Shown here piece after piece: positions 1 to 64,000 of a stretch of 64,000 bases of DNA. How positions within the stretch are numbered: the stretch's first letter is position 1; the number at the start of each line of letters is the position of its first letter. The position numbers were made by a program, and so were the translations under genes. Under the pieces are notes generated by a model. That model had not been told where the DNA came from and ran no database searches. It saw only the letters and a list, made by a program, of their open reading frames with translations. This DNA is from Minisyncoccota bacterium (lineage in GTDB: Bacteria > Patescibacteriota > Minisyncoccia > Phycocordibacterales > UBA9973). The stretch is from contig DATKGV010000004.1 in the NCBI GenBank assembly GCA_035510575.1, forward strand, positions 6,839 through 70,838, written 5' to 3'.

Positions 1-250
1 AAGGCTTCAATCTCCATAAGAACATGGGTAAAAAGTTCGTCCGATATATCCTCATTCTTAAATTCAACTTTCCGTTTAAAATTATTCACTTCCAAAAATA
101 GCCTGCGTTTTTTGTCCTCAAAATTATATAGAACGACCAGAGCGAAAGATCCGTCCAGTTTTTCGTGGTACCACAGGGTGGCTTTTTCTCCTTCCCATAT
201 GTGTCCGTTTTTTCTCAGATTTTCAAAAGGGTCCAGCTCAACTTTTGGCA
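1..250 (-). CDS. hypothetical protein, partial (start codon at 250; gene continues past the left window edge)
   Basis: Open frame on minus strand reading MPKVELDPFENLRKNGHIWEGEKATLWYHEKLDGSF... to position 1. Absent from the ORF track because it is truncated. Lies in the higher-GC island. Confidence 0.35.
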
Positions 251-293
251 TGCTAATAAATTAGCATACTATTTTGTTTTTTCGTAATGTCCT

Positions 294-656
294 GTGGATT
301 CAAAGTTCACTTTTTATAAGCAAAATGATACACTTGGATTTAGCATGATACCCGACGAAGAAAAAAATGCCATATGGAGAGAAATATCTCCCGATCTGAT
401 AAAGGCTTTTTTGTCAGTGAAGAATGAAGAAGAACTAAAAGCTTTTTTTCGGGATCTTATGAGCGAAAGGGATCTGAGAGAATTGCAGATGCGGTGGGAT
501 GTCGCGAAAAAGCTCGATGCGGGCGTTCCGTTTACTCAAATCTCAGAGGAGTCCGGTCAGTCTCCGGTGACTATCACAAAAATCAATCGCTGGCTTAAAG
601 AGGGATGCGGCGGATATAAAATGATGATAGATCGCATGAAAGACGGGCAGAAATAA
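294..656 (+). CDS. YerC/YecD-type TrpR-like DNA-binding protein
   Basis: 120 aa. C-terminal pattern ...ISEESGQSPVTITKINRWLKEG... matches the Trp-repressor-like YerC family (compare B. subtilis YerC ISEKTGASTATISRVKRCLNYG). Confidence 0.7.
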   Translation: MDSKFTFYKQNDTLGFSMIPDEEKNAIWREISPDLIKAFLSVKNEEELKAFFRDLMSERDLRELQMRWDVAKKLDAGVPFTQISEESGQSPVTITKINRWLKEGCGGYKMMIDRMKDGQK

Positions 657-749
657 TTAGGACTATATCCAATAAAACTATACACTGAAAAAGGATCGGC
701 AATCGCCGACGTTCTTTTCATTTTAATAACAACCAAAAAGGAGGATCTC

Positions 750-1757
750 ATGAAATTTGTAAATCGGGTATCTCGTCGTGGAACTTACGTGGTTACTTTC
801 GATGCTGAGAGCCGTCTTCAAGCCTACAGAGCGGGAGGGCTTAATGTCCCGCACCAGTATGATCCGCTCTTTGGAAATTTTCACCGAATTCTTTCGGAGA
901 AATTAAAGAGCGCTCTGCCCGATGTGAACATACATACGGTCGGCATGGGGAGAGTGAGGCTCAAAATTTGGAAAGAGGTCGAGAATCGCATTCAAGACAT
1001 GACCCATCAGGTCGTGCTAAGCACCTGCCAAGAAATTGCAGACTCAACCCCAAGGAGCGAAGGTCTTGTCCTTAACATCAACCGATTGTTCAACACGGAA
1101 GGGGAAATGATTGAGTACGGTCCGCGACACGGTTTCAAACCGCTTGATGAGCAATTCAAAGAACTAGCGGAAAAGATCGCTGGTCGGTCCGTCGTCCTCA
1201 TTGAAGACGGCGCATTTACCGGCGGCACGATTCTCTATGTTTTGAAAGAGCTCAAAGATCTCGGTATCAAGGTTACCGCTGTTGTCATCGGATTTTGCTG
1301 TACGCAAGCGCATCCACTTCTTAAGGAATTGCTAAATGGTGAGCTGGCGGTTGTGGATTCTCTCGAAAATTTAGTCGATTGGATTCCCGACCACGATCTC
1401 ATTCCGTTTATTCCAAATTGTGGGCGCGTTCTCGGGGAGCAATCCTCGTCGGGATACGCACCTGTAAAAACAGTGAGCGGCGCGAGCTGCGCCTACCCCT
1501 ACATTCTGCCGTTCGGCAAAATGGAGAAGTGGGCAACCATGCCATCTGAAGGTGCTCGAGACTTGTCGTGTTTTTGTCTAGACACAAGCATCGAGATCTT
1601 CAGCAGAGTGGGGAACGGAAAAGTAACAATAGGAGAGCTCATAAAGGCTTGCCCGGGGGTTTCTCTTCCCATTGTGGTGGGTGTTCACGAGGATCTTCCT
1701 TCTTTGGATATTGAGGTGGTCAGCTTTCTCCGGCATATGCGAGGAAGGCTCGCGTGA
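750..1757 (+). CDS. phosphoribosyltransferase (type I PRTase) domain protein, function unknown
   Basis: 335 aa. Central PRPP-binding-like motif VVLIEDGAFTGGTILYVLKELKDLGIKVTAVVIGF. GC content clearly higher than the rest of the window. RBS aaaggagg upstream. Confidence 0.5.
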   Translation: MKFVNRVSRRGTYVVTFDAESRLQAYRAGGLNVPHQYDPLFGNFHRILSEKLKSALPDVNIHTVGMGRVRLKIWKEVENRIQDMTHQVVLSTCQEIADSTPRSEGLVLNINRLFNTEGEMIEYGPRHGFKPLDEQFKELAEKIAGRSVVLIEDGAFTGGTILYVLKELKDLGIKVTAVVIGFCCTQAHPLLKELLNGELAVVDSLENLVDWIPDHDLIPFIPNCGRVLGEQSSSGYAPVKTVSGASCAYPYILPFGKMEKWATMPSEGARDLSCFCLDTSIEIFSRVGNGKVTIGELIKACPGVSLPIVVGVHEDLPSLDIEVVSFLRHMRGRLA

Positions 1758-1783
1758 TTCCTTGTTCTTTGCAGCAAAATCAG

Positions 1784-1819
1784 TCGCACCACCTCAAAAA
1801 TGGTGCGACTTTCTATATT
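1784..1819 (+). terminator. rho-independent terminator after the PRTase-like gene
   Basis: Hairpin gtcgcacca-cctcaaaaa-tggtgcgac followed by tttctatatt. Confidence 0.55.
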
Positions 1820-2173
1820 ATCTCAAAAACCCTTATTTCACTTGACTTTTTACTAGTTTTTATTTTTTATAATTGGAATACACATCGTCCTTCTTGACAA
1901 TATTTGCTCACTACACTAGGATGTAGTGACAATCAAATATGAATCCATTGTCCCGGAAGGGATCGGCCGATACTCGGCAAGATGCTAGCAATGGACTTTA
2001 CCAAAGCATCATCTTGCTTTCTCGCTCAGAATAGGAGTAAGATGATAGCACATACCCTCGAGGGTATGCGTCCCAAGCTTGGGATTGGCAGGAGCCGAAT
2101 AATTTATTAAGCGGCTAATGTCGCCAAAAGTCCACTTTGACTAGCATCAGGTGGACTTTTTGGTTGGCATTTT

Positions 2174-3310
2174 ATGAAATTAACTCAAGCCATCGAAGAA
2201 TTCAAAAATTGGAGAGGATTCAAAGTAACCGGACATACGGTCGTGCGCTACGACAGCGCGCTCCGGATTTTTTGCCTTACCATAGGTGATGTTGAAATCG
2301 AGCAAATCCAAATCCAGCACGTTTTGCATTACCTGAAACAAATGGAGTTGCTCGGGTGGAAAAGAAACGGAGTAAATATCGTCGCCCTCGCGCTGCGAAA
2401 GTTTTTTGAATTTTACAATCTTCAAGGATATCGATGCTTGAATGAGTCTCTCATACCTTTGCCAAAAAAAGAATTCAATATCCCACGTGTTGCCAATGAG
2501 AAAGATTTTAATAAATTGGTGAAATCGATTCCTCGCGACCGTGACTCGGTTAACATTCGCAATCTTGCTTTGGTCCACATGGTCTGGGATACTTGGGCGC
2601 GAAGTGGCGAAATAATTTCTCTCGATGGGGACGATTTACAATTTAATAAGGATGGGTCTGGTTTCGCCACTATCAAGACCGAAAAATCGAGAGGCAAACG
2701 ACCGATCCGTGAAATTTTCTGGACAGCTCAAACGAATAAGTACCTGAAGGCATGGCTGAAAGAAAAAGAAAGGATCCAAGACCAGATGGTATTTGAAGAC
2801 GTAGGTGCGGTTTTCATTTCAATCAGAAAATGTGGACCATACGATGTCCGCGGAAAAAGAATGACCAATAGGGGAGTCTGCGAAGTGTTTCGAACCATAT
2901 CGAATCGAGCGGGCTTGCCTTCAATATTCAATGCTCACTCCGCTCGGCACTATGGCGGACGAAAAATTATCAAGGATGGCGGCGCCAGTGCCGACGTCAC
3001 GAACATCCTAGGACACTCTAACCTTGAAAGTTCTCAATTTTATACCATGATGTGGGGTAACGATCTCAGGGAGAGGTGGACTCACTTCCACAACGAACAT
3101 GCTAATCCGAAGCACGATAAGGGTCGGCTAAATAAAAACCTGAAAAGCATCATGAGTTTGAATAATCTGGATAATGCCAAGGAGGTATTCGAATCCTTCA
3201 TAGAATATATGCAGAAGGACAATGTGCCTACCAACGACCAATTTGTCAATCGACCAAAAAGAAACACTGTCATCGATACCGGTCACGGAGGACGGTGGTC
3301 AAAATTCTAG
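2174..3310 (+). CDS. tyrosine-type site-specific recombinase/integrase
   Basis: 378 aa. C-terminal catalytic R..H-x-x-R..H..Y signature (HSARHYGGRKII ... LGHSNLESSQFY). Island GC content differs from the flanking genes. Confidence 0.8.
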   Translation: MKLTQAIEEFKNWRGFKVTGHTVVRYDSALRIFCLTIGDVEIEQIQIQHVLHYLKQMELLGWKRNGVNIVALALRKFFEFYNLQGYRCLNESLIPLPKKEFNIPRVANEKDFNKLVKSIPRDRDSVNIRNLALVHMVWDTWARSGEIISLDGDDLQFNKDGSGFATIKTEKSRGKRPIREIFWTAQTNKYLKAWLKEKERIQDQMVFEDVGAVFISIRKCGPYDVRGKRMTNRGVCEVFRTISNRAGLPSIFNAHSARHYGGRKIIKDGGASADVTNILGHSNLESSQFYTMMWGNDLRERWTHFHNEHANPKHDKGRLNKNLKSIMSLNNLDNAKEVFESFIEYMQKDNVPTNDQFVNRPKRNTVIDTGHGGRWSKF

Positions 3311-3354
3311 GTCAGCGATTTTCCACGGTCCTCATTTTGTAGTATTATTCGACT

Positions 3355-3606
3355 ATGGCAAATAAGCCGAATCAGAAACGAAATGACGAGATCGTCAGAC
3401 TGCACGATTTTGATCCAATAAAATACTCCTTCGTAAATCTTTCAAAGCGTTACAAAAATCCTAAAACCAAAAAGCCCTTGGCCGGATCCACGCTTCATGA
3501 GATTTACATGCGGGAAAAGGCAAAATTAGGCGACGAAAATGCCCAATCTTCCGCTGTTGTAAAGACAAAATACCCCAAATTGATATCCCCTAATAAGAGG
3601 ACTTAA
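3355..3606 (+). CDS. hypothetical basic protein (island cargo)
   Basis: 83 aa ORF directly after the integrase. No recognisable domain. Confidence 0.3.
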   Translation: MANKPNQKRNDEIVRLHDFDPIKYSFVNLSKRYKNPKTKKPLAGSTLHEIYMREKAKLGDENAQSSAVVKTKYPKLISPNKRT

Positions 3607-3875
3607 CTTACTTGCTTCAAATTAGGAGTTGAGGTAAAATGGTTCCTATACGATCTTTGACAACAAAAACAGATTTCGCCCACCTGCCCAGTTTCTGAGA
3701 TACTCGGAATTTGAGCAGGTGAGCGCGTAGGGATTTTCATTAGAAATCCTTATGTGGTAAAATGGAGAGATGAAAAATAATCACTCCAAAATAATATTAT
3801 TCAGTGGTTGGTATGACAATGAACTGGGGTATACATATACGCTTGTTGATCATGTAGTCAAAACAGGGCAGACAA

Positions 3876-4748
3876 TTAAATAATCTCTCCCTTAAACACA
3901 AAAGTAGCGGGGCCACGGAGGATGACGTGGCCTTTGTCGTTTTGAGATAAGAATAATTTACCACCCGGAAATTCCAAAGTTACCTCACTTTGCGTTAGGT
4001 CTTGCCTAACGCTGTTTTTTGTAAGTATGGAATAAACTGCGCAAGCGCCAGTGCCACAGGCAAGAGTGGCACCACAACCGCGCTCCCAGACCTTCACTTT
4101 GTAATAATTATCCCCGCCTGCTCCCGAACTATCGTGAGGGCGGGCAGGATTTACTTTTTCAACTAATTCCATATTTATTTTGTTTGGGAAATTTTTATCA
4201 TTCTCAATTTTAGGACCAATTATTGAAAGGTTATATTTATTTAAATCATCAACAAGTCCGACAGCATGTGGATTACCCATTGATACAAATTCAAATAAAA
4301 TATTTTCAAGTTCCATTGGATTAGCAGGGAAGTCGTTATGAGCAAATACAGGCGCACCCATATCAACAGAATATGTCCCATCTTTATGGCATGTAATTTT
4401 CTTTATGCCAGCTCGCGTATCAATAAATAATTCTTCTTTAAATTGTGAGGTCTGTTCTAAGAAGAATTTCGCCACGCAACGCACCCCATTACCGCACATT
4501 TCAGCTGTTGTTCCATCGGAATTATAATAATTCATAAAACAATCAGCTTTATCCGATGATTCAACTAAAATTACACCATCAGCGCCTATTCCTAAATGCC
4601 TATCACATAAAAACTTTATATATTCAGGCGCAAAATTAACCACACCATTCATGTTATTTATCATGATGAAATCATTGCCGGCGCCGTGATATTTATAGAA
4701 ATTAATCATATATCTTTTATTATACCAATAAAATGGTATAATTATCAC
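3876..4748 (-). CDS. dapF: diaminopimelate epimerase, carrying two in-frame palindromic insertions
   Basis: FYKYHGAGNDFI and CGNGVRCVA DapF motifs, plus ERGCGATLACGTGACA. Contains element A1 (4112-4148, encodes PARPHDSSGAGGD) and B1 (3992-4012, encodes VRQDLTQ). Confidence 0.8.
   Translation of the reverse strand: MIIIPFYWYNKRYMINFYKYHGAGNDFIMINNMNGVVNFAPEYIKFLCDRHLGIGADGVILVESSDKADCFMNYYNSDGTTAEMCGNGVRCVAKFFLEQTSQFKEELFIDTRAGIKKITCHKDGTYSVDMGAPVFAHNDFPANPMELENILFEFVSMGNPHAVGLVDDLNKYNLSIIGPKIENDKNFPNKINMELVEKVNPARPHDSSGAGGDNYYKVKVWERGCGATLACGTGACAVYSILTKNSVRQDLTQSEVTLEFPGGKLFLSQNDKGHVILRGPATFVFKGEII
3992..4012. repeat. family B palindrome B1 (gcgttaggtcttgcctaacgc), in-frame in dapF
   Basis: Stem gcgttagg / cctaacgc around loop tcttgc. 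Encodes VRQDLTQ. Confidence 0.7.
4112..4148. repeat. GC-rich hairpin element A1 (family A), in-frame in dapF
   Basis: ccccgcctgctcccgaactatcgtgagggcgggcagg. Near-identical to 41008-41043 and the reverse complement of 21064-21103. Confidence 0.75.
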
Positions 4749-4750
4749 AT

Positions 4751-5182
4751 ATGAAAATCTACATTGGAGCAGATCATGCAGGATATGAATTAAAAGAAAA
4801 TCTTAAAACTTATTTAACAGGACTTGGTTTAGAGGTTATTGATAAGGGCGCATTTGAATTAAATAATAATGACGATTATCCTGATTTTATTACACCAGTA
4901 GCGGAAGCAGTAGCCAAAGAAGAAAGTTTCGGTGTTATTATCGGTGGTTCAGGCCAAGGTGAAGCTATGTGTGCCAATCGGGTAGCAGGCATTAGAGCTT
5001 CAGTTTATTATGGTCATTCTTTAGATATAATAAAAATAACAAGAGAGCATAATAATGCCAACATCCTTTCATTAGGCGCACGATTTATAACAATCGATGA
5101 AGCAAAAGAAGCTATCAAATTATTTATTGATACTAAATTTAGCGGTGACGAAAGGCACATTCGTAGAATTAGGAAATTTTAA
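4751..5182 (+). CDS. rpiB: ribose-5-phosphate isomerase B
   Basis: MKIYIGADHAGYELKENL... plus GGSGQGEAMCANR, typical of RpiB/LacAB. Confidence 0.85.
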   Translation: MKIYIGADHAGYELKENLKTYLTGLGLEVIDKGAFELNNNDDYPDFITPVAEAVAKEESFGVIIGGSGQGEAMCANRVAGIRASVYYGHSLDIIKITREHNNANILSLGARFITIDEAKEAIKLFIDTKFSGDERHIRRIRKF

Positions 5183-5185
5183 ATT

Positions 5186-5872
5186 ATGACAGAAATAATA
5201 CCGGCGATATTAGCCAAAGATTTTGAAGAATTGCGCGAAAAAATTTCACGATTTGCAAGTGTGGCGAGAACTGTGCAGATAGATGTCTGCGACGGCAAAT
5301 TTGTGCCATCTGTCTCATGGCCGATGCACGCAGGAGATAAAGAAAGCGTATCGGCAATAATAAATGAAGAAGAGGGTTTGCCATATTGGGATTCGCTTGA
5401 TTTTGAATTTGACTTAATGGTCAAAGATGCTCACAAGCAATTTGAATTTTTTACGCGGCTGGGAGCCAAAAGGATTGTTTTTCATTTGGAAGCAGAAGAT
5501 GAAAAAGACCTTAAAGAATTTTTGGAGGGTTTGGATATGTATACGAAAGAAAATATACAAATAGGTTTAGCTATCAATATCACGACAAATGTTGATAAAT
5601 TATTTCCCTTTATAAATCTGATTGATTTTGTGCAATGCATGGGAATAGATCATATTGGTTTTCAAGGCCAGCCCTTTGATGAACGCGACCTAAAACAGAT
5701 ATCAACATTGCGGGCAAATTATAGAGAACTTATAATAAGCGTAGACGGAGGCGTAAATAACCGCACAGCGCCTATGATGGTGAAAGCCGGAGCTAATAGA
5801 TTAATAGTAGGTTCAGCTCTCATCAACAGTCATGATATTTATGAGACAATCAAAGAATTAGAAAATTTATAA
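5186..5872 (+). CDS. rpe: ribulose-phosphate 3-epimerase family protein
   Basis: IIPAILAKDF ... QIDVCDGKFVPS resembles the RPE N-terminal motifs (IAPSILSADF / HVDVMDGHFVPN). 228 aa. Confidence 0.65.
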   Translation: MTEIIPAILAKDFEELREKISRFASVARTVQIDVCDGKFVPSVSWPMHAGDKESVSAIINEEEGLPYWDSLDFEFDLMVKDAHKQFEFFTRLGAKRIVFHLEAEDEKDLKEFLEGLDMYTKENIQIGLAINITTNVDKLFPFINLIDFVQCMGIDHIGFQGQPFDERDLKQISTLRANYRELIISVDGGVNNRTAPMMVKAGANRLIVGSALINSHDIYETIKELENL

Positions 5873-5873
5873 A

Positions 5874-6743
5874 ATGGAAAATCTTACCGACACAAAAGTA
5901 AAAGAATTGGAGATTCAGGCCAATGATATACGGGAGAGCATTATTGAAATGCTTGTTGAAGCAGGATCGGGCCATACTGCCGGCCCGCTTGGAATGGCTG
6001 ATATTTTCACTTTGCTTTATTTTCATGCCATGAAGCATGATCCTAAAAATCCGGAATGGCCGGATCGTGATCGATTGGTGCTTTCAAATGGCCATATATG
6101 CCCGGTACTTTACGCCACAATGGCTCATGCCGGTTATATGCCTATGGATGAGCTAAAAACATTGCGTAAGTTCGGTTCGCGCCTTCAAGGCCATCCGCAT
6201 CGGGAATATATGCCTTGGCTTGAGAATTCTTCAGGTCCGCTTGGAGCCGGCCTTTCACAAGCCATCGGCATGGCTCTTGCTGACCGTATGAATAATGGAG
6301 TAAGCACAAATAAAACAATTTACGCTCTGCTGTCTGATGGCGAACACGACGAAGGAAATACTTGGGAAGCAGTGCTTCTTGCCGGCAAGGAAAAATTGCG
6401 CAATCTTCTGGCAATAGTTGATCGCAACAATATTCAGATTGACGGACCAACGGAAAAAATAATGCCGCTTGGCGACCTTGGTTTGAAATATGAGCAATTC
6501 GGCTGGCATGTGCAAGAAATAGACGGGCATAATTTTAATGAAATAAATGACGCAATCAATAGAGCAAAAGCAGTTTATGACAAACCGTCGGTTATAATTG
6601 CTCGCACAATACCAGGCAAAGGAGTGAAAGAATTTGAACGCGATTATCGCTGGCATGGCGTTCCGCCGAATAAAGAGCAGGGAGAGATGGCGCTTAAAGA
6701 ATTGCGCGCCCTTGGCGAGAAAATCAAAAGCAAACAGGAATAA
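5874..6743 (+). CDS. tkt: transketolase, N-terminal (TPP-binding) subunit
   Basis: GSGHTAGPLGMADIF ... NGH ... DGEHDEGNTWEA. Split-gene arrangement with the C-terminal subunit immediately downstream. Confidence 0.85.
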   Translation: MENLTDTKVKELEIQANDIRESIIEMLVEAGSGHTAGPLGMADIFTLLYFHAMKHDPKNPEWPDRDRLVLSNGHICPVLYATMAHAGYMPMDELKTLRKFGSRLQGHPHREYMPWLENSSGPLGAGLSQAIGMALADRMNNGVSTNKTIYALLSDGEHDEGNTWEAVLLAGKEKLRNLLAIVDRNNIQIDGPTEKIMPLGDLGLKYEQFGWHVQEIDGHNFNEINDAINRAKAVYDKPSVIIARTIPGKGVKEFERDYRWHGVPPNKEQGEMALKELRALGEKIKSKQE

Positions 6744-6748
6744 ACATT

Positions 6749-7750
6749 ATGCTTAATCAATCGTTAAAATTAAATACAAAAGTTTTCAATGAAGATGTTG
6801 AACAGATTCCCATTCGCCAAGGTTTCGGCGAGGGCTTGCTTGCCGCCGGAATTGAGAATGAAAATATTGTCGGGCTTTGCGCCGATCTTACAGAATCCAC
6901 AAAAATGAATTTATTTGCTGAGAAATTTCCGGAAAGATTCATAGAGATTGGCGTTGCTGAACAGAATTTAGCAACAGTGGCTTCAGGCATGGCGGCCATG
7001 GGCAAGATTCCTTTCGTTTCTTCTTATGCAATGTTTTCCCCGGGACGCAATTGGGAGCAGATTCGCACTACCATTTGCTACAATGACCGCCCTGTAAAAA
7101 TTGCCGGTTCTCATGCTGGCGTATCTGTAGGGCCGGATGGTGGCACGCATCAAGCTATTGAAGACATAGCCATTACTCGCGTAATGCCCAATATGGTTGT
7201 TATTTCGCCGTGTGACGCCATAGAAGCCAAAAAAGCGACAATGGCATGCGCTAAGACCAAAGAACCGACATATTTGCGCCTAGCTCGCGAAAAAACGCCA
7301 ATTATAACTACAACAGACACTCCTTTTGAAATAGGCAGAGCGCAAATAGTATTCACACCGGAAATCGGACTGGCGCAGGTCGGAATTATCGCGACTGGAG
7401 CATTGCTTTATAAGGCGCTTATAGTAGCTCATAATTTAGAAAAGAAAGGCATTAAAATAAAAGTTATGAATTTATCCACTATCAAGCCCCTTGATACGGA
7501 AGCGATTATTGCTCTTGCTAAAGAAACGAAAGCCATAGTCACAGTAGAAGAGCATCAGATAGCAGGCGGTATGGGCAGCGCTATTGCTGAATGTTTGGTG
7601 CAAAATTATCCAGTACCGATAGAATTTATCGGGGTTAAAAATAAATTCGGCCAGTCAGGCACGCCTGCGGAACTCATAGAACATTACGAGATGGGAGTTT
7701 CGCATATAATTTCGGCAGTTGAGAAAGTTTTAAAAAGAAAATTAGTTTAA
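6749..7750 (+). CDS. tkt: transketolase, C-terminal (pyrimidine-binding) subunit
   Basis: RQGFGEGL ... FIEIGVAEQNLATVASGMAAMGKIPFVSSYAMF. Confidence 0.85.
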   Translation: MLNQSLKLNTKVFNEDVEQIPIRQGFGEGLLAAGIENENIVGLCADLTESTKMNLFAEKFPERFIEIGVAEQNLATVASGMAAMGKIPFVSSYAMFSPGRNWEQIRTTICYNDRPVKIAGSHAGVSVGPDGGTHQAIEDIAITRVMPNMVVISPCDAIEAKKATMACAKTKEPTYLRLAREKTPIITTTDTPFEIGRAQIVFTPEIGLAQVGIIATGALLYKALIVAHNLEKKGIKIKVMNLSTIKPLDTEAIIALAKETKAIVTVEEHQIAGGMGSAIAECLVQNYPVPIEFIGVKNKFGQSGTPAELIEHYEMGVSHIISAVEKVLKRKLV

Positions 7751-8739
7751 TTTATCTTCTTTGGCTTATAATCAGCTGGAGCATTTTTGAGATAATCCAA
7801 AAGAGCTTCTTGCGTAAGCAATCCTTTTTGCGCGCCGACTTTCAGCACGACAGACATGGCATTAATCGGCGCCCACATCAACGCTTCAGGAATGGTCTTG
7901 CCCAAAAGAAGAGCCGTAGTAAAAGTGGAAGAGAAAGCGTCTCCCGCGCCAGTACGCTCATATGGCACATGAGGATAGACCGGCATGAACCAAGCATCTG
8001 TTCCATCATAGGCATAAGCGCCGTTGATGCTGTCAGTCATAACCACGATTTTAGGACCAAGGCCTCGCAGCATGCTCATAAGCTTTATTTTATCTTCTTC
8101 CTCGCTTCCAAGTATGCGCTGTGCTTCTTCAACATTGCAGAGGAACACTTCCGTGCGGGCATATATGTCTTTCAGAACTTCCACTCCAAGCTTCATCTGG
8201 AATGTTCCCGGCTGAAACGCAAGCTTTGTATTGGGATGCTGTTTCAAATATTCCGCAATTTCCAAATGATATGAAGCGGAGTTTGATGCAAGGGAAGAAA
8301 GATAAATCCATTTTGGTTCTGGCAGATTCATTGGGAAAGAATAGGGGAATTCAGTATGCTTGACCAGTATAGTGCGATCCACATCATACCAAAGAACATA
8401 ATGATAGTTGGAAGCCATTCCCGGAACTTTCATCATGTATTCTGTATTGACATTGTCTTTTATAAGCGACTCCAAATCTCCTTTGCCGATTTCATCATCG
8501 CCAATATAAGATATAAGATATGAATTCACCCCAAGCCGCGAGGCAGACACGGCAGCATTCGGACTGTTGCCGACAGCATGGCATACTTCCACGGATTCAT
8601 AAGGAACTTTGTCTCCAAAGCGAAGGCAAAGCCGGCAATGCTCGCCATGAAGATCGCAAGTCGCTTCAGCATCCGCAATTCTTATAAATGGCTCCGTTAC
8701 TACATCGCCTATAGCAAGAAAATCAATTTGTTTTTCCAT
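7747..8739 (-). CDS. PfkB-family carbohydrate kinase
   Basis: TGAGDAFSSTF motif (the PfkB GAGD box). 330 aa, with an unusual Cys-rich N-terminal insert (CDLHGEHCRLC). Confidence 0.7.
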   Translation of the reverse strand: MEKQIDFLAIGDVVTEPFIRIADAEATCDLHGEHCRLCLRFGDKVPYESVEVCHAVGNSPNAAVSASRLGVNSYLISYIGDDEIGKGDLESLIKDNVNTEYMMKVPGMASNYHYVLWYDVDRTILVKHTEFPYSFPMNLPEPKWIYLSSLASNSASYHLEIAEYLKQHPNTKLAFQPGTFQMKLGVEVLKDIYARTEVFLCNVEEAQRILGSEEEDKIKLMSMLRGLGPKIVVMTDSINGAYAYDGTDAWFMPVYPHVPYERTGAGDAFSSTFTTALLLGKTIPEALMWAPINAMSVVLKVGAQKGLLTQEALLDYLKNAPADYKPKKIN

Positions 8740-8745
8740 ATGACC

Positions 8746-8800
8746 CTTATTATACCCCGTAGTGAAATTTTTAACAAAATTCTACTACAGGGGATATCAC
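8746..8800. repeat. 55-bp conserved palindromic element G1 in a divergent promoter region (second copy at 35541-35594)
   Basis: cttattataccccgtagtgaaatttttaacaaaattctactacaggggatatcac. About 90 percent identical to the copy upstream of the zinc-ribbon ORF. Internal inverted repeat cccgtagt / actacaggg. Confidence 0.6.
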
Positions 8801-8820
8801 AATATGATATAATATTTAAT

Positions 8821-9684
8821 ATGAAAACATTAAGAGAATGTGTAAAAGAGGCATACGAAAAAAAAGTGGCAATCGGCCATTTTAATATTTCAAATCTTGA
8901 AGGTTTGCATGGCGTTTATAATGCTGCGAAAAAATTAAACGTTCCGATTATAATAGGACTTTCAGAAGGGGAAGAAGATTTTGTCGGCAAAGATGAAGCT
9001 GTGGCTCTGATAAAAGAAATCCGAGAGAAAGATCAATATCCAATATTTCTAAATGCCGATCATCATTACAGTTTTGAAACTGTGAAGAATGCTATTGACG
9101 CTGGCTTTGATTCAGTTATCTATGATGGCGCAAATTTAAGTTTTGAAGAAAATTCAAAAATTACCAAACAATGCGTCGAATATGCACGAGAGGTAAGTAA
9201 GCAAACTGGTAGAGATATTTTAGTCGAAGCTGAGCTTGGATACATAGGTTCTGGTTCAAGTATTAAAGAATCAATTCCGGAAGGCGCTGGAATAAAAACA
9301 AAACCAGAAGAAGCTAAAAAATTTGTGGAAGAAACTGACATAGACATGCTTGCACCTTCGGTTGGTTCTATTCATGGACTAATAAAGAGTGGCAAGCCAC
9401 ATATTGATGGGGAACTTGTAAAACAAATTCGTGATATAACTGGCGTGCCATTAGTTCTTCACGGCGGTTCAGGACTTCGTGATGAAGATTTCACAAATGC
9501 CATACAAGCAGGGATTTCAATTGTTCATATAAATACAGAAATACGCGTGGCTTTCACCGAAGCAGTAAAAAAGTTTATAGCCGAAAATCCCAATGAAACT
9601 ACACCTTATAAAATATTAGAGCCAGCTGTTCTTGCAATTGAAAAAGTTGTAGAAGAAAGATTGAAATTGTTTAATAGAATGTAA
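8821..9684 (+). CDS. fba: class II fructose-bisphosphate aldolase
   Basis: MKTLRECVKEAYEKKVAIGHFN ... LNADHH ... EAELG ... LVLHGGSG align with B. subtilis FbaA. The upstream part of the ORF overlaps the kinase and contains the G1 element, so the start is placed at 8821. Confidence 0.85.
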   Translation: MKTLRECVKEAYEKKVAIGHFNISNLEGLHGVYNAAKKLNVPIIIGLSEGEEDFVGKDEAVALIKEIREKDQYPIFLNADHHYSFETVKNAIDAGFDSVIYDGANLSFEENSKITKQCVEYAREVSKQTGRDILVEAELGYIGSGSSIKESIPEGAGIKTKPEEAKKFVEETDIDMLAPSVGSIHGLIKSGKPHIDGELVKQIRDITGVPLVLHGGSGLRDEDFTNAIQAGISIVHINTEIRVAFTEAVKKFIAENPNETTPYKILEPAVLAIEKVVEERLKLFNRM

Positions 9685-9835
9685 TATAAAAAAATCCAGT
9701 AAACTTTAAAAGGTTTACTGGATTAACTCATAGAGAGGTAGGGTTCTTGTTCTCTTAGATTTACATTCGGCGGATTAGCATAAAGCGAATCGGCTATAAT
9801 AAATCGGAATTATCCCTTTAGGAAGAAATTAATCT

Positions 9836-10078
9836 TCAACCTTGTCTTTTTTCTTTTTCAATTACTTTATCAAATTCGGCAATTGTTTTTTTATATAACT
9901 CTTCAAACATAACTTTTGCAAATTCTGCTACCTCATTAGTTGGAATGCCAGATTTTTTTGCATTATTAATCACTGCACGTTTTACTTCCTTTGGTTTCAA
10001 AGGAAGACCTTCATGTTCCATTTTATCCATAAGAACAAAAAAGGCAATTTCATTAATTCTTTCTTTAGTAAGTGCCAT
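9836..10078 (-). CDS. hypothetical small protein
   Basis: 80 aa ORF with no recognised domain. Confidence 0.25.
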   Translation of the reverse strand: MALTKERINEIAFFVLMDKMEHEGLPLKPKEVKRAVINNAKKSGIPTNEVAEFAKVMFEELYKKTIAEFDKVIEKEKRQG

Positions 10079-10208
10079 AACACCTCCGTTTTTAATAAGA
10101 ACAACATTATTCTCGTCTTCATATTATCATAAATATAACACTATGTCAAGTATTTTCTCGGTAGATAAACCCTTGTTTTTGAAGGCTTTTAATGTTAATA
10201 TCTCTCAC

Positions 10209-10880
10209 ATGCAAACATTAACCGCAACAAAGCGAAGTAAGGCAGAAAAGCTTGAAACCATGCGAAATAACGGCATGATTCCGGGCGTTGTCTATGGCGC
10301 TCGCGTGGAAAATACTCCAATTTCCGTGCCGAGTGTTCTCTTCGGCAAAGTATTAAAAGAAGCTGGCGAATCAAGTACAATCGTACTTGATCTAGCAAAT
10401 AAAAAAATTGATGTTCTTATTCACGATGTACAAGTTGATCCAGTAAAAGGTCAACCTATTCATGTGGATTTTCTAGCTATCGATATGAACAAATCAATTC
10501 AAGTTAAAGTTCCAGTTGAATTTATCGGGATCGCGCCGGGCGAGAAGAGCGGTCTGGGCGTTCTTGTGAAAGTTCTTCATGAAATAACGATTGAAGCTCT
10601 CCCTAAAGATCTTCCTCATTCAGTAACTGTTGATATATCGACGCTTGTTAATCTTAATGATCAGGTTCACGTCAAAGATATTAAGTTTCCAAAAGGAGTA
10701 ACTGCCATTACCGGTGGAGACGAAGTTGTCGGCCTCTTAGCGGCTGTTAAAGAGGAAGTCGTAGAAGAAGTCGCCGCGCCAGTTGATCTTTCTGCTATTG
10801 AAGTAGAGAAGAAAGGCAAACAAGAAGAAGAAAATCCTGTTGGAGAAGAAAAAGGTGAAGATAACTCAACAAAGAAATAA
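10209..10880 (+). CDS. rplY: 50S ribosomal protein L25 / general stress protein Ctc
   Basis: MQTLTATKRSKAEKLETMRNNGMIPGVVYG ... IHVDFLAI ... The long upstream ORF extension is rejected. Acidic C-terminal tail. Confidence 0.8.
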   Translation: MQTLTATKRSKAEKLETMRNNGMIPGVVYGARVENTPISVPSVLFGKVLKEAGESSTIVLDLANKKIDVLIHDVQVDPVKGQPIHVDFLAIDMNKSIQVKVPVEFIGIAPGEKSGLGVLVKVLHEITIEALPKDLPHSVTVDISTLVNLNDQVHVKDIKFPKGVTAITGGDEVVGLLAAVKEEVVEEVAAPVDLSAIEVEKKGKQEEENPVGEEKGEDNSTKK

Positions 10881-10933
10881 TGGTAATTAATTATCATTAT
10901 TTTCTGTTTGCTAATATGTTATAATGCGAATAT

Positions 10934-12289
10934 ATGAATCATCGCATTCAATATTTTTTTTCTTTCATTCTGGCAAGCGCTATGATTTTTTACGGATTTT
11001 TATCCGCTATTTTGCCGGCGCAAGCCGACCAATTAAGCAATGCTCAAGCCGATAAAGCGCAGCTTGAATCCGAATTATCCGTATTAGAACAAGAAATAGC
11101 TCAAAAACAGCAAGAACTTAATGCACAGAAAGGGCAGTCCGTCTCTCTTTCGCGCGATATAGCGATATTAACGACGCAAATTAAAAAAGCTCAACTTGAT
11201 ATAAAAGCAAAAAATCTTATTATAAAAAAGCTCGGCGGAGAAATAACTCAAAAGAACACTCAAATCCAAACTCTTCAGAATAAAATAGAAACTGAAAAGG
11301 AGTCGCTTGCCCAATTAATACGCAAAGACAGGGAAATTGATAATCAGTCGATAATAACTCTAGTATTATCGCAGGAAACTATTTCAGACGCTTATGGCGA
11401 TATAGAGGCCTTTGCTTCGCTGAAACAGGAAATAAAGAAATCGGTTGATGAAATTAACGGCATAAAAAATGAAACTGAATCCGAAAAGCAAACATTGGAA
11501 GTGCAGAAAAACCAGCAAACCGACGCTAAAGTCCAGCTTGAAGAGGCGCAGCAGCAGGTTAAATTGAATGAAGTGCAAAAACAGCAATTATTATCGATAA
11601 GCAAAGATAAAGAAAAACAATACCAACAAATTCTCGCAGATAAAGCGGCGCGCCGAGCGCAAATACTAGCCATGCTGTTCAATCTTCGCGATGTGTCGGC
11701 AATTCCATTCGGTCAAGCCCTAGATTATGCAAATGCCGCTTCAAAAATCACAAATGTAACTCCTGCATTCATTCTTGCAATTATCACTCAAGAAAGCAAT
11801 CTTGGAACAGATCAAGGATCTTGCTATTTAACAAATATGAATACTGGCGCCGGAGTAAGCTCAAAGTCCGGAAATATTGTCGCTAATGTGATGAAACCGG
11901 ATCGCGATATTGGCCCATTTACAGAAATTACTTCATCCTTGGGGCGCGATCCTCTTAAAACATTAGTGTCTTGCCCAATAGGCGGATATGGTTATGGAGG
12001 AGCTATGGGTCCCGCGCAATTTATACCGTCAACGTGGAAAGGTATGATTAATAAAATCGAGAATTATCTAGGAATATCTATCGCGGATCCATGGAATCCT
12101 AGAGACGCAATTATGGCTTCAGCGCTTTTCCTTTCAGATCTTGGGGCGTCAGGTGACAGTTACACGTCTGAAATAAGAGCTGCTTGCAAGTATTATGGCT
12201 CTGGCGGTTCCACTTGTTCTTATGGCAGACAGGTAGTGGCGAAGATGCAAAATATTCAAACTAATATGATAGATCCGTTGCAAAATTAA
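10934..12289 (+). CDS. secreted coiled-coil protein with C-terminal lytic transglycosylase (SLT/lysozyme-like) domain
   Basis: Signal peptide, about 200 aa of Q/K/E-rich coiled coil, then ...AIITQESNLG ... GAMGPAQFIPSTW, resembling the SLT catalytic region (ES...GLMQ). Confidence 0.5.
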   Translation: MNHRIQYFFSFILASAMIFYGFLSAILPAQADQLSNAQADKAQLESELSVLEQEIAQKQQELNAQKGQSVSLSRDIAILTTQIKKAQLDIKAKNLIIKKLGGEITQKNTQIQTLQNKIETEKESLAQLIRKDREIDNQSIITLVLSQETISDAYGDIEAFASLKQEIKKSVDEINGIKNETESEKQTLEVQKNQQTDAKVQLEEAQQQVKLNEVQKQQLLSISKDKEKQYQQILADKAARRAQILAMLFNLRDVSAIPFGQALDYANAASKITNVTPAFILAIITQESNLGTDQGSCYLTNMNTGAGVSSKSGNIVANVMKPDRDIGPFTEITSSLGRDPLKTLVSCPIGGYGYGGAMGPAQFIPSTWKGMINKIENYLGISIADPWNPRDAIMASALFLSDLGASGDSYTSEIRAACKYYGSGGSTCSYGRQVVAKMQNIQTNMIDPLQN

Positions 12290-12315
12290 TAATATCGTGA
12301 TATTATGAGCGCTAT

Positions 12316-12534
12316 ATGAAAAAAGATATACATCCAAAATATAACAATAATTCCAAAGTTACCTGCGCATGCGGAGCGACTTTTCCTGTGGGCTCAACAA
12401 TGGATAAAATAGAAGTTGAAATTTGCAGCCAATGCCATCCGTTCTATACAGGCAATGAGAAGGTCTTAGATGCCGCCGGACGCGTTGACAGATTCAAGAA
12501 GCGCGCCGCATTATCTAGCAAGAAAAAGAAATAA
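12316..12534 (+). CDS. rpmE: 50S ribosomal protein L31
   Basis: MKKDIHPKY ... CxC ... [10 protein letters not shown]. Confidence 0.85.
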
Positions 12535-12555
12535 ATTAATGAAGCAAGAAACTAG

Positions 12556-12590
12556 TTATGAAAAGCTAGTTTTTTGTTTTTGTAATATAA
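12556..12590 (+). terminator. rho-independent terminator after rpmE
   Basis: aaactagtt-atgaaaag-ctagttt followed by a T-run. Confidence 0.5.
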
Positions 12591-12597
12591 TATAAAG

Positions 12598-13569
12598 ATG
12601 AATTTAGATTTGGAACAATTGAAGAAAGATCATAAAACAAGCTATTTCGCCGAAGAATATGAACGGCTTGCCAATGAAGAAAAGAAAGTAAATGCCATGG
12701 TGGCGCAGGACGAGAGTTTGCGCGATTTGGCAGACGAAGAACTGCAAAATATCCGTTTCCAGAAAGAAGCGATAGAACGGCAGTTGGAAGAAATAATGAA
12801 AAGCGAAAAAGAAGAAGAGGAATTCCCGAATGAAATTGTCCTCGAAATCAGAGCCGGAGCCGGAGGAGATGAGGCCTCTCTCTTTGCCTGGGAACTTGCC
12901 CATATGTATGAGCGTTTTTCCGAAGGACGAGGTTGGGCTTTTAAAACTATCAATGAATCCATAAATGATGTCGGCGGATATAAAGAAGCATCGTTTGAAA
13001 TCAGAGGCAAAGATGCCTATAAGCTTCTTCGCTATGAAACGGGAGTTCATCGAGTCCAGCGCATACCTGCCACCGAGAAAAATGGCAGAATTCACACTTC
13101 TACGGCATCAGTGGCTATCCTGCCAATACGAAAAAAAACAAAGATTGAAATTAATCCGGCTGATTTGGAATTGGAATATTCCCGTTCCGGAGGCGCTGGC
13201 GGGCAGAATGTCAATAAAGTTGAGACAGCAGTCCGCATAATTCATAAACCGACAGGCATTGATGTCCGCTCCACGTCGGAGCGCAATCAGCTTGGCAATC
13301 GCGAGAAAGCCATGGCAATCTTGATATCCAAGATACAAATGCAGAAGGACGAGGAAGAAGCCAAAAAATATTCCGCTGATCGCAAGAATCAAATCGGCAC
13401 AAGCGACAGAAGCGAAAAAATCCGCACTTATAATTTCCCGCAAGACCGCGTTACCGACCATAGGATCAAGCAATCATGGTCCAACATACCGAGCATCATG
13501 GAAGGGAACATAGGCAAGATAATAGAAGCGCTTTCATCCGGAGTAGTAGGGAATGCAGAAGAGGAATAA
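12598..13569 (+). CDS. prfA: peptide chain release factor 1
   Basis: [17 protein letters not shown] (the PxT motif of RF1) and [25 protein letters not shown] (GGQ). Confidence 0.8.
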
Positions 13570-13595
13570 AAAACAAATATAAAAAATAAAAAACC

Positions 13596-13630
13596 AGTGA
13601 ATAAATCCACTGGGTTTTTTTATAATTATT
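13596..13630 (+). terminator. rho-independent terminator after prfA
   Basis: aaaccagtg-aataaatc-cactgggttttttt. Confidence 0.5.
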
Positions 13631-13652
13631 TTTTATTAATACCTCAAAGTAG

Positions 13653-13907
13653 TTAAAGTTTTGAAGTTAATTCTTCATAAAATTCTTTTGAAATTTGAAA
13701 AAAAGCATACATATTACCAATACAGCTTCTAGCTGTTTTAATTTCTTTTTCATTTCTTAAATTAAAAAGAATTGGTTCTTTTTGAGATTTTAAATATAAA
13801 GTTAGTAATTTATTTTTTTTACTAAATTGATATTTGTCTTTTTTTCCTTCCTCATTATTTTTATTTTCAGAAGAAATGATTTCAATTTGCTCCAAAATTT
13901 CTGCCAT
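13653..13907 (-). CDS. hypothetical protein in an extremely AT-rich island
   Basis: 84 aa K/N/E-rich ORF. Local GC is far below the window average. Confidence 0.2.
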   Translation of the reverse strand: MAEILEQIEIISSENKNNEEGKKDKYQFSKKNKLLTLYLKSQKEPILFNLRNEKEIKTARSCIGNMYAFFQISKEFYEELTSKL

Positions 13908-14063
13908 AGTATTAATGTTTTTAAGGTTAATAAATAAATATTTGTTTGTATTCTAACATGCATCAACCTCTATTGTCAAGCACTTTTTAATATTGACTTT
14001 TATGTTAATAATTATAAAATGTATCTAAATATGTAAATTTTTAATTAACTAAAAGTAACTAAT

Positions 14064-14312
14064 ATGAAAAGAAACCATTATTTAAGGAAGGTTGATCCAA
14101 AATCAACAACGAGTAATAATATTTCTGTACATAAAAAAGTAGAAATAAACCAAACTCCAATTGAACTTTTAAGTTGTCTTAATAGTTCGGTTTCTAAAAA
14201 ATCGAAGAAATTGGTATTAAATTTTACTAAATTGTCAGATTATAAAAAAAGAAAAGTAATAGGTGATATAGCTAAACATACAAGTCTACCTTTGTTGGCC
14301 CAATTGGGTTAA
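14064..14312 (+). CDS. hypothetical protein (AT-rich island)
   Basis: 82 aa ORF followed by the hairpin aggccagc-tatttataatact-gctggcct (14347-14377). Confidence 0.25.
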   Translation: MKRNHYLRKVDPKSTTSNNISVHKKVEINQTPIELLSCLNSSVSKKSKKLVLNFTKLSDYKKRKVIGDIAKHTSLPLLAQLG

Positions 14313-14568
14313 AACTAAAAAAATATTAAGTTAAATAATAATAAGGCCAGCTATTTATAATACTGCTGGCCTATAATTTTTCTATTCTAACGTCGCAAAA
14401 GATATATTGTACGACATTCATATATAATATATAAAGATACTTCCCTTTAATTAATGACTATTAAAATATGATGCTGTGCGATTATATGCATTCCAGATAT
14501 CATTTCTTACTATAAAAAGAGATAAAGCGACAAATATTATTACAAAGATATAAAATAATTTCATATGT

Positions 14569-14958
14569 TTATTTGCAAGATGTTGATAATGTATAACCTG
14601 ACTTCTCTGCCTCCACTGCTGTATTAAACCATACTTCATTCTTCTGTGCTATCCTCTTGGCACCTGCACACGTTGGCGTGTAATATAGTTTACCATTTTT
14701 TGAGGCAACATAATTTTTACCAGATTGAATAATATTACTTGTATTACTATTAGTAGATAAAGATGCGCTGGCTAATTCATTATTTTGCGTTATTGTAATA
14801 CCTAAATTATCGTCTTTTGATAAATTATTTTGAACAGATATACGACCGAGCCCAAAAGCCGATATTCCTACTCCTATAATCACCAAAGAATACATAATTG
14901 TAACTTTGTCAACATTAATACTACCCTTGATTTTATTAAGAAAATAATTTATACTCAT
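14569..14958 (-). CDS. membrane-anchored protein with C-terminal Cys motif (Ada-Zn/sunset-like)
   Basis: N-terminal TM helix, Ser/Asn-rich linker, then C-terminal KNGKLYYTPTCAGAKRIAQKNEVWFNTAVEAEKSGYTLSTSC. The pattern Y.TP.C....I...N.V.F....EA...GY...C resembles the Ada metal-binding / sunset-type fold. Confidence 0.35.
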   Translation of the reverse strand: MSINYFLNKIKGSINVDKVTIMYSLVIIGVGISAFGLGRISVQNNLSKDDNLGITITQNNELASASLSTNSNTSNIIQSGKNYVASKNGKLYYTPTCAGAKRIAQKNEVWFNTAVEAEKSGYTLSTSCK

Positions 14959-15051
14959 ACGAGCTTAATTATAAATCATTTGTTGATAGTTTGGCTACTG
15001 TTGCATAAGCATAAACATAAAGTAGTCATTTTTAAATCATAATCAAAATAT

Positions 15052-15330
15052 ATGGCACATCGAAAAGCCGGCGGTTCAGCCAAAAACTTAACAGATTCAA
15101 AGCCAAAGTACCTAGGTACTAAGCTTTATGACGGTGAAAAGGCAAATGCTGGATCAATTATAGTCCGCCAACGCGGCACAAAGATTCTTCCCGGCAAAAA
15201 TGTCGGTTTGGGCAAAGATCATACCCTCTTTTCTTTGGCGTCCGGAACAGTAAAATACGGCACAAAAAGAAAAATTGATTTCAATAGAACATCATCAATC
15301 AAGAAGATAGTTCATGTTATTGAGCTATAA
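15052..15330 (+). CDS. rpmA: 50S ribosomal protein L27
   Basis: [12 protein letters not shown] ... very conserved L27 N-terminus. Confidence 0.85.
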
Positions 15331-15757
15331 TAATCACATTGCACTTCCCTTGCCTATTCCCTTTCTTTATCGTAATAGTGTGATTTCCTAAATTCTTAAT
15401 ATGATCAACTTTTATGTCATGCTCGTCTATTTCTATTCCAGACGATTCCTTAATAGCTTCCATTACATCATGAACACTGACTGCCTTAAATAAATGACCT
15501 TTTTCATTTGCTTTAGCTTTTATAATTACAGTTTTATTATCTACAGAAGCAATTAATTCATTAAAAGATTTTATTTCATCTTCTCTTTTTTTATTCATCT
15601 GGGCTTTTATTGAAGCTAAATGAGCCAATGCTTGCGGAGTTGCAAGCTCCGCCAGTCCCTTGGCAAGAAGCACATTTTGAGCATATCCTTCCTTGAAATC
15701 TTTAATATCATGCTTGTTGCCAACTTTTGGTACATCAGTAAGTAAAATAACTTTCAT
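15317..15757 (-). CDS. rplI: 50S ribosomal protein L9
   Basis: [31 protein letters not shown]..., a typical L9 N-domain. Confidence 0.8.
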
Positions 15758-15763
15758 AAACAA

Positions 15764-16993
15764 TTAAGGATTAGCTGTTAATATTTCTACTGCTTTATCC
15801 ATCTGAGGATCGCGATGAGCTGCGATATCTTTATCTGTAATGCTTACTTTCACGTCAGGAGTAAGCCCATGCAAAGATATAGATGTGCCATTCGGAGTAA
15901 GCCATTTGGCTACTGTAACTTTAAGTGAAGTCGTATCAGTTATATTCAACAACTCTTGCACCGAACCTTTGCCAAAGGTCTGTTCACCAACAAGAGTGCC
16001 AATACCATGCTCTTGCAGAGCGCCAGCAAGAATCTCAGAAGCCGATGCAGATCCGCCGTCAACCAGAACTATCAGCTTAAGATTATCATTAAATAGCCGA
16101 GGTCCATGGCTACGATAAACTTCAGGCTTGCGATTGCCGCCAAAATCCTCGCTGACTATCACTTTACCTTCGTCTATAAACCAAGAACCAATATTCACGG
16201 CAGAATCTAAATATCCTCCGGGATTGCCGCGCAAATCGATTATAAGCTTGTGCGAGCCAGAATTAGCGAATTTAATAAGCGCGTCTTTAAACATATTATC
16301 TGAATTAAGAGAGAAACTGTAGAATTTAATGACAAATATATTGTCTTTGAGCACTTCGGTGTCTATGGTCGGGATATCTATATTGGCGCGCGTAATTTTG
16401 AAGTCGCGGGTGGCATTTTCATTAGGACGAACGATCGTCAAAGTGACAACCGTGCCTACAGGACCGCGGATCAAACTAATGGCTTTGTCGATAGTCATGC
16501 TGCTGGCATCTGTATTATCTATTTTTAAAATTTTATCGCCTTTTTTTATGCCTGAGTTCCAAGCTGGCGTATCTTTAAGCGGAGCGATAATAGTCAGAAC
16601 TTTATCCTTCATCCCGATTTCAGCGCCGATTCCGCCGAAAGAGCCCCTTATTTCATCATTAAATGCCTTATTTTCTTCAGGCGGAAAGAATACCGAGTAA
16701 GGATCGCCTAAAGAAGACACCAGGCCTGATATGGCGCCCCATACCCTGTCCTGATCGGTAGTACTGCCGGCATAAATTGATTTTTCATTTATTAGGTTCC
16801 AGACCTTCCAAAATGAATTAAAATCGACAGCAGTCGTGATTCCCGATTGAGGATTTTTATTAATTACAGAAAATACCTTGTCTATCTCAGGCCGATTGTT
16901 ATATCCGACATAGGCGCCGGCGCCAAAGACCGCGCTTAGAAGGATCAGCGAGGCAATTACATAAATAGAAGTTTTAATGATATTTCTTTTCAT
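15764..16993 (-). CDS. ctpA: carboxyl-terminal processing protease (S41 family) with PDZ domain
   Basis: N-terminal TM, GIGAEIG ... PDZ, IIDLRGNPGGYLDSAV, GGSASASEILAGAL. Confidence 0.8.
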   Translation of the reverse strand: MKRNIIKTSIYVIASLILLSAVFGAGAYVGYNNRPEIDKVFSVINKNPQSGITTAVDFNSFWKVWNLINEKSIYAGSTTDQDRVWGAISGLVSSLGDPYSVFFPPEENKAFNDEIRGSFGGIGAEIGMKDKVLTIIAPLKDTPAWNSGIKKGDKILKIDNTDASSMTIDKAISLIRGPVGTVVTLTIVRPNENATRDFKITRANIDIPTIDTEVLKDNIFVIKFYSFSLNSDNMFKDALIKFANSGSHKLIIDLRGNPGGYLDSAVNIGSWFIDEGKVIVSEDFGGNRKPEVYRSHGPRLFNDNLKLIVLVDGGSASASEILAGALQEHGIGTLVGEQTFGKGSVQELLNITDTTSLKVTVAKWLTPNGTSISLHGLTPDVKVSITDKDIAAHRDPQMDKAVEILTANP

Positions 16994-17014
16994 TCTGATT
17001 TCATTATTGCAAAA

Positions 17015-18262
17015 TTAATTCATAGTTTCAAGTTCTAAAGCCGAAGGGGTATATTTGTTATTAGGATCCCATAACATCCAAGAAGAAAGCCCATTATCAT
17101 AAACAGCTTTTATTTCAGCGCGCACCATGCCTTCATTATAAATTGCGCCTAAATTAAAATCTTGCAGCCATGGACGAATTTTATTTATATCCTGATTTAA
17201 CGCTTTTGTCCGAGTTATTGCGCTAATAAGCGCCGTATTGATGATCTCATACGGATACAAAGCCGGATTTTTGTATCCATCTTTTCCCGGCGCATAATGC
17301 GACGGATATACCATCGGGCAAATATAATCAAAATAAGGAATTGTTTTTTCCCAAATTTGACCTATGCCCATGTCATCTGTCGCCTCCGTAGTTAAGCCGA
17401 AAAGATCGGCTGAGATGGGAATATTTTTATCTTTCTTTACTTCCTGCGAAAGATATTTGAAAAAATCTTCAATATTATCCGAGCGCGTTTTGCCCGGCGC
17501 CAAATTATAATTTATATCTTTCATATCACCATCCGAGGGATATCTGATATAATCAAAATTTATTTCATCAAATCCGCTGTCATAAGCGCCTAGCGCGATA
17601 TCCACGATATACTTATCCACTTCCTTATTTGTCGGATCAAGATAAGATAATCCTTTTTTGTCTTTCCATACTCCCCCGTCGCTTTTCCTGGTTATGGACC
17701 ATTCGGGCTTTATTTTAGTCATATATGGATCTTGAAATGAAGCGATGCGCCCGATGACATATATATTTTTCTTATGAAGCTCTGATATTAGTGCGCGAAT
17801 GTCAGGAATGCGCCTTTCAATGCTGCCATATTTCTGAATTTCCGGATTGGCAATATAAAAAGAAATGCGCCCCGTTGAATCCTTGATATCTATAACAACG
17901 GCATTAAGTTCCGTATCATCAACAAGTTTGATTATAGGATCGCGATATTTCACGGATCCAGCCACCCAAGCGGACATATACACGGCTTTTACATGCTCTG
18001 GAGTTTCAATATGGGTAATCGGTATCTGCAAATCGGATTCTTGAGCCGAGATAGGAACCATAACAATATCCGTCGGTTTTTCATTTTGCGCAATATTACT
18101 ATCAGGTGTAAGAGTAGATGATGAAACGGCTAGCGGGCTATTGTATTTTATTTCAGTGAAGAATATCGGCGATATGAAATAAACAATAACCCCACATATT
18201 ACAAATGTGAGGCCGCCGAATAAAAATTTTTTTTTATTATTGAAAATGAATGACATATTCAT
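17015..18262 (-). CDS. membrane-anchored putative glycoside hydrolase (GHL/DUF4015-like TIM-barrel)
   Basis: 415 aa, N-terminal TM. Pattern AVVIDIKD ... GFDEINFDYIRYP ... typical of uncharacterised GH-like families. Assignment tentative. Confidence 0.4.
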   Translation of the reverse strand: MNMSFIFNNKKKFLFGGLTFVICGVIVYFISPIFFTEIKYNSPLAVSSSTLTPDSNIAQNEKPTDIVMVPISAQESDLQIPITHIETPEHVKAVYMSAWVAGSVKYRDPIIKLVDDTELNAVVIDIKDSTGRISFYIANPEIQKYGSIERRIPDIRALISELHKKNIYVIGRIASFQDPYMTKIKPEWSITRKSDGGVWKDKKGLSYLDPTNKEVDKYIVDIALGAYDSGFDEINFDYIRYPSDGDMKDINYNLAPGKTRSDNIEDFFKYLSQEVKKDKNIPISADLFGLTTEATDDMGIGQIWEKTIPYFDYICPMVYPSHYAPGKDGYKNPALYPYEIINTALISAITRTKALNQDINKIRPWLQDFNLGAIYNEGMVRAEIKAVYDNGLSSWMLWDPNNKYTPSALELETMN

Positions 18263-18496
18263 CTATACCCCATTGTTAATATTATCTACAAATGTTTGGC
18301 TATTGTCATCACTTTTCGGCAAACGGGCCTTGGCTTCTATATGAAACAAATAAGCAAGATAAATAAGGGCAAAACCGGTAATAACAAAAAATACTTCGCG
18401 CCAAGAATTAGGAAAACCCAAAAACGGCAATATGGCAACCCACAGGCCAATTAAAAACAATGTTCGTTCTTTTCTCATATGGCCATTATACAGCAT
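18263..18496 (-). CDS. small membrane protein, 2 TM
   Basis: 77 aa, two hydrophobic helices. Confidence 0.3.
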   Translation of the reverse strand: MLYNGHMRKERTLFLIGLWVAILPFLGFPNSWREVFFVITGFALIYLAYLFHIEAKARLPKSDDNSQTFVDNINNGV

Positions 18497-19186
18497 TTAT
18501 TTATGATGGACAATCACGACAAATTCACCCCTCTGCTTGTCTTTATTTTCGGAAAAATAGGAAATCATTTCTTTGGGAGTGCCCTTGATAAATTGCTCAA
18601 ATTGCTTTGTTATTTCACGGGCTACCACGACAGCGCAATCAGGCGAATACATGTCAAGCTTGGCAAAAGTTTTCATAATCCTATGAGTGGACTCATAAAA
18701 TACAACTGTTTTTTTAGAAATGGCGATTTCCTTAAATAATGTCTCTCTGCCTTTTTTATGAGGAAGAAATCCAAGAAAGACAAATTCTGAGGAAGGTATG
18801 CCGCTTGCCGAAAGAGCCGAAATAACGGCGCTTGGGCCAGGAATTGGCGTAACCTGGGCGCTTGCGCCTAATTCTTTGCGCACATTGGCAACAAGAAGGA
18901 CTCCCGGATCAGAAATGCAAGGCGTACCGGCATCAGATACCAGCGCCAGATTCTTGCCTCCTTTAAGCATATTTATGATAGAAGATTCTTTTGCAATAGT
19001 GCTATGGGCGTGATAACTTATGGTTTTTGTCTTTATGTCATATCTATCGAGCAGTTTTTTGGTAGTCAGAGTATCTTCGCATAATATATAATCAACTTCT
19101 TTTAGAATGCGAAGCGCTCGAAGAGTGATATCTTCAAGATTGCCTATAGGAGTCGCAACTATATATAAAGTGCCTATATTATTCAT
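18497..19186 (-). CDS. rsmI: 16S rRNA (cytidine1402-2'-O)-methyltransferase
   Basis: LYIVATPIGNLEDITLRALRILKEVDYILCEDT, tetrapyrrole-methylase-like. Confidence 0.8.
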   Translation of the reverse strand: MNNIGTLYIVATPIGNLEDITLRALRILKEVDYILCEDTLTTKKLLDRYDIKTKTISYHAHSTIAKESSIINMLKGGKNLALVSDAGTPCISDPGVLLVANVRKELGASAQVTPIPGPSAVISALSASGIPSSEFVFLGFLPHKKGRETLFKEIAISKKTVVFYESTHRIMKTFAKLDMYSPDCAVVVAREITKQFEQFIKGTPKEMISYFSENKDKQRGEFVVIVHHK

Positions 19187-20202
19187 ATCTGTCCGTTTTT
19201 AGTCCACAAAGCCGAAACAGATTCGCCGTTATGGAGATTATCAATAGTTTGAGCTATGAGCTTGGCAACGGAGATAAATACAATGCTTTTCCCCGCTTTT
19301 TGAACAGCCGACACGAAGTCATTACCGACAGGAACCGTATCGGTAACCCACACAGATGAGAATTCAGATTGAATTATATTTTCAACAGTTTCCTCGCTAA
19401 AATCCGCATGAGTCGCAATCGCGCAATAATTCACGATTTGAGTTTGCTCTTTATGGAGAGCATCGCCGGCTTGGCGAAGCGTGGTAAAAGTTGAAATCAA
19501 ATCATCAACGAATATGACCGTATCTATATTTTCCGAAATATCGCCCTGGGTATAGACCTTCATGGCTCTGGTCTTGCCGGTTCTGGGGTCTCTGTCTTTG
19601 TCGGTAATAATTAGCGGCACCCTGAGTTCTTCGGCAATCTTGCGGGAATATTTTGATCCGCCCATATCGCCGGAAGCGACGGCAACATTTGAAAGGTCTG
19701 AGAACTTAGATCTTATATTCTCAATAATAAGTTTCGTAGTGTCAACATTTTCCATTGGCGGATTGCTCGTGCAACTGGCCGGATTATGAAGCTTGCAGAC
19801 AACCATGCGATCAACTCCCGCGGTCTTAAGCAGTTCCGGGAAAAAGTCGCTTAGCTTGGGCTGCCTTAATTCTCGATTTTCTACATCTTGCCTCTGATGA
19901 AGAAGCTTAGGCATCACTGCAGTTATCTTGTGCGGCTGGCCATGCTTCACGGCTCTGGCAAAACGCAAATAATCCACAATCCATTTGTCTGTTTCTCCCC
20001 CATTTAAGCTGGTAAAAATTATGTAGACATCCTTGCCTCGCACAGTTATATTCTGATGAGAAATTCTTTCGCCATTTGGGAAAGATTTAGTCGTATGCGG
20101 AGATAAAGGAACTTCAAGTAATTTGGCGATTTCTTCGCCCAATCTAGTATTACTGCCATAAACAAATATCTGCTTTGGGTAAGGGTTTAGATTATTTATC
20201 AT
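19183..20202 (-). CDS. prs: ribose-phosphate pyrophosphokinase family protein
   Basis: Two PRTase-like halves. FPNGE ... and VIFVDDLISTFTTL PRPP-binding-loop-like motif. Confidence 0.65.
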   Translation of the reverse strand: MINNLNPYPKQIFVYGSNTRLGEEIAKLLEVPLSPHTTKSFPNGERISHQNITVRGKDVYIIFTSLNGGETDKWIVDYLRFARAVKHGQPHKITAVMPKLLHQRQDVENRELRQPKLSDFFPELLKTAGVDRMVVCKLHNPASCTSNPPMENVDTTKLIIENIRSKFSDLSNVAVASGDMGGSKYSRKIAEELRVPLIITDKDRDPRTGKTRAMKVYTQGDISENIDTVIFVDDLISTFTTLRQAGDALHKEQTQIVNYCAIATHADFSEETVENIIQSEFSSVWVTDTVPVGNDFVSAVQKAGKSIVFISVAKLIAQTIDNLHNGESVSALWTKNGQI

Positions 20203-20319
20203 AGTATAGGTGAATTATCAATCAATCAGGGTGATAAGTCAAATATATGGCACCTGTGGCATGGACATGTATCTGTTTGAGATAAGAGTGAAGTAAAAAA
20301 TTATATTAATTTTCCTTTC

Positions 20320-20348
20320 TTGACACAAATAAATAGTTATGCTATTAT
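20320..20348 (+). promoter_or_regulatory. sigma70-like promoter (TTGACA-17-TATTAT) for the downstream hypothetical gene
   Basis: ttgaca caaataaatagttatgc tattat, located 30 bp upstream of the ATG at 20382. Confidence 0.4.
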
Positions 20349-20381
20349 CTAATAAAATATTTATAATTTAAATATATAATT

Positions 20382-20675
20382 ATGATTTATAAAAATCTTA
20401 TAAGAGAAATGGGATTAACTCAGAGTTATATGATTTTATTAGGTGCAACTGTCGATTTCCAAAAGGCATTTTATGAAAAAGCTGCAGCAATTATAAATGC
20501 AGTATGTAAAGAATTAAGAATAACACAAAAAGAAATTCTTAATTCCGAGCTATTCAAAAAAGCTAGTACAGATGACAGTGTACAATTTAATAGTGAGGAA
20601 GTAGAAAAAGCGTACACTGATTTTAAGATCTGGTATGAAAAAAATGTAGTTAATTGTTATGAAGCGTCACAATAG
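20382..20675 (+). CDS. hypothetical protein
   Basis: 97 aa. Terminator hairpin atgaagcg...cgcttcat-ttttttg overlaps its stop (20653-20692). Confidence 0.3.
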   Translation: MIYKNLIREMGLTQSYMILLGATVDFQKAFYEKAAAIINAVCKELRITQKEILNSELFKKASTDDSVQFNSEEVEKAYTDFKIWYEKNVVNCYEASQ

Positions 20676-20718
20676 GCGCTTCATTTTTTTGTTTAAATAA
20701 TGAAGCTTACAACATTTG

Positions 20719-20790
20719 TGACCTCACTGGGAATCGCACCCAGCTTCCAAGCTTGAGAAGCTTGTGTCCTAACTGATAGACGATGAGGCC
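20719..20790 (-). tRNA. tRNA-Glu (anticodon CUC)
   Basis: Minus-strand cloverleaf: GGCCTCA / TC / GTCT-ATCAGTTA-GGAC / A / CAAGC-TTCTCAA-GCTTG / GAAG / CTGGG-TGCGATT-CCCAG / TGAGGTC / A. Anticodon CTC. G54 in the T-loop is atypical. No encoded CCA. Confidence 0.65.
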
Positions 20791-21032
20791 AATATTTTTA
20801 TTTTATTTTTTATATACTTTCTACCAAAACCACTTTTGAAATATTTTTCTTTTTTCCTCGCATCCTGTATGTTATCCGTATTTTCATAATAAATCAATTC
20901 AAAAGGTGCTCTAGACCTTGTTGATCTTACTGTTTTATTATTATGATTTTCTAATCTTTTCTCAAGATTATTAGTAAACCCATAATATAGCTTATTATCT
21001 ATTTTACTTTTTATAACGTATACAAAGTACAT
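20769..21032 (-). CDS. GIY-YIG nuclease superfamily protein (YhbQ/UPF0213-like)
   Basis: MYFVYVIKSKIDNKLYYGFTNNLEKRLENHN is a GIY-YIG motif. The last 7 codons are read from the tRNA-Glu 5' end. The longer track ORF (to 21113) has an N-terminus encoded by a duplicated tRNA fragment plus hairpin element A2. Confidence 0.6.
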   Translation of the reverse strand: MYFVYVIKSKIDNKLYYGFTNNLEKRLENHNNKTVRSTRSRAPFELIYYENTDNIQDARKKEKYFKSGFGRKYIKNKIKILASSSIS

Positions 21033-21050
21033 ATTTTGATGTCCTAACTG

Positions 21051-21115
21051 ATACCTGCCCGCCCTCACGAAAGCTCGTTCGGGAGCAGGCGGGGACGATG
21101 AGGCCATTGACACTA
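21051..21115 (-). repeat. partial duplicate of tRNA-Glu nucleotides 1-25, interrupted by the 40-nt GC-rich hairpin element A2 (21064-21103)
   Basis: gtcctaactgata + cctgcccgccctcacgaaagctcgttcgggagcaggcggg + gacgatgaggcc. The flanking 25 nt are identical to 20766-20790. Confidence 0.7.
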
Positions 21116-21200
21116 TTTAATAAAATTAACAAAATATACGATTATTTACAAGTAGATAAAATAATAGCCGTCCAACAATATGAACGGCTATATATTTTAA

Positions 21201-21473
21201 TTACCACAAGACAGCTTTGGCTGCAGAAACCGCATAGGATGTGTTGCCATTTTCAAGAGCAGTTAAATCTTTTCCTTCCAAAAGGATAACCCATTGTACC
21301 CATTTTTTAACTTTTCCCATGATAGGATGATGCTTTCCACACCCACATTTAACAGCAACTTTAATAAAGAAATTATTTGTAATAATTTCTTCAACATGAC
21401 ATTTTTCAGGACGTTTTGGAGAATTATTCTCTAATTCCTGAAATTCTGGCAGATAATTAATTTTCGTTCTCAT
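21201..21473 (-). CDS. hypothetical Cys/His-containing small protein
   Basis: 90 aa with CHVEE ... CGCGKHH. Confidence 0.25.
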   Translation of the reverse strand: MRTKINYLPEFQELENNSPKRPEKCHVEEIITNNFFIKVAVKCGCGKHHPIMGKVKKWVQWVILLEGKDLTALENGNTSYAVSAAKAVLW

Positions 21474-21539
21474 AATCTTATTGATTTAATTGAACATTTA
21501 CCAGTACTTTTGCATATTTCAAAAAATAAAGCAAGCAAA

Positions 21540-22850
21540 CTACCTAATTTGCCATTCTTTCTCTTGCCTGCATAGGAGCTTCGTTTTGAGTTCAGGATGC
21601 GCCATAATGGCCTCTACAGCCCTTTCCAGGCGTATTCCTTGGGAACCTTTCAAAAGCACTATATCCCCTTTTCGGATGATTCCCTTCAAGTATTCTCCCG
21701 TAATTTTAGATGAATCAAAACTGTGAATTTTCTCTGCTTTAAAACCGCTATCAATAGCGCTTTCTGCTATCAATTTTGCTCTAGGCCCGACCACGACAAG
21801 CATGTCTGCCACACCCGCGACTTTCTGCCCGATAGCGCGATGGGCCTCATCTGTAAATTTGCCAAGTTCAAGCATATCGCCCAAAACGGCAATTTTATTC
21901 TTGCCTTTCATTTCCGCCAGCACTTCAATCGCCGCTTCCATCGCCACAGGCGAGGCGTTATAAGTATCATCGATTATAACTGAATTATTTATTCCTTCAA
22001 TAAGCGAGAGCCGGCCAGGCGGATTAACATATTCAGAAACCGCGCTTATGGATTGCAAAAGATCGCATCCCAATTCATTGGCGCAAGCGATGGAGGCAAG
22101 TGCTGATCCGATATAGTGCATGCCGATAATATGCGGCAAATTTACCGGGAAAGTATTGCCGCCATATTCCAGTTTGAAATTAATTCCTGTCGGGATAGTT
22201 ACGCCATTTTCTGTTTTGTACAGATAAGCGGGGTAAGCAAAGCGATATGTGGCATTGTCGTGCATCCCATACGAGACAGTTCTTCTTTTAGCTTTGTCAT
22301 GAAGAGCGTAGACCTTTTCATCATCATGATTCAATATTAGAACGCCGTCTTTTTTCATAGCAAGAGCAATAGCGCTCTTTTCTTCAATCACTTTTTCGGC
22401 GCTGCCGAAGAATTCAACATGAACCGGCTTATCGGGAAATCTGGTGACAACGACAATATCCGGCAGAAGCCATTTGGCTACGCTCTTTATGTCATTCGGC
22501 TTGCCAGCTCCAACTTCAAGCACAAGATATTCCGGATATGGCTGTTTCTTAATTAGAATAATAAAACCATGAATTACGATCTCAAACCAAGTAAAAAAAC
22601 TATTCCATCCATTGGAAGCTCCAAGAATAGTCAGAGGAAGGCCTATTTCGCTATTAAAGCTCTTTTCGCTTTTGCGGACAGTTTTGAATTTTGCAAGCAC
22701 GGCAAAAATGGCATCTTTAGTTGAAGTTTTCCCGACTGATCCGGTCACAGCAATAATTTTCGGGCGATAACGCGCTAAAACAAGCTTGGCTTGCCAAGTT
22801 ATTATTGTTACGACAATTTGCTTTAAAATTTGTTTAGATATTTTTTCCAT
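21540..22850 (-). CDS. murF: UDP-N-acetylmuramoyl-tripeptide--D-alanyl-D-alanine ligase
   Basis: Mur ligase P-loop IAVTGSVGKTSTKD. Lies after ftsI in a dcw cluster. Confidence 0.7.
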   Translation of the reverse strand: MEKISKQILKQIVVTIITWQAKLVLARYRPKIIAVTGSVGKTSTKDAIFAVLAKFKTVRKSEKSFNSEIGLPLTILGASNGWNSFFTWFEIVIHGFIILIKKQPYPEYLVLEVGAGKPNDIKSVAKWLLPDIVVVTRFPDKPVHVEFFGSAEKVIEEKSAIALAMKKDGVLILNHDDEKVYALHDKAKRRTVSYGMHDNATYRFAYPAYLYKTENGVTIPTGINFKLEYGGNTFPVNLPHIIGMHYIGSALASIACANELGCDLLQSISAVSEYVNPPGRLSLIEGINNSVIIDDTYNASPVAMEAAIEVLAEMKGKNKIAVLGDMLELGKFTDEAHRAIGQKVAGVADMLVVVGPRAKLIAESAIDSGFKAEKIHSFDSSKITGEYLKGIIRKGDIVLLKGSQGIRLERAVEAIMAHPELKTKLLCRQEKEWQIR

Positions 22851-22852
22851 AA

Positions 22853-24562
22853 TTATCTGTCCGGCGGAACATCATAATAATTCATGAGGAATTTTGCTAT
22901 ATCCATGAATGGCGGTATGAGCGTCTGCGAAGCATATTTGACCTCCTTGGGATTTTCAAGAAAAAGAAAGATCAGAAATTTGGGATCATAAGCTGGAAAG
23001 TAGCTGAAGAATGAATGCATATGGCGGTCTGCATAATACCCTTTTCCGTTTTCCATTGCTATCTGCGCAGTGCCAGTTTTTGCCGCGACGCTGTAATGAT
23101 CAAATTTATGAATGCCATTATCGTATGATTCAAAAACATGCACAAGCATCTGAGTAATAGTATCCGACGTCTCCTTCTTTATTATACCCTGACGCCCCGC
23201 CGGATAGCCAATGTTTTTTGACAGTCCGTCATCATATTTGATCTCTTTGACTAAATGCGGAGTTATAAGATTGCCTCCATTGGCGATAGCCGAGAATGCT
23301 CTGGCAGCCTCCATAGGAGTCAAAGCTATGCCCTGGCCGAAAGCCGCATTAGCATACTCTAAATCGCGCGGGCTTTCAAGATTTTTTATCAATCCGGATG
23401 TTTCATTCGGCAAATCAATGCCTGTTTTTTCGCCTATGCCATAGGCCTCGAGATATGAGCGCATATTGGCATGGCCAAGCTTGCTCGCCACAAAGACCAT
23501 GCCTGTATTGAGCGATTGATCAAGCACGGTCTGCATCGTGGATAAGCCGCGGCCTTTATTGTCAAAGTTATTTATCTGCTTGTTGTTGACAATTACAAAT
23601 CCCTTGTCAAAATAAGTGGTCTCCGGCGTAACTGCGTTAACGTCAATTGCCGCCGACATGATAAGCGGCTTGATAACCGATCCGAATTCATAAACGTTTT
23701 CAATCAGAGGGTTGCGATAAACGCTTGTATCAGGCACGCTTGCAAAATTGTTCAAGTCGAAAGTCGGATTGCCCGCCATGGCGTAGATTTCGCCTGTTTG
23801 CGGATTTATGATTATGCCGCCGGCTTGATCGGCATGCCACTTATCCATAGTTTCAGCCAGTTCTGTCTCAAGCATATGCTCAGTCGACGGCTCAATAGTG
23901 GTTACAATATCGCCCTGCGCGCTGCTGTCTGAAATGCTATCGCGAAGATTTGAAAATACTTCAGCGAAAAAATTCACATATGATTCATCTTTGGGTTTTG
24001 ACAATACATTATCATAATATCGTTCAAGCCCATATTGGCCCACTAGATCATTATCCTTATAGGCAAGGAATCCCAGAGTATGAGCGGACATGCTTGCGCC
24101 AGGATAGAAACGCCAGTTGTCCTTGTATATTGAAACTCCTTTCAAATCAAGGCCGCTAATCTCATCTGCTTGCTCTTTTGTTAGATGAGTTGCTACTTCT
24201 TCATATGGGTCATTTTTTTTTGCCGCTTTACTTATGAAAATATCATGATCCATAGTCAAATAGTTATGAAGAGATTCGTATATTGATTCCGGATCTTGTA
24301 TATTTTTAGGATTTAAGGCAATTTTAAAGCCTGCAGATATAGTCGCCCCAGCCACGAGAGATCCATCTTTTTTTGTAAGAAATATAGAACCTCTATTGAA
24401 CATGTCGCCGGCCGGAGTGGCATATTGCTTATCCGCTTTTTCCGCATATAAATTATTATGAATAATTTGGATAAGAAAGAGCTTGGCGACAAGAATGCCA
24501 GCAAACAAAAAAATAAATACGGAGATAGTCCTTATTCGCGATTGGAACGAGTGAAAATTCAT
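22853..24562 (-). CDS. ftsI: penicillin-binding protein 2 / FtsI-type transpeptidase
   Basis: N-terminal TM. SxxK (FGSVIKP), SxN-like region and KTGTA motifs. Confidence 0.8.
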   Translation of the reverse strand: MNFHSFQSRIRTISVFIFLFAGILVAKLFLIQIIHNNLYAEKADKQYATPAGDMFNRGSIFLTKKDGSLVAGATISAGFKIALNPKNIQDPESIYESLHNYLTMDHDIFISKAAKKNDPYEEVATHLTKEQADEISGLDLKGVSIYKDNWRFYPGASMSAHTLGFLAYKDNDLVGQYGLERYYDNVLSKPKDESYVNFFAEVFSNLRDSISDSSAQGDIVTTIEPSTEHMLETELAETMDKWHADQAGGIIINPQTGEIYAMAGNPTFDLNNFASVPDTSVYRNPLIENVYEFGSVIKPLIMSAAIDVNAVTPETTYFDKGFVIVNNKQINNFDNKGRGLSTMQTVLDQSLNTGMVFVASKLGHANMRSYLEAYGIGEKTGIDLPNETSGLIKNLESPRDLEYANAAFGQGIALTPMEAARAFSAIANGGNLITPHLVKEIKYDDGLSKNIGYPAGRQGIIKKETSDTITQMLVHVFESYDNGIHKFDHYSVAAKTGTAQIAMENGKGYYADRHMHSFFSYFPAYDPKFLIFLFLENPKEVKYASQTLIPPFMDIAKFLMNYYDVPPDR

Positions 24563-24885
24563 CAGCGTATAGCGACACGTGGAGTGGCGCGTGTGGCAAA
24601 TAAATTATTATTTGCATCGACGAATCCTTTAGATAAAGCGTAATTTTTATCAATTTTATCGGAACTGTCGAGATACTCAAGCTCAAGCTGGTTTACATTA
24701 TGAGAAAGCGCGCTGATCGTATTTGTAAGGGACTTAGAAGCTAAAACATTGAAAGTAATGGAACCTATCAGATAAATATAGATGCAAAAAAGAAAAGACA
24801 AAGAGGAAACAAGCACGCGGAACAATATGCGCTGAGTGCTTTCGTTTTTCGCTATATAAGTTGTAATTTCTTTTGCTTTGCTCAT
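24562..24885 (-). CDS. ftsL: cell division protein FtsL-like
   Basis: 107 aa single-TM coiled-coil protein between rsmH and ftsI. Confidence 0.5.
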   Translation of the reverse strand: MSKAKEITTYIAKNESTQRILFRVLVSSLSFLFCIYIYLIGSITFNVLASKSLTNTISALSHNVNQLELEYLDSSDKIDKNYALSKGFVDANNNLFATRATPRVAIR

Positions 24886-25790
24886 ATTTTTTCTATTATC
24901 CTTAATTTGGCGCTGCGGGAGCGCGGATTCTCGCGCAATTCATCATCGCTCGGTGTTATGGGTTTTTTGGTGATAATATTCGCATATCCTTTTTGTTTTA
25001 AATCAACGAAGGCGCGCTTGACTATGCGATCCTCCAAGCTGTGAAAAGTTATAATTGCCATGCGTCCATTGTCTCCAAGCAGGTTAAATCCTTTTTCTAT
25101 AGCTTTTTCCAGATTTACGAGTTCGCTGTTCGTTGCTATGCGAAGGGCTTGGAAAGTCCTTGTTGCCGGATGGATTTTCATCCTCTTATAGCTCCTGCCC
25201 ACGGCTTCATCGATTATCTTCACTAAATCAAATGTGGTCTTTATGGGCTTTTTTTTGCGGGCATCTATAATGGCCTTGGCAATCTTGCGGGAATATTTCT
25301 CTTCACCGAAGCCGTATATGATATCAGCTAGTGTTTTCTCTTCCCACGTATTCACGATATCGCGGGCCGTTAAGTCATCATCAGTTGGATCTTTTTTCAT
25401 CGTCATCAGAAGCGGTTCATCTTTTAAAAAAGAGAATCCCCTGCCCGCCTCTTCCAGCTGGAATGAACTGATGCCAAGATCAAGCAATATTCTGTCTGCA
25501 TGAATGATATTCAACTCATGAAGAATTTTATCCATGTCTTGAAAGCCAGCCGTCCGCAAAATTGCATCGTGCGGAAGATCGCCTACTAATGATTTGAAGC
25601 GGCCGACTGCATCGGAATCCAGATCAAGGCCGATAATCTTAATGCCTGAACCGAAACGGCGGATTATTTCAAAACTATGCCCCCCGCCGCCAAGCGTTCC
25701 GTCAACGACAATATCGCCGGACTTTATCTTAAGCCCGTCAATCGATTCGTTTTTCAGTACTGAAATATGCGTCATATTATTAAAGAACAC
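24882..25790 (-). CDS. rsmH: 16S rRNA (cytosine1402-N4)-methyltransferase
   Basis: HISVLKNESIDGL ... DGTLGGGGHS. Confidence 0.85.
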   Translation of the reverse strand: MFFNNMTHISVLKNESIDGLKIKSGDIVVDGTLGGGGHSFEIIRRFGSGIKIIGLDLDSDAVGRFKSLVGDLPHDAILRTAGFQDMDKILHELNIIHADRILLDLGISSFQLEEAGRGFSFLKDEPLLMTMKKDPTDDDLTARDIVNTWEEKTLADIIYGFGEEKYSRKIAKAIIDARKKKPIKTTFDLVKIIDEAVGRSYKRMKIHPATRTFQALRIATNSELVNLEKAIEKGFNLLGDNGRMAIITFHSLEDRIVKRAFVDLKQKGYANIITKKPITPSDDELRENPRSRSAKLRIIEKI

Positions 25791-26214
25791 CTACCTGCCC
25801 TAATTTATCGGCGAGGGCGTCTGCCTGCGCTTCTACAACTTTCTTGTAGTCATTCCATGCTTTTTCGTTCCAGATTTCTGCGCGATTCTGCACTCCAATA
25901 ACAGTCACTTTGGTAGAGAGACCTGAACGATTTTTTAAATTTTCCGGGATCAGTATTCGGCCTTGGGCATCCACATCGACTATGACTGCCTGACCGAACA
26001 TAAATCTCGAGAAACTTCTGTTGTCGCTAGCCAGCATTGATGAATCAGAAAGTTTAGCGGAAATTTTTTGCCATTCTTTCGTTGTAAATATTGAAAGGCA
26101 ATTATCAAGCCCCGGGGCGACGACAACGCTGCTGCCCATCTCCTTGCGGAATTTCACCGGTAATGACATGCGATTCTTTTCATCCAATGTATGGTTGTAT
26201 TCTCCGATTAGCAT
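25780..26214 (-). CDS. mraZ: transcriptional regulator MraZ
   Basis: MLIGEYNHTLDEKNRMSLPVKFR. Duplicated MraZ fold. Confidence 0.85.
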   Translation of the reverse strand: MLIGEYNHTLDEKNRMSLPVKFRKEMGSSVVVAPGLDNCLSIFTTKEWQKISAKLSDSSMLASDNRSFSRFMFGQAVIVDVDAQGRILIPENLKNRSGLSTKVTVIGVQNRAEIWNEKAWNDYKKVVEAQADALADKLGQVGVL

Positions 26215-26392
26215 ATAAAGTAAAGTGGAATATGATTAAAATTCTTAAATCCCACTATATCCCACTGGGTTCTATTATAAACCACTTCATCCCACAATAC
26301 AAATACCGCTCCCCACTCTAAACTGTGGATAACTAAACAGCAAAAAAGGCATCCAAATTATGAATGCCTTTTTAAAAAATATAACCTCTTAA

Positions 26393-26548
26393 TCAGAAGT
26401 CATCTCCATAGAGTATTTCTTTTTTTCTTGCTCTTTTACTCCTTTTTGCTGTTTCCACTAATTTATCTACTAATTTTCTACGAAACCTTCTTTTACTTGA
26501 AGTTTCGCTTAATTCTGCATAAAAATCATTTGTACTCTTTGTACTCAT
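26393..26548 (-). CDS. possible small basic protein (51 aa), unannotated by the ORF track
   Basis: MSTKSTNDFYAELSETSSKRRFRRKLVDKLVETAKRSKRARKKEILYGDDF, followed by the hairpin aaggcat...atgcctt. Below the track length cutoff. Confidence 0.2.
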   Translation of the reverse strand: MSTKSTNDFYAELSETSSKRRFRRKLVDKLVETAKRSKRARKKEILYGDDF

Positions 26549-26611
26549 AGTTTTTAAATATTTAATTTTTCTACATTATACAGTATTTAAATTATAAAGT
26601 CAATTTTTTAT

Positions 26612-28066
26612 TTATCTTGGTTTCATTAGCGGAAAAGCTTGCGTTTCGCGGATTGGTTTATCTACCATAAAGGCAAAAAGTCGTTCAGGGAAACCGAAAC
26701 CGCAAGTCGGCGGCATGCCATGCTCTAGCATTTCCACAAATTCCCATTCTGGCATCATAGCTTCGTTATCGCCCCGATCAATAAGCTTCTGTTGCGCCTC
26801 AAAGCGTGCTCGCTGATCAATAGGATCATTGAGTTCTGAGAATCCATTCCCTACTTCGCTGCCGGCAATTATTATCTGGAATCTTTCTGTCAGTTGTGGA
26901 TTATCAACACAAGCTTTCGCCAGTGGAGAAACAAGTTTAGGATGATTAATTAAAAATACTGGACCAGATATATTCATACGACAATATTTCCATAAGGTAT
27001 CCATTAAACGCTCGCGATTATTACCTTCATATTTCACGCCTAACTCATCAAGCTTATTTTTCATTTCTTTATCAGATGATTTCAAAACATCAATGCCAGT
27101 TTGCTTCAAAACTTCTTGCTGGTAATCAATTCTTGGCCACTCACCCGAAAGATCAAAAGTGTATCCACGTGTTGTAAACGTAGTCGTGCCAAAAACTTCC
27201 TCAGCAATTTTTTGATAAAGTTCTTGAGATAATTTCATCCCGTCTTTATAATTCGCATATGCCCAATAAAATTCCATATTGGTAAACTCCTGCAAGTGGT
27301 CGGGGCTTGTGCCCTCATTGCGATAAACTCGCCCAATTTCAAAAGTTTTTGGAAATCCTGCCGCCATTAGGCGCTTCTGCCAAAGCTCTCCGACTGAAAT
27401 ACGGAGAAAAACATCAAGATCAAAATCTTTATGATGCGTCTTAAAAGGATTGGCTTCAGCCCCGCCGGTGGTAATCTCAAGCGTCGGCGTTTCAACTTCA
27501 AGAAAACCGCGCTCTTTCATAAAATTGCGAGTCACTTCCCAAAACTTGGCTTTTTTTATAAAAAGATCTTTAAGTTCCGGAGCGGTTAAAATGTCAAGAT
27601 ATCTTTTTCGAAAACGTTCCTCTGCATCCTGAAGTCCGTGCCATTTGTCAGGAAGCGGAGCAAGCGCTTTTGTAAGAATCCTCCAGTTCTTTACAAGAAT
27701 GGTCTGCTGATTAGTTTTGGTCTGAAATAATGCGCCGGTCACTTCTACAAAATCGGCGATATCAACCGCATCCGTGAAAAGTTTAAAAAGAGCATCGTCT
27801 ATCTCGCCTTTTTTTACTAAGCCCTGAAAATTGCCCGTGCCGTCCGTAAAATTAAAAAATATCAAAGCCCCTTGCGCGCGCAAAGTCATAATTCGGCCGG
27901 CAAGAGTCACTTCGCTTGCTCCAGCTGAAAGCATTTCAAAACCAGAAATAACTTCACCGATAGTGTGAGTGCGGAAAGCCGCAGAAGTGAACGGATTCAT
28001 TCCGGCTTTTTTCAGTATTTCTATTTTCTGCAATCGAGCAATGCGCAATTCTTCAATTGATGCCAT
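26612..28066 (-). CDS. lysS: lysine--tRNA ligase (class II)
   Basis: OB-fold anticodon-binding domain plus class II motifs (FLEVETP ... GRVYRNEG). Start chosen at MASIEEL to avoid overlapping greA. Confidence 0.85.
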   Translation of the reverse strand: MASIEELRIARLQKIEILKKAGMNPFTSAAFRTHTIGEVISGFEMLSAGASEVTLAGRIMTLRAQGALIFFNFTDGTGNFQGLVKKGEIDDALFKLFTDAVDIADFVEVTGALFQTKTNQQTILVKNWRILTKALAPLPDKWHGLQDAEERFRKRYLDILTAPELKDLFIKKAKFWEVTRNFMKERGFLEVETPTLEITTGGAEANPFKTHHKDFDLDVFLRISVGELWQKRLMAAGFPKTFEIGRVYRNEGTSPDHLQEFTNMEFYWAYANYKDGMKLSQELYQKIAEEVFGTTTFTTRGYTFDLSGEWPRIDYQQEVLKQTGIDVLKSSDKEMKNKLDELGVKYEGNNRERLMDTLWKYCRMNISGPVFLINHPKLVSPLAKACVDNPQLTERFQIIIAGSEVGNGFSELNDPIDQRARFEAQQKLIDRGDNEAMMPEWEFVEMLEHGMPPTCGFGFPERLFAFMVDKPIRETQAFPLMKPR

Positions 28067-28070
28067 AGCT

Positions 28071-28541
28071 CTATTGTATATCAACAAGAGTGTATTTGAC
28101 TAGCCCCTTGGGAGTTGTGATTGATATGACATCGCCCTTTCCTTTGCCGAAGAGGGCCTCGCCGAGCGGCGATTTATTGGAAATTTTATTATGCGCCATA
28201 TCAGCTTCTTCAGCGCCGACAATGCCGTATGTAGCGGTATCTTTTGACCCTTCTTTTCTGACTATGACAGTCGTACCGATCTCAACTTTGGCGCTGTGAT
28301 GCTTCTTGACAACAATCGACGATTGAAGCATATATTCAATCTGGTTTATGCGGTCCTCGGTCTTGCCTTGATCTTCGCGGGCTTGATGATATTCGGCATT
28401 TTCGGAAAGGTCGCCCAGAGCTTTGGCGGCCTCAAGCGATTCAAGTATCTCTTTGCGTTTTATGGTCTTTAAATGATTCAATTCATCAAGCAAGGCCTGC
28501 CTTTTTTCCTCAGTTATATAGCTCTTTTCTTCCATAGTCAC
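28071..28541 (-). CDS. greA: transcription elongation factor GreA
   Basis: KALGDLSENAEYHQARED coiled coil plus FKBP-like C-terminus. Confidence 0.85.
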   Translation of the reverse strand: MTMEEKSYITEEKRQALLDELNHLKTIKRKEILESLEAAKALGDLSENAEYHQAREDQGKTEDRINQIEYMLQSSIVVKKHHSAKVEIGTTVIVRKEGSKDTATYGIVGAEEADMAHNKISNKSPLGEALFGKGKGDVISITTPKGLVKYTLVDIQ

Positions 28542-28631
28542 CGAATAGTATCAGTTTTTTATAAATAAGTCAAAGAAAAATAAATATGCGCGATTTTACC
28601 CAAAAAATGCGATCGCAAAAATTAGGTAAAG

Positions 28632-29663
28632 TTATTTAAATGTAGAATTAATTTCTTTTTCTAACTTCTTCGCATCCCCATGCCTCAACATTCCTAAATA
28701 GGATTGTATACTTTCCTCTTTGTAATTGTTCTTTTTCAAATTCCTAAACATTCTTTTCTTGGTCGCTGTCCTTAAAACTCTGTGATACGGGAATTGAACC
28801 CAACCCAAGAAATCCACACCGGAAGCAAGGGTCTTGATATACAGCTTGTCCGGATGAAGTTGTAGTTTTAAATTATTATTTAAGAATTGTGAGATTTTTG
28901 GTATAAGATTCTCAAGATATGATTTGTTTTCTGAAAGAATCACAAAATCATCGGCATATCTGATATAGTATTTTACTTTCAATACATGCTTCATATATTG
29001 GTCAAATTCGTTCATATAGACATTAACTAGAAGTTGAGAAGTCAGATTGCCAAGAGGAAGACCTCGTTTGCTTGATGCTACAAACTCTGCACGTGCAGAG
29101 TTTGTAGCATTTTTGGTATAAAAGCTGTCGATGATGTTTGATAAAAGGATGTGAGTATCAGAATCGTGCATATGCACAGAAATGATACTCTTTAATATTT
29201 CGTGATTAATATTGGCGAAGAATTTGCGTATGTCGCATTTTAAAATCCAGCAAGTTTTAGTATTATTCTTTGAAACTTTTCTTGAGAAATCACGGAAGCG
29301 ATTTATGGCTTTATGAGTTCCCTTACCTATTCGGCATGAATACGAATCATAGATGAATTTCCTATCAAAATATGGGTAGAGTATTCTATATATTGCATGA
29401 TGAAGTAACCTATCTCTAACACTTGCTTTGTGAATATCGCGAGGTTTGGGGTCATTGATTTTAAAAGCTTTATATTCACCATGCTTGTAGGTTTTATTTT
29501 TTAAATCTTGATGCAAATTAAAAATATTATCCATTAATTGCAATTGGAATTTCTGCACATCTTCTTTTTGTTTTTTATCTTTTATAAATTCTTGCCATGC
29601 TAAAAGCAAATTCTCTATGGATGTGATAGAATCAAAACTATGAATAGCACCCCCCCCCCGCAC
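28632..29663 (-). CDS. diversity-generating retroelement reverse transcriptase
   Basis: RT motifs through YADDFVIL. Motif 4 reads LPLGNLTSQLLVNVYMNEFDQYM, the DGR-specific SQ form rather than QGxxxSP. GTG start immediately followed by a G10 tract. Confidence 0.75.
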   Translation of the reverse strand: MRGGGAIHSFDSITSIENLLLAWQEFIKDKKQKEDVQKFQLQLMDNIFNLHQDLKNKTYKHGEYKAFKINDPKPRDIHKASVRDRLLHHAIYRILYPYFDRKFIYDSYSCRIGKGTHKAINRFRDFSRKVSKNNTKTCWILKCDIRKFFANINHEILKSIISVHMHDSDTHILLSNIIDSFYTKNATNSARAEFVASSKRGLPLGNLTSQLLVNVYMNEFDQYMKHVLKVKYYIRYADDFVILSENKSYLENLIPKISQFLNNNLKLQLHPDKLYIKTLASGVDFLGWVQFPYHRVLRTATKKRMFRNLKKNNYKEESIQSYLGMLRHGDAKKLEKEINSTFK

Positions 29664-29721
29664 AATTCAAACCGCTTCGGTCATTAACCGAATCAAGGAA
29701 TCTTTCAGTATTTGGTGCAGT

Positions 29722-30030
29722 TTGATTGTTCCTCATATGCCAAGAACAGCCAGATACACGATTGGCGCAAGAATTGAAAACCATTTCCTTGATCTGCTTG
29801 AACTTGTGTATAAAGCATACTACGCTTCATTTGAAAATAAAAATGAAAAAATTATTGAATGCATAAGTAAAAATGATTTAATTAAATACTTGCTTCAAAT
29901 CGCTTGGGAAAATAAACTGCTCAAAGAAAAACCATATATGGAACTATCTCAAAAACTGCAAGAAGTCGGTAAAATACTTGGCGGGTGGAAAAAAGGAATT
30001 GAAAGTAAAATAAAAACTCCTGCCAAGTGA
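29722..30030 (+). CDS. Avd-like four-helix-bundle accessory protein (bAvd / 23S-IVS protein family)
   Basis: 102 aa helical protein ending ...KLQEVGKILGGWKKGI, closely resembling the bAvd C-terminus (EVGRILGSWIARV). Oriented opposite to the RT and TR. Confidence 0.5.
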   Translation: MIVPHMPRTARYTIGARIENHFLDLLELVYKAYYASFENKNEKIIECISKNDLIKYLLQIAWENKLLKEKPYMELSQKLQEVGKILGGWKKGIESKIKTPAK

Positions 30031-30046
30031 CAGGAGAAAAATGTTT

Positions 30047-30161
30047 GTTTCGAAAGAAAGAACTGTTGCCGGCATTCCACTTGTTCTTGGGATCAAACTT
30101 GTTCACGTTCACGTTCGGACCATCAGCATTGTGCCACACGTTCACGTTGCAAAGCTCGCCT
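30047..30161 (-). repeat. DGR template repeat (TR)
   Basis: 115 nt, 87 percent identical to 30484-30600. All roughly 15 mismatches are T on the plus strand (A on the minus strand) in this copy against G/A/C in the other. Its translation shows the classic AAC-rich pattern (NVWHNADGPNVNVNKFDPKNKWNAGN). Confidence 0.7.
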
Positions 30162-30413
30162 TTTGTGATAAAACCATCTATGACACCGGAGTTTAAATCA
30201 TAAACTCCTGAATATTATTCGGGACATCAAAGTCCGCCAATTTTATCACCAACAAATAATTTTATTTTTTGGAAAGTAATAAAATACTCTTGTATAAGAT
30301 ATCTCCGACACAATTCTGATTTTATTAAAATCAAAACAATGTATTTCAAGCCAAGGCCGGAAATTACCGCATTGTTCTGAATCGATCATACCATTTTCAA
30401 AATAAAAAAACTC

Positions 30414-30950
30414 TTAAATCTTTTTTAAGGATCTAAGAGTTTCAGATTCAAAGTGTCCGAAGACACTAAAAATCAAAGTATTAGTTGCGAAAGAAAGAAC
30501 TGTGGCCGGCATACCACTCGAGCTCTCGGGAGCAAACTCGTGCACGTTCACGTTCGGACCATCAGCAAAGCGCCACACGTTCACGCGGCAAAGCTCGCCT
30601 CCATCTTTAAACCATACAAGACCTTCTTTTTCATCCTGTACCATTTTAGCGGCCAATCCAAATGCTTCTTCTTTGCTGAAAAATTCATGGCCATCAGTTA
30701 TTTCTTTTTCAGTCATAACTTTGTCATTTGTTTTTTCAATAAACTTTTCAGGAACAGAAAGCATTTCTGGAAGATTGTCAAAAAATTCTTTAAATTCCCA
30801 ATAATAATTGGTTTTCAAAATTTTCTTTGCAATTTTTCCTATTGTCACTGTAGAAGATAGCTGAAGATTTTGTTTTTTTCTTAAAAGAATTATCATATAA
30901 ATAACTCCGATAAGAATCGCTAACTGAATTAAAAGATAAACTGTTTCCAT
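30414..30950 (-). CDS. DGR variable target protein (small membrane-anchored, C-terminal VR)
   Basis: 178 aa. N-terminal TM helix. C-terminal ...GGELCRVNVWRFADGPNVNVHEFAPESSSGMPATVLSF is encoded by the VR. Confidence 0.65.
   Translation of the reverse strand: METVYLLIQLAILIGVIYMIILLRKKQNLQLSSTVTIGKIAKKILKTNYYWEFKEFFDNLPEMLSVPEKFIEKTNDKVMTEKEITDGHEFFSKEEAFGLAAKMVQDEKEGLVWFKDGGELCRVNVWRFADGPNVNVHEFAPESSSGMPATVLSFATNTLIFSVFGHFESETLRSLKKI
30484..30600 (-). repeat. DGR variable repeat (VR)
   Basis: Cognate of the TR. Differs only at TR-adenine positions, plus one 2-nt indel. The 3' end (gccggccacagttctttctttcgcaac) is IMH-like. Confidence 0.7.
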
Positions 30951-31108
30951 TTTTTTATTTATTTAATTGTGAATTCTTGGTGGTATTGTAACACAAGAAT
31001 ATTAGTTTTGTCAATGGCAAATTTTAAGCTTATTTTATATAGATTTTTAGTTAACTTATACTCATCTCTAACGATTGTATAAATTGAGTATAAATTTTAT
31101 AAAGTAAA

Positions 31109-32080
31109 TTATTTAATCACGCCATTTATAACCACACCTTTTTCAAACATTGAAATTATATTTTTCGCTACTATTTCTGCCATCAAATTGCGGCAGCTCG
31201 CCCGAGCTGATGCGATATGCGGAGTCAGGACCACATTAGATAATTTCAGAAGCCCTTTCGCGAGCTTCGGCTCAAATTCATAAACATCAAGACCGGCGCC
31301 CTTAATGACGCCATTCTTAAGCGCTTCTACTAGGGCATTCTCGTCAACGACAGGCCCGCGGGAAGTATTAATTAAATATGCGGTCTTTTTCATGGTAGAA
31401 AGCGAGTCTTTATTTATAAGATGATGAGTTGTAGGAAGCAAAGGAACATGGAGAGACACAATATCTGCAATTTTTAAAATTTCAGCCGTTTCCATTTTGG
31501 TTGCGCCGTCAATCTTCTCAAGCGTGGGATTTGGCACTATATCGCTGTAAATAATTTTCGCGCCGAATCCAAAGTGGAGAATTTTCGCCACTTTGGTGCC
31601 GATATCGCCCACGCCTATCAATCCTATAACTTTATCTTTCAAGTCGGTGCCGATCAATAATTCGGCATCCCATCCTTTATACTTTCCGCTCCTCATAAAC
31701 CTATCGCCTTCATCCATGCGGGTAGTCATAGTGAGCATGAAAGCTACTGTGTGCTCTGAAACAGCCGTTCCGGCAACTCCGGGAGTGTTTGAAACGGCTA
31801 TATTTCTTTTTTGGGCTTCTTCCAAATCGATATTATTGAAGCCGACAGAGAAATTCGCAAAGACCTTGGCAGAAGGGCAAGCATCAAATATTTCGGCGTC
31901 TATATTATCCGTCAGGAATGATATCACTCCATCATAGGGCTTGTCTTTGAGAGCTTTAATTAAATCTTTTTTGCTCGGCGGAGTTTTCCATTTGCCGACA
32001 TCGAATTCTATATTTTTTTCTCTAAGCATCTTCAGCCCAACTTCAGGAATATTCCTTGTTATAAAAATTTTGTATGACAT
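31109..32080 (-). CDS. D-isomer-specific 2-hydroxyacid dehydrogenase (hydroxypyruvate/glycerate or phosphoglycerate dehydrogenase-like)
   Basis: NAD-binding GLIGVGDIGTKVA. Catalytic-domain pattern of D-2-HDH enzymes. Confidence 0.75.
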   Translation of the reverse strand: MSYKIFITRNIPEVGLKMLREKNIEFDVGKWKTPPSKKDLIKALKDKPYDGVISFLTDNIDAEIFDACPSAKVFANFSVGFNNIDLEEAQKRNIAVSNTPGVAGTAVSEHTVAFMLTMTTRMDEGDRFMRSGKYKGWDAELLIGTDLKDKVIGLIGVGDIGTKVAKILHFGFGAKIIYSDIVPNPTLEKIDGATKMETAEILKIADIVSLHVPLLPTTHHLINKDSLSTMKKTAYLINTSRGPVVDENALVEALKNGVIKGAGLDVYEFEPKLAKGLLKLSNVVLTPHIASARASCRNLMAEIVAKNIISMFEKGVVINGVIK

Positions 32081-32090
32081 ATTTATTATT

Positions 32091-32882
32091 TTATTGACCT
32101 ATTTTAATAATATTGAGATTTTTCTCAGCGACCAATGCAATTTTCTCCATCATAGCGACTGCTTCTACCGGATATTTTCCCTTAGCCGATTCTTCGGATA
32201 GCATTACGCCGTCCGCGCCGTCTAATATGGCATAAGCCACATCGGAAACCTCGGCGCGAGTGGGAGTCGGATTTTCCACCATGGATTCAAGCATTTGAGT
32301 GGCCACTATGACCATCTTGCCGCTTTTCTTAGTTTCTTTTATGATGCGATGCTGTATAAATGGAATCTCTTCAAGCGGATATTCATTGCCGAGATCCCCG
32401 CGCGCTATCATTATAGCATCGGCTTCTTTTATTATTGAGGCAAGATTTTCCACCGCTTCTTTCCTTTCTATTTTGGCTATGATTTTTTGTCTGCCTCCTT
32501 TTTCACTTATCAGCTTTCTTAAATTGACAATATCGCCGGCATTGCCCACGAAAGATTGCGCGATATAGTCGACATCTTGCTTGATGCCGAACGATAAATC
32601 GGCAATATCTTTATCGGTGGTCACATTATCATTTCCGCCGAAATGGTGGCCGCTTTTATCCTGCACCCTGGGGCCTGATAAATCTTGTATTATTGGAATG
32701 GATACTTTTAATTCTTTTGAAACTTGCCTGATGAGTTTTATGACATCGGCATCTTCTTCATGCGTTCCCCATGAGAAATTCAGGCGCGCCATGTCCATGC
32801 GATGTTTTATAAGTTCGATTAAAATTTCCTTTGTGCTGCTTGCCGGCCCGATAGTTGCAATGATAATTGTTTTTGATTCCAT
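32091..32882 (-). CDS. pyk: minimal pyruvate kinase (TIM-barrel A domain only; lacks B lid and C-terminal regulatory domains)
   Basis: IIATIGPAS ... [13 protein letters not shown] ... [14 protein letters not shown] ... MIARGDLG ... but only 263 aa. The B domain is replaced by about 12 residues. Confidence 0.6.
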
Positions 32883-32890
32883 ATATTATT

Positions 32891-34114
32891 TTACTTTGTT
32901 ATTTTGATAAGCCGCTCATATTTTACATCTCTTTCCCGCGGACCCAAAGCGCCGGCCTTAATGCCAAAACATCCGAAGGCATAGGCGAGATCGGCGATGA
33001 AATCATCCATCGTTTCTCCGCTTCTGTGGCTGACAATGCAATCTATGCCGCTGGCTCTGGCAAGCGACATGGTAGCAAATGTTTCGCTTAAAGTGCCGAT
33101 CTGATTCGGCTTGATTATTATGGCTTTAATGCTTTTATCTTTTATGGCCATGCTTAATCTGTCTTTATTTGTCACGGTCAAATCATCGCCGACAAGCAAC
33201 TCGCTCTTGAGAATATTCTGCAACGAGGCAAAACTTTCAAAGTCCTCCTCATCAAACGGATCTTCAATTGAAATCATTTTATAATCGGCGCATATTTTCT
33301 TGTAAAGTTCTTGCATATCCGAAGGGGCAAAATCGCGGTTCATTAATTTATATATTTTCTTCTCATTGTCATAAAAAGAACTGGCCGCAACATCAAGGGC
33401 AAACATGATTTTATCGGAATATCCGAGCTCATCAGCCGCCTGCGCGAGCAAGGCAAGCGGAACAAAAATATCATCAACTGAGAGCGCCAATCCTCCCTCG
33501 TCGCCTTTTACAGGCAGATTGCCGTATTTTTTTAATATAATTTCATCCAGCTTTTTCTGAATATTCCGGCACATCATGACGCTCTCTTCTATTTTATCCA
33601 CTTGCGGAACTACGTGATACTCCTGGAAAGCAAGCTTGGAAGACGCATGCTTGCCGCCATTGATAAGATTGAAATAAAGAAATGGCACAGGGCGGGAGGG
33701 AGTAATATTGGCAATAGTTCTTAAGTATTCATAAACTTCCATTTGATTTGAAAGCGCGGCCGCTTTAGCGCAAGCAATGCTGACTCCGATCATGCTGTTG
33801 CCGCCGAGATTTGTTTTTTGAGTTGTGCCGTCAAGCGTAATCATTGTTTCGTCTATAAGCGCCTGCTTGCCGACATCCATGCCAAGCAATGCCGGTTTGA
33901 TTATTGTTTCAATTTTCTTTATCGCTTTAGCGACGCCGCTTTTATTATTATCTTCATCGCGAAGCTCGCAGGCCTCATACTTGCCCGTGCTGGCGCCCGA
34001 TGGCACCTCAAAAACGCCGACAATATCGCCCGCATAGACCGATACCTTGAGAGTGGGATTTTTTCTTGAGTCCAAGATTTGTTCCGCTGTTATATTCGTG
34101 ATTTGTTTATTCAT
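32891..34114 (-). CDS. eno: enolase
   Basis: ITAEQILDSRKNPTLKV ... SGETMD ... full-length 407 aa. Confidence 0.9.
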   Translation of the reverse strand: MNKQITNITAEQILDSRKNPTLKVSVYAGDIVGVFEVPSGASTGKYEACELRDEDNNKSGVAKAIKKIETIIKPALLGMDVGKQALIDETMITLDGTTQKTNLGGNSMIGVSIACAKAAALSNQMEVYEYLRTIANITPSRPVPFLYFNLINGGKHASSKLAFQEYHVVPQVDKIEESVMMCRNIQKKLDEIILKKYGNLPVKGDEGGLALSVDDIFVPLALLAQAADELGYSDKIMFALDVAASSFYDNEKKIYKLMNRDFAPSDMQELYKKICADYKMISIEDPFDEEDFESFASLQNILKSELLVGDDLTVTNKDRLSMAIKDKSIKAIIIKPNQIGTLSETFATMSLARASGIDCIVSHRSGETMDDFIADLAYAFGCFGIKAGALGPRERDVKYERLIKITK

Positions 34115-34118
34115 ATTG

Positions 34119-35387
34119 TTATTTTCTAAGCAATATCATCGCATCCGAGACATTGCTGCCCGTCTCGCCGGTTATAATCTGATCGCCGGTTTTCTTGAAA
34201 AATTCATCAATCGTATTTTCTTCAATCATTTTTTCTATTGAAAGATTTTTTTCTTTTGCTTTGGCAATAGTTTCGGCGTCGGCTACGGCTCCGGCCGATG
34301 CTGACAGATTATCTATGCCGTCTGAAGCAAATGACGACATAGTGTCAAGCTGGCTGATTTTATTAAGCGCTTTTATGGCGAAATATTCGCAGCGCCCGCT
34401 TACGCCTCTTTTGCCTTTTATAATAACCGATGGCTCGCCGGCGCCGATTACGACAGAATGCTGAGTGGCTTTTGATAAAAATAAATCAATGACCGATTCG
34501 GAGTCCTGATAAAGCTCCGCTCCGGCATTATGGACGATATATCCGAGCTCTTTGGCTTTCTTTTCCATGCCCGACAAAGCATAAGTGTTAGTGACGAGCG
34601 GAATATTATAAACTTTTTCAAAATAAATATCTTCCTTGGGCGTTTCATTAAGAGTAAGATTAAACGGCAATTTATATTTCTTAAGTATCGCTTCCGCATC
34701 GGCAATCGTCGATGTGTCTTTGTAGGTGGGACCGGAAGCAACTTCATCAAAATGATCTCCCGGCACATCGCAGAATATCAATGACGCCACAGTGGCGGGA
34801 TAGAGCAATTTGGCCAGCCCGCCGCCTTTCAACATTGAAAGATGCTTCCTTAAGGTATTAAGCTCGGTAATATTGCCTCCTGATTTCAAAAATTCGTCAT
34901 AAAGTATTATTCCCTGCTTGCATTCGGATTCCGGCCAGCAAAGCATCGCCGAACCTCCGCCTGAAACCACGATTATGGCTAAGTCCTTCTCATCCAAACT
35001 CTCTGCTAATTTGGCCAGCTCTTCCGAGGCGAGAATATTGCCAGATGAAGGGACAGGATGAGTGCAAATATATTTCTTGACGTATTTGCATTCGCCGAGC
35101 TTCTTATCCATGACGATACCTCCGCTAATCTTGTCATGCAATATATCCTCTATGGCTTTTACCGCCACCGACGAGGCCTTGCCGAAACCTATGAGGTAAA
35201 TGTGGTCGAAATTCTTGAGATCGAATGCCTTGCCGGCAATTGCAAGAACTTCGTTGTTTAAATTAAGATTCTTTTTTATTATCTCCGTCGTGTCTATGGC
35301 TTCATAAGCCCCTTCTATGATTGTTAGCATGTCTGCGCGCTCTTTCGTCACTGCCAGCTGATCAAAATTTTGTATGTAATTTTTCAT
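34119..35387 (-). CDS. glycerate 2-kinase (MOFRL family)
   Basis: DUF4147 plus MOFRL architecture: IYLIGFGKAS ... VVSGGGSAML ... MLKGGGLAKL. Confidence 0.7.
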   Translation of the reverse strand: MKNYIQNFDQLAVTKERADMLTIIEGAYEAIDTTEIIKKNLNLNNEVLAIAGKAFDLKNFDHIYLIGFGKASSVAVKAIEDILHDKISGGIVMDKKLGECKYVKKYICTHPVPSSGNILASEELAKLAESLDEKDLAIIVVSGGGSAMLCWPESECKQGIILYDEFLKSGGNITELNTLRKHLSMLKGGGLAKLLYPATVASLIFCDVPGDHFDEVASGPTYKDTSTIADAEAILKKYKLPFNLTLNETPKEDIYFEKVYNIPLVTNTYALSGMEKKAKELGYIVHNAGAELYQDSESVIDLFLSKATQHSVVIGAGEPSVIIKGKRGVSGRCEYFAIKALNKISQLDTMSSFASDGIDNLSASAGAVADAETIAKAKEKNLSIEKMIEENTIDEFFKKTGDQIITGETGSNVSDAMILLRK

Positions 35388-35540
35388 TGATAAGCTGATT
35401 ATATCAAAATTCTCCGCAATGCCAAAGCATTGCGGAGAATTTCTACTATTATTTCTTGGCCTTTTTCGGCTTTTTTGCCTCTTTCCTATGCGTTACTCCT
35501 TTTGCCATATTTTATGAGCATATTATTTATTGATAATGAA

Positions 35541-35594
35541 CTTATTATACCCTGTAGTGAATTTTTAACAAAATCTACTACGGGGTTATACCAC
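35541..35594. repeat. 55-bp conserved palindromic element G2 (copy of 8746-8800)
   Basis: cttattataccctgtagtgaatttttaacaaaatctactacggggttataccac. Again sits between divergently transcribed genes, about 45 bp upstream of an ATG. Confidence 0.6.
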
Positions 35595-35639
35595 TTACAA
35601 GACATTTTAAATAATAAAAGAATATATTATAATAGGACT

Positions 35640-35801
35640 ATGGAAGATGAAGAAACAACGCAAAAAGAAGAAAAAGAGCCGGTTTGCCCGCGCTGCGGCT
35701 TGAGGTCTTACGATAGTCATTGCCCGAACTGCGGGACGCCTATTGTGGATAATAGCGACGATGAGGAAGAAGAATATGATTGGCGCGAGAAAAAAAGATA
35801 A
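35640..35801 (+). CDS. small acidic zinc-ribbon protein
   Basis: MEDEETTQKEEKEPVCPRCGLRSYDSHCPNCG... The longer track ORF start (35430) is rejected because it reads through the G2 element. Confidence 0.35.
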   Translation: MEDEETTQKEEKEPVCPRCGLRSYDSHCPNCGTPIVDNSDDEEEEYDWREKKR

Positions 35802-35844
35802 ATACAGGCACCAAAATCTTATTTTTAACGTATAATAAGGCGTA

Positions 35845-36405
35845 ATGAAAAAATTTGCATTATCATTTTTGGTTGTTGTTACATTCGGCTTCTATGCCCT
35901 AATTCAGAAATCGAATACGACACCTGAACCTGTCGTTGTTAATGATAGATCTGCAATAACTATTAAACCAATAGAAAATTCCACTGATATAACATCAAGT
36001 CAGGAACCTAATACAAATGCTGATGTTATACCGACTCCGGTCATACAACCGACAAAGCAACCTCAGTCCACAATTCAAACGCCAATAGCAAAACCAGCAG
36101 TTAAACCAAAACCCGCAAGCGGTTGGAATGACGGCGCTTTCCTTGGCAGTGACGAAGATGCATATTATGATCATCTTCAAGTAAAAGCTGTCATATCCGG
36201 CGGAAAATTATCTGATGTTGTATTTGTTTACTACCCTAAAGATAATCCTACATCAGCCAGGAAAAGCGCTCATGCAACGCCTATTCTAAAATCTGAAGCT
36301 ATTGCCTCGCAAAGCGCAAATGTAAATACTGTGTCTGGCGCAACTTATACAAGCGAGGCATTTATGAGATCACTTGCCTCCGCTTTAGCGCAGGCAAAAG
36401 CTTAA
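35845..36405 (+). CDS. secreted FMN-binding domain protein
   Basis: Signal/anchor, Pro/Thr/Gln-rich linker, then an FMN_bind domain with the flavinylation motif VSGATYTSEA. Confidence 0.6.
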   Translation: MKKFALSFLVVVTFGFYALIQKSNTTPEPVVVNDRSAITIKPIENSTDITSSQEPNTNADVIPTPVIQPTKQPQSTIQTPIAKPAVKPKPASGWNDGAFLGSDEDAYYDHLQVKAVISGGKLSDVVFVYYPKDNPTSARKSAHATPILKSEAIASQSANVNTVSGATYTSEAFMRSLASALAQAKA

Positions 36406-36409
36406 CAAT

Positions 36410-37153
36410 ATGAAAGACACAAAAATTATCATGGGCATGCCGATAACAGTCGAAATAGTTGACGCGCATGCGACTAATGATGCGATTGAAATGGTATTTG
36501 ATTATTTCAAATATGTTGATGGCAAATTCAGCACGTATAAAAATGAAAGTGAAATTATGAAAATAAATCGCGGCGAAATATCTTTTGAAAAATATAGCGC
36601 TGACATGAAAGAAATTTTCATATTAGCGGAAAAAACCAAAAAAGAAACTGATAATTATTTCGATATTCGCCGAAAAGACGGTCTGATTGATCCTTCAGGA
36701 TTGGTCAAGGGCTGGGCAATACATAAAGCGTGTAATTTATTAAAAGAAAAAGGATTCAAGAATTTCTGCATAGAAGCAGGCGGCGACATAGAAACTTATG
36801 GATTAAATAATGAAGGAAAATCTTGGACTGTTGGCATTCGCAATCCTTTCAAACAAGAAGAAGTCGTTAAAATATTAAAGAGCAAAAATAACGGCATTGC
36901 CACTTCCGGCACATATATCCGCGGACAGCATATATATAATCCTAAAGATTATTCCAATGAATTAAATGATATAGTGAGCATGACTGTCATAGGCCCAAAT
37001 ATTTATGAGGCTGACCGATTTGCCACAGCATCGTTTGCCATGGGTAAAGATGGAATTATGTTTATAGAAAATTTGCCAAAATTTGAAGGTTATATGATAG
37101 ATAAAGGCGGTATTGCCACAATGACAAGCGGATTTGAACAATATATTAATTAA
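36410..37153 (+). CDS. apbE: FAD:protein FMN transferase
   Basis: ApbE family: GMPITVEI ... GLVKGWAIHKA ... AGGDIETYG. Confidence 0.8.
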   Translation: MKDTKIIMGMPITVEIVDAHATNDAIEMVFDYFKYVDGKFSTYKNESEIMKINRGEISFEKYSADMKEIFILAEKTKKETDNYFDIRRKDGLIDPSGLVKGWAIHKACNLLKEKGFKNFCIEAGGDIETYGLNNEGKSWTVGIRNPFKQEEVVKILKSKNNGIATSGTYIRGQHIYNPKDYSNELNDIVSMTVIGPNIYEADRFATASFAMGKDGIMFIENLPKFEGYMIDKGGIATMTSGFEQYIN

Positions 37154-37165
37154 CAGAAATAAAAA

Positions 37166-38698
37166 ATGATTAGATTTATAGATAATTTATTAAATAAGAT
37201 AACGATGTATAAATTGGTTTTATACTTTCTTATTTTTTTATTGCTTGTTGCTTTAACATTTAGTTTCTTTGGAATGCTTCCATACAGCCCGTTGATGCTG
37301 ATTCTTTCAATAGTCACGCTCGTTATTATCTGTTTCATTATTAATAAAATATTTTCAAAAGTATTCAAAGCGCCAGCCAATGTGGAATCGCTTTATATCA
37401 CGGCTCTTATTCTTGCGCTTATTATTACTCCACCTTCTTCACTGCAAGATATATCTTATCTTATTTTTATATTCTGGGCTGCTGTCTGGGCTATGGCGTC
37501 AAAATACATATTTGCCATCGGCAAGAAGCATATATTTAATCCAGCGGCTTTTGCTGTCGTTATCACAGCATTTACTATTAATCAATCAGCAAGCTGGTGG
37601 ATAGGCACCGCGTCAATGATGCCGTTCGTGCTTATAGGCGGACTTCTTATTACCCGCAAAATACGAAGGTTTGATTTGGTATTTTCTTTTATTATCGTAT
37701 CGCTCCTTGCCACTATTTTGATGCATGCGCATAATTTCACGGATATATTTAAATTTGCCTATAACGCCGTAGTAGCTTCCCCGCTTTTATTCTTTGCTTT
37801 TGTCATGCTCACTGAACCGCTCACCACGCCTCCGACAAAATATCTACGCATGAGCTATGGAGCGCTAGTCGGAGCAATTTTTGATCCAGTGACTCATCTG
37901 GGATTCATTTATTCAACACCGGAATTAGCATTAATTGTCGGCAATTTCTTTTCTTATCTTGTCAGTCCCAAAATTAAGCTTCTTCTAAAACTCAAGCAGA
38001 AAACACAGATTGCCAATGATACCTATGATTTTGCTTTTGCTTCAAATAAAGACGAAGTTCCTTTCCGCCCCGGGCAATATATGGAGTGGACACTTGCTCA
38101 TCGTCATCCTGACAGCCGCGGCAACAGAAGATATTTCACTGTGTCATCATCGCCGATAGATGAACAGCTTCATATCGGAGTCAAGTTCTATCCAAAAGCA
38201 AGCTCATTTAAAAAAGCACTATTCAATATGCAGCCGAATGACACAATCGTAGCTTCGCAAATTGCCGGCGATTTCACTATGCCGAGGAATAAAAATATGC
38301 GGCTTTGCTTTATCGCTGGAGGCATCGGAGTAACGCCGTTTGAAAGCATGATCTCATACATGCTGGCGCGAAAGCAAAAAAGAAACGTCGTAATGTTCTA
38401 TATGAACAAAACACCGGCAGATATCGCCTACAAAGATGTATTTGAAAAAGCGCGGACTGAGATTGGAATTAATACAATATATGCCCTCTCAGATCAAACC
38501 TCTGTGCCAAAAGATTGGAATGGATTAGTCGGCAATTTGACTGGTGAAATGATTGTAAAAACTATGCCTGATTATGAAAATAGAATGTATTATATTTCAG
38601 GACCACGTGCCATGGTTGTGACTTTTGAAGATATACTTTCCAAAATGGGCATACCTCAAACGCAAATTAAAAAAGATTTCTTCCCCGGATTTGCGTAG
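37166..38698 (+). CDS. membrane oxidoreductase: RnfD/NqrB-like polytopic domain fused to an FNR-like FAD/NAD(P)-binding domain
   Basis: About 8 TM helices with KHIFNPAAFAVV (RnfD/NqrB-like NPA motif) and LTEPLTTPPT. C-terminal RPGQYMEW ... YFTVSSSP ... CFIAGGIGVTPF typical of ferredoxin-NADP reductase-like modules. Confidence 0.5.
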   Translation: MIRFIDNLLNKITMYKLVLYFLIFLLLVALTFSFFGMLPYSPLMLILSIVTLVIICFIINKIFSKVFKAPANVESLYITALILALIITPPSSLQDISYLIFIFWAAVWAMASKYIFAIGKKHIFNPAAFAVVITAFTINQSASWWIGTASMMPFVLIGGLLITRKIRRFDLVFSFIIVSLLATILMHAHNFTDIFKFAYNAVVASPLLFFAFVMLTEPLTTPPTKYLRMSYGALVGAIFDPVTHLGFIYSTPELALIVGNFFSYLVSPKIKLLLKLKQKTQIANDTYDFAFASNKDEVPFRPGQYMEWTLAHRHPDSRGNRRYFTVSSSPIDEQLHIGVKFYPKASSFKKALFNMQPNDTIVASQIAGDFTMPRNKNMRLCFIAGGIGVTPFESMISYMLARKQKRNVVMFYMNKTPADIAYKDVFEKARTEIGINTIYALSDQTSVPKDWNGLVGNLTGEMIVKTMPDYENRMYYISGPRAMVVTFEDILSKMGIPQTQIKKDFFPGFA

Positions 38699-38706
38699 AA
38701 AAATAT

Positions 38707-39480
38707 TTATTTTTTATGCAAATAATATTTTCTTTTAGCTTCAGGCAATCTTTCTATTGCGTAGCGGAGCATGGTGCGGGACATGTTTTTAATATTGGAA
38801 TCTAGAAATTTTATGAGTTCTTTTTCAGACACTCTTTTCCCTACTTCGCGAAGCATCCAGCCACAGGCCTTTTTAATCAAGTCGTGTTTGTCTTTCATCA
38901 AGATTTTTACAATCTTAAAAGTCCATTTATACCCGCCCGCATCGCCTTGTGAAGCATGGCGGGCAGGTTCCCCTTTGTAAATAAAAGCAAACGTAGAAAT
39001 AATTGCAATTCTTTTCTCCCAAAGATTTTTTGAATTGGCAAGTTTCTCAAGGACGGTCCTTGGGGAAACTCTCTTAATGACCGTCCTTTTGTACAAATAA
39101 TCCCCAACAATATAACCAGCTGATAAATCAACCAAATCCCAATTATTTATATATTTCGTATGCGATAAATAAAAATCACAAATCTGCTTACCCCATAGGT
39201 CTTGCCTATGGGGTTGTCTAGTTTTATATTTATGAACTAATATTAAAAGCGCTACTAGTCGTGCCTCATGATATTTATTTTTTATAAGTTTTGAAACATC
39301 AGAAAGCGCAAGCTCGCCGTATTTTACGGCGAGCTTGCGCGATTCCGGAACTGCAATTCCCAAGAAAAAATCGCCTTTTCCATATTCCCCTTTGCCTGTC
39401 TTAAAAAATCCGGATAATATGCGAGCTTTCTCCGGATTGGCTTTCACTTTTAATTCCTTGAGAAGATCATACAAAAGCAT
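38707..39480 (-). CDS. DNA alkylation repair protein (AlkD/AlkC HEAT-repeat family), with two in-frame palindromic insertions
   Basis: DNA_alkylation family pattern (WMLREVGK ..., NWDLVD). Contains A3 (38932-38967, encodes EPARHASQGDAGG) and B2 (39191-39213, encodes PHRQDLWG). Confidence 0.65.
   Translation of the reverse strand: MLLYDLLKELKVKANPEKARILSGFFKTGKGEYGKGDFFLGIAVPESRKLAVKYGELALSDVSKLIKNKYHEARLVALLILVHKYKTRQPHRQDLWGKQICDFYLSHTKYINNWDLVDLSAGYIVGDYLYKRTVIKRVSPRTVLEKLANSKNLWEKRIAIISTFAFIYKGEPARHASQGDAGGYKWTFKIVKILMKDKHDLIKKACGWMLREVGKRVSEKELIKFLDSNIKNMSRTMLRYAIERLPEAKRKYYLHKK
38932..38967. repeat. GC-rich hairpin element A3 (family A subtype ii), in-frame in alkD-like gene
   Basis: cccgcccgcatcgccttgtgaagcatggcgggcagg. 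Shares its termini and loop core with 45232-45268. Confidence 0.7.
39191..39213. repeat. family B palindrome B2 (ccccataggtcttgcctatgggg), in-frame in alkD-like gene
   Basis: Stem ccccatagg / cctatgggg, loop tcttgc. Encodes PHRQDLWG. Confidence 0.7.
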
Positions 39481-39494
39481 GATTTTAATTCATT

Positions 39495-39941
39495 TTAAAT
39501 TCTATATTTCTTATTTCTCCATTTATCGGCAATTTTGACTCGAGTTAGAGATCGTTCAAGCTCAGTCGTGAAATGCTCAAGATCGACAATTTCCTTATTT
39601 TCAGCTTGTTTTCTTAATTCTTCGGCGCGAGCTTTTGCGCGAGCTATGGCTTCGTCGGAAAGCTCCGAGACATGCTCCGCGAAATCCGCAAGCACTGTGA
39701 CAGTGGTATGGCCATTGTCTCCTTTTTTGACTTCTATTGCTCCTCCAACGACTGCCATGGGAATATGCTCGCCATCCGATATTGCCACAATATCCCCGGA
39801 AGCAAGCTCGGCAATCATAGGTACGTGATCGGCAAGCACGGACACTTCTCCTTCGGTAGTTGGCATAACCACGACGTCAACCATTTCATCAAGAATTAGT
39901 TTTTCCGGCGTTACAATTTTAAGTTCTAATTTTTTTGACAT
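39495..39941 (-). CDS. atpC: F1 ATP synthase epsilon subunit
   Basis: MSKKLELKIVTPEKLILDE... Confidence 0.8.
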   Translation of the reverse strand: MSKKLELKIVTPEKLILDEMVDVVVMPTTEGEVSVLADHVPMIAELASGDIVAISDGEHIPMAVVGGAIEVKKGDNGHTTVTVLADFAEHVSELSDEAIARAKARAEELRKQAENKEIVDLEHFTTELERSLTRVKIADKWRNKKYRI

Positions 39942-39944
39942 AAT

Positions 39945-41339
<1,395 letters not shown>

Positions 41340-41358
41340 TTATAATTTTAACTAATAA

Positions 41359-42339
41359 TTAATTCACGCTTGCCATGCCTGCGCTTATTTCCGATATCTC
41401 TTGAGTAATGCCGGCTTGGCGGGCCTTATTAAACACCAGAGTCAAATCGCTTATCATCTCGCCTGCAGCATCCGTCGCATTCTTCATGGCGACCATTCTG
41501 GACGATTGCTCGGAAGCGCTTGATTCAAGCGTCATTTGATAAATCTGAGTTCGGATAATCTTTTCAGCCAATGATTCCACAAGCGCCACTGCATCTCCTT
41601 CAAATATATACGGCGTTTCTGAATTTTCTCTCTTTTCAGACCCCTCCTCAGTCCTCCCCTTATCAAGGGGAGGAAGAACTTCATTGATTGTGTCAATCAA
41701 TTCTTTTATTTCCTGTTTTGATATCGGCAGAAGCTTGCGCATATTTGCTTTCTGATTTAGCGCCGATATGAAATCAGTATATGCCACAAAAATATCCTTA
41801 TATTCCCCTTTTTTATATTCGTCAACAATAAGCTTCGAGAGAGGAACAATATCAAAAAGAGTTTTATTGTCGGGAATATCAACAAATGAAGCTATAACAT
41901 TCTGCCCGGTACGGCGCATAGCGCCATCGCCTTTTTTGCCAACAGTTATGATATCAACTTTTATTTCCTTCCCCGACACCTGGTGTAGGGGAGTTTCCCC
42001 GACACCAGGTGTAGGGGAAATTTTCGTTTTTAACATACTAATAGCTTTTTTTATAACTTGAGTATTATAGGCCCCGCAAAGTCCGGTATTGGAAGTTATG
42101 AGAATAAGCAAAGTTTTGCCTTCTTTTTTTTCCATAAAAAATGGGTGGTTTATATCATCCAACCGCACAGAAAGCGAAGTTAAAACATTCCAAGAATAAG
42201 TCGCATATAATCTGGAAGCAAGAGCGCTCGAGACCGCGCGCCTCATCTTGGAAGCCGCCACGAGCTCCATGGCTTTCGTGATTTTTTTCGTGTTCTTCAC
42301 GCTTTTTATTCGCTGTTTGATTTCTTTTGTGCTTGCCAT
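41359..42339 (-). CDS. atpG: F1 ATP synthase gamma subunit, with three in-frame palindromic insertions
   Basis: N- and C-terminal gamma helices (MASTKEIKQRIKSVKNTKKITKAMELVAASKMRRA ... ). Contains D1 (41653-41673) and tandem E1/E2 (41971-42017). Confidence 0.8.
   Translation of the reverse strand: MASTKEIKQRIKSVKNTKKITKAMELVAASKMRRAVSSALASRLYATYSWNVLTSLSVRLDDINHPFFMEKKEGKTLLILITSNTGLCGAYNTQVIKKAISMLKTKISPTPGVGETPLHQVSGKEIKVDIITVGKKGDGAMRRTGQNVIASFVDIPDNKTLFDIVPLSKLIVDEYKKGEYKDIFVAYTDFISALNQKANMRKLLPISKQEIKELIDTINEVLPPLDKGRTEEGSEKRENSETPYIFEGDAVALVESLAEKIIRTQIYQMTLESSASEQSSRMVAMKNATDAAGEMISDLTLVFNKARQAGITQEISEISAGMASVN
41653..41673. repeat. perfect palindrome D1 cctcccctt-atca-aggggagg, in-frame in atpG
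   Basis: Read directly; encodes part of ...LPPLDKGRTEEG... Confidence 0.65.
41971..42017. repeat. tandem duplicated palindromes E1/E2 (ccccgacacctggtgtagggg, ccccgacaccaggtgtagggg), in-frame in atpG
   Basis: Two 21-nt near-palindromes 5 nt apart. Encode ...SPTPGVGETPLHQVSG... Confidence 0.65.
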
Positions 42340-42344
42340 AAATA

Positions 42345-43847
42345 TTATTTATTAAAAGAATTTTTGAATTCTGTAATCGCTTTTTTGAGCGAGTTTTCTG
42401 ATTCATCGGTCCACATTTTTTTCTCTACGATATCTCTGTAAAAATCTTTAGCATGGCGTTCCGTATAGTCCAGAAGTCCAGTTTCAAATTCCTTGATTTT
42501 TTCGACTGGCACATCATCAAGATAGCCCTTTACAAGAGCATATAGCGTGACCACTTGGCGTTCTATAACTACGGGAGCATATTGGGGCTGCTTGAGAACT
42601 TCCACGGATCTCTTTCCGCGTTCAAGCTGCCGTTTGGTATTTTCATCAAGGTCAGAACCAAATTGGGAGAACACTTCAAGTTCGCGGAATTGAGCAAGAT
42701 CAAGCTTAAGCGTGCCCGCAATTTTTTTCATAGCTTTAATCTGCGCCGATGAGCCGACGCGGGAAACAGACAACCCGACATTTACCGCCGGACGGATGCC
42801 TTTGTAGAAAAGATCTGTTTCAAGGAAAATTTGCCCGTCAGTAATGGAAATAACATTCGTGGGAATATACGCAGACACGTCGCCAGCTTGCGTTTCAATA
42901 ATTGGAAGCGCTGTGATTGATCCGCCGCCATATTCCTTGTTTCTTCGGCAGGCGCGTTCAAGCAGGCGCGAATGCAAGTAAAAAACGTCGCCAGGATAGG
43001 CCTCACGTCCCGGCGGACGGCGAAGGAGGAGAGAAATCTCGCGATAAGCGACAGCATGCTTGGAAAGATCATCGTAAATAATCAGCACATCCTTGCCTTG
43101 ATCCATGAAATACTCAGCGATGGACACTCCGGTATAAGGAGCGATGTATGCGAGGGCCGCCGGCTCTGAAGCTCCAGCTGAAATAATAATCGTATAATCC
43201 ATAGCGCCTCCCTCCTCCAAGCGGGCTTGCAGTTTGCGAAGCTTGGAGTCCTTCTGGCCGATAGAAACATAGACGCAAATAATATTCTGGCCTTTTTGAT
43301 TCAAAATCGTATCTATGGCAATGGCGGTCTTGCCTGTCTGCCTGTCGCCTATTAGAAGTTCGCGCTGTCCGCGGCCGATCGGAATAAGCGCATCAATCGC
43401 CTTAATTCCCGTAATTACCGGCTGATCAACGGAAAGACGCGTCACCACGCCCGGAGCAACTTTTTCAATGGGATTTGTTTTATCTGTTTTGATGTCGCCT
43501 TTGCCATCTATAGGAGAGCCAAGAGCATTTAACACACGGCCTATTTCAGAATCAGATACGGGCACGGATAGTATGCGGCCTGTAGCTTTCACTTCCTCGC
43601 CTTCCTTAATATTGAAAAAATCTCCAAGAACAATGACGCCGACAGAATCTTCATCCAGATTAAGCGCCACCCCCATAGACCCGGATGCGAAACTTACCAT
43701 TTCAGACGCCTTTAAATCAGAGAGTCCTGAAACGCGGGCTATGCCATCGAACACTTCTATGACATGACCGACTTTCTCCGCCTTGGCAACGGCTTGGAAT
43801 TTCTCAATCTGTTTTCTTAAATTTTCTACAATGTGATTCTTTGTCAT
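42345..43847 (-). CDS. atpA: F1 ATP synthase alpha subunit
   Basis: [21 protein letters not shown]-loop. 500 aa. Confidence 0.9.
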
Positions 43848-43848
43848 A

Positions 43849-44256
43849 TTAATTTGTATTTAAATAATTTTGTAATTGGCCTATTTTATTTGAAAGCGTC
43901 ATGTCTATAACTTCATCTCCAACTTCTATCTTGATTCCGCCCAGCAATTTTTTATCTTCAATATAAGTTGGGATTATTTCTTTGGCCTTGTAGCGCTTCT
44001 TCAATAATTCTTCTACCGCATCAGTTATCTTTTTATCCGTCTTTGTCCGAGTGCTGACGCGAGCCCGTACTATACCATTATCTTCATCTATGATATTCTC
44101 AAGTTTATCTAATATAAGATTTGATTTGCCAAGCATATGCTTCTCCGCAAGCAAGCAAGCCGCATTTTCCATAAGCGCGTCAAGATCTTCTCCAGTTTTT
44201 CCTTTGGAGGAATCATATATTGCCTGAGCTAGATTGTTGATAGAAATAATTGGCAT
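43849..44256 (-). CDS. atpH: F1 ATP synthase delta (OSCP) subunit, short form
   Basis: 135 aa. C-terminal [24 protein letters not shown] matches the delta C-domain. Confidence 0.6.
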
Positions 44257-44262
44257 AATGTT

Positions 44263-44754
44263 TTATATATTTTTCATATTCTTCAAAGTTTTTGCGTCGT
44301 ACGACTCATCGGTATTTGATTCAAGTAATTTTTCAGTCGCTTTAACCACCAAAGAAACGATTTCTTTTTTTGCCTCCTCCATCATTTTGACTTTTTCGAC
44401 TTCGAGAATCTTCTTGCCATTTATAATCATGGCCTCAATTTCATGATTGGCTTTTGAAATCATATCGGCTTTGTTCGCTTCGGCCTCATGCTTCCCCTGC
44501 TCGAATATATCGCGGGCCAGAGCGCGGGCTTTATTTAAAATATCGTCATATTCCTTGCGAGTTTTTTGGATAAGCTCGGCATTGGCTTTGGCATCGGCAA
44601 GACCGTTCTCTATGCGCTGCTGCCTGTCGGACATTAATTTCTTAAGGGGCTTGAGAGCAAAAAGATATAAAACCAAAAAAACAATGCCGAAATTTACCGC
44701 TTGAGCGACGATTATTTTCCAATCTATGTGAAATGTAGCTATAAGTGAATCCAT
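44263..44754 (-). CDS. atpF: Fo ATP synthase b subunit
   Basis: N-terminal TM plus long charged coiled coil. Confidence 0.7.
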   Translation of the reverse strand: MDSLIATFHIDWKIIVAQAVNFGIVFLVLYLFALKPLKKLMSDRQQRIENGLADAKANAELIQKTRKEYDDILNKARALARDIFEQGKHEAEANKADMISKANHEIEAMIINGKKILEVEKVKMMEEAKKEIVSLVVKATEKLLESNTDESYDAKTLKNMKNI

Positions 44755-44800
44755 GAATTAGTTTTTAGTGATTAGTTTATAGTTTTTATATAATTAGTTG

Positions 44801-44818
44801 CTAGCGCCTAGGCGCTAG
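44801..44818. repeat. perfect 18-nt palindrome ctagcgcctaggcgctag (family F) followed by ctagaa-type short repeats, in the atpF-atpE intergenic region
   Basis: Read directly. The related core cgcctaggcg recurs at 62981-62990 inside the uvrA N-terminal extension. Confidence 0.6.
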
Positions 44819-44852
44819 TTTTCACTAGAACCTAGAAACTAGAACCCAATTG

Positions 44853-45080
<228 letters not shown>

Positions 45081-45120
45081 TTATTAATAATATCGACTTT
45101 AATTTTATAAAAATAACTCC

Positions 45121-45200
45121 ATAAAAGATTGTTTTTACAAAAGTCCTCGGATCTCCTCGCGATTACACTCGGCCAGACTTTCCTAAAAACAATCTTTTAT
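45121..45200. repeat. about 80-nt palindromic element C1, between atpE and the atpB stop
   Basis: ataaaagattgtttttac aaaagtcctcggatctcctcgcgattacactcggccagac tttcctaaaaacaatcttttat. The outer arms are inverted repeats. The core recurs twice inside uvrC. Confidence 0.65.
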
Positions 45201-46150
45201 TACGTTACCATCATTTCCTTTTTTACATGTTCCCCGCCTGCATTGTCTTGCAAAGCATGGCGGGCAGGATGCTCTTCATGTTCATCATGATCTTGCGAAG
45301 CTATTGTAAAGTACACAAGCACTAAGATCGCAAAAATGAATGCCTGTATCACTCCCACAAAGATCTCAAGGAACAAGAACGGTATAGGAAGACCATATGC
45401 CAAAAGAGCGCTCATAGATACCAGAAGCACTTCGCCGGCAAAGACGTTCCCGAATAATCGGAACGAGAGCGAAGCAACCTTGGCAAATTCACCAATAAGC
45501 TCAAGCAAGCCCACAAAGAAAGTGACTGGAGCGACAATGATTATCATCGGATCTCGGCGAATATTGGTGAAAATGCCGCCAAGCGCCTTTATATTAACAT
45601 ATTTATTGAATGTTTTCCAAGCTCCGATGGAAACTATGCCGAATATATTGGCGCTTATAACAGACATTAATGATAAAGCCAAAGTTGTATTTATATCTGC
45701 CGTACCGCTTCGAATAAATGGCACAAAGGACAGGCCTTCACCGCCCTTCTCAATAAGGCCCAAGCCGCCTAATGGCAATATGCCCAGCCAATTATTTACA
45801 AGCACAAACATGAAAATTGAGAATGCCAATGGAAAAACTTTATTGGAAATCTTTCTGCTCCCGGTAACCTGATCACAAAGAGAAAGAGCGCCTTCAAGCA
45901 TGATTTCAAAAAAATTCTGAATGCCTTTCGGAATTTCTTTTAATTTAAAACGTATTCCCATAACCAATATAATTATAAAAAGAACGGCAGCCCAACTGGT
46001 TAAAAGCGCATTGGTAACGGGAAGAGGCCCGATATGCGCGACTGGCTCTGCATAAAGAGTAACTTCATGCGAAACTTCTGTTTGATTTTCATTAATTTGA
46101 TTTTCCATTTTTCTCTTTTTTTTCTGTCTGCGCAGGCAGGTCCTTTTCAA
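45200..46150 (-). CDS. atpB: Fo ATP synthase a subunit, with C-terminal in-frame hairpin insertion
   Basis: Polytopic; conserved R in ...FRLFGNVFAGE... True start is probably MENQ (46108). The C-terminal ...HPARHALQDNAGGEH... is encoded by element A5 (45232-45268). Confidence 0.8.
   Translation of the reverse strand: MKRTCLRRQKKKRKMENQINENQTEVSHEVTLYAEPVAHIGPLPVTNALLTSWAAVLFIIILVMGIRFKLKEIPKGIQNFFEIMLEGALSLCDQVTGSRKISNKVFPLAFSIFMFVLVNNWLGILPLGGLGLIEKGGEGLSFVPFIRSGTADINTTLALSLMSVISANIFGIVSIGAWKTFNKYVNIKALGGIFTNIRRDPMIIIVAPVTFFVGLLELIGEFAKVASLSFRLFGNVFAGEVLLVSMSALLAYGLPIPFLFLEIFVGVIQAFIFAILVLVYFTIASQDHDEHEEHPARHALQDNAGGEHVKKEMMVT
45232..45268. repeat. GC-rich hairpin element A5 (family A subtype ii), in-frame at the atpB C-terminus
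   Basis: ccccgcctgcattgtcttgcaaagcatggcgggcagg. Confidence 0.7.
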
Positions 46151-46376
46151 TATTGTGAATATAATCCAATGAAATTTTCGCCAGGGCTACTATAGAAATA
46201 ATAAATCCCAAAATTGTCATTCCAATAAACATCCATGGATCGGTGCCATAACGCTTGTCCAAATATTTGCCTATAAATAACGCGCAGATTACAGGTACGG
46301 CAATCCAGATCGAGGACTTGGCAAACATTATCAGCGCCGGTTCCCACCAAGCTCTGTTTTTTTTGTTATTTTCCAT
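46092..46376 (-). CDS. AtpI/AtpZ-like small membrane protein preceding the atp operon
   Basis: 94 aa, two TM helices, located immediately upstream of atpB. Confidence 0.4.
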   Translation of the reverse strand: MENNKKNRAWWEPALIMFAKSSIWIAVPVICALFIGKYLDKRYGTDPWMFIGMTILGFIISIVALAKISLDYIHNIEKDLPAQTEKKEKNGKSN

Positions 46377-46455
46377 AAAAATAAAACGGCTTGCGCCGCC
46401 TATAATCTACCAAATAATTGCGGTTTTTTCAAGTTTTTGTTATATTGGCGGATAT

Positions 46456-46527
46456 GCGTGTGTAGTTCAGTGGTAGAACGCTGTCCTGATAAGACAGAGG
46501 CCGTAGGTCCGATTCCTACCACACGCA
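46456..46527 (+). tRNA. tRNA-Ile (anticodon GAU)
   Basis: GCGTGTG / TA / GTTC-AGTGGTA-GAAC / G / CTGTC-CTGATAA-GACAG / AGGCC / GTAGG-TCCGATT-CCTAC / CACACGC / A. All stems Watson-Crick. No encoded CCA. Confidence 0.75.
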
Positions 46528-46580
46528 CAAACAAAAATCCCCTGCTCTTGCGAGTGGGGATTTTTGCTAGAAAATTTTAT

Positions 46581-46865
46581 TTATCTATTTCCGCGGAAAC
46601 CGCCCGCTGGGCGCTCTTCCATGGGACGAGCTTCGTTCACAGTAAGATTGCGACCTTCGTAATCCTTACCGTCAAACATTGAGATAGCTTTCGCAGCATC
46701 GGAATCATTTTCCATTTCTACGAAACCAAAGCCCTTTGAACGACCGGTCATCTTATCCATAATAATAGTTGCTGATGCAACTTGACCTGCAGCCTCAAAG
46801 TGAGACTTCAGTTCGTCATTGGTCGTCTTGTAAGGAAGACCGCCGACATATAACTTTTTTGCCAT
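46581..46865 (-). CDS. RRM-type RNA-binding protein with C-terminal RGG tail
   Basis: MAKKLYVGGLPYKTTNDELKSHF ... KGFGFVEM (RNP-2 and RNP-1 motifs). The upstream part of the track ORF is rejected. Confidence 0.75.
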   Translation of the reverse strand: MAKKLYVGGLPYKTTNDELKSHFEAAGQVASATIIMDKMTGRSKGFGFVEMENDSDAAKAISMFDGKDYEGRNLTVNEARPMEERPAGGFRGNR

Positions 46866-47105
46866 ATATGACAATGTGCTTCTCGCGAGCGTACTTTCAT
46901 ACACGCGCTTGAAGAAAACTAATTTATAAATGTAATCGCATAGGCCGATTTTCATTTACATACTCAATGTTTAAAGCAACGAATATGAAACAAATACCAA
47001 AACATAAGCTAACTACTGGGAGCGATTATAGCAGACATCAGGAAATATAGCAAGGACTTTATAAATTAAGCTTTATTCCCTATATATCAAATTTCCCTTT
47101 ACACC

Positions 47106-47134
47106 TTGACTTATCTATCTAAAAGTGATATAAT
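47106..47134 (+). promoter_or_regulatory. consensus sigma70 promoter (TTGACT-17-TATAAT)
   Basis: ttgact tatctatctaaaagtga tataat. A strong RBS AAGGAGG follows before the ATG at 47202. Confidence 0.45.
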
Positions 47135-47201
47135 GTGAGCAAGAAAATTCATTGAAATAATAATATAAAATAAATAAAAACAGCCAAGGAGGGCTGACAA
47201 A

Positions 47202-48155
47202 ATGGCAAAAATTATTGTTCCATCAACGAAAACACCTGAGTATATTGTTCCAATTTTATTGGCAATAATGATAGGGTTAGGAATACTTCTCTGTTTATTT
47301 CTTGGACTCGGAAAATGGGGGCTGCTTATTCTTTTAGCATGCTTAGCTTCTACTACTTCCCTTTATACGGAGAGTAACATTCCAGCATTCCATGCAATTA
47401 TTATTTTAAATATATTTACGGGTAAAATGCGTACTGCTTTCTCGGGAGTAAATTTTAAACTCCCCTGGGAAAAAGTACAACATGAAGCTGAAGAGAAAAA
47501 ATATATTGATTTAAGAGTTGATCTTAAAGAGGTGTGTGAGGAAACTTATGCATCATCAGATGCATTAATGGAAGTAAAATATGTTTACACCATCAGACCA
47601 GATATTTCAGAGGATGATGAAGATGAAAAAGATGCTGGAGAAAAAATTCTTTTGTTTTCATCTTTTGAACCTTCTGCCATAAAATCAAAGGGGCGCGCAT
47701 TATTTTCAATGCTTCTTTCAGATTATTATGGTCGTAATCCTGGAGAGAAACTTCTAAATAAAGCATTAATAAATAAAGAAATTTTTGGTGATGATGAGCA
47801 AAAACCAAAACAGCCCATTTTGGAGTTCGAAAAAAATCATGGCGTTCAAGTCACTGTGCGTCTTGAAGACAGCGACTTTGATAAGGCTACTCAGAAATTC
47901 CGCGATATGATTTCAGGAGCGAAGTCAATTGATCAAGCTATAGTAGCTCTTATGACAGACACAAAACTTCCAGACGGAACTATTATCAAAGGAATGGAGA
48001 GACCTCAAGCTGAAAAAGTTGTAAAGCTTATGAATCTTGATGGTTATAAAGAACAGGACTTTAATTTGAATGTTACTGCTCCTGATCTGAAAAATGTTAG
48101 AGATATAACCGTTCTTGGAGGATTGGCTGAAGAAAAGAAAGGAGGTAAAAAATGA
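47202..48155 (+). CDS. SPFH/band-7-like membrane protein (tentative)
   Basis: Two N-terminal TM helices, then a segment resembling the SPFH fold (FTGKMRTAFSGVNFKLPWEKV ... VKYVYTIRP), and an acidic patch. Confidence 0.35.
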   Translation: MAKIIVPSTKTPEYIVPILLAIMIGLGILLCLFLGLGKWGLLILLACLASTTSLYTESNIPAFHAIIILNIFTGKMRTAFSGVNFKLPWEKVQHEAEEKKYIDLRVDLKEVCEETYASSDALMEVKYVYTIRPDISEDDEDEKDAGEKILLFSSFEPSAIKSKGRALFSMLLSDYYGRNPGEKLLNKALINKEIFGDDEQKPKQPILEFEKNHGVQVTVRLEDSDFDKATQKFRDMISGAKSIDQAIVALMTDTKLPDGTIIKGMERPQAEKVVKLMNLDGYKEQDFNLNVTAPDLKNVRDITVLGGLAEEKKGGKK

Positions 48156-48619
48156 GTACTGTTAAAATAAAATCGGAGAATACGACTATAAAATGGATCT
48201 TTTGGGGAATATTTTTTGTTGTTTTATTATTTATTATAAACTCAGGAATTAAATCTTGTAATAGGGATGGTAATTCCAAAAAAGATAACAGTAGTAATAC
48301 TAATAAAATAGAACAACCGGAACTCATCACTATGCCTCCGCATGATGCAATGGTCATAAAGATTAATAGTTCGTTGTCTAATGGCACAATCATGCCGGCA
48401 GGTTACAATACAATTTTTGATTGTAATCAACCATATCAAGTAGTTGATCAAAATGGCAAGACCTATGATGGCGAAATTGGTAAAGATGTAAACATAGGAT
48501 TCCTTTACTCTTATGAATCAACGGCTAATCTTTTATTGCGATTTCGAACTAGAAATGGTGCTAAAACTGAAATGAGAATTTCTTTTATACCACTTACTAT
48601 TAAAAATCCTGCAAGATAA
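48152..48619 (+). CDS. hypothetical single-TM exported protein (possible partner of the upstream membrane protein)
   Basis: 155 aa. Start overlaps the upstream stop (ATGA). Confidence 0.3.
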   Translation: MSTVKIKSENTTIKWIFWGIFFVVLLFIINSGIKSCNRDGNSKKDNSSNTNKIEQPELITMPPHDAMVIKINSSLSNGTIMPAGYNTIFDCNQPYQVVDQNGKTYDGEIGKDVNIGFLYSYESTANLLLRFRTRNGAKTEMRISFIPLTIKNPAR

Positions 48620-48687
48620 AGAAATAAATCAAAAGCGCCCGGATGGACTTATTCATCAGAGCGCTTTTTTTATGCCTTTTATATTTT

Positions 48688-49005
48688 CTACTGGCCTACC
48701 GTATAATTTCCACTGCTGTCTATTTTAATTTTATTCTCTCCGAAAGTGCCTAAAATTAAATTCATGATTCCAAAAACCGCCACCATGATGAACAGTCCGA
48801 CGATTCCCCAGAGCATATGCGACTTGCTGCTTTTGCGGATTTCTTCATTATCTGGCGATAATAGATATTGTGCAAGACCATATAAGAAGTAAACCATCGA
48901 TAAGGCGAATAAAAAGTAGATGATAGGATTGATGACAACCTTATCAATACTTTTCATAAGCGTTACTACGCTTGCTTCCGCGACTGGAATAATCTGAAAA
49001 TTCAT
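48688..49005 (-). CDS. pilin-like double-TM small protein, paralog 1 (VirB2/TrbC-like architecture)
   Basis: Hydrophobic helix, LLSPDNEEIRKSSKSHMLWGIVGLFIMV loop motif, second helix. Confidence 0.4.
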   Translation of the reverse strand: MNFQIIPVAEASVVTLMKSIDKVVINPIIYFLFALSMVYFLYGLAQYLLSPDNEEIRKSSKSHMLWGIVGLFIMVAVFGIMNLILGTFGENKIKIDSSGNYTVGQ

Positions 49006-49017
49006 ATCAACAATATG

Positions 49018-49374
49018 CTAGCAAGTTACGCCAGGACCAGGAATACAAGGAATAGCGCCTGGATTCAATTGTTCCGAGCCAACTCCGAAAGTAGTGGTAA
49101 TAAGGCGGATAATGCCCCAGAATGCTATTATAATGAATAATCCAATAAGACCATTGATTATCATACCGCGAGCAGCTTTCTTCTTTTCTTCATCTCCTGC
49201 AACAAGATATTGAATAACACCCCAGATAAACCAAACAACTGCTAAACTGATCAATATAGGAATTATAGTATTCAAAATCTGATTTATAGTCGTAAGAATA
49301 CTAAACGCATTCGCCGCAAGGGCGAAGAATGGAACCGACCCTATAACAATACCTAATGAAATGACTTTTTTCAT
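49018..49374 (-). CDS. pilin-like double-TM small protein, paralog 2
   Basis: Signal peptide plus WGVIQYLVAGDEEKKKAARGMIINGLIGLFIII, and a C-terminal Cys-Pro-rich tail. Confidence 0.4.
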   Translation of the reverse strand: MKKVISLGIVIGSVPFFALAANAFSILTTINQILNTIIPILISLAVVWFIWGVIQYLVAGDEEKKKAARGMIINGLIGLFIIIAFWGIIRLITTTFGVGSEQLNPGAIPCIPGPGVTC

Positions 49375-49486
49375 AAATGACTATTTTTATTTAAAATTAA
49401 GCGACCTGATAATAATAATTGCACCTACTCCAGCACTTTTTTACTACCTGCATTATATCACAAAAAAACATATTGCGAGCAATGCC

Positions 49487-49951
49487 CTACTGTGAAAGCT
49501 GTGGAATGAGAGTTTTAATGCCGAATGTATTAGAGAAAACCCCAACCAATCCCCACATACTTATCATTACGAACAAAGCAATCAAACCCCATATCATATA
49601 GCTTTTCCCGGACTTGCGTTTCTCTTCATTGTCGGGATTTAGGAAATACTTGATTATTCCCCAAATAAATGCGGCTGTAGCGAGAGTGAATAAAAACGGT
49701 ACCACTGATTTTATTAGCGTACAGCTGAAAAAATTGAAAACATTGCCTATACTTGTAAAACTTATATTGCTGCAAACATCTGGATTTTGTATGCCTGTAT
49801 TCACATACATATTGCCAGTAGTACCACCAGGACAATCGGCCTCACCCGGACATATAGCTCTCACAGTAGAAAAAGGTGGCATTGTGACTGAAAAAACAAA
49901 AAGTATTGAAAGCGATAAAAATACAGTTATTGTTTTATTTACTATATTCAT
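49487..49951 (-). CDS. pilin-like double-TM small protein, paralog 3
   Basis: Signal peptide, Cys-rich ectodomain (CPGEADCPGG), then IWGIIKYFLNPDNEEKRKSGKSYMIWGLIALFVMI. Confidence 0.4.
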   Translation of the reverse strand: MNIVNKTITVFLSLSILFVFSVTMPPFSTVRAICPGEADCPGGTTGNMYVNTGIQNPDVCSNISFTSIGNVFNFFSCTLIKSVVPFLFTLATAAFIWGIIKYFLNPDNEEKRKSGKSYMIWGLIALFVMISMWGLVGVFSNTFGIKTLIPQLSQ

Positions 49952-50414
49952 AAAATATATTATGTCGTGCTTTTAATCTGATCGACCGTTCCGTGCTTTT
50001 AATCTGATCGACCGTTCCTTTAATGGCGTTCGCTATGACAAATGAGCCCAAGAGCAATGCCGCGCCTATCAAGGTGTACATGAGCGTCTTTTTCGCCTTG
50101 GTAAGTTCTTCCGGATTGCCTCGCGCTTTGACAAAAAGGAAACCGCTATAAATGATAGCCAGCGTGACTATCGGCACCCCGACAACAAGGACAATATTGA
50201 GAATAGCTTCAATGAAAGCAGGAAGAGTGGTAAGAGAAGGACCTAATGGGTTATTAATCTGAGTTTTTACTTGGACGCCAGGTATTGTTCCGCCTTCTGC
50301 GCTAATAAATATTACGGGCATAAGAAGAGAGAAACCTATAATAAAAATGAAGCTATATTTTGCAAAAGTTGAGAGAATGCTGTATTTATTTTTCTTTAAA
50401 ATTTTCATAATCAT
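49935..50414 (-). CDS. pilin-like double-TM small protein, paralog 4
   Basis: Signal/anchor, ectodomain, then IIYSGFLFVKARGNPEELTKAKKTLMYTLIGAALLLG. Confidence 0.4.
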   Translation of the reverse strand: MIMKILKKNKYSILSTFAKYSFIFIIGFSLLMPVIFISAEGGTIPGVQVKTQINNPLGPSLTTLPAFIEAILNIVLVVGVPIVTLAIIYSGFLFVKARGNPEELTKAKKTLMYTLIGAALLLGSFVIANAIKGTVDQIKSTERSIRLKARHNIFYEYSK

Positions 50415-50430
50415 AAAATATTAATAATAA

Positions 50431-50907
50431 TTAACTTGCAAGAAACATTGGTCCAGTAAAGCCAAGCGTTACGAGAATCGTCTTGACTACAAGCCACGCC
50501 GCGAGAGCTATGACAAAACCGATAACCACATTTTTTATGATGCTTTTGGCCTTGGTAACTTTCTCAGAGCTGCCACCCGAGAATATCATCAGAAATCCAG
50601 CATAGACCAAAATCAAAGCAACAAGCGGTGTAACAATGGTAATTAAAAGAAAATTTATGACATTGTTTATTAAAGTCATCAGAGAGTCAAAATTACAAGG
50701 ATTTTTATATACTTGTTCATATACTGGTTGATTTTTGCTATCTAAAAGAGGCTTACCATTTTGATCATAAAGAGGTTTACCATTGATAAGCGCGCCAGTA
50801 TTACAATCAGGAACTATGGGATTCGCCGCATAAGCTACACTAAAAGATAAAGCTGGAGTTAAGACAATTGCGCATCCCACTATTAAAATAAATATCTTTT
50901 TTTTCAT
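50431..50907 (-). CDS. pilin-like double-TM small protein, paralog 5
   Basis: Signal peptide (cleavage after AYA), Cys-containing ectodomain, then LVYAGFLMIFSGGSSEKVTKAKSIIKNVVIGFVIALAAW. Confidence 0.4.
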   Translation of the reverse strand: MKKKIFILIVGCAIVLTPALSFSVAYAANPIVPDCNTGALINGKPLYDQNGKPLLDSKNQPVYEQVYKNPCNFDSLMTLINNVINFLLITIVTPLVALILVYAGFLMIFSGGSSEKVTKAKSIIKNVVIGFVIALAAWLVVKTILVTLGFTGPMFLAS

Positions 50908-50909
50908 AA

Positions 50910-52214
50910 TTATTTCTTGGTTATAAGCTCAAGTTCGTTTTGAGCTTTATTAATGGCATCGTCGACGGATAATTTGCTTGATAAAATATTCTGAATCAAT
51001 TCAGAGAAAATTGCATCGCTCTTGACGCTGTCAGGGTCGAGCCATGTTCTTGATATGATAGCCGAATTAAAGAATGTAAACAAATACGGATCTGTCGGCC
51101 TGTTTGCAAGCAACGCCTTTGATGCCGGCGGCAAGGAAACGGCGGCGGCAAAATTGCTGGCAGTATCTCCAGAGCTTAATATTCCGGCCAGTCCGAATGC
51201 CGCCGTTATATTGGCTGATCTTTTATTTACAGCAATGGCGTAGATATTTCCATAAGTGCGCTTATTGGGAGAATTTCTTGTCTGCAGCATTTGCGCCACG
51301 TCAAAGCTCAAATTCGGATTTGTTGATTGAATTTTAAACAATTCGCTGGCATAGCCCAGATATAAAGCCAACTTTCCGCCGGTAAACATATCTATAGAGT
51401 TAGGCAAAGCGCTATTCCACGAATAGGCCGAGTCAGTCGGATTTGAGAATTCAGTGAAGAAATTAAGTATAGTTGCAAACGGCGAAATTGACGAAGAAGA
51501 CGATGAGCCGTTTAATATCGGAGCATAGCCTGTGGCAGTTCGCTCTACAATGGCATTGCCGCTCTGAAGCAATAAAGTGGAAAGTATTTCCTTGGCATTA
51601 TTTATGTTGTCATATCTGCCGAGAGCAATCATGCTTTGCAATATTGTGCCGTTATTCTGCTTTTTGGTCAAAGCGGAATTTAGATTGAATAATTCATCCC
51701 AATATGAGGGCGGCTCTGATATGCCTTCATTTGAAAGAAGATCTTTGTTGTAATACATAACCATCGGATCCACGACTATCGGCAGGCCAATCACGCCGTC
51801 GCTTGCCAGATACACATCCGCTCCGTTTATGAATGAATCAGTGAATGTTTTCTGCGGGTAACTAGCATATGGGATTTTATACGCAAAGTTTTCAAATTTT
51901 TGAATCATGGCAGGAGTAATTAAAAATAAATCAGGACCCGTGCCGCTTGCGAATGCTTCAATCAACGATTGCTCGTAGCTCGATTCATCTTTTTTCACAT
52001 AATTAATAATCAAATCTTTATTCGCTCCGCTAGTATCGCTGAAGACCTTTAACAATTCGGGATTAGAAAACGTGCCCCAAACGACAACCTTGCCGACTGG
52101 AGCGGAGGCGCTGTTTGATGAGCCGCCTATTTTTATAAGTCCAGAGAATATAAGCACGGCAAAAACAAAGAAAGCTATGAAGATTCCAACCAAAATTGTC
52201 TGAAAATTACTCAT
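50910..52214 (-). CDS. extracellular solute-binding protein (ABC transporter family 1 SBP), orphan
   Basis: N-terminal TM/signal, SBP_bac_1-like (VVVWGTF ... ). No permease or ATPase genes adjacent. Confidence 0.55.
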   Translation of the reverse strand: MSNFQTILVGIFIAFFVFAVLIFSGLIKIGGSSNSASAPVGKVVVWGTFSNPELLKVFSDTSGANKDLIINYVKKDESSYEQSLIEAFASGTGPDLFLITPAMIQKFENFAYKIPYASYPQKTFTDSFINGADVYLASDGVIGLPIVVDPMVMYYNKDLLSNEGISEPPSYWDELFNLNSALTKKQNNGTILQSMIALGRYDNINNAKEILSTLLLQSGNAIVERTATGYAPILNGSSSSSSISPFATILNFFTEFSNPTDSAYSWNSALPNSIDMFTGGKLALYLGYASELFKIQSTNPNLSFDVAQMLQTRNSPNKRTYGNIYAIAVNKRSANITAAFGLAGILSSGDTASNFAAAVSLPPASKALLANRPTDPYLFTFFNSAIISRTWLDPDSVKSDAIFSELIQNILSSKLSVDDAINKAQNELELITKK

Positions 52215-52755
52215 ACTTGAAGATTATACCATAATGATTAATGCTTGCCTCAATATTTTCCAGAAACTTAAACCCGCGCTTAACGAAAAATTCTTTGGCT
52301 TTTTCGGAAGTAATGATCCTGTCTTTGCCCAAAGTCCGACTTAGGGCTTGCCCTAAGTCGGACTTTGGGTTATCTTCCCAGTCAATCAATAAGATCTTGC
52401 CGCCTTTTTTTAAAACACGCTTAGCTTCATCTATCAGGCCGAGCTTGTCTTCCGCCTGGGATAAGACATTTGAAATAATAACTGCATCCATGCTTCTATC
52501 GGCTATTTTCGTGCCGCCTGCTCGTTCTATATCGCCCCAAATGCAATCAATATTTGAAATTTTTCGCTGAATCAGATCTTTTTCAAGATTTTTCACAAGA
52601 TCCTTTTGCGCTTCAATTGCATAGACCTTGCCTGTATGGCCGACTCGCGCGCCAGCCGCTTTTGAATAAAATCCGGTTCCAGCGCCGAAATCAGCAACAC
52701 GCATACCTTCGTAAAGTCCAAGTCGGGCGACAATTTTATCGGGGTTCACAAACAT
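52207..52755 (-). CDS. class I SAM-dependent methyltransferase, with in-frame 42-nt palindromic insertion
   Basis: VADFGAGTGFYS motif I. Perfect palindrome cccaaagtccgacttagggcttgccctaagtcggactttggg (52328-52369) encodes ...NPKSDLGQALSRTLG... Confidence 0.7.
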   Translation of the reverse strand: MFVNPDKIVARLGLYEGMRVADFGAGTGFYSKAAGARVGHTGKVYAIEAQKDLVKNLEKDLIQRKISNIDCIWGDIERAGGTKIADRSMDAVIISNVLSQAEDKLGLIDEAKRVLKKGGKILLIDWEDNPKSDLGQALSRTLGKDRIITSEKAKEFFVKRGFKFLENIEASINHYGIIFKYE

Positions 52756-52798
52756 GATTTAATTATATCACGAACAAAACAGCAAAAACATCCTTTTG

Positions 52799-55243
52799 TT
52801 ACAAACATACTATAGACGCAATGCTGTCGCCTTCGTGGAGCTTCATAATTGTCACCCCTTGGGTCTGGCGGCCGGATGTCGGAATGGATTTCAAGTCAAC
52901 ACGTATAACCTGGCCTTTCTGCGAGACAGCGATAATTTCATTTTCATCACCGACGATTTTTGCAACAATCAACTTCCCCGTCTTGGCTGTAACTTTAGCT
53001 GTTTTAATGCCTGATCCTCCGCGCTTTTGGGTCTTATATTCTTTTATGTTTGTCTTTTTCCCGCGGCCATTTGAACCGAGAACAAGCAGTGAGTGCGCGA
53101 TCTCGCCTTTGGGAATGCGATCAACTCCAATAACAGAATCGCCTTTGCCAAGCTTCATAGCTCTGACTCCTCCGGCACTGCGACCCATAACTCTGACATC
53201 TGATTCCTTGAATCTTATTGACTGGCCCATGGATGTGGCAAGCATGACATCATCGCCCTTTGAAATTGGCAAAACCGCCTGCAATTGATCATTTTTATCA
53301 AGTTTAATGGCTATTAGTCCGCTGCGGCGAACGTCTTTAAAGCTTTCGGCAGAAACTTTCTTGGCAGTTCCTTTCGCTGTCACAAGCATTAAATGCTCAA
53401 CAGTTTTTTTAGTTTCTTTATCTATAGGCAATATTGAAGTAACTTTCTCCTCGCCGTCAAGAGAAATGAAATTCATTATTGATTTGCCTTTTGTCGCGCG
53501 CTTGCCCTCGGGGATATCGTACATTTTAATCTGATAGGCCTTTCCAAGATTTGTAAAGAACAATAAATCACTGTGAGTATTGGCAGAGATAAGCATCGTC
53601 ACGAAATCTTCTTCTTTCGGCTCAATATCAATGACACCCACACCGCCGCGCTTTTGAATGCGATATTCGCCGGGGTCAGTGCGCTTGACATAACCGCCCT
53701 TCGTAAAAACCAGAACTGATTCTTTTTCAGGAATGAGATCTTCTTCATTGATAGCTTTGACTCCGCCTTTGATTATGCGAGTGCGCCTTTCGTCGGAATA
53801 TTTGTCTCTGATTTCTTTCAGTTCATTTGAAATAATCTGAAGCATTTTCTTCGGACTGGCAAGTAACATTTCCAATTCTTTTATCAAGTCCTGCTTTTCT
53901 TTCAATTCAAGTTCCACATTCTTGCGCTCAAGCGAGGCAAGCTTTGCAAGCTTCATTTCTAGTATGGCTGTCGCCTGCAAATCGGAAAACTTGAATTCTT
54001 TCATCAAATTTAATTTGGCGGCAACAGTGTCTTTGGAAGCGCGAATTATTGAGATAACCTTGTCTATGTGGTCAAGCGCTTTTTTCAATCCCAGCAGGAT
54101 ATGCTCGCGTTCTTTGGCTTTCTTTAAATCATATTCAGCGCGGCGGCGGACAACCACGACTCTGTGATTAATGAATTCGCCAAGCAAACTTTTTAATGAT
54201 AATGTCTGAGGCACGCCGTCGACGAGAGCCACGATGTTGAAATTGAACGACTGTTCAAGCTGAGTGTGCTTGTAGATATAATTTAAAATTTTCTGAGGGA
54301 ATACTCCTTGCTTAAGATCAATGACAATGCGCATATCTTTGGCTGATTCGTCGCGAAGCCCTTTAATGCCTTCAATCTTCTTCTCCTGTATAAGCAGGGC
54401 TATGGATTCTATGAGCACGGATTTATTGACTCGATAAGGTATGGAAGTAATGATAATCTGAAAAGTGCCGGATTTTTGTTCTGCGATTTCTGCTTCGCCG
54501 CGAGCAACAACGCCTCCTCGGCCGGTGGAATAAGCATGGAGAAGATCTGTCTGCCCGTAAACTATGCCGCCAGTCGGAAAATCAGGCCCTTTGATGAATT
54601 GCATCAATTCTTCAGTTGTTGCGTCCTTATTATCAATAAGATGGATTGCCGCATCGATGGTTTCAGCCAGATTATGAGGCGGTATGTTGGTAGCCATGCC
54701 GACAGCAATGCCCAGAGTGCCGTTTATAAGCAAATTAGGAACCGCTGTCGGAAGCACATTCGGCTCTTTGCGCGTTTGGTCGTAATTCGGGCGGAAATCC
54801 ACGGTCTCTTTTTCAAGATCAAGCAAAAGAAGCGAGGATACTTTTGACATCTTCGCTTCGGTGTAACGCATGGCAGCGGCGCCATCGCCATCGATTGAGC
54901 CGAAGTTTCCCTGTCCGAATATCAGCGGATAACGATAAGAGAAGTCCTGCGCCATATTGACCATGGAATCATAAACCGCCACGTCTCCATGAGGATGATA
55001 TTTCCCAAGCACGTCGCCGACCACGGCAGCCGACTTGCGAAATCTTCCCTGATAAGTCAAACCCATTTCATGCATTGCATAGAGAATGCGCCTATGGACA
55101 GGCTTCAAGCCGTCGCGAACGTCAGGCAAGGCGCGATCAGTAATCACAGACATGGCGTAGTCAATAAAGGACTCTTTCATTTCAGAGCCGATATCGACAG
55201 ACACTATATTTACATGTTCCTTCTTTATTTCTTCCTTAGCCAT
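52799..55243 (-). CDS. gyrA: DNA gyrase subunit A
   Basis: [21 protein letters not shown] ... full length, with C-terminal beta-pinwheel repeats. Confidence 0.9.
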
Positions 55244-55245
55244 AA

Positions 55246-55557
55246 TTATTGATTAGGATCTTTTATTACATTCAAATCTATCTGCTTGCCGTCTGCATTA
55301 CCGGTCTTCTTTGAAAAAGAAATATTGCCGACGCTGGCGCTTATATTTTTTAAAGCATCTCCAATCGAACTCCCTAAAAGAGCAAAGGGTTTCATGTCAG
55401 CGCTGGCTTGGCTCGCAACTTTAGCATCGAATCTGCCAGTCAAGTTGTATATCCATATTGATCCGACAATGACCATCGAAAAAATCATTAATCCGACAAG
55501 TATTTGTTTTCTGATATGCTCTTCTTTTGATTGTAATTTTTTTATATATGCGCGCAT
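55246..55557 (-). CDS. hypothetical small membrane protein
   Basis: 103 aa, one TM helix. Confidence 0.3.
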
Positions 55558-55571
55558 ATAAATTTAAATAT

Positions 55572-56201
55572 TTAATATGATAATACTACTATTTCTCCTT
55601 CGCGGCCGATAAGCTCTTTTGATTTGATTGAAAGCTTTTCAATCGGCGCAATTTTCTCTTGACCGCCTTCTTTAAGGAAAGCTTTCAATGTTTTTTCGTC
55701 ATAGTCCATAGGTATGATAATTTTCGGTTCAATCGATACTGCAAGCTTATACGCTTCCGACGGCGCAAGCAGCTCATTATTGCCGATAGGCACAAATAAT
55801 ATGTCGGGAGAGCCGATCTCTTCGAGAACATTTGAATCCAATTTAATTTTATTGGAAACAGCGCCAAGAAAGCACAAAGATATGTTATCAACCGATAAAG
55901 AATAAATAGTATTGATATATTTCTTGCCATCAAGCATTGTTTCAGTCATGATGCCTTTTATGAAAATATCTTTGATCTCGTAATCGCCCGGACCGCGGAC
56001 TTCAAAGGGTATTGTCTCGCCGTGAGAAACCATGTCAAAGCCATTGTAGTCGGGATGATTGGCGGTTGAAAGCGCAATTGTCGAGCCAAAACGAGATGGT
56101 TTCGCTCCGGACTTGGAATCCTTGCTGATTGGGTTGAAAGCAAGCACTAAATCCCCTTGCTGAATCTTGAAGAATTGCTTGCCTAAATATGTGATAATCA
56201 T
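55572..56201 (-). CDS. MBL-fold metal-dependent hydrolase (UPF0173-like)
   Basis: MIITYLGKQFFKIQQGDLVLAFNP resembles the MKITWLGHSAF...IDP N-terminus of MBL-fold hydrolases. Confidence 0.5.
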   Translation of the reverse strand: MIITYLGKQFFKIQQGDLVLAFNPISKDSKSGAKPSRFGSTIALSTANHPDYNGFDMVSHGETIPFEVRGPGDYEIKDIFIKGIMTETMLDGKKYINTIYSLSVDNISLCFLGAVSNKIKLDSNVLEEIGSPDILFVPIGNNELLAPSEAYKLAVSIEPKIIIPMDYDEKTLKAFLKEGGQEKIAPIEKLSIKSKELIGREGEIVVLSY

Positions 56202-56276
56202 GCGTCTATTATAGCAAAAATTTCATAAAAATACAAAAAAATAAAGCTGATATATGGGTGTTATCAGCTTTATGAT

Positions 56277-56654
56277 TTAGTTTCTTTGTGATTTTCTCAT
56301 TCTCGCACTTATGAACAAAAATTCAGGTGTTTTAATTGTTTGAGAATCAAAAAAAATTATCTCTTTCTCTTTTGAAAGTTTTAGGTATTTTTTTAGTTCA
56401 TTGACCTTTATATAATAACTGGCTGAAAGGTTATCTATTTTTTTACCTAACTCTTTTATTTCTTCATCTATTTTATGAGATGAAGGAAGATCATAGAGAG
56501 AATCAATCTCACACTCAATCTTTTTAATTTCTCTTGAACGTTCTTCAGAAAGAGCTAATATGGCCTTATTTAAATCCTCAAGAGTTTTAATTGGTGGTTT
56601 AATATCTTTTTCCATAATTTTCAGATTTTTCAATTTTCCTAAACTATACATCAA
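56277..56654 (-). CDS. hypothetical coiled-coil protein
   Basis: 125 aa K/E-rich. Confidence 0.3.
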   Translation of the reverse strand: MMYSLGKLKNLKIMEKDIKPPIKTLEDLNKAILALSEERSREIKKIECEIDSLYDLPSSHKIDEEIKELGKKIDNLSASYYIKVNELKKYLKLSKEKEIIFFDSQTIKTPEFLFISARMRKSQRN

Positions 56655-56746
56655 TGATAGCTAAAAGTCAACCGTTGCAAAGAGCTTAGATATATTGTAT
56701 ATTCTACACGTTATAAGCCCAGCTGTGGATAACCCTCTTTGCCTGT

Positions 56747-57940
56747 TTGGATAATCCAAGAGTTAAAGACACCCACTTCTGCGCCGCTATGGAGCGGTTT
56801 TTATTATTTATGAAAAAAAATGAAGAAAAGAACGTAATAGACAGCATTGCCGAGCATGCCAAGATTGAATTATCAAGCATCGGCAAAATGCTCGACAAGA
56901 CAGATCTTCCCCCTCAGGTAGATTCCCTTGTGGAAGGTCCGGTTATTTTGATCCAAAAATCATCAGTTTATATTGATCTGGCGCCGTTCGGCACCGGCAT
57001 AATTTATGGGCGGGAATTCATCAACGCCAAAGATATTATAAAGAAAATTAATATCGGCGATGTCGTCAAAGCGAAAGTTGTTTCGACTGATAATGAAGAG
57101 GGCTATATTGAGCTGTCTCTTAAAGAAGCCAAGCAAGCTCTTATCTGGAGCGAGGCCGATAAAGCGATAAAATCCAAAACTGCGCTTGAACTTATCGTCA
57201 AAGAAGCAAATAAAGGCGGTCTTATTTTGGAGTGGCAAGGTATACAGGGATTCCTTCCGGCTTCACAGCTCAAGAGCGAACATTATCCTCGCGTTGAGGA
57301 CTCGGACAAAGATAAAATTCTCAAGGCGCTCAAAATGCTTGTCGGCAAGCACATTAATGTCGTCATGATTTCAGCGCTTCCAAAAGAAGGCAAGCTTATT
57401 TTTTCTGAAAAAGACAATAATCCGGAAGAAAGGCAGGAAATTATAAATAAATACAATATCGGCGATGAGCTGGAATGCACCGTTGCCGGTATCGTTGACT
57501 TCGGAATTTTCTTGAAAGTTGAAGAAGGGCTTGAAGGGCTTGTCCATATATCAGAAATTGATTGGGGCTTAGTTGAAGATCCGCGTTCAATGTTCAAGAT
57601 TGGCGACAAGGTTAAGGCGAAGATAATCGAGATAAAGGACGGCAAAATTTCCCTCTCAATCAAAGCTCTGAAAGAAAATCCATGGAAAGAATTTGAGAAT
57701 AATTTAAAGAAAGGAGATATTGTCTCTGGAGTCGTGATTAAGTTCAACAAGCATGGCGCTCTTGTTTCTATCAAGCAGGGCGTTGCCGGACTTGTCCATA
57801 ATTCAAGCTTCGGTTCGGAAGAAAAATTAAGAAAGACACTTGAGCTTGGAAAAACATATAACTTCCAAGTCACATTGTTCGAACCGAAAGACCAGCGTAT
57901 GACGCTTGTCTATCTTGATAACGAAAAGAAAGCTGAGTAA
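56747..57940 (+). CDS. rpsA: S1 RNA-binding domain protein (short ribosomal protein S1 homolog)
   Basis: Four S1-like repeats (GDVVKAKV ... GDELECTV ... GDKVKAKI ... GDIVSGVV). The true start is possibly internal (MERF / MKKNEEK). Confidence 0.7.
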   Translation: MDNPRVKDTHFCAAMERFLLFMKKNEEKNVIDSIAEHAKIELSSIGKMLDKTDLPPQVDSLVEGPVILIQKSSVYIDLAPFGTGIIYGREFINAKDIIKKINIGDVVKAKVVSTDNEEGYIELSLKEAKQALIWSEADKAIKSKTALELIVKEANKGGLILEWQGIQGFLPASQLKSEHYPRVEDSDKDKILKALKMLVGKHINVVMISALPKEGKLIFSEKDNNPEERQEIINKYNIGDELECTVAGIVDFGIFLKVEEGLEGLVHISEIDWGLVEDPRSMFKIGDKVKAKIIEIKDGKISLSIKALKENPWKEFENNLKKGDIVSGVVIKFNKHGALVSIKQGVAGLVHNSSFGSEEKLRKTLELGKTYNFQVTLFEPKDQRMTLVYLDNEKKAE

Positions 57941-57948
57941 ATAATATA

Positions 57949-57989
57949 AAACTCGTTAGGAACTCGTTAGGTCTTGCCTAACGAGTTTT
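57949..57989. repeat. family B palindrome (aaactcgttagg aactcgttaggtcttgcctaacgagttt) overlapping the ddl stop codon; likely a bidirectional terminator between convergent genes
   Basis: Stem actcgttagg / cctaacgagt with loop tcttgc, the same loop as at 3992-4012 and 39191-39213. The ddl TAG stop lies inside the stem. Confidence 0.6.
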
Positions 57990-58910
57990 ATATATAGCAA
58001 GATTGATTATATGCTTTATAAATTCTGGCATGGATGAGCCGACTAATTGCAAATGTTTGCCTAATTGAGAATCTTCTGCAAGTTCAGGCAAAGTATCAAC
58101 TTCTATAGCGTATACGCCTTTTTTGGGAGAAATAATAAAATGAATTTGGGAGTAGTGATTCAAATCCAGGCCATTATGGATTTTAACTGCTAGAGATTCA
58201 ATTTTCTGTTTCTCATCCCTTGATAAATTATCGCTGGACAAAAACGGATATGTATCTTCTCCGCGAAAGTTGTCTATGACTGAAATAGAAGCATGCCTTC
58301 CTTCAATCATTTCTTCAACTAAAATGGAAATTTTCTCCCTGACGCCGATTTCAAATGCGCGAACTAATTCTTGAAATGTCCTGCAGACATGAATGCCCAT
58401 GGATGAATCGCCGGTTAATGACTTGACTATCCAAGGCGGAGGCAAAAGTTCTAAAATTTCGCGCGCTTTTTTATAAATATATTCTTCACGCGGACCGTCT
58501 AAATCTTCAAGATACGCTGAAAGTAATATGTGCTTGGGCGTATTGATTCCTAGTTCGGCAAATTTCTCTTTTGTAAGAACCTTATTATGGCTTATAAAAG
58601 ATGCTTGCAGATCACTTCCGGTATATGGAATTCCATATTTTTCCAAAAGTTTTTGAATTTGGCCATTTTTCCCATAATCTCCATGAAGCGCATTCCATAT
58701 GACATCAATTTTGTCTTTTAAAATATCTAATGTCACAGGCATGCCATTTGCATGCCAAACGCCGTCTTTGGAAATAAAAATATCTAAAGGCCAATATTCT
58801 CTATTCATTAAGTCGCTTCTTAAATGCGAAAGAATATGCTCACCACTTTTAAGCGAGACATCATAATATTGCGGGCTTGCGCCTCCGCGAATAACTCCTA
58901 CTCGTATCAT
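57978..58910 (-). CDS. ddl: D-alanine--D-alanine ligase
   Basis: MIRVGVIRGGASPQYYDVSLKSG ... ATP-grasp. 310 aa. Confidence 0.75.
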   Translation of the reverse strand: MIRVGVIRGGASPQYYDVSLKSGEHILSHLRSDLMNREYWPLDIFISKDGVWHANGMPVTLDILKDKIDVIWNALHGDYGKNGQIQKLLEKYGIPYTGSDLQASFISHNKVLTKEKFAELGINTPKHILLSAYLEDLDGPREEYIYKKAREILELLPPPWIVKSLTGDSSMGIHVCRTFQELVRAFEIGVREKISILVEEMIEGRHASISVIDNFRGEDTYPFLSSDNLSRDEKQKIESLAVKIHNGLDLNHYSQIHFIISPKKGVYAIEVDTLPELAEDSQLGKHLQLVGSSMPEFIKHIINLAIYKTR

Positions 58911-58914
58911 ACTT

Positions 58915-60276
58915 TTATTTTAGCATATTTTTACGGCTTTTATGCCTATAGAAAGCAATTGCAAATCTATGCGACTCGCCGTTGGCAAGCAAGATGGATT
59001 TCTTATGAAGCTTAATTATTTGTTCATCGCCGATTATAGCTTTAGCTTTATGCTTGTCATTTTTAACAACAGCAACTATTGGAATATCAAATTGATAACG
59101 ATTAAGCACTTTTTTGGCGACATTTATCTGAGCAATACTGCCATCCATAACTACAAGATTGGGAATCCCCCATTCAAGATGATGGAGTCGGCGAGACAAA
59201 ACTTCTTCAAGGGCGCCAGTATCATTTGAATGCGTTTGAGTACTTATAATGAATTTCCTGTACTCATTTTTATTTGATTTATTATTTTCAACAACTGTCA
59301 TAACGCCAACCATATTCTTGCCAGACATATGAGCAATATCATAAGCTTCTATCCTAAATGAAGCTATAAAATGATTTCCAGAATGGTCTGGCCGAGCGTA
59401 ATCGCGAGGAGATCCGAGGACCTTTTGGAAATCATTTTCTAGCGAAATATCTTCTTTTATAAGAGCCACATCATTTATGTGTTCTAAGGCGAAAATTCTT
59501 TTCTTAACCTCATTGGCCTTTTCAAATTCTTTTTTCTTTGCATAAGAAAGCATTTCCTTCTTAAAATTTTGAATTATCTTTTTCTTTTTGCCTTGAAAGA
59601 AAAGATTTAAATTGATAATATTTTTTTTATATTGGTTTAGTGAAGCAGAAAAAGAGTTTTCAAAATGGTCTGGCCGAGCCGAAGGCGAAGGAGATCCGAG
59701 GACCTTTTGAAAACTCTTTTTCTGCGAAATATTACTAATTTCTGGTGTTAAACCTAATTGTTTATAAAATTCATAATTTTGCTTCTTGCTGGAACTTGCA
59801 TCAATATACGGGAAAATCCTGCGAATTATCTTCATTGCTTCGCGAAGCTGCAAGCCATTCGGAAATGGACCGTAGACAGAATTAAAGAAAAGTTTTTCTT
59901 TAATTCTGTCTAGATTTCTCCCCCGCACCACCAAAACTTTCGGTAATTCTTCCCTAGTTATACAAACATAATTAAAACTTTTATTGTCTTTTTCTTTTGT
60001 ATTATATTTCGGCTGATATTTTTTTATTAAGTTCGCTTCAAGAATAATAGCTTCCAAAACAGAATCGGTTTCCTGCCATTTTATGCTGTCTGCTTGCATA
60101 ATCATATCCACAAGCAATGGTCCGCGAGTGGCTATCAAATCCTTGCCAAAATAGCTCTTTACTCTATCTCGTAAAGAAGTAGCTTTACCTGTATATAAAA
60201 GAGTTTTCTCTTTATAAAAGAAATAAACACCAGGTTTATCAGGAATTTTATATTTTTTTAAATCTTGACTTTTCAT
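58915..60276 (-). CDS. uvrC: excinuclease ABC subunit C (short form lacking C-terminal HhH), with two in-frame copies of element C
   Basis: N-terminal GIY-YIG (PGVYFFYKEKTLLYTGKATSLRDR), UvrB-interacting helix (EFEKANEVKKRIFALEHI), C-terminal RNaseH-like endonuclease (DGSIAQ ... ESHRFAIAFYR). The repeated FQKVLGSP..ARPDH segments are encoded by C2 (59397-59440) and C3 (59655-59710). Confidence 0.8.
   Translation of the reverse strand: MKSQDLKKYKIPDKPGVYFFYKEKTLLYTGKATSLRDRVKSYFGKDLIATRGPLLVDMIMQADSIKWQETDSVLEAIILEANLIKKYQPKYNTKEKDNKSFNYVCITREELPKVLVVRGRNLDRIKEKLFFNSVYGPFPNGLQLREAMKIIRRIFPYIDASSSKKQNYEFYKQLGLTPEISNISQKKSFQKVLGSPSPSARPDHFENSFSASLNQYKKNIINLNLFFQGKKKKIIQNFKKEMLSYAKKKEFEKANEVKKRIFALEHINDVALIKEDISLENDFQKVLGSPRDYARPDHSGNHFIASFRIEAYDIAHMSGKNMVGVMTVVENNKSNKNEYRKFIISTQTHSNDTGALEEVLSRRLHHLEWGIPNLVVMDGSIAQINVAKKVLNRYQFDIPIVAVVKNDKHKAKAIIGDEQIIKLHKKSILLANGESHRFAIAFYRHKSRKNMLK
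59397..59440. repeat. element C2 core (reverse complement of C1 core), in-frame in uvrC
   Basis: aatggtctggccgagcgtaatcgcgaggagatccgaggacctttt, flanked by its own inverted repeat aaatgatttcc / ggaaatcattt. Confidence 0.65.
59655..59710. repeat. element C3 core, in-frame in uvrC
   Basis: aatggtctggccgagccgaaggcgaaggagatccgaggaccttttg, flanked by the inverted repeat aaaaagagttttc / gaaaactcttttt. Confidence 0.65.
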
Positions 60277-60347
60277 GTTTATTTCCTCTTTAACACTTTC
60301 TTCAAATACCCCGAAGGAAAGAGTACTTCCTACGGGGCAAGTTTTCC

Positions 60348-63020
60348 CTATTTTTTCAAAACCCTTTTTAGATATTTACCGGTATATGAATTTTTATTAC
60401 CTGCCACTTCTTCAGGTGTTCCACGAGCGACAATTTTACCGCCACCAAGACCGCCTTCAGGCCCAATATCTATAATATAATCAGAGTTTTTTATGATATC
60501 CATATTATGTTCAATAATAACAACAGTATTCCCTTTATTCACAAGCTTATTTAAGACCTCTAAAAGTTTCGCCACATCATCATAATGCAATCCGACTGTC
60601 GGCTCGTCCAAAAGATAAATGGTTTTTTCCAGATGCGGACGGTACAGTTCCGAAGAAATTTTCACGCGCTGAGCTTCCCCGCCGGAAAGCGTTGTCGCCG
60701 ATTGTCCAAGCTTTATATATCCAAGTCCGACATCCATAAGAGTATTCAAGCGGTCATAGATTGCCGGTATGTCTTCAAAAAATTTTACGGCTTCTTCGAC
60801 AGTCATTTGGAGAATTTCGTAAATATTCTTCTTTTTGTATTTAACTGTCAGTGTTTCCTTATCGAAACGTTTGCCCAGACAGACATCGCAAGTCACATAA
60901 ACAGTCGGCAAGAAATGCATTTCCACCGCCACTTCGCCGTTGCCTTCGCAGGCCTCGCAGCGCCCGCCTTTGACATTGAAAGAAAAGCGATTTGATTTCC
61001 AGCCGCGCAAGCGGGCTTCCTCGCTTCCCGCAAATAAATCACGCATATGAGTAAAAGATCCTGTATAAGTGGCAATATTCGAGCGTGGCGTGCGGCCTAT
61101 CGGCGACTGATCAATCAATATCGAGCGCGACAAATATTCTGTTCCGGAAAATGAAGCGCAATTATAAACTTTGGCTGTACGATATTTCATATCATATTTG
61201 GCTTGCAGATTTTTATGCAGAATTTCATACATGAAAGAACTCTTGCCTGATCCCGAGACGCCGGTTATCGTAATCATTTTCCCGAGAGGAATTTCCACGT
61301 TAAGATTATTGATATTGAAAATTTTTCCGCCGATTATTTTTAGGGATCCTTTGTTGCTCGTACGACGCTTTTCCGGAATTTCGATTTTCAATTCATTGCG
61401 TAAATAAGCAAGCGTGCGCGACTTTGACGGATTTGTTTTGGCTGTCAGCAACGGCTCTAAATAATCCGAGACAATAACTTGCCCGCCATGAACTCCAGCT
61501 TTCGGCCCTATATCAACTATGTAATCAGATGCATAAATTGTATCTTCATCATGTTCCACTATTATAATCGTGTTGCCGATATCGCGAAGGTTTTCAAGCG
61601 TTTTTATTAATCGGTCGTTATCGCGCTGATGCAACCCTATTGTCGGTTCGTCAAGCACATACAGCGCACCGACAAGTCGAGAGCCGAGCTGGGAGGCCAG
61701 GCGTATGCGCTGGGCTTCTCCGCCAGATAAAGTATTGGCTTTTCTATCAAGCGACAGATAATCAAGCCCGACATTAAGCAAAAATTGGATTCTTGATTCA
61801 ATTTCTTTAATAACAACGTTTGAAATTTCTTTCTCCTGTTCGGTTAATTCAAGCTCAATGAAAAAATCGGCAACTTGCTGTATGGAAAGATGAGTAAGAT
61901 TTACTATATTCATTCCCTTCCCATAGGTCGGACCTATGGTCTTTTGGTTTTTATTATTTGTCCATAGGTCCGACCTATGGGAAGAACCTAAGAAAACATT
62001 TAATGCTTCAGGGCGCAAGCGAGCGCCAAGGCAGGTATCGCAAGGTTCCGTTCCGCCAAAATATTTGGTACCTAAGCCGTTACAAGTTGGACAGGCGCCA
62101 TAGGGAGAATTGAATGAGAATAACCTTGGCTCAATTTCTGGGAAAGAAAAACCGTCTTTCGGGCAAGCAAATTTAGAAGACATTAAAAATTCCTCGTCAG
62201 TAATTTTAATAATAACCAATCCTTCGGATTCAATAAGCGCGCGCTCAATAGCTTCAGCCAAGCGCATTCTGGCATCATCGGGAGCATCTTTAAATTCATG
62301 AATTGCAAAAGAATCCACAAGGACTTCTATATCGTGCTTTTTATTTTTTGAAATATCTATGCGTTCGCGAAGATTCCTGATTTCTCCATCCATGCGCACT
62401 TTAGTAAAACCCTTGTTAAGCAAATCATAAAGCAATTGGTAATATTCCCCCTTGCGCCCGCGAATAACCGGCGAAAGAATATCAACCGGTGTCTCATCCC
62501 ATTTCACACCCAGCACTTCCTTCTTGCCAGATGGCCTTTTGTGTACCTTTATTTTATCAAGAGCAAAATTCATTATTTCTCCACTCGAAAGTTTTTTTAT
62601 TTCATCTCCGCATATCGGGCAATGCGGCCTGCCAATGCGCGCATAAAGCACCCGAAGATAATCGTATATTTCAGTGATAGTAGCAACTGTTGAACGCGGA
62701 TTATTGGAACGCGATTTCTGGTCAATGGAAATTGCCGGAGAAAGGCCGGTAATCTCATCGACATCCGGCTTAGGCATTTGATTCAAAAATTGGCGGGCAT
62801 AAGCGGAAAGCGATTCCACATAGCGGCGCTGGCCTTCGGCAAAAATAGTATCAAAAGCAAGCGAGCTCTTTCCCGATCCCGATATGCCGGTAATAACCAC
62901 CATTTTATTGCGCGGCATTTCAACATCTATATTTTTCAAATTGTGCGTCCTAGCGCCTTTGATTATTATTTTACTTGCCCCGCCTAGGCGTGGGTCTGTG
63001 TTTTTATCTAATTTGTTCAT
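60348..63020 (-). CDS. uvrA: excinuclease ABC subunit A, with tandem in-frame palindromic insertions
   Basis: Two ABC ATPase modules ([24 protein letters not shown]) and zinc fingers. An extra segment ...[25 protein letters not shown]... coincides with palindromes 61921-61939 and 61962-61980. Confidence 0.9.
61921..61980. repeat. two tandem family B-variant perfect palindromes (ccataggtcggacctatgg and ccataggtccgacctatgg), in-frame in uvrA
   Basis: Separated by a 22-nt AT-rich spacer. Together they add about 24 residues after the second zinc finger. Confidence 0.7.
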
Positions 63021-63331
63021 ATGACAGAAACGACACCCCTTAATGTTCTATAGGGGTGCATATCAATATTAAACTGAGTTAATAGTAACACAAAGCGCAA
63101 CACTTGACAAATATTTTTGATTATGCTAGCATATCCATAAATCTGTTACTTCACGTAAACATCAAAAGCAAGAGATTTTATCTCCTCTGCACATTTGGCC
63201 GTTTATATATAGACTGATAAAGAACTATAGCTTTTCGGAGCTTATATTATTAGAAACTAATATATCCGCCCAACGCGTAAATTTAAATCGAATAACAGAT
63301 TATGGCAGCGACGACAAGTTGTTGCCATTTT

Positions 63332-64000
63332 TTATTTACCCTCTATTTTCCTTTTGAGCATCATAATTTCATCACGGAGAATTGCTGCAGTTTCAAAATC
63401 AAGTTCTTTGACTGCCCTATTCATTTCTTTTTCTTTTATATTTATAATTTTATTATAGACAAGTTTATTGCGCTCGTCATCTGGAAGTAAAAGATTGCTG
63501 ATTGATTCTTTTTCTGTCTTTCCCTTTTTATTTTTATCTTTAACAAACGCTTTCTTGAATAATTCAACATCAAGATCAAGTTCAGCATTTACTGCTTTCT
63601 CATGCTTGTTTTCAAGCTCTTCTGTTATATCTTTAATTTTTTTAATAATAGTTTTTGGAGTAATACCATTCTTTTTATTATATGCCACTTGAATGGCGCG
63701 TCTGCGATTCGTTTCGCCTATCGCTCTTTCAAGCGAACCTGTCATAATATCAGCGTAAAGTATTACTCTGCCTTCCACATTGCGAGCAGCGCGTCCGATA
63801 GTTTGAATAAGAGAGGTCTCGGATCGAAGAAATCCTTCCTTATCGGCATCCAGTATTCCGATAAGCGCGACTTCTGGCAAATCAAGCCCTTCTCTTAATA
63901 AGTTTACTCCAACTAAAATATCTATTTCCCCTTTTCTAAATTGCGTTAATATTTGAATACGTTCAATTGTTTTTATTTCACTGTGTAAATACTCTGCTTT
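63332..64000 (-). CDS. uvrB: excinuclease ABC subunit B, C-terminal part (gene continues past the right window edge)
   Basis: ...[26 protein letters not shown] ... [14 protein letters not shown] (UvrB-UvrC interaction domain). Upstream helicase motif [13 protein letters not shown] is readable to the window edge. Confidence 0.85.

What the first reader, a model, noticed from the sequence alone, without database searches (positions are those of the whole stretch)
3992..62990. Genome colonised by short GC-rich palindromic elements inserted in-frame inside conserved housekeeping genes (RPE-like)
At least five families of 19-80-nt GC-rich palindromes sit inside open reading frames of highly conserved genes without breaking the frame. 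Each adds 7-25 residues that have no counterpart in textbook orthologs.

The inserted segments are:
- AtpD: an extra 11-12 aa between GDTIDD and IHRKAP.
- AtpG: three inserts.
- The AtpB C-terminus.
- DapF: two inserts.
- AlkD-like: two inserts.
- UvrC: two inserts.
- UvrA: two inserts.
- A SAM methyltransferase.

The same family yields the same peptide in different hosts. For example PARPHDSSGAGG, PARHASQGDAGG and PARHALQDNAGG, or RQDL from family B. Copies occur in both orientations and also in intergenic spots. This is the signature of a mobile palindromic element that tolerates, or prefers, coding DNA, as described for Rickettsia palindromic elements. I am not aware of it being characterised for this kind of small AT-rich, CPR-like genome. 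GC content of the elements is about 70 percent against roughly 38 percent for the hosts.
Basis: partly seen in the sequence, partly recalled or inferred. Interest (0 to 1): 0.85.

Follow-up and report, generated by a model that had tools for sequence, protein, structure and literature searches.

The report
Tiny palindromic elements inside housekeeping genes
This small candidate-phyla-radiation (Paceibacterota) genome, and many of its relatives, carries very short GC-rich hairpin repeats inserted in frame into essential genes, where they appear to be translated as harmless extra surface loops; this resembles the Rickettsia palindromic elements but has not, as far as I could find, been described in this group.

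Summary
The 64-kb window comes from a Candidatus Paceibacterota MAG. It holds about 17 GC-rich hairpin repeats, and 14 of them lie in frame inside 9 genes (DapF, AlkD-like, AtpD, AtpG, AtpB, UvrC, UvrA, a methyltransferase; one supplies a Ddl-like gene's stop codon).

Orthologue and PDB alignments show exact lineage-specific insertions, for example 12 aa in AtpD, DapF and AlkD and 23 aa in UvrA.

Family A (36 nt, CCTGCCCGCC…GCAGGCGGG) matches 88 metagenome stretches exactly. Of 77 unique sites, 61 share one orientation and reading frame (peptide PARPH[DE]xSGAGG). Hosts include SecA, IleRS, DnaE, GyrA, RF1, NusA and S5.

Near-identical strains differ by presence or absence of the element, with no target duplication. 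In one pair the element sits in a ~280-nt recombination tract.

An AlphaFold model of DapF places both inserts in its only disordered loops.

Best reading: non-autonomous, REP/RPE/MITE-like mobile palindromes, translated and retained only where harmless. The mobilising enzyme is unknown and translation is inferred.

UvrA has one composite insert. One AlkD palindrome is not an insertion.

No paper found describes this in CPR bacteria.

The parts
4113..4148 (-). Family A1 element (36 nt) in frame in DapF; encodes PARPHDSSGAGG
   Evidence: Exact 12-aa gap against PDB DapF and against 117 of 120 homologues. It is the pLDDT<50 loop in the AF2 model.
21054..21093 (+). Family A1 variant (40 nt), non-coding, 21 nt upstream of the small GIY-YIG gene (20772-21032, minus strand)
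   Evidence: The orthologous site in L135 carries a 36-nt copy in the opposite orientation.
38932..38967 (-). Family A2 element (same termini, different interior) in frame in the AlkD-like gene; encodes PARHASQGDAGG
   Evidence: Exact 12-aa insertion absent from the 21 closest homologues inspected, out of 45 aligned.
41008..41043 (-). Family A1 element in AtpD, read in the minority frame ([12 protein letters not shown])
   Evidence: Removing exactly 36 nt restores IDD|AGVS. Absent from the 9 closest relatives.
45233..45268 (-). Family A2 element in the C-terminal tail of AtpB (subunit a); encodes PARHALQDNAGG
   Evidence: L006, L123 and L164 carry an A1 copy in the same tail.
3992..4012 (-). 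Family B1 hairpin (GCGTTAGGTCTTGCCTAACGC) in DapF; encodes ..VRQDL..
   Evidence: Low-pLDDT loop at model residues 236-238. Other lineages carry other hairpins or an A1 copy in this loop.
39190..39214 (-). Family B2 hairpin (ACCCCATAGGTCTTGCCTATGGGGT) in the AlkD-like gene; encodes ..HRQDLW..
   Evidence: About 5 extra residues against homologues.
57965..57983 (-). Family B1 copy, 19 nt identical to the DapF copy. It overlaps the 3' end of the Ddl-like ATP-grasp gene and supplies its TAG stop codon.
61917..61984 (-). Composite 68-nt palindrome in UvrA: two inverted B2 units separated by an AT-rich spacer. It adds about 23 aa (SSHRSDLW...TIGPTYGK).
   Evidence: fold energy -43.8 kcal/mol.
52328..52369 (-). 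42-nt B-like perfect palindrome in a SAM-methyltransferase-domain gene
   Evidence: Insertion status not tested.
59359..59450 (-). Family C element (about 92 nt; AT-rich long stems plus the core GTCCTCGGATCTCC..GGCCAGAC) in UvrC linker site 2; encodes ..FQKVLGSPRDYARPDH..
59641..59732 (-). Family C element in UvrC linker site 1; encodes ..FQKVLGSPSPSARPDH..
45114..45207 (+). Family C copy between atpB and atpE, essentially intergenic (it overlaps the last 8 nt of atpB)
   Evidence: A C-like copy lies between atpD and atpC in L049.
41969..42019 (-). 51-nt palindrome (two 21-nt quasi-palindromic units) in AtpG; adds about 17 aa
41652..41674 (-). 23-nt hairpin in AtpG; adds about 8 aa (VLPPLDKG)
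39049..39088 (-). 40-nt hairpin (10-bp stems) in a variable-length loop of the AlkD-like gene
   Evidence: Insertion status uncertain.
39306..39340 (-). 35-nt perfect GC-rich palindrome (16-bp stems) in the AlkD-like gene. It does not change the protein length relative to homologues.
   Evidence: Unexplained; possibly template-switch or gene conversion.

Best explanation
These are several families of non-autonomous, hairpin-forming mobile DNA elements that have colonised the coding regions of a Candidatus Paceibacterota genome and of many related CPR genomes.

**Families**
- Family A has constant termini, CCTGCCCGC(C)...(G)CAGGCGGG, around an exchangeable inner hairpin of 0-22 nt. Total lengths seen are 18, 27, 30, 36, 39 and 40 nt.
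- Family B is a TAGG-N5-CCTA hairpin with variable outer stems, sometimes present as an inverted dimer.
- Family C is a MITE-like element of about 92 nt.

**How they behave**
- A copy enters a new site without target-site duplication.
- Coding copies have lengths that are multiples of three and carry no stop codon.
- They are therefore most likely translated, adding 6-31 hydrophilic, disordered residues in surface loops or linkers.
- Copies that fall in other frames or in structured parts are lost to selection. An oriented preference for A-rich|G targets may add to this. Together these give the strong bias to one frame.
- Once present at a site, an element moves between related strains by homologous recombination of short tracts.

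**Shown here**
- Lineage-specific exact insertions.
- Identical sequence in unrelated genes and in many genomes.
- Absence of target duplication.
- Presence/absence polymorphism between near-identical strains.
- A recombination tract around one polymorphic copy.
- Location of the DapF inserts in disordered loops.
- The frame bias of family A.

**Inferred, not shown**
- Translation of the inserts.
- The relative weight of selection and targeting in producing the frame bias.
- The mobilising enzyme. None was found. A single-strand hairpin-recognising HUH/Y1-type transposase, as proposed for REPs, is only a guess.
For: **Insertions are exact and lineage-specific**
- AtpD, 36 nt.
- DapF.
- AlkD-like.
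- AtpG and AtpB.
- UvrA.
- UvrC.

**Family A1 is widespread and biased to one frame**
- The exact pattern occurs in 88 metagenome stretches, 94 copies and 77 unique sites.
- 61 of 68 coding sites share one orientation and frame, binomial p about 1e-39.
- The frame-0 hosts fall into at least 41 protein families, including SecA, IleRS, DnaE, TopA, GyrA, RF1, NusA, S5, BipA and MurD.
- A looser A-termini pattern in viral contigs shows no frame bias, so the bias is not a by-product of the frames being stop-free.

**Filled and empty alleles in near-identical strains**
- BipA proteins are 97% identical. The empty site reads ATTATAAAA|GAGGAAAAT, with no duplication.
- There are 39 mismatches within about 280 nt around the insert, against 2 in about 2,300 nt elsewhere.
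- In ribosomal protein S5, alleles within one 90%-identity cluster differ by exactly the 12 aa. Another allele carries a 27-nt variant at the C-terminus.

**Length and decay**
- Coding copies are 18, 27, 30, 36 or 39 nt long. The only 40-nt copy is non-coding.
- Decay products of 18 nt that keep only the termini exist.

**Structure and background**
- The AF2 model of DapF has mean pLDDT 89.7. The only segments below 50 are the two inserts.
- Intragenic GC-rich hairpins are enriched in CPR loci, about 50% inside ORFs against 12% in non-CPR controls.
- Three independent assemblies carry identical elements.
Against: - No transposase was found. Pfam scans of 40 window ORFs gave only a tyrosine recombinase, a DGR reverse transcriptase and a small GIY-YIG protein.
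- The GIY-YIG link rests on one pair of orthologues.
- Translation is not demonstrated.
- Non-coding copies make up only about 12% of sites. Purely random insertion followed by selection would predict more, so some targeting may exist. The motif AAA|GR is itself 42% in sense phase 0.
- Identical codon boundaries in DapF and UvrC carry different A variants in different lineages. This could reflect an old insertion with interior turnover rather than repeated insertion.
- The singleton palindromes, and the AlkD palindrome that is not an insertion, may arise by template switching rather than by mobility.
Confidence: 0.75

Rival explanations
1. The elements are cis-acting signals that the cell, or gene exchange, selects for. 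Examples would be DNA-uptake or recombination signals, or mRNA hairpins that pause ribosomes or protect transcripts. On this view their spread and conservation reflect function rather than selfish mobility.
For: - The A1 stems are identical across genomes whose GC ranges from 31 to 52% and that come from many habitats.
- Orientation follows the gene. In DapF, the one case where gene direction and GC skew disagree, the element follows the gene.
- The polymorphic BipA copy sits in a short imported tract, as expected after transformation.
Against: - Uptake sequences accumulate by substitution, not by 36-nt insertions.
- Density is low, a few copies per 100 kb.
- Many unrelated families coexist.
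- Decayed 18-nt remnants and length variants exist.
- The conservation of the stems is partly an artefact of searching with an exact pattern.
Confidence: 0.12
2. The elements are removed at the RNA level, as hairpin-triggered excision, mini-introns or translational bypass, and so never reach the protein.
For: - All of them form very stable hairpins, from -15 to -44 kcal/mol.
- RNA excision triggered by paired inverted repeats exists in animals (PMC12779559, seen).
Against: - Every coding copy has a length that is a multiple of three and is free of stop codons. The only 40-nt copy is non-coding.
- 61 of 68 coding copies use one frame.
- The flanks encode hydrophilic residues.

None of these constraints would be expected if the sequence were excised.
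Confidence: 0.05
3. The palindromes arise in place through replication template-switching (fold-back) errors and are not mobile.
For: - The 35-nt perfect palindrome in AlkD replaces sequence without changing the length.
- Families B and C have copy-specific yet complementary outer stems.
- Several palindromes are singletons in this window.
Against: - Families A, B1, B2 and C recur with identical sequence in unrelated genes and genomes.
- Both arms are GC-rich while the host DNA is AT-rich.
- Both arms are new relative to orthologues.
Confidence: 0.06
4. The segments are ancestral or functional parts of the host proteins, or they are assembly artefacts.
For: The C-type segment in UvrC and the A-type segment in the AtpB tail are shared by several lineages.
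Against: - The closest relatives lack them.
- The same nucleotides occur in unrelated genes.
- Filled and empty alleles occur in near-identical strains.
- Three independent assemblies agree.
Confidence: 0.02

Closest known systems
Rickettsia palindromic elements (RPE; Ogata et al. 2000, 2002, as summarised in PMC10969869 and PMC2229807)
   Same: - Palindromic repeats inserted in frame in unrelated conserved genes of a small, AT-rich, reduced genome.
- Each family gives a conserved peptide.
- Copies also occur in intergenic DNA.
- No known transposase.
- The inserts are thought to lie where they do not disturb the protein fold.
   Different: - There is no sequence relation, and the phylum is different.
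- Families A and B are 18-40 nt, against about 105-150 bp for RPEs. Only family C approaches RPE size.
- Family A is modular, with constant termini and an exchangeable interior.
- One element sequence is shared by many genomes and habitats.
- Coding sites are the large majority, about 88%. For RPE-1, 19 of 44 copies are intragenic.
Intragenic REPs (GTAG- and CGTC-tagged palindromes; Di Nocera et al. 2013, PMC3733652)
   Same: - GC-rich imperfect palindromes of 20-40 nt, with a short unpaired head before the hairpin. In family A the head is CCTG.
- They occur as monomers and as inverted dimers.
- They are found inside repair and replication genes. In that paper, uvrA of Opitutus terrae carries dual inserts.
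- Element termini can supply stop codons.
   Different: - Neither a GTAG nor a CGTC tag is present.
- REPs are overwhelmingly extragenic, while these elements are mostly intragenic.
- No RAYT gene was seen.
Bacterial MITEs with open reading frames (ERIC, Correia/NEMIS 107-bp form, YPAL, QMITE; PMC2229807, PMC10969869)
   Same: Family C has long terminal inverted repeats and is about 92-100 nt long. It folds into one long stem-loop and is found fused in frame in UvrC and IleRS.
   Different: - No target-site duplication or TA termini could be shown.
- No parent insertion sequence is known.
- The outer stems differ between copies.

Membership tests
RPE (Rickettsia palindromic elements) | Palindromic repeat inserted in frame in ORFs of conserved proteins, giving a family-specific peptide | tested here: met
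RPE (Rickettsia palindromic elements) | Sequence membership in the RPE-1..10 families, or the CGTC end tag; length about 105-150 bp | tested here: not met
   The ends are CCTG.../...GGG (A), stem-internal TAGG (B), or AT-rich (C). Lengths are 18-40 nt for A and B. The RPE consensus sequences themselves were not available for alignment.
RPE (Rickettsia palindromic elements) | Insert lies in a surface or unstructured part of the host protein | tested here: met
   The DapF AF2 model has low pLDDT only at the two inserts, both in loops. The AtpD insert lies in the gap between aligned blocks against PDB 2qe7.
REP (repetitive extragenic palindromes) | GC-rich imperfect palindrome of 20-40 nt, high copy number | tested here: met
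   Families A and B.
REP (repetitive extragenic palindromes) | Conserved GTAG (or CGTC) tetranucleotide head | tested here: not met
   Family A has a CCTG head. Family B has no head.
REP (repetitive extragenic palindromes) | Predominantly extragenic location | tested here: not met
   68 of 77 A1 sites are coding. 8 of 9 window hairpins lie inside ORFs.
REP (repetitive extragenic palindromes) | Cognate RAYT (Y1/HUH transposase) gene in the genome | not testable with these tools
   None among the 40 window ORFs scanned with Pfam. The rest of the genome is not available.
MITE | Terminal inverted repeats | tested here: met
   Family C has 17-21-nt AT-rich terminal stems.
MITE | Target-site duplication | tested here: not met
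   For family A, two filled/empty pairs show none. For family C the test is inconclusive because the boundaries are not resolved.
MITE | Parent insertion sequence with matching termini | not testable with these tools
   No IS was seen in the window or in the fetched loci. There was no whole-genome search.
DNA uptake / recombination signal sequences | Over-represented short motif that accumulates by substitution and recombination, not by insertion | tested here: not met
   Copies are clean insertions of 18-40 nt relative to empty alleles.
Known RNA families (Rfam) | Match to a curated covariance model | tested here: not met
   Only two tRNAs reach the gathering threshold in the window.

The most novel reading that the evidence does not exclude
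Family A may be the smallest known protein-coding selfish element: an 18-40-nt modular palindrome shared across Paceibacterota genomes world-wide. On this reading its integration machinery is orientation-biased and effectively codon-phase-biased. Insertion would be targeted to A-rich|G junctions on the coding strand, so that most new copies are born in the one harmless frame. Natural transformation and short-tract recombination would then spread the copies between strains. That would be a new mode of coexistence between mobile DNA and essential genes in ultra-small genomes, and a steady source of new surface loops in CPR proteins.
Probability: 0.3. Interest if true: 0.85.

Novelty: new variant of a known kind. 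Interest (0 to 1): 0.68.

Why it matters
CPR bacteria have tiny, gene-dense genomes that are usually thought to be poor in mobile DNA. In this window about one gene in seven carries a translated-looking hairpin insert. The hosts, in the window and in related genomes, include ATP synthase, UvrABC, SecA, tRNA synthetases, DNA polymerase III, gyrase and ribosomal protein S5. One 36-nt sequence recurs in dozens of protein families across many environments.

- **Annotation and phylogenomics.** The inserts inflate alignments of marker genes.
- **Structure prediction.** They affect models of CPR proteins.
- **Protein evolution.** They may be a route by which new loops arise.
- **Strain tracking.** The filled/empty polymorphisms and the recombination tract give a marker for gene flow in uncultivated populations.
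- **An open question becomes testable.** How palindromic elements end up in frame, by targeting or by selection, has been unresolved since the RPE work. It could be tested here with existing metagenomes, metatranscriptomes and metaproteomes.

Tried and rejected
- **Rfam and tRNA scans.** No known RNA family covers the elements.
- **GIY-YIG nuclease as mobiliser.** An A1 copy lies just upstream of a small GIY-YIG gene in the window and of its orthologue in L135. Four other GIY-YIG homologues in the fetched loci lack it, so this is treated as coincidence or a single old insertion.
- **Replication-strand bias as the cause of orientation.** The one informative case, DapF, follows the gene rather than the GC skew. 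This is weak evidence.
- **DGR reverse transcriptase as the source.** Nothing links the two.
- **AlkD orthologues.** There were none in the related loci and no PDB sequence hit. The question was settled with the representative-library search.
- **Closest empty-site contig for DapF (P0001).** No DNA was retrievable.
- **Loose A-termini pattern in viral contigs.** Most hits are in GC-richer phages and show no frame bias. They served only as a control.
- **Target-site motif.** The frame-0 flanks look like AAA|GR, but non-frame-0 copies do not share it consistently. Targeting and selection for K|E/D/G loops could not be separated.
Neither was found.

Full report
**1. What the window is**

The window has 39.6% GC and is densely coding, with about 85% of bases in ORFs. 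Exact protein look-ups place it on a 176,700-nt contig of an NCBI MAG named Candidatus Paceibacterota bacterium. The matching proteins run from HUC88463 (DapF) to HUC88534 (UvrA). The closest AtpD relatives in GTDB species genomes are Nomurabacteria/Minisyncoccia-type MAGs, at 80-87% identity.

Pfam and PDB comparisons identify the host genes:
- DapF
- an AlkD-like DNA-alkylation repair protein
- ATP synthase subunits a, gamma and beta
- UvrC and UvrA
- a methyltransferase
- a Ddl-like ATP-grasp protein

**2.

There are far more than chance gives:
- CCCGCCTGC occurs 4 times against 0.29 expected.
- Strong GC-rich hairpins number 9 against about 1.4 in shuffles.
- The density is 14 per 100 kb, against 3.5 in non-CPR loci of similar GC.
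- 8 of the 9 hairpins lie inside long ORFs, against 2 of 17 in the non-CPR loci. There such hairpins are mostly intergenic and are probably terminators.

The repeats fall into three multi-copy families and several singletons.
- Family A is 36 nt long and reads CCTGCCCGCC-[18 nt]-CAGGCGGG on the host sense strand. Sub-type A1 has the interior CTCACGAnnnnTCGGGAG. Sub-type A2 has ATGCTT...
- Family B is a TAGG-N5-CCTA hairpin with different outer stems. B1 is CGTTAGG..CCTAACG, and B2 is CCCATAGG..CCTATGGG.
- Family C is about 92 nt long. It has long AT-rich terminal stems around the core GTCCTCGGATCTCC-[variable]-GGCCAGAC.

Every coding copy keeps the frame open. The same contig stretch was assembled independently in one JGI and two ENA projects with identical elements. 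Two other window loci recur in a further JGI sample (L113 and L118). Assembly chimeras are therefore excluded.

**3. They are insertions**
- **AtpD.** Against PDB F1-beta and the nine closest relatives, AtpD has exactly 12 extra residues. Deleting the 36 nt restores IDD|AGVS, which matches the relatives in length.
- **DapF.** It has an exact 12-aa gap at the A1 copy and a 4-5-aa gap at the B1 copy.
- **UvrA.** The 68-nt palindrome replaces nothing in the reference and adds about 23 aa between RL+PEAL.V.LG and G.NI.
- **AtpG.** It has about 17 and 8 extra residues relative to relatives at 51-63% identity.
- **AlkD-like gene.** The A2 copy is an exact 12-aa insertion. The B2 copy adds about 5 aa.
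- **UvrC.** The two C copies sit in two linker regions. In relatives without inserts these linkers have baseline lengths of 7-14 and 18-21 aa.

An AlphaFold2 model of DapF has a mean pLDDT of 89.7. Its only segments below 50 are residues 189-198 and 236-238. These are the A1 and B1 inserts, and both are loops between secondary-structure elements.

- A third AtpG insert and a second UvrA insert were not found.
- The 35-nt perfect palindrome in AlkD (39306-39340) does not change the protein length, so it is not an insertion.
- The ORF first taken as hosting the A copy at 21054 is a small GIY-YIG gene. Its likely start lies downstream of the element, so that copy is non-coding.

**4. Family A beyond the window**

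An exact-pattern scan of JGI/ENA metagenome contigs found A1 in 88 stretches. They come from groundwater, peat or wetland, lake sediment and other sites. The loci have 31-52% GC.

After removing duplicates there are 77 unique sites:
- 61 lie in long ORFs in the same orientation and the same frame, giving PARPH[DE]xSGAGG.
- 7 are in other coding frames. The window's AtpD copy is one of these.
- 9 are non-coding, in short ORFs, or at contig edges.

Against a uniform use of six frames, p is about 1e-39. The frame-0 hosts fall into at least 41 protein families. They include SecA, IleRS, DnaE, TopA, GyrA, RF1, NusA, trigger factor, S5, BipA, RNase J, MurD, PurD, PurL and ClpB. A looser pattern with the same termini, searched in viral contigs, shows no frame bias. 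The bias is therefore not a trivial result of the frames being stop-free.

The frame-0 flanks are typically AAA/AAG/GAA|GAN/GGN. In the window's genes the motif AAA|GR is itself 42% in sense phase 0 and 13% intergenic. An oriented target preference could therefore account for part of the bias and for the roughly 12% of sites that are non-coding. The copies outside frame 0 do not share the motif consistently. Selection for insertion between K and E/D/G codons of hydrophilic loops is an equally good reading.

**5. Evidence for recent mobility and for how copies spread**

Clusters at 90% identity contain both filled and empty alleles.

*BipA.* P0265 (filled, locus L107) and P0266 (empty, locus L233) are 97% identical as proteins and differ by exactly the 12 aa. 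At the DNA level the empty site is ATTATAAAA|GAGGAAAAT and the filled site is ATTATAAAA|[36 nt]|GAAGAAAAA. There is no duplication. Outside a window of about 280 nt around the insert, the two loci differ at 2 of about 2,300 positions. Inside that window they differ at 39 positions, many of them synonymous. This is the signature of a short tract imported from a diverged allele. The element was therefore gained or lost here by homologous recombination.

*Ribosomal protein S5.* Alleles within one cluster differ by the exact 12 aa, again without duplication. Another allele carries a 27-nt A variant at the C-terminus.

*Modular structure.* Family A keeps constant termini around interiors of 0, 8, 12, 18, 21 or 22 nt:
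- 18-nt forms that keep only the termini, in UvrC of two genomes
- 27 nt
- 30 and 39 nt, at the very codon boundary of DapF where the window has 36 nt
- 40 nt, in the non-coding window copy

Every coding copy has a length that is a multiple of three. The only exception, 40 nt, is non-coding. This is the main argument that the inserts are translated rather than removed from the RNA.

*Shared sites.* The same permissive loops are used by different families in different lineages:
- DapF loop 2 carries B1 in the window, A1 in L153, and other hairpins in P0009.
- The AtpB tail carries A2 in the window and A1 in L006, L123 and L164.

**6. The wider picture in Paceibacteria**

Among 120 DapF homologues and 120 UvrC homologues at 61-79% identity, short lineage-specific inserts cluster at a few sites. 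They fall into recurring peptide families. In the two UvrC linkers these are:
- C: FQKVLGSP...ARPDHFEK
- E: NSSRFTPEGPYTDKNF
- F: KKSSFSSWSGPSSSLIRGPEEKK
- G: NRLSLSARSSLRRAHTYDF
- H: NFERSFLEEERSDGKGKSLQN
- A and B types

Often the same family fills both UvrC sites in one genome. Intragenic GC-rich hairpins are about as common inside ORFs as outside in CPR loci, at about 50%. In non-CPR loci of similar GC only 12% are inside ORFs. The window is thus a strong example of something that is widespread in the lineage.

**7. Mechanism**

Shown:
- copy-and-insert behaviour without target duplication
- hairpin structure, with fold energies from -15 to -44 kcal/mol
- polymorphism between near-identical strains
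- transfer between alleles by recombination
- loop location of the inserts
- the bias to one frame

Not shown:
- the enzyme
- translation
- the balance of targeting and selection in producing the frame bias

Pfam scans of 40 window ORFs found no transposase. They found only a tyrosine recombinase, a DGR reverse transcriptase and a small GIY-YIG protein.

Family A folds as a hairpin with an unpaired 4-nt head, CCTG. It is REP-sized and leaves no duplication. These three features resemble REP/RAYT and IS200/IS605-type single-strand transposition, and I put this forward as the most likely mechanism with low confidence.

Rival readings are scored in the rivals section. They are a functional cis-signal, RNA-level removal, in-place template switching, and an ancestral segment or artefact. 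Template switching remains plausible for the singletons and for the AlkD palindrome that is not an insertion.

**8. Comparison with what is known**

The behaviour matches two described cases:
- Rickettsia palindromic elements (PMC10969869, PMC2229807).
- Intragenic REPs of Di Nocera et al. 2013 (PMC3733652). That paper also reports REP dimers inside uvrA and other repair genes, and REP termini that supply stop codons.

Membership of those families fails on the defining features. There is no GTAG or CGTC tag and no sequence relation. The size class differs for A and B. The location is mostly intragenic. No RAYT gene was seen.

Seven of the nine full-text searches were aimed at this question. 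They combined CPR/Patescibacteria/Parcubacteria terms with palindromic, MITE, hairpin or in-frame terms, or used the sequences themselves. None returned a description of this phenomenon. The library lacks most subscription journals, so earlier work cannot be excluded.

**9. Verdict**

It is a new variant of a known kind.

The unusual points are:
- the very small size and modular build of family A
- its presence with identical sequence in dozens of essential protein families across many environments
- the extreme bias to one frame
- direct evidence for filled/empty polymorphism and for spread by recombination in an uncultivated lineage

Noticed in passing
window 28632-30950: This looks like a diversity-generating retroelement. 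The ORF at 28632-29663 (minus strand) is a reverse transcriptase (Pfam RVT_1, 1.8e-25). A template repeat at about 30030-30170 matches a variable repeat at about 30467-30609, which lies at the 3' end of ORF 30414-30950. Every mismatch falls on an adenine of the template copy.
   Followed up: partly
window 20718-21093; L135 111-438: A small GIY-YIG gene (20772-21032, minus strand) overlaps tRNA-Glu by about 20 nt and has an A1 copy 21 nt upstream. Its 65%-identical orthologue in L135 has the element at the same place, with the same downstream TATC..TTAGGACATCAAAA, but in the opposite orientation.
   Followed up: partly
window 39306-39340: A perfect 35-nt GC-rich palindrome with 16-bp stems encodes SRKLAVKYGELAL in a conserved, length-invariant part of the AlkD-like protein. 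It is not an insertion and its origin is unexplained. Template switching or conversion is possible.
   Followed up: partly
L107 vs L233 (BipA/TypA gene): Two near-identical strains differ at 2 of about 2,300 positions but show a patch of about 280 nt with 14% divergence centred on the A1 insertion. This is a short recombination tract in an uncultivated CPR population.
   Followed up: yes
window 60348-63020 and 58915-60276: UvrA (890 aa) lacks about 120 residues that are present between positions 305 and 424 of PDB 9gxk. UvrC is only 453 aa: in the Pfam scan only the GIY-YIG and RNase-H-like endonuclease domains matched, with no UVR-motif match in the window protein.
   Followed up: no
window 2174-3310: A tyrosine recombinase (Phage_integrase family, 1.4e-17) lies about 600 nt from DapF. 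No link to the elements was established.
   Followed up: no
window 49487-50907: Three tandem ORFs match the type IV secretion pilin family (PF18895).
   Followed up: no
window ~14000: Gene orientation and GC skew both switch near 14 kb: plus-strand genes with positive skew before it, minus-strand genes with negative skew after it. This may be a replication terminus or origin.
   Followed up: no
L204 1443, L209 1759, L217 4266; L176/L186/L215: Some IMG/VR contigs carry elements with the family-A termini. One is a 36-nt copy (interior CCACTCAGTAGTGAGGGG) inside a 1,486-aa ORF in contigs of 39-42% GC. Another is a multi-copy 33-nt element flanked by TCTGTG in contigs of about 53% GC, with no frame bias.
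   Followed up: partly
L099 (IleRS), L107 (BipA), L148 (MurD), L091 (trigger factor): Host proteins of A1 copies in other genomes also carry inserts from other families: FTQVLGSLGPRPQPDHSQKH in IleRS, GKEARPNDAVGQGF in BipA, VSPRQGLGGK in MurD, and a second A-type PARNASGIADAGG in trigger factor.
   Followed up: no
window 8746-8778 and 35541-35573; 19633-19653 and 25278-25298: There are two further short repeats unrelated to the palindromes. One is a 33-nt AT-rich pair, 85% identical, apparently in intergenic spots. The other is an exact 21-nt pair, GGCAATCTTGCGGGAATATTT, inside two different genes.
   Followed up: no
window 57978-57983: The B1 hairpin supplies the TAG stop codon of the Ddl-like gene. 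This echoes the report that GTAG REP termini often provide stop codons.
   Followed up: partly

Follow-up and report, generated by a model that had tools for sequence, protein, structure and literature searches.

What is a gene for a small nuclease doing between a tRNA-Glu gene and that tRNA's own promoter region, and why is the 5' end of the tRNA found on both sides of it? Here we analyze this arrangement in a 64 kb stretch of DNA (the window) and compare it with homologous loci in other genomes. We lean, with little more than even confidence, towards a selfish cassette of the homing type that encodes a hairpin-specific nuclease, resides inside the tRNA-Glu(CUC) transcription unit, and regenerates its target.

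Results

Anatomy of the cassette

The cassette spans 315 bp and is sited between tRNA-Glu(CUC) and the promoter region of that tRNA. In the order of transcription, we read a copy of tRNA nt 1-12, a palindrome, tRNA nt 13-26, an ORF of 87 codons, and the intact tRNA-Glu. The features of the locus are as follows.

20718..20790, minus strand: intact tRNA-Glu(CUC), full length by ARAGORN and Rfam RF00005
20769..21032, minus strand: single-domain GIY-YIG nuclease ORF, 87 codons plus stop (Pfam PF01541), with its ATG start at 21032 and TAG stop at 20769-20771
20800..20827, minus strand: promoter-like site TTGGTA-16-TAAAAT (consensus scan, 9/12 matches)
21033..21039, minus strand: 7-nt spacer tcaaaat from the partial tRNA copy to the ATG, read directly from the sequence
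21040..21053, minus strand: part B of the partial tRNA copy, TATCAGTTAGGACA, identical to tRNA nt 13-26
21054..21093, minus strand: 40-nt GC-rich palindrome (CCCGCCTGC...GGCGGGCAGG) that parts tRNA nt 12 from nt 13 in the partial copy
21094..21105, minus strand: part A of the partial tRNA copy, GGCCTCATCGTC, identical to tRNA nt 1-12
21122..21130, minus strand: extended -10-like TGTTAATTT, which stops 17 nt upstream of the partial tRNA copy
21164..21191, minus strand: intrinsic terminator of the upstream orphan gene (terminator scan; 11-bp stem and T-run)

Each half of the repeat forms a unique pair in the window: GGCCTCATCGTC has exactly two copies in the 64 kb (21094-21105 and 20779-20790; shuffles expect 0.16), as does TATCAGTTAGGACA (21040-21053 and 20765-20778; shuffles expect 0.03). 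A first-pass annotation of this DNA had described a 25-nt repeat (13 + 12) of the tRNA-Glu 5' end and had argued that it was not due to chance. The repeat is indeed real, and with at most 0.16 such pairs expected it is not a chance match; its length, though, is 26 nt (12 + 14), or 27 counting the preceding T. The two copies are identical at 26/26 positions and bracket the ORF directly. The ORF also ends in tRNA sequence as had been claimed, with an overlap of 22 nt rather than 25: tRNA-Glu nt 1-22 encode the last seven codons (LASSSIS) and the TAG stop, which read ttG GCC TCA TCG TCT ATC AGT TAG. At the other end of the gene, an AGGA in part B lies 10 nt ahead of the ATG. The palindrome is preceded by CGTC, is separated from the ATG by 21 nt, and is found on one side of the gene only.

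The GIY-YIG gene is the only ORF between the repeats, and no site-specific recombinase is encoded there. As in elements that target tRNA genes, direct tRNA repeats bracket the cassette and one of the copies completes a functional tRNA. We rejected two other ways of reading the locus. An ORF that reads through the tRNA fragment and the palindrome does exist, as proposed earlier (GTG-started, 114 aa, MSMASSSPPAPERAFVRAGRYQLGHQN-MYF...), but its N-terminal extension is not conserved in homologues. The palindrome was also considered as a terminator of the preceding gene and rejected because it has no T-run and a proper terminator is found at 21164-21191.

The ORF is predicted to encode an intact GIY-YIG nuclease

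The protein matches PF01541 over residues 1-72 with a score of 56.9 bits (cut-off 22.6; E = 2.6e-15). Among 45 homologues, Y16, G18, R26, and E62 are invariant and the conservation of Y5, H30, and N31 is 90% or higher; all seven of these catalytic-type residues are present in the window protein. Its AlphaFold model (pLDDT 94.5) adopts the GIY-YIG alpha/beta fold, and the best structural matches are the UPF0213 protein BH0048, the nuclease domain of Slx1 (TMq 0.61-0.67), and the catalytic domain of I-TevI. By sequence, the nearest solved relatives are UPF0213 proteins (E = 2e-11). Slx1 is a structure-specific nuclease that acts at branched DNA. The ORF is thus predicted, from its sequence and its modeled fold, to encode an intact single-domain nuclease of the Slx1/UPF0213-like branch; the 87-residue protein is one domain throughout, with no separate DNA-binding domain. 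The dN/dS ratios within the Glu clade, 0.06-0.24, indicate that the ORF is under purifying selection.

The tRNA gene and its transcription signals

Covariance scoring, which the first-pass annotation had suggested as a check on the tRNA, gave a full-length match to RF00005 at 51.4 bits (gathering score 29). The two oddities that it had pointed out, G2-U71 and a G in the T-loop (TGCGA), are both present. D-loop A18 and T-loop G55 covary in 4/4 cases, and the pair is seen in 3/3 metagenome alleles with CAG. Because positions 18 and 55 covary, we ruled out the possibility that the tRNA is a pseudogene; its oddities do not signal decay.

There are two candidate promoters at the locus. The promoter-like TTGGTA-16-TAAAAT lies within the 3' end of the ORF, stops 10 nt ahead of the tRNA +1, and may serve as a replacement promoter for tRNA-Glu. 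Upstream, a -10-like motif is found 9-17 nt before the partial copy in about 6/9 Glu cassettes, four identified by regex and two (L007 and L008) by eye. The motif TGnTAnnnT is also found in 27/108 empty tRNA-Glu genes, in 19 of the 27 at 7-16 nt before +1; TGTTAATTT in the window seems to occupy this same promoter-like position. On its upstream side, the tRNA/cassette transcription unit is bounded by the terminator at 21164..21191. Farther upstream, there is a 90-aa ORF (21201-21473) for which a homologue search returned only the query itself. Transcription of the nuclease ORF is probably driven by the tRNA promoter, and RNase P cleavage at the tRNA +1 would strip the ORF of its stop codon, limiting expression.

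The layout recurs at many targets

At E <= 1e-10, the GIY-YIG relatives of the window protein amount to 6,647 representatives of 50%-identity clusters. Among 90 homologous copies in species genomes, 26 have a same-strand tRNA that starts -25 to +15 nt from the ORF stop, where about 0.1 copies are expected by chance (fraction 0.0013). The adjoining tRNAs are of the Glu, Arg, Lys, Val, Thr, Asn, His, Gln, and Pro types; five further copies of the ORF sit just 3' of a tRNA and five adjoin tmRNA. Upstream of the ORF there is a partial copy of the adjoining tRNA, beginning at nt -5 to +1, and the C-termini of the homologues mostly read LALSSNG or ASSSNG, peptides encoded by the 5' end of tRNA-Glu. 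Mirror cassettes (L052, L055, and L049) have the intact tRNA first, then the ORF, and then a partial 3' copy with a palindrome. Tandem arrays are found in L018, L055, and L040.

Protein genes are targeted as well: L078 has a second copy of the initial 35 nt of gap, and the copy in L044 is weaker, being only similar. Other relatives of the cassette target tmRNA, gap, and further protein genes. The layout extends from Patescibacteria to Bacteroidota, over at least six tRNA types and in both 5' and 3' versions, and there are dozens of distinct targets, each bearing the insertion signature. We did not find this arrangement described in the literature searched, nor in a 2006 survey of the GIY-YIG superfamily.

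In a neighbor-joining tree, the cassettes group by target tRNA. The tRNA varies between alleles at nt 5-6 (TC, TT, or CT), and nearly everywhere the partial copy matches the tRNA of its own genome. The exception is L008, where the partial copy and the tRNA of the same cassette do not match. This mismatch is suggestive of horizontal arrival, yet decay of an old partial copy is also an explanation, and we do not take it as proof. No simple model predicts it cleanly.

Most matching tRNA-Glu genes are empty

To compare occupied and empty sites, as had also been suggested, we scanned for the 26-mer at the tRNA-Glu 5' end. Only 3/112 tRNA-Glu genes with an identical 26-mer are occupied at tRNA-Glu, and 108/112 have no GIY-YIG ORF within 700 nt upstream. 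In a syntenic relative (L136; murF 54% identical), we found the partial copy, the palindrome, and the tRNA with no ORF. Homing endonuclease genes are characteristically present at some alleles of a conserved target and absent from others. The initial suggestion of a homing-endonuclease-like cassette in which the 5' part of the tRNA target is duplicated is supported: the layout recurs, most targets are empty, and an ORF-less scar exists. These results indicate that the cassette is accessory.

An alternative that we consider unlikely, while giving it real weight, is that the cassette no longer moves: the locus would be the scar of an old insertion, and the nuclease would by now be passed on vertically as a gene of the host. 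It might, for instance, resemble the Ssn enzymes, act on ssDNA to keep palindromic repeats or incoming DNA in check, and be transcribed from the strong tRNA promoter. Such a gene would be expected to show the strong purifying selection that we observe, along with the synonymous divergence between cassettes, which is near saturation (dS 0.8 to >2). The murF-adjoining position is likewise kept in the window, L202-L204, and L136, and 119 pattern hits on viral contigs include no relative. There is also a precedent in Neisseria, where SsnA has a host-level role in transformation (PMC11893778).

In contrast, a settled host gene does not readily account for the low occupancy of matching tRNA-Glu genes, the dozens of different targets with an insertion signature, the tandem arrays, or the loss of the ORF from L136 with its scar kept. 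Nor does it account for a palindrome that is flipped between close relatives; in the closest ones (90% aa identity, identical tRNA) it also lies at 12|13, but inverted. The synteny flanking the cassette differs in L001, L007, and L008. This alternative overlaps with the selfish-cassette model, in that it disputes current mobility and not origin. We saw no near-identical copies at different targets within one genome, and plasmids yielded only YazA-type genes and a Legionella operon gene, neither of which is a cassette. With no such intragenome copies and no viral or plasmid cassettes found, any recent mobility is conjectural.

The palindrome is a constant part of the cassette

A GC-rich palindrome breaks up, or comes immediately after, every traceable partial copy, in 5' and 3' cassettes alike and whatever the tRNA type or phylum; the interrupting palindromes are 19-62 nt long. 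They lie at 12|13 in L001-L004, L008, L136, and L202-L205, in either orientation, and at tRNA nt 5|6 in the sister cassettes L005-L007 and L128. Selection acts on the stem, which is kept through a compensatory C:G to A:T change in the closest relatives, and palindrome types co-travel with ORF clades. In L001, one palindrome is nested inside another. Because all traceable partial copies carry a palindrome, it is a constant component of the cassette; the first-pass annotation's view that a family A element was inserted into the upstream repeat at a later time is not supported.

Four more copies of the palindrome family are found in the window, all within genes.

4113..4148, plus strand: solitary 36-nt palindrome, in frame inside dapF
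38932..38967, plus strand: solitary 36-nt palindrome (variant), in frame inside an AlkD-like DNA alkylation repair gene
41008..41043, plus strand: solitary 36-nt palindrome, in frame inside atpD, adding 12 residues
45233..45268, plus strand: solitary 36-nt palindrome (variant), in frame inside atpB (ATP synthase A chain)

The alignment with E. coli AtpD has a 12-aa gap exactly at the atpD palindrome. The core word of the palindrome is only about threefold enriched near cassettes. Stems in this family are imperfect, so counts of perfect-stem density are uninformative.

The solitary copies and the nested palindrome in L001 show that palindromes do insert alone, in keeping with a further alternative: a staggered cut followed by fill-in gave a 26-nt target-site duplication, and an unrelated family A palindrome landed in it later. 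The 26/26 identity of copies that bracket the ORF directly fits such an event, and a match to the host allele at nt 5-6 would follow automatically from duplicating host sequence. We nevertheless judge it improbable. No examined cassette has an uninterrupted partial copy, and we disfavor this explanation because independent later hits in a ~26-nt target, each time, are not credible. Moreover, the duplication always begins at a functional gene end (the tRNA +1 or the gap ATG), which counts against a staggered cut because a cut made at the level of DNA cannot sense a gene end, and the implied duplications range from 12 to 50 nt. A target-site duplication by staggered cutting is not established; a recombination route accounts for the anatomy no less well.

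Similarity by chance or an artefact of assembly, suggested by the shortness of the repeat alone, has a negligible probability given that both repeat halves are unique pairs in the window (at most 0.16 expected), and it is refuted because the same arrangement recurs in independent assemblies from many studies.

Discussion

A model for copying into tRNA genes

In the selfish-cassette model that we favor, we infer that the nuclease recognizes the palindrome in single-stranded or extruded DNA and nicks beside it, by analogy to Ssn enzymes at NTS hairpins and to Slx1 at branched DNA. Recombination would repair the break, with the tRNA-derived stretches acting as portable homology arms. GIY-YIG enzymes are hydrolytic and incapable of strand transfer, so insertion would have to use host recombination, with arms of 12-26 nt. 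The copied unit (palindrome, short tRNA piece, ORF, and tRNA nt 1-12) would enter an unoccupied tRNA-Glu gene at 12|13, or at 5|6 in the sister group. The incoming tRNA 5' end, together with the promoter-like sequence in the 3' end of the ORF, would regenerate a working tRNA and the host would therefore survive; the original 5' end would stay upstream, beside the palindrome. By splitting the direct repeat, the palindrome would reduce the chance of a viable precise excision.

Several specific expectations follow from this model. A circle or tandem junction would read ...AAAATATTGGCCTCATCGTC and then the palindrome. A cut 3 nt upstream of CGTC would land at tRNA nt 5|6, which is the site of the palindrome in L005-L007 and L128. 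The solitary 36-nt palindromes in atpD, atpB, dapF, and the alkD-like gene would have arisen through the cassette system as products that lack the ORF.

The regenerated tRNA retains the presumed target, and the model leaves the immunity of occupied sites unexplained. Tandem arrays may be a consequence of the retained target.

Implications

To our knowledge, there are two known strategies by which a selfish nuclease can live in an essential gene: self-splicing, as in introns and inteins, and gene ends borne by integrase elements, as in islands and prophages. If our model is correct, the cassette represents a third, in which some 300 bp with no recombinase carry a spare gene end and the host is not killed. 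Such a strategy would bear on mobile-element biology and would provide natural targets for the recently discovered single-domain GIY-YIG nucleases of the Ssn type. It could also account for in-frame palindromes in housekeeping genes of reduced genomes.

It is possible, at somewhat less than an even chance, that these loci represent an undescribed class of site-specific elements of ~0.3 kb, in which a single-domain, structure-specific GIY-YIG nuclease is paired with a palindrome, copies itself into genes, and scatters ORF-less palindromes. Elements of this class would target housekeeping genes as well as those for tRNA and tmRNA, and would do so in many phyla of bacteria. A replacement gene end would render the elements harmless, allowing an intron-free and integrase-free life in an essential gene, and the same nuclease would scatter the in-frame 36-nt palindromes of atpD, atpB, and dapF. 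For genome annotation, cassettes would explain many over-long gene calls of 105-125 residues, as apparent read-through of the tRNA fragment and the palindrome, and many orphan tRNA fragments. The family comprises thousands of small nuclease/palindrome pairs that are candidate ssDNA tools.

Comparison with known systems

The Ssn proteins (site-specific ssDNA nucleases, cd10448) are single-domain GIY-YIG enzymes. They recognize hairpin repeats in ssDNA, and their cleavage site lies 3 nt upstream of a motif made of CGTC and a hairpin; the IS-like appearance of NTS-ssnA-NTS was already remarked upon by the same authors (Chenal et al. 2025, PMC11893778). Like these enzymes of ~90 residues, the cassette nuclease consists of a single GIY-YIG domain (87 residues, within the <150 used to define Ssn proteins). 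Its gene adjoins a 20-50-nt hairpin repeat that recurs elsewhere in the genome, and CGTC precedes the window palindrome as it precedes NTS. In contrast, the cassette palindromes do not fit the published SRM motif, HGTCWYN(0-2)YYVSBRHN(0-5)WNVSBRGN(0-2)RNCYNB, which accompanies 71% of SsnA homologues (PMC11893778); in flanks of +/-500 nt we found it at 1/80 homologous loci, with no enrichment, and the sole hit in the window is unrelated. The cassette hairpin is also one-sided and lies within the partial duplicate of the targeted gene. NTS rarely occur in genes, and the Ssn study mentions neither tRNAs, nor duplication of a target gene, nor in-frame copies inside genes (PMC11893778). Overall, the proposed cassette model is comparable to the Ssn/NTS system.

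Homing endonucleases offer a second parallel. Phage T4 SegB is a free-standing GIY-YIG homing endonuclease found in a tRNA gene cluster (PMC2330249), and cutting within a tRNA gene region is shared with the cassette model. GIY-YIG homing endonuclease genes also share the catalytic domain, a patchy distribution at a conserved site, lineages that are each specific to a target, and presumed spread by break repair. Classical homing enzymes differ in having a separate DNA-binding domain (I-TevI has ~245 residues, compared with a single domain of 87), and classical homing involves no target duplication and no palindrome. The cassette family, moreover, was found in cellular genomes, with no relative among the viral contigs.

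Islands and prophages that target tRNA genes through tyrosine integrases likewise have part of the tRNA gene as a direct repeat on either side, and an element-borne copy regenerates a functional tRNA; the 3'-type loci L052 and L055 look exactly like a miniature version. Unlike these elements, the cassette lacks an integrase and the whole unit is ~0.3 kb, most cassettes replace the 5' part of the tRNA instead of the 3' part, and the displaced copy is broken by a palindrome.

In IS200/IS605 and REP/RAYT systems, too, a small nuclease gene goes together with hairpins, further copies of which are dispersed without the ORF, and hairpins are likely recognized in single strands. These systems rely on HUH tyrosine transposases, which form covalent intermediates, and each end of the element has a hairpin, whereas the cassette encodes a hydrolytic GIY-YIG enzyme and no HUH (Y1) transposase, and has target-derived repeats.

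Finally, the solitary copies in atpD, atpB, and dapF resemble Rickettsia palindromic elements, which also interrupt housekeeping genes without shifting the frame and contribute a short peptide. Those elements, which Ogata and colleagues are said to have described in Science in 2000, are reportedly ~100-150 nt long. The copies in the window differ in being 36 nt long and in having a candidate partner nuclease in the same genome.

Structure of the tRNA-Glu locus

The nuclease ORF runs into the tRNA-Glu gene on the minus strand and is preceded by a split copy of that gene's 5' end:

20718-20790, minus strand: tRNA-Glu(CUC), full length
21032 (ATG) to 20769-20771 (TAG), minus strand: GIY-YIG ORF of 87 codons (Pfam GIY-YIG, E = 2.6e-15)
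21040-21053, minus strand: TATCAGTTAGGACA, exact repeat of tRNA nt 13-26, upstream of the ORF
21054-21093, minus strand: 40-nt GC-rich palindrome between the repeat halves
21094-21105, minus strand: GGCCTCATCGTC, exact repeat of tRNA nt 1-12, upstream of the ORF

Rfam agrees with ARAGORN in calling a full-length tRNA-Glu(CUC). The first-pass annotation had described an ORF bracketed by repeats of the tRNA-Glu 5' end, and this is borne out; the matches are exact, and GGCCTCATCGTC and TATCAGTTAGGACA each occur just twice in the window, where 0.16 and 0.03 occurrences are expected by chance. The repeat measures 12 + 14 = 26 nt, however, and not 13 + 12 = 25 nt as first read. The ORF does end in tRNA sequence, its last codons (ttG GCC TCA TCG TCT ATC AGT TAG) being tRNA nt 1-22, but the overlap is 22 rather than 25 nt. 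The proposed read-through frame is also present, as a 114-aa ORF from a GTG, but its extension is not conserved among homologues. The palindrome belongs to a family (CCCGCCYGC...GGCGGGCAGG) with four further copies in the window.

Between murF and the cassette (21201-21473, minus strand) is an orphan ORF of 90 residues that contains Cys and has a terminator of its own. A search of 5.8 billion proteins returned no homologue but itself, and it is absent from two of the closest relatives, L203 and L204 (L numbers denote loci from other genomes or metagenomes), where murF abuts the cassette.

The tRNA itself has unusual loops. A D-loop CAG (A18 for G18) is always paired with a T-loop TGCGA (G55 for T55), in 3/3 metagenome alleles and in the window, and all 113 CGG alleles with a readable T-loop have TTCGA or TCCGA (tRNA-Glu genes, L081-L200). 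Positions 18 and 55, which form a tertiary pair, thus covary cleanly, and the window tRNA is therefore probably functional.

Recurrence at tRNA and tmRNA genes

We took 80 loci from species-representative genomes and ran ARAGORN on each. A same-strand tRNA starts -25 to +15 nt from the stop codon in 26 of 90 ORF copies (expected fraction 0.0013); in five more copies the ORF lies just downstream of a tRNA, and five adjoin a tmRNA gene. The target tRNAs include Glu, Arg, Lys, Val, Thr, Asn, His, Gln, and Pro, and the hosts are Patescibacteria, Bacteroidota, Omnitrophota, and Planctomycetota. In most close homologues the C-terminus is LALSSNG or ASSSNG, as encoded by GGCCCTATCGTCTAACGGTTAG, a tRNA-Glu 5' end; in Arg, Val, and Thr cassettes the stop codon TAG is tRNA nt 8-10, the conserved U8-A9-G10. 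Cassettes group by target in a neighbor-joining tree, where nine of nine Glu cassettes are monophyletic and the Lys, Val, and Bacteroidota-Arg cassettes each form a group. Mirror-image cassettes (L052, L055, L049) consist of an intact tRNA, the ORF, and then a partial 3' copy with a palindrome in its anticodon loop or T-loop. L018 holds two units in tandem and L055 three (period 315); L040 also has a tandem array.

One nuclease clade sits between smpB and the tmRNA gene (L015, L019, L023, L076, on the 5' side), where a GC-rich palindrome directly adjoins the 5' end of tmRNA; L058 is a 3'-side case. In tRNA-Pro cassettes (L027, L040, L009, L033), the left hairpin joins displaced tRNA nt 1-9 (CGGGGCGTG) to the element's CCCCG, and CCCCGTTACAAATTTC has a second possible pairing partner, the element's right end plus intact tRNA nt 1-5, giving two alternative stems.

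In another branch of the nuclease family, terminal inverted repeats (CACCCCGTTAGATA ... TATCTAACGGGGTAA) flank the element, and their right arm encodes a C-terminal YLTG* or LSLTG*. These relatives (L010-L017, L021, L024, L035, L036, L043-L045, L054, L056, L070, L075, L077, L078) occupy protein genes. The L078 element lies within the gap 5' end, with the initial 35 nt of that gene duplicated on both sides; L044 has a weaker, merely similar copy of the gap start; and in L013, L014, and L045 the element interrupts an NIAEG four-helix-bundle gene. Because such relatives exist, insertion into a conserved gene with a spare gene end is not limited to tRNAs. A further inverted-repeat insertion was seen in an ATPase-like gene (...NAIVHKDY...).

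The partial copy and the palindrome form one unit

Every ORF with a tRNA after it has a copy of that tRNA's 5' part upstream, starting at nt -5 to +1, ending at nt 12 to 38, and followed by 1-21 nt and the ATG. All traceable partial copies are interrupted or directly followed by at least one GC-rich palindrome of 19-62 nt. Glu cassettes have it after nt 12 (window, L001-L004, L008, L136, L202-L205) or nt 5 (L005-L007, L128). It follows nt 22 or 23 when the target is Arg, Thr, or Asn, Lys cassettes have it at both 11/12 and 22/23, and L179 has it in the anticodon loop. L205 has three. A single palindrome type, e.g. CCTGCCTGCCGGCAGGCAGG, travels with related ORFs across different tRNAs and phyla. 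The stem CCCGCC/GGCGGG is kept in 95% of cells across 15 aligned palindromes, with a compensatory C:G to A:T change.

Since the intact gene is preserved in every case, with the palindrome invariably in the partial copy, the palindrome is part of the cassette and not a later accident. The first-pass annotation had its family A element arriving afterwards, which does not fit a palindrome in every traceable copy. In L001 (4898-4980) one palindrome is nested in another (CCCGCCTGCTCC | CTGCCAGCTCTCGAAGGGCAGGCTGG | CCGAGTACGCGAGGGCGGGCAGG), which shows that palindromes also insert on their own.

Four solitary 36-nt members of this palindrome family also lie within housekeeping genes in the window, each in frame and contributing 12 codons:

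4113-4148, in dapF (gene on minus strand)
38932-38967, in an AlkD-like repair gene (minus strand)
41008-41043, in atpD (minus strand)
45233-45268, in atpB (minus strand)

The resulting AtpD insert falls exactly at a 12-residue gap relative to E. coli AtpD. These in-frame palindromes in housekeeping genes are similar to Rickettsia palindromic elements. An isolated half-site of the family (CCTGCCCGCC) lies at 25440-25449, with no obvious partner arm.

The window holds two other repeats. Two internally palindromic 92-nt copies (59359-59450 and 59641-59732), 76% identical and 282 nt apart, have a conserved core TGGTCTGGCCGAGC...GGAGATCCGAGGACC. Segments at 30038-30161 and 30475-30600, 86-88% identical, form a tandem duplication with a period of ~437 nt that may be a duplicated gene segment.

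Occupied sites, empty sites and a relic

A metagenome scan for the tRNA-Glu 5' 26-mer returned 123 tRNA-Glu genes, 112 of them with enough upstream sequence. Three carry a GIY-YIG ORF at tRNA-Glu (L128, L174, L179), a fourth GIY-YIG locus (L106) has its cassette at a neighboring tRNA, and 108 of the 112 have no such ORF within 700 nt upstream. In L159 and L169, ~100 nt of foreign sequence with a structured look separate a tRNA-Glu 5' half from a truncated 3' part, and an intact tRNA-Glu lies ~185 nt downstream; the broken copy may contain an intron or be disrupted in some other way, unrelated to GIY-YIG.

L136 is syntenic with the window (murF C-terminus 54% identical, then a small ORF and terminator) and reads GGCCTCATCGTC, palindrome, TAACGTTTAGGACA, 12 nt, tRNA, with the ORF absent; the locus is an ORF-less relic. 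The closest relatives, P0001 (a homologous protein, 90% aa identity) and L202-L204, have an identical tRNA and murF directly upstream, and L204 shares the window's downstream flank. Their palindrome lies at 12|13 as in the window, in opposite orientation. The partial copy matches its own genome's tRNA allele at nt 5-6 (TC, TT, or CT) in nearly all genomes, L008 being the exception. The cassette surroundings in L001, L007, and L008 show no conserved synteny.

Expression and the nuclease

About six of nine Glu cassettes have an extended -10-like motif, TGnTAnnnT, 9-17 nt upstream of their partial copy (four found by regex, L007 and L008 by eye). Because unoccupied tRNA-Glu genes carry it at the equivalent position, the tRNA promoter probably drives transcription of the ORF. 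The tRNA may be served by a promoter-like TTGGTA-16-TAAAAT inside the ORF 3' end, 10 nt before tRNA +1. By cleaving at +1, RNase P would strip the ORF of its stop codon.

The 97 closest homologues have 78-87 residues and come mostly from Patescibacteria (Paceibacterota), and the window itself belongs to a Paceibacterota MAG; the catalytic-type residues Y5, Y16, G18, R26, H30, N31, and E62 are conserved among homologues. A confident structure model from the homologue alignment (pLDDT 94.5) resembles UPF0213, the Slx1 nuclease domain, and the I-TevI catalytic domain, and the family profile matches UPF0213 (E = 2e-11) and Slx1 (2e-5). Within the tRNA-Glu clade dN/dS is 0.06-0.24, with dS near saturation. 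Together, the residues, model, profile matches, and dN/dS are evidence for what is predicted to be a working nuclease. This is a large family, with 6,647 cluster representatives (50% identity) at E <= 1e-10. Many members in public gene calls (P0099-P0248) have 105-125 residues, with 20-40 extra at the N-terminus, and two domains are seen in a few; such gene calls probably run erroneously through a partial tRNA copy and palindrome, or through tandem cassettes.

A model for cassette spread

The unit would consist of a palindrome, a short target piece, the ORF, and a copy of the target's end, seated at the palindrome site, with the element-borne end completing the intact gene. GIY-YIG enzymes only hydrolyze DNA; copying of the unit would therefore have to use host recombination. 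Copying through the tRNA-derived arms would follow a nick or break, made either next to the palindrome or, in an empty gene, at the corresponding site. Tandem arrays, in-frame solitary palindromes, the ORF-less relic, and flipped palindromes would be expected outcomes.

Because cassettes are highly diverged at synonymous sites and showed no recent intragenomic transposition, we favor this homing-type model only slightly. That the cassette is a domesticated old scar is doubtful. The first-pass reading, a staggered-cut duplication with the hairpin added later, is quite improbable given that no traceable partial copy lacks a palindrome. We regard the finding as real: the cassette in the window is well preserved and represents a class of minimal nuclease-plus-palindrome cassettes that is widespread within essential genes, those for tRNAs among them.

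Comparison with known systems

The cassette partially resembles tRNA-targeting integrase elements and IS200/IS605 or REP-RAYT, but lacks the defining recombinase of the former and the HUH transposase of the latter. It shares some features with free-standing GIY-YIG homing genes, such as SegB in the T4 tRNA cluster (PMC2330249), but is missing their DNA-binding domain.

The nearest published system is Ssn, 94-residue single-domain GIY-YIG enzymes that bind NTS/SRM hairpin repeats when the DNA is single-stranded, cutting it 3 nt upstream of a CGTC-hairpin motif; ssn genes are flanked by these repeats, and the authors point to an IS-like architecture (PMC11893778). CGTC precedes the window palindrome too, and by analogy an Ssn-like cut would fall at tRNA nt 5|6, the palindrome site of sister cassettes, which we treat as a lead, not a result. 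In contrast, the published SRM motif occurs in the flanks of only 1 of 80 loci of this family, and the Ssn paper makes no mention of tRNA (PMC11893778). In the openly accessible literature on the arrangement and on Ssn/cd10448, we found no description of this cassette class; undescribed there, it is akin to homing nuclease genes and to Ssn with its hairpin modules.

What the first reader, a model, noticed from the sequence alone, without database searches (positions are those of the whole stretch)
28632..30950. Diversity-generating retroelement: RT, Avd-like, TR and C-terminal VR in a small membrane-anchored target
The 117-nt segment at 30484-30600 (3' end of the gene at 30414-30950) and the 115-nt segment at 30047-30161 are 87 percent identical. 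Every one of the roughly 15 substitutions is at a position that is A (coding/minus strand) in the intergenic copy and C, G or T in the genic copy. That is the adenine-specific signature of DGR mutagenic retrohoming. The TR translates to an AAC-rich stretch (N-V-W-H-N ... N-V-N-V-N-K ... K-N-K-W-N).

The adjacent 343-aa reverse transcriptase carries the DGR-type motif 4 (LGNLTSQ, SQ instead of SP) and YADD. A 102-aa helical protein with a bAvd-like C-terminus (EVGKILGGWKKG) lies between them. The target is only 178 aa with an N-terminal TM anchor. This points to a surface-displayed hypervariable ligand-binding tip on a tiny protein, of interest for an episymbiotic lifestyle.
Basis: partly seen in the sequence, partly recalled or inferred. 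Interest (0 to 1): 0.75.

Follow-up and report, generated by a model that had tools for sequence, protein, structure and literature searches.

The report
CPR-type diversity-generating retroelement, frameshifted target
This is a real diversity-generating retroelement of the kind already known from ultra-small Patescibacteria (CPR), aimed at a tiny uncharacterised protein, but as assembled its target is frameshifted and its accessory gene lacks an in-frame start.

Summary
TR (30160-30046, minus strand) and VR (30599-30483) differ by 15 substitutions, all at template adenines (P about 4e-10). The RT is closest to the Bordetella phage DGR RT, and an Avd is present.

Three points need correcting:
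- Avd is on the opposite strand. This is the known CPR layout, target-TR-(avd)-RT (architecture B3).
- The 117 versus 115 nt difference is a 2-nt insertion in the VR that frameshifts the target. Intact relatives are about 150 aa and end in ...W.AG..SFFRN*.
- "Surface display" is unsupported. 31 of 39 family members have no export signal, and the seven with a TM helix carry their positive charges on the C-terminal flank, which predicts a cytoplasmic domain.

The target family is small (about 100 clusters) and has no Pfam domain. A confident AlphaFold model has no significant PDB neighbour.

70 of 83 related loci share the same anatomy. This includes covarying RNA hairpins flanking the TR and a G7-12 or dinucleotide tract at the avd/RT junction. 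That tract is the only G/C run of 7 or more in the 64 kb window, and it may be a phase switch.

Verdict: a new member of a known kind, with several unreported details.

The parts
28632..29663 (-). DGR reverse transcriptase, 343 aa from GTG 29663. Motif 4 is LPLGNLTSQ and the catalytic motif is YADD.
   Evidence: ORF. Pfam RVT_1 1.8e-25. Best PDB match is 8ub7_A, a 328-aa RT carrying IGSLTSQ and YMDD that I take to be Bordetella phage bRT: 9e-38 and 134 bits, against 70 bits or less for group II intron or retron RTs. PHROG 1423 2e-110. 527 relatives in GTDB genomes; the top 80 are almost all Ca. Nomurabacteria / Paceibacterota.
29075..29110 (.). Perfect 36-nt palindrome (18+18) in frame inside the RT. 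It encodes ..NATNSARAEFVAS.. in the loop between IDSF and motif 4.
   Evidence: Relatives carry 6 to 156 nt at this spot. Long inserts are 1-4 near-perfect hairpins of differing sequence.
29650..29659 (.). C10 (+ strand) / G10 (- strand) homopolymer in the overlapping 5' ends of the divergent avd and RT genes.
   Evidence: It is the only G/C run of 7 or more in the 64 kb window. It is conserved as G7-G12 in 71 of 83 loci and replaced by (GA)n or (GT)n in most of the rest. The ENA twin scaffold has an N gap exactly here.
29644..30030 (+). avd (accessory variability determinant), on the strand opposite to RT. The frame is open from 29644 and the profile match starts at about 29680. The first canonical in-frame start is TTG 29722. 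An ATG at 29632-29634 would be in frame only if the tract were C9 or C12.
   Evidence: Pfam bAvd PF22296 1.5e-17, profile positions 2-106 of 107. NCBIfam DivGenRetAVD 2.4e-18 but 66 bits, below the 80-bit cut-off. PHROG 'Avd protein of DGR' 5e-17. Frame analysis.
30007..30036 (-). Hairpin CUCCUGUC-ACUU-GGCAGGAG plus a U tract, 10 nt after the TR. Candidate Avd-binding stem-loop and/or terminator of the TR RNA. The avd stop codon lies in its loop on the other strand.
   Evidence: A hairpin plus T tract is present in 68 of 70 related loci with compensatory stem changes. Stem-loops just downstream of the TR are reported for 207 of 278 DGRs, including CPR ones (preprint 10.1101/2023.10.23.563531).
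30046..30160 (-). Template repeat (TR), 115 nt, non-coding. It reads GELCNVNVWHNADGPNVNVNKFDPKNKWNAGNSSFFRN in the target frame.
   Evidence: 18 variable codons give a theoretical protein diversity of about 1e18.
30174..30238 (-). Conserved structured element 5' of the TR. It comprises hairpin P1 (GGAC 30235-32 / GTCC 30225-22), linker CGAAUAAUAUUCA, hairpin P2 (GGAGUUUA 30208-01 / UAAACUCC 30195-88), then GGUGUCAUAGAUGG.
   Evidence: For 7 hand-placed pairs, 85.8% of cells are paired against 61.6% in shuffles (0 of 500 shuffles reach it) and 32-50% in slid controls. There are 106 double-sided changes. No Rfam match.
30401..30442 (-). AT-rich hairpin (arms 30442-30427 and 30423-30408) followed by T7. 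Possible terminator of the target gene.
   Evidence: Inverted repeat I22 and sequence. It was not scored by the terminator scan because it has fewer than 3 GC pairs.
30452..30467 (-). Hairpin AGUGUC-UUCG-GACACU, 15 nt after the VR. Candidate target-site inverted repeat.
   Evidence: It is kept in L001 with loop UUGG, but no hairpin sits at a fixed place across the 70 loci.
30483..30599 (-). Variable repeat (VR), 117 nt. It has 15 A-to-N differences from the TR plus a 2-nt insertion (around 30519-30523). The natural stop TAA would be at 30483-30481.
   Evidence: Homologs end ...SFFRN*. The identical VR, including the insertion, is present in L002 and L083.
30414..30950 (-). Target ORF as assembled (178 aa). 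It has an N-terminal hydrophobic helix (residues 4-23, nt 30941-30882), a domain of about 110 aa, and an out-of-frame 49-residue tail after the insertion (12 shifted VR codons plus a 37-codon extension past the natural stop).
   Evidence: AF2 model of the 71%-identical intact homolog P0002 has pLDDT 91.8.
30985..31014 (-). Promoter-like site TTGACA-18-TACAAT with an extended TG, upstream of the target gene.
   Evidence: 11 of 12 consensus matches. This is a consensus match only.

Best explanation
What it is. The locus is a chromosomal diversity-generating retroelement of the lineage typical of Patescibacteria (CPR). It corresponds to Wu et al. architecture B3, target-TR-(avd)-RT, and to Roux et al. 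clade 2.

Proposed mechanism. Each step is inferred from the Bordetella phage paradigm unless marked as shown.
1. The TR is transcribed on the minus strand as part of a structured non-coding RNA. Two covarying hairpins and conserved linkers lie 5' of it, and a hairpin plus U tract lies 3' of it (shown by comparison of related loci).
2. RT and Avd, which are encoded divergently with overlapping 5' ends, bind this RNA and copy the TR into cDNA, misincorporating opposite template adenines.
3. The cDNA replaces the last 38 codons of the target gene. What is shown: 15 of 15 differences are at A, and at all 5 informative sites where the TR differs from the sister lineage's TR, each VR follows its own TR.

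The target. It is the minimal, stand-alone form of a C-terminal variable module that also ends many larger CPR DGR targets. The alternating N-V-N-V codons fall on two adjacent predicted beta-strands plus the following loop. This would give a variable sheet face with up to about 1e18 protein variants.

State in this genome. As assembled, the element looks non-productive. A 2-nt insertion beside AAG-AAC-AAG, a known by-product of DGR reverse transcription, frameshifts the VR. Avd also has no in-frame start at tract length C10. Both defects are reversible in principle, the first by a new retrohoming event and the second by a 1-nt change in the tract.

Location of the variable domain. It more likely faces the cytoplasm than the cell surface.
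For: - A-specific TR/VR pair.
- DGR-type RT.
- Avd.
- Same order and orientation in related loci: avd is inverted in 79 of 79 loci, and an A-biased TR/VR pair with the same geometry is present in 70 of 83.
- Architecture B3 makes up 90% of CPR DGRs (PMC5758913). CPR forms clade 2 (PMC8144416).
- Concerted TR-to-VR evolution, 5 of 5 sites.
- RNA elements.
- Frameshift.
- VR indels next to AAC are known in 7% of DGRs (PMC5758913). They occur in 9 of my 70 loci.
- Shared module: hhalign 97.7% probability to the C-termini of a second target cluster.
- Topology.
Against: - No read-level data. The VR is identical in three assemblies (window, ENA WOOD18-1 scaffold, JGI Ga0182011 contig) that differ by SNPs elsewhere, so there is no sign of current diversification.
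- The Avd score is below NCBIfam's curated cut-off.
- No conserved inverted repeat follows the VR across the lineage.
- One family member (P0005) has a signal-peptide-like N-terminus, which argues for export.
- Promoters and terminators are consensus matches only.
- The whole TR RNA does not fold better than shuffled sequence (z = -1.6).
Confidence: 0.88

Rival explanations
1. The element is a decaying, permanently inactive DGR remnant. The target is pseudogenised by the 2-nt insertion and avd has lost its start.
For: - The frameshift removes the conserved last strand ...W.AG..SFFRN.
- There is no ATG, GTG or TTG in the avd frame before TTG 29722.
- The VR is identical in three assemblies that carry SNPs elsewhere.
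Against: - The RT ORF is intact with all motifs.
- The TR keeps an open AAY-rich frame.
- All flanking RNA elements are intact and match the lineage consensus.
- The spacer between target and TR looks far more conserved against L001 than the 87% locus average (by eye about 95%; not computed).
- Similar VR indels occur in 9 of 70 otherwise intact relatives and are a known DGR by-product.
Confidence: 0.2
2. One or both frame problems are sequencing or assembly artefacts. The homopolymer length may be miscalled, or the consensus may have been built across a heterogeneous VR. On this reading the real element is fully functional.
For: - The tract is a 10-nt G/C homopolymer, and the ENA scaffold breaks exactly there.
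- VRs are heterogeneous by nature.
- Among relatives, 21 of the 76 loci scored for this also lack an in-frame avd start.
Against: - The same 2-nt insertion is present in three assemblies from at least two pipelines. They may, however, derive from the same or related samples.
- The RT's own GTG start is in frame only at G10.
Confidence: 0.25
3. One reading: the target is a membrane-anchored, surface-displayed hypervariable ligand-binding tip used in the episymbiotic lifestyle.
For: - The window protein and six relatives have an N-terminal hydrophobic helix.
- P0005 has a signal-peptide-like N-terminus.
- Most cellular DGR targets outside the CPR are membrane-anchored binders (PMC8144416).
Against: - 31 of 39 members lack any hydrophobic N-terminal segment.
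- In all seven TM-bearing members the charges (+3 to +4 after the helix, 0 to -1 before it) predict an N-out, C-in orientation.
- CPR clade-2 targets typically lack TM domains.
- Other targets in the 70 related loci mostly begin without hydrophobic segments. This was judged by eye only and not scored.
Confidence: 0.3
4. The two repeats are ordinary diverged paralogous sequence and the adenine bias is chance.
For: None beyond the fact that only one pair exists in the window.
Against: - P is about 4e-10.
- The same signature is present in 70 related loci.
- RT and Avd are adjacent.
Confidence: 0.01

Closest known systems
CPR / Patescibacteria DGRs, architecture B3 'TR-(avd)-RT' (Wu et al. 2018, PMC5758913), also DGR clade 2 (Roux et al. 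2021, PMC8144416)
   Same: - The order target-TR-inverted avd-RT is the same.
- The closest RT relatives are all Patescibacteria.
- The target has no known domain.
- The VR is of an unclassified type.
- An occasional frameshifting VR indel sits next to AAC.
   Different: - This target family is unusually small (about 150 aa, essentially only the variable module), and a minority of members have an N-terminal TM helix.
- I found no mention in the papers I could read of the junction homopolymer, the in-frame RT palindromes or the 5' hairpin element. Paul et al. 2017, the main CPR DGR paper, was not available to me.
Bordetella phage BPP-1 DGR (mtd-avd-TR-brt)
   Same: - Adenine-specific TR-to-VR transfer.
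- The RT has [ILV]GxxxSQ and YxDD, and bRT is its best solved relative.
- An Avd four-helix protein is present.
- The VR sits at the C-terminus.
- There is a stem-loop just 3' of the TR.
   Different: - Here avd is on the other strand and overlaps the RT head-to-head, so the region 3' of the TR is antisense avd rather than a 140-nt spacer.
- The RNA 5' of the TR is intergenic rather than the avd 3' end.
- The target is not a phage tail fibre, and no CLec fold was recovered.
- The locus is chromosomal, among housekeeping genes.
C-type-lectin-fold DGR variable proteins (Mtd, TvpA, archaeal AvpA)
   Same: - C-terminal VR with AAY-coded variable positions.
- A conserved aromatic/Gly ... F-R end.
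- An alpha+beta domain with the helix before the variable strands.
Simple-sequence contingency loci (for example homopolymer or dinucleotide tracts in Neisseria and Haemophilus phase-variable genes) [own knowledge]
   Same: - A long G/C homopolymer, or (GA)n or (GT)n, lies in the 5' coding or leader region.
- Its length varies (7-12) between relatives.
- A mixture of in-frame and out-of-frame states is seen.
   Different: - It sits between two overlapping divergent genes of a retroelement.
- No within-population length data exist.
- In about 30 relatives the avd start may lie after the tract, so frame control is not universal.

Membership tests
Diversity-generating retroelement (DGR) | Reverse transcriptase of the DGR clade (motif 4 [ILV]GxxxSQ, YxDD; closer to bRT than to group II intron or retron RTs) | tested here: met
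   LPLGNLTSQ and YADD are present. PDB 8ub7_A scores 134 bits against 70 bits or less for group II intron or retron RTs. The NCBIfam group II model scores 150 bits, below its 300-bit cut-off. No formal phylogeny was built.
Diversity-generating retroelement (DGR) | TR/VR near-repeat close to the RT whose mismatches are at TR adenines | tested here: met
   15 of 15 mismatches are at A, P about 4e-10.
Diversity-generating retroelement (DGR) | VR lies at the 3' end of a protein-coding target, with TR adenines at codon positions 1-2 | tested here: met
   32 of 33 A are at positions 1-2. In intact homologs the stop follows the VR directly. In the window the frame is broken by a 2-nt insertion.
Diversity-generating retroelement (DGR) | Accessory protein Avd | tested here: met
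   Pfam bAvd scores 64.4 bits, above its 40-bit cut-off. PHROG Avd 5e-17. NCBIfam scores 66 bits, below its 80-bit cut-off. There is no canonical in-frame start before 29722.
Diversity-generating retroelement (DGR) | IMH / IMH* at the 3' ends of the repeats and an inverted repeat after the VR | tested here: inconclusive
   The repeats share a 3' block ..GCCGGC.ACAGTTCTTTCTTTCG and then diverge. A 6-bp hairpin with a UUCG loop lies 15 nt downstream. No hairpin sits at a fixed place in the 70 relatives.
Diversity-generating retroelement (DGR) | Ongoing diversification: VR heterogeneity restricted to TR-A positions within populations | tested here: inconclusive
   Past transfer is shown by 5 of 5 concerted sites against L001. 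The VR is identical in three assemblies. A metagenome pattern scan found no other variant. Reads are not available with these tools.
CPR DGR architecture B3 (TR-(avd)-RT) | avd on the reverse strand between TR and RT | tested here: met
   Seen in the window, in 79 of 79 relatives, and in the P0002 locus in a different genomic context.
C-type lectin fold variable protein | Structural similarity of the VR-bearing domain to CLec / FGE-sulfatase folds | tested here: inconclusive
Phase-variable contingency locus | Simple-sequence tract whose length sets the reading frame or expression, with length heterogeneity within a population | not testable with these tools
   The tract is present and conserved. 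Its length varies between relatives, and in-frame and out-of-frame states are mixed: 25 loci have a start upstream of the tract, 30 only after it, and 21 have none. Within-population heterogeneity needs reads.

The most novel reading that the evidence does not exclude
In this CPR DGR lineage the mutator may itself be under contingency control. A hypermutable G/C homopolymer (or a GA or GT repeat) sits inside the overlapping 5' ends of avd and RT and could switch Avd (and in some members RT) translation on and off. This could happen by slippage at the DNA or RNA level, so that hypermutation is only intermittently licensed. The window would be caught in an OFF state with a frameshifted VR awaiting repair by the next retrohoming event.

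Coupled to this, the target would be a stand-alone domain of about 110 aa with a fold not seen in solved structures, working on the cytoplasmic side of the membrane. That would make it a genuinely intracellular DGR target.
Probability: 0.25. Interest if true: 0.75.

Novelty: new member of a known kind. Interest (0 to 1): 0.5.

Why it matters
The DGR itself adds little, because CPR genomes are known to be rich in elements of exactly this layout. Four side results could be useful:

1. **A minimal target.** This family is the smallest form of the CPR variable module: about 110 structured residues, a confident model and no solved relative. That makes it a practical entry point to a question Roux et al. 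left open, namely whether CPR DGR targets are non-membrane, possibly intracellular, proteins, and what they bind.
2. **A possible regulator.** The simple-sequence tract conserved at the avd/RT junction suggests a testable on/off control of hypermutation.
3. **The RNA scaffold.** The covarying hairpins around the TR define the RNA scaffold for this architecture, in which avd is antisense to the region 3' of the TR.
4. **An oddity in the RT.** The in-frame palindromic inserts in the RT fingers loop are an unexplained mutational or structural feature.

Tried and rejected
- **Extra VRs in the window.** TR patterns with A replaced by N, allowing up to 3 mismatches, found only the TR and the VR.
- **Target against sequence libraries.** Pfam, NCBIfam, PADLOC, PHROGs and PDB sequences gave no hit.
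- **Genome scan with the target profile.** I therefore used the RT to fetch loci.
- **Metagenome scan for VR variants.** A degenerate TR pattern returned only one near-identical contig with the same VR.
- **Exact look-ups of the RT product.** These returned only the ENA twin scaffold, so there are no population data on the tract or the VR.
- **Rfam.** Nothing relevant was found; one sub-threshold miRNA hit lies on the RT palindrome.
- **Whole TR RNA fold.** Not significantly stable (z = -1.6).
- **RNAalifold on the 5' element.** It failed on the gappy MAFFT alignment, so I tested hand-placed pairs instead. That structure was derived from these same sequences.
- **Conserved hairpin after the VR.** Rejected as a lineage feature.
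- **First scripts with errors.** My first TR/VR script failed on BLAST gap parameters, and my first concerted-evolution comparison was off by one base. Both were redone.
- **Literature.** Paul et al. 2017 could not be read.
Full report
**1. The observation**

On the minus strand, the intergenic segment 30160..30046 and the genic segment 30599..30483 align over 115 TR positions with 15 substitutions and one 2-nt gap, which is 87% identity. Every substitution lies where the intergenic copy has A. With 33 A among 115 bases, the chance of 15/15 by position is about 4e-10.

In the target's frame the TR reads GELCNVNVWHNADGPNVNVNKFDPKNKWNAGNSSFFRN. 32 of 33 adenines are at codon positions 1-2 and 10 of 38 codons are AAY. 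18 codons are variable, for about 1e18 possible proteins. Degenerate TR patterns find no further copy in the 64 kb window.

This insertion shifts the frame of the last 12 VR codons.

**2. The proteins**

*RT.* The RT (28632-29663, minus strand, 343 aa) carries LPLGNLTSQ and YADD. Its best solved relative is 8ub7_A, a 328-aa RT with IGSLTSQ and YMDD, which I take from its sequence and length to be the Bordetella phage bRT. It scores 134 bits, against 70 bits or less for group II intron and retron RTs. Other results are Pfam RVT_1, a sub-threshold group II hit in NCBIfam, a generic RT model as best hit in PADLOC and PHROG 1423 at 2e-110.

*Avd.* The Avd match is clear in Pfam (bAvd 1.5e-17, profile positions 2-106 of 107) and in PHROGs ('Avd protein of DGR'). 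It is below NCBIfam's cut-off. The gene is on the plus strand, divergent from the RT.

*Published context.* Wu et al. call this layout architecture B3, TR-(avd)-RT, and report it for 90% of CPR DGRs (PMC5758913). Roux et al. place CPR DGRs in their own clade 2 (PMC8144416).

**3. Relatives**

The RT has 527 relatives in GTDB genomes. The best 80 (61-72% identity) are almost all Ca. Nomurabacteria / Paceibacterota MAGs.
- In 79 of 79 loci with an Avd hit, avd is inverted and abuts the RT start.
- 70 of 83 loci have an A-biased TR/VR pair with the same geometry, the VR lying about 360-560 nt upstream of the TR.
- The window is 99.9-100% identical to an ENA scaffold (WOOD18-1_SAMN07125033 scaffold_13008) and to a JGI contig (Ga0182011_10066668).

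**4. The target**

*Family.* Homologs of the 178-aa ORF are 125-165 aa and, where intact, end ...W.AG..SFFRN, either directly at the stop or before an extension of about 40 aa. Removing 'TC' from the window's VR restores ...PESEWYAGHSSFFRN followed by TAA at 30483-30481. As assembled, therefore, the gene is frameshifted.

The family is small: 39 clusters at 90% identity and 102 representatives among 1.84 billion proteins. None carries a Pfam domain.

*Structure.* An AlphaFold model of the 71%-identical intact homolog P0002 is confident (pLDDT 91.8). It shows a TM helix, a linker, a short helix, a hairpin, a long helix and four strands. The VR covers the last three strands and the loop between them. 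The N-V-N-V and N-V-N-V-N stretches fall on two neighbouring strands, which implies a variable sheet face (inference).

*Shared module.* Profile comparison links the VR module to the C-termini of larger targets in the same RT lineage: 97.7% probability, E = 1.7e-12, to one cluster, and 66% probability in the same register to another. The window's protein is therefore a stand-alone copy of a module shared by many CPR DGR targets.

**5. Location of the variable domain**

Only 7 of 39 family members have a hydrophobic N-terminal helix. In all seven the flank after the helix carries +3 to +4 and the flank before it 0 to -1. By the positive-inside rule (established knowledge) this predicts N-out, C-in, which places the variable domain in the cytoplasm.

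31 members have no export signal at all. One (P0005) has a signal-peptide-like start.

Roux et al. note that CPR clade-2 targets typically lack TM domains and leave open whether they are truly non-membrane proteins. Surface display is therefore not supported. I put it at about 0.3.

**6. Activity**

*Evidence for past transfer.* The sister lineage L001 (87% identical DNA over the locus) has its own TR. At all 5 positions where the two TRs differ by non-A bases, each VR follows its own TR.

*Evidence against current turnover.* The VR, including the insertion, is identical in the three assemblies, which differ by 3 SNPs each elsewhere. A metagenome scan with a degenerate TR pattern found no other variant. 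The three assemblies may come from the same or related samples, and they are consensus sequences.

*Known precedent for the indel.* Length differences between TR and VR occur in 7% of DGRs, 11 of the 25 cases shift the frame, and 74% of the indels lie next to AAC. Wu et al. attribute this to slippage during reverse transcription. In my set, 9 of 70 loci have such indels. The insertion is therefore best read as a by-product of retrohoming that a further round could overwrite.

**7. The avd/RT junction**

The avd frame is open from 29644, and the profile match begins at about 29680. There is no ATG, GTG or TTG in frame before TTG 29722.

A C10/G10 tract (29650-29659) lies in between. It is the only G/C run of 7 or more in the window.
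- An ATG at 29632 would be in frame with avd at C9 or C12.
- The RT's GTG at 29663 is in frame at G10.

The tract is conserved as G7-G12 in 71 of 83 loci (length 9 in 27 loci, 10 in 25, 11 in 11). In most of the others it is replaced by (GA)n or (GT)n. What is conserved is therefore the repeat and not the peptide, which reads PPP in one case and SLSLSL in the other.

Of the 76 loci scored for this, 25 have an in-frame start upstream of the tract, 30 have one only after it, and 21 have none. This pattern fits a slippage-prone switch, acting at the DNA or RNA level, but it also fits homopolymer miscalls. The ENA scaffold has an N gap at this spot. I found no paper in the held library that links DGRs with such tracts.

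**8. RNA elements**

*3' of the TR.* Ten nt after the TR lies the hairpin CUCCUGUC-ACUU-GGCAGGAG plus a U tract. An equivalent hairpin plus T tract is present in 68 of 70 loci with compensatory stem changes. Handa et al. report putative Avd-binding stem-loops just downstream of the TR in 207 of 278 DGRs, including CPR ones.

*5' of the TR.* Two hairpins are separated by CGAAUAAUAUUCA and followed by GGUG...AGAUGG. This layout recurs in about 67 loci. Seven hand-placed pairs are 85.8% paired, against 61.6% in shuffles (0 of 500 shuffles reach the observed value) and 32-50% when slid. There are 106 double-sided changes and G-U pairs on the TR-sense strand. The structure was drawn from these same sequences, which flatters it.

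*Other results.* Rfam has no match. No hairpin is conserved at a fixed place after the VR. A strong promoter-like site precedes the target.

**9. Verdict**

This is a genuine DGR and a new member of the known CPR B3 / clade-2 kind, caught in what looks like a non-productive state. Four further results are of moderate interest:
- the minimal target with an unassigned fold and a probable cytoplasmic orientation;
- the junction tract;
- the RNA scaffold around the TR;
- the in-frame palindromes in the RT.

Noticed in passing
window 29650-29659 (and the same position in L003-L082): A C10/G10 homopolymer lies in the overlapping 5' ends of the divergent avd and RT genes. It is the only G/C run of 7 or more in the 64 kb window. 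It is conserved as G7-12 in 71 of 83 related loci and replaced by (GA)n or (GT)n in most of the others. The avd start is in frame only at C9 or C12. It may be a phase-variation or slippage switch, or a hotspot for homopolymer miscalls.
   Followed up: partly
window 29075-29110; same site in L003-L082: A perfect 36-nt palindrome lies in frame in the RT between IDSF and GLPLGNLTSQ. Relatives carry 6-156 nt there. Long inserts consist of 1-4 near-perfect hairpins of different sequence (peptides such as TNSAMAEFVAS, NPIGKAYGV, IYAMADM, THMRDSVNV), and both arms change together. The window holds only one copy. On the plus strand it scores as terminator-like.
   Followed up: partly
window 30174-30238 (- strand): A conserved two-hairpin element with invariant linkers (..AAUAAWAUWCA.., ..GGUGRNA.NAGAUGG) lies about 15-80 nt 5' of the TR. 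It is shared by about 67 related loci, has strong covariation and has no Rfam family.
   Followed up: yes
window 30161-30413 vs L001: The non-coding spacer between the target stop and the TR looks far more conserved against L001 than the locus as a whole (87% overall). By eye from the alignment it is about 95%; this was not computed. It contains a weak promoter-like site at 30400-30371.
   Followed up: no
window 30431-30480 (- strand) and downstream of VRs in many loci: Short motifs of the form CTTTGA / CTTAGA / CTTGGA recur two to four times in the 70 nt after the VR. In the window they are ACTTTGA at 30479-73 and 30454-48 and CTCTTAGA at 30439-32. In relatives they often form arms of imperfect hairpins. 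Their meaning is unknown.
   Followed up: no
family alignment A3 (P0002-P0039): About half of the target family carries an extra C-terminal extension of about 40 aa after ...SFFRN (..LTLEN..K.AG.K...), so the VR is internal there. P0005 has a signal-peptide-like start, while most members have neither a TM helix nor a signal.
   Followed up: partly
L002 5989-6032 vs window 26553-26572: The ENA twin scaffold has a second N gap, flanked by a duplicated GAAAAATTAAATATTTAAA. This lies in the intergenic region between the lysyl-tRNA synthetase gene and the small 51-aa ORF. It is an assembly difference that I did not examine.
   Followed up: no
JGI 3300075153 contig (P0002 locus, no DNA fetched): A closely related cassette (target 71% identical, DNA 87%) sits between a pseudouridine synthase gene and ribosomal protein L19. 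In the window it sits between 2-hydroxyacid dehydrogenase and GreA. The whole cassette has therefore moved between chromosomal sites.
   Followed up: no
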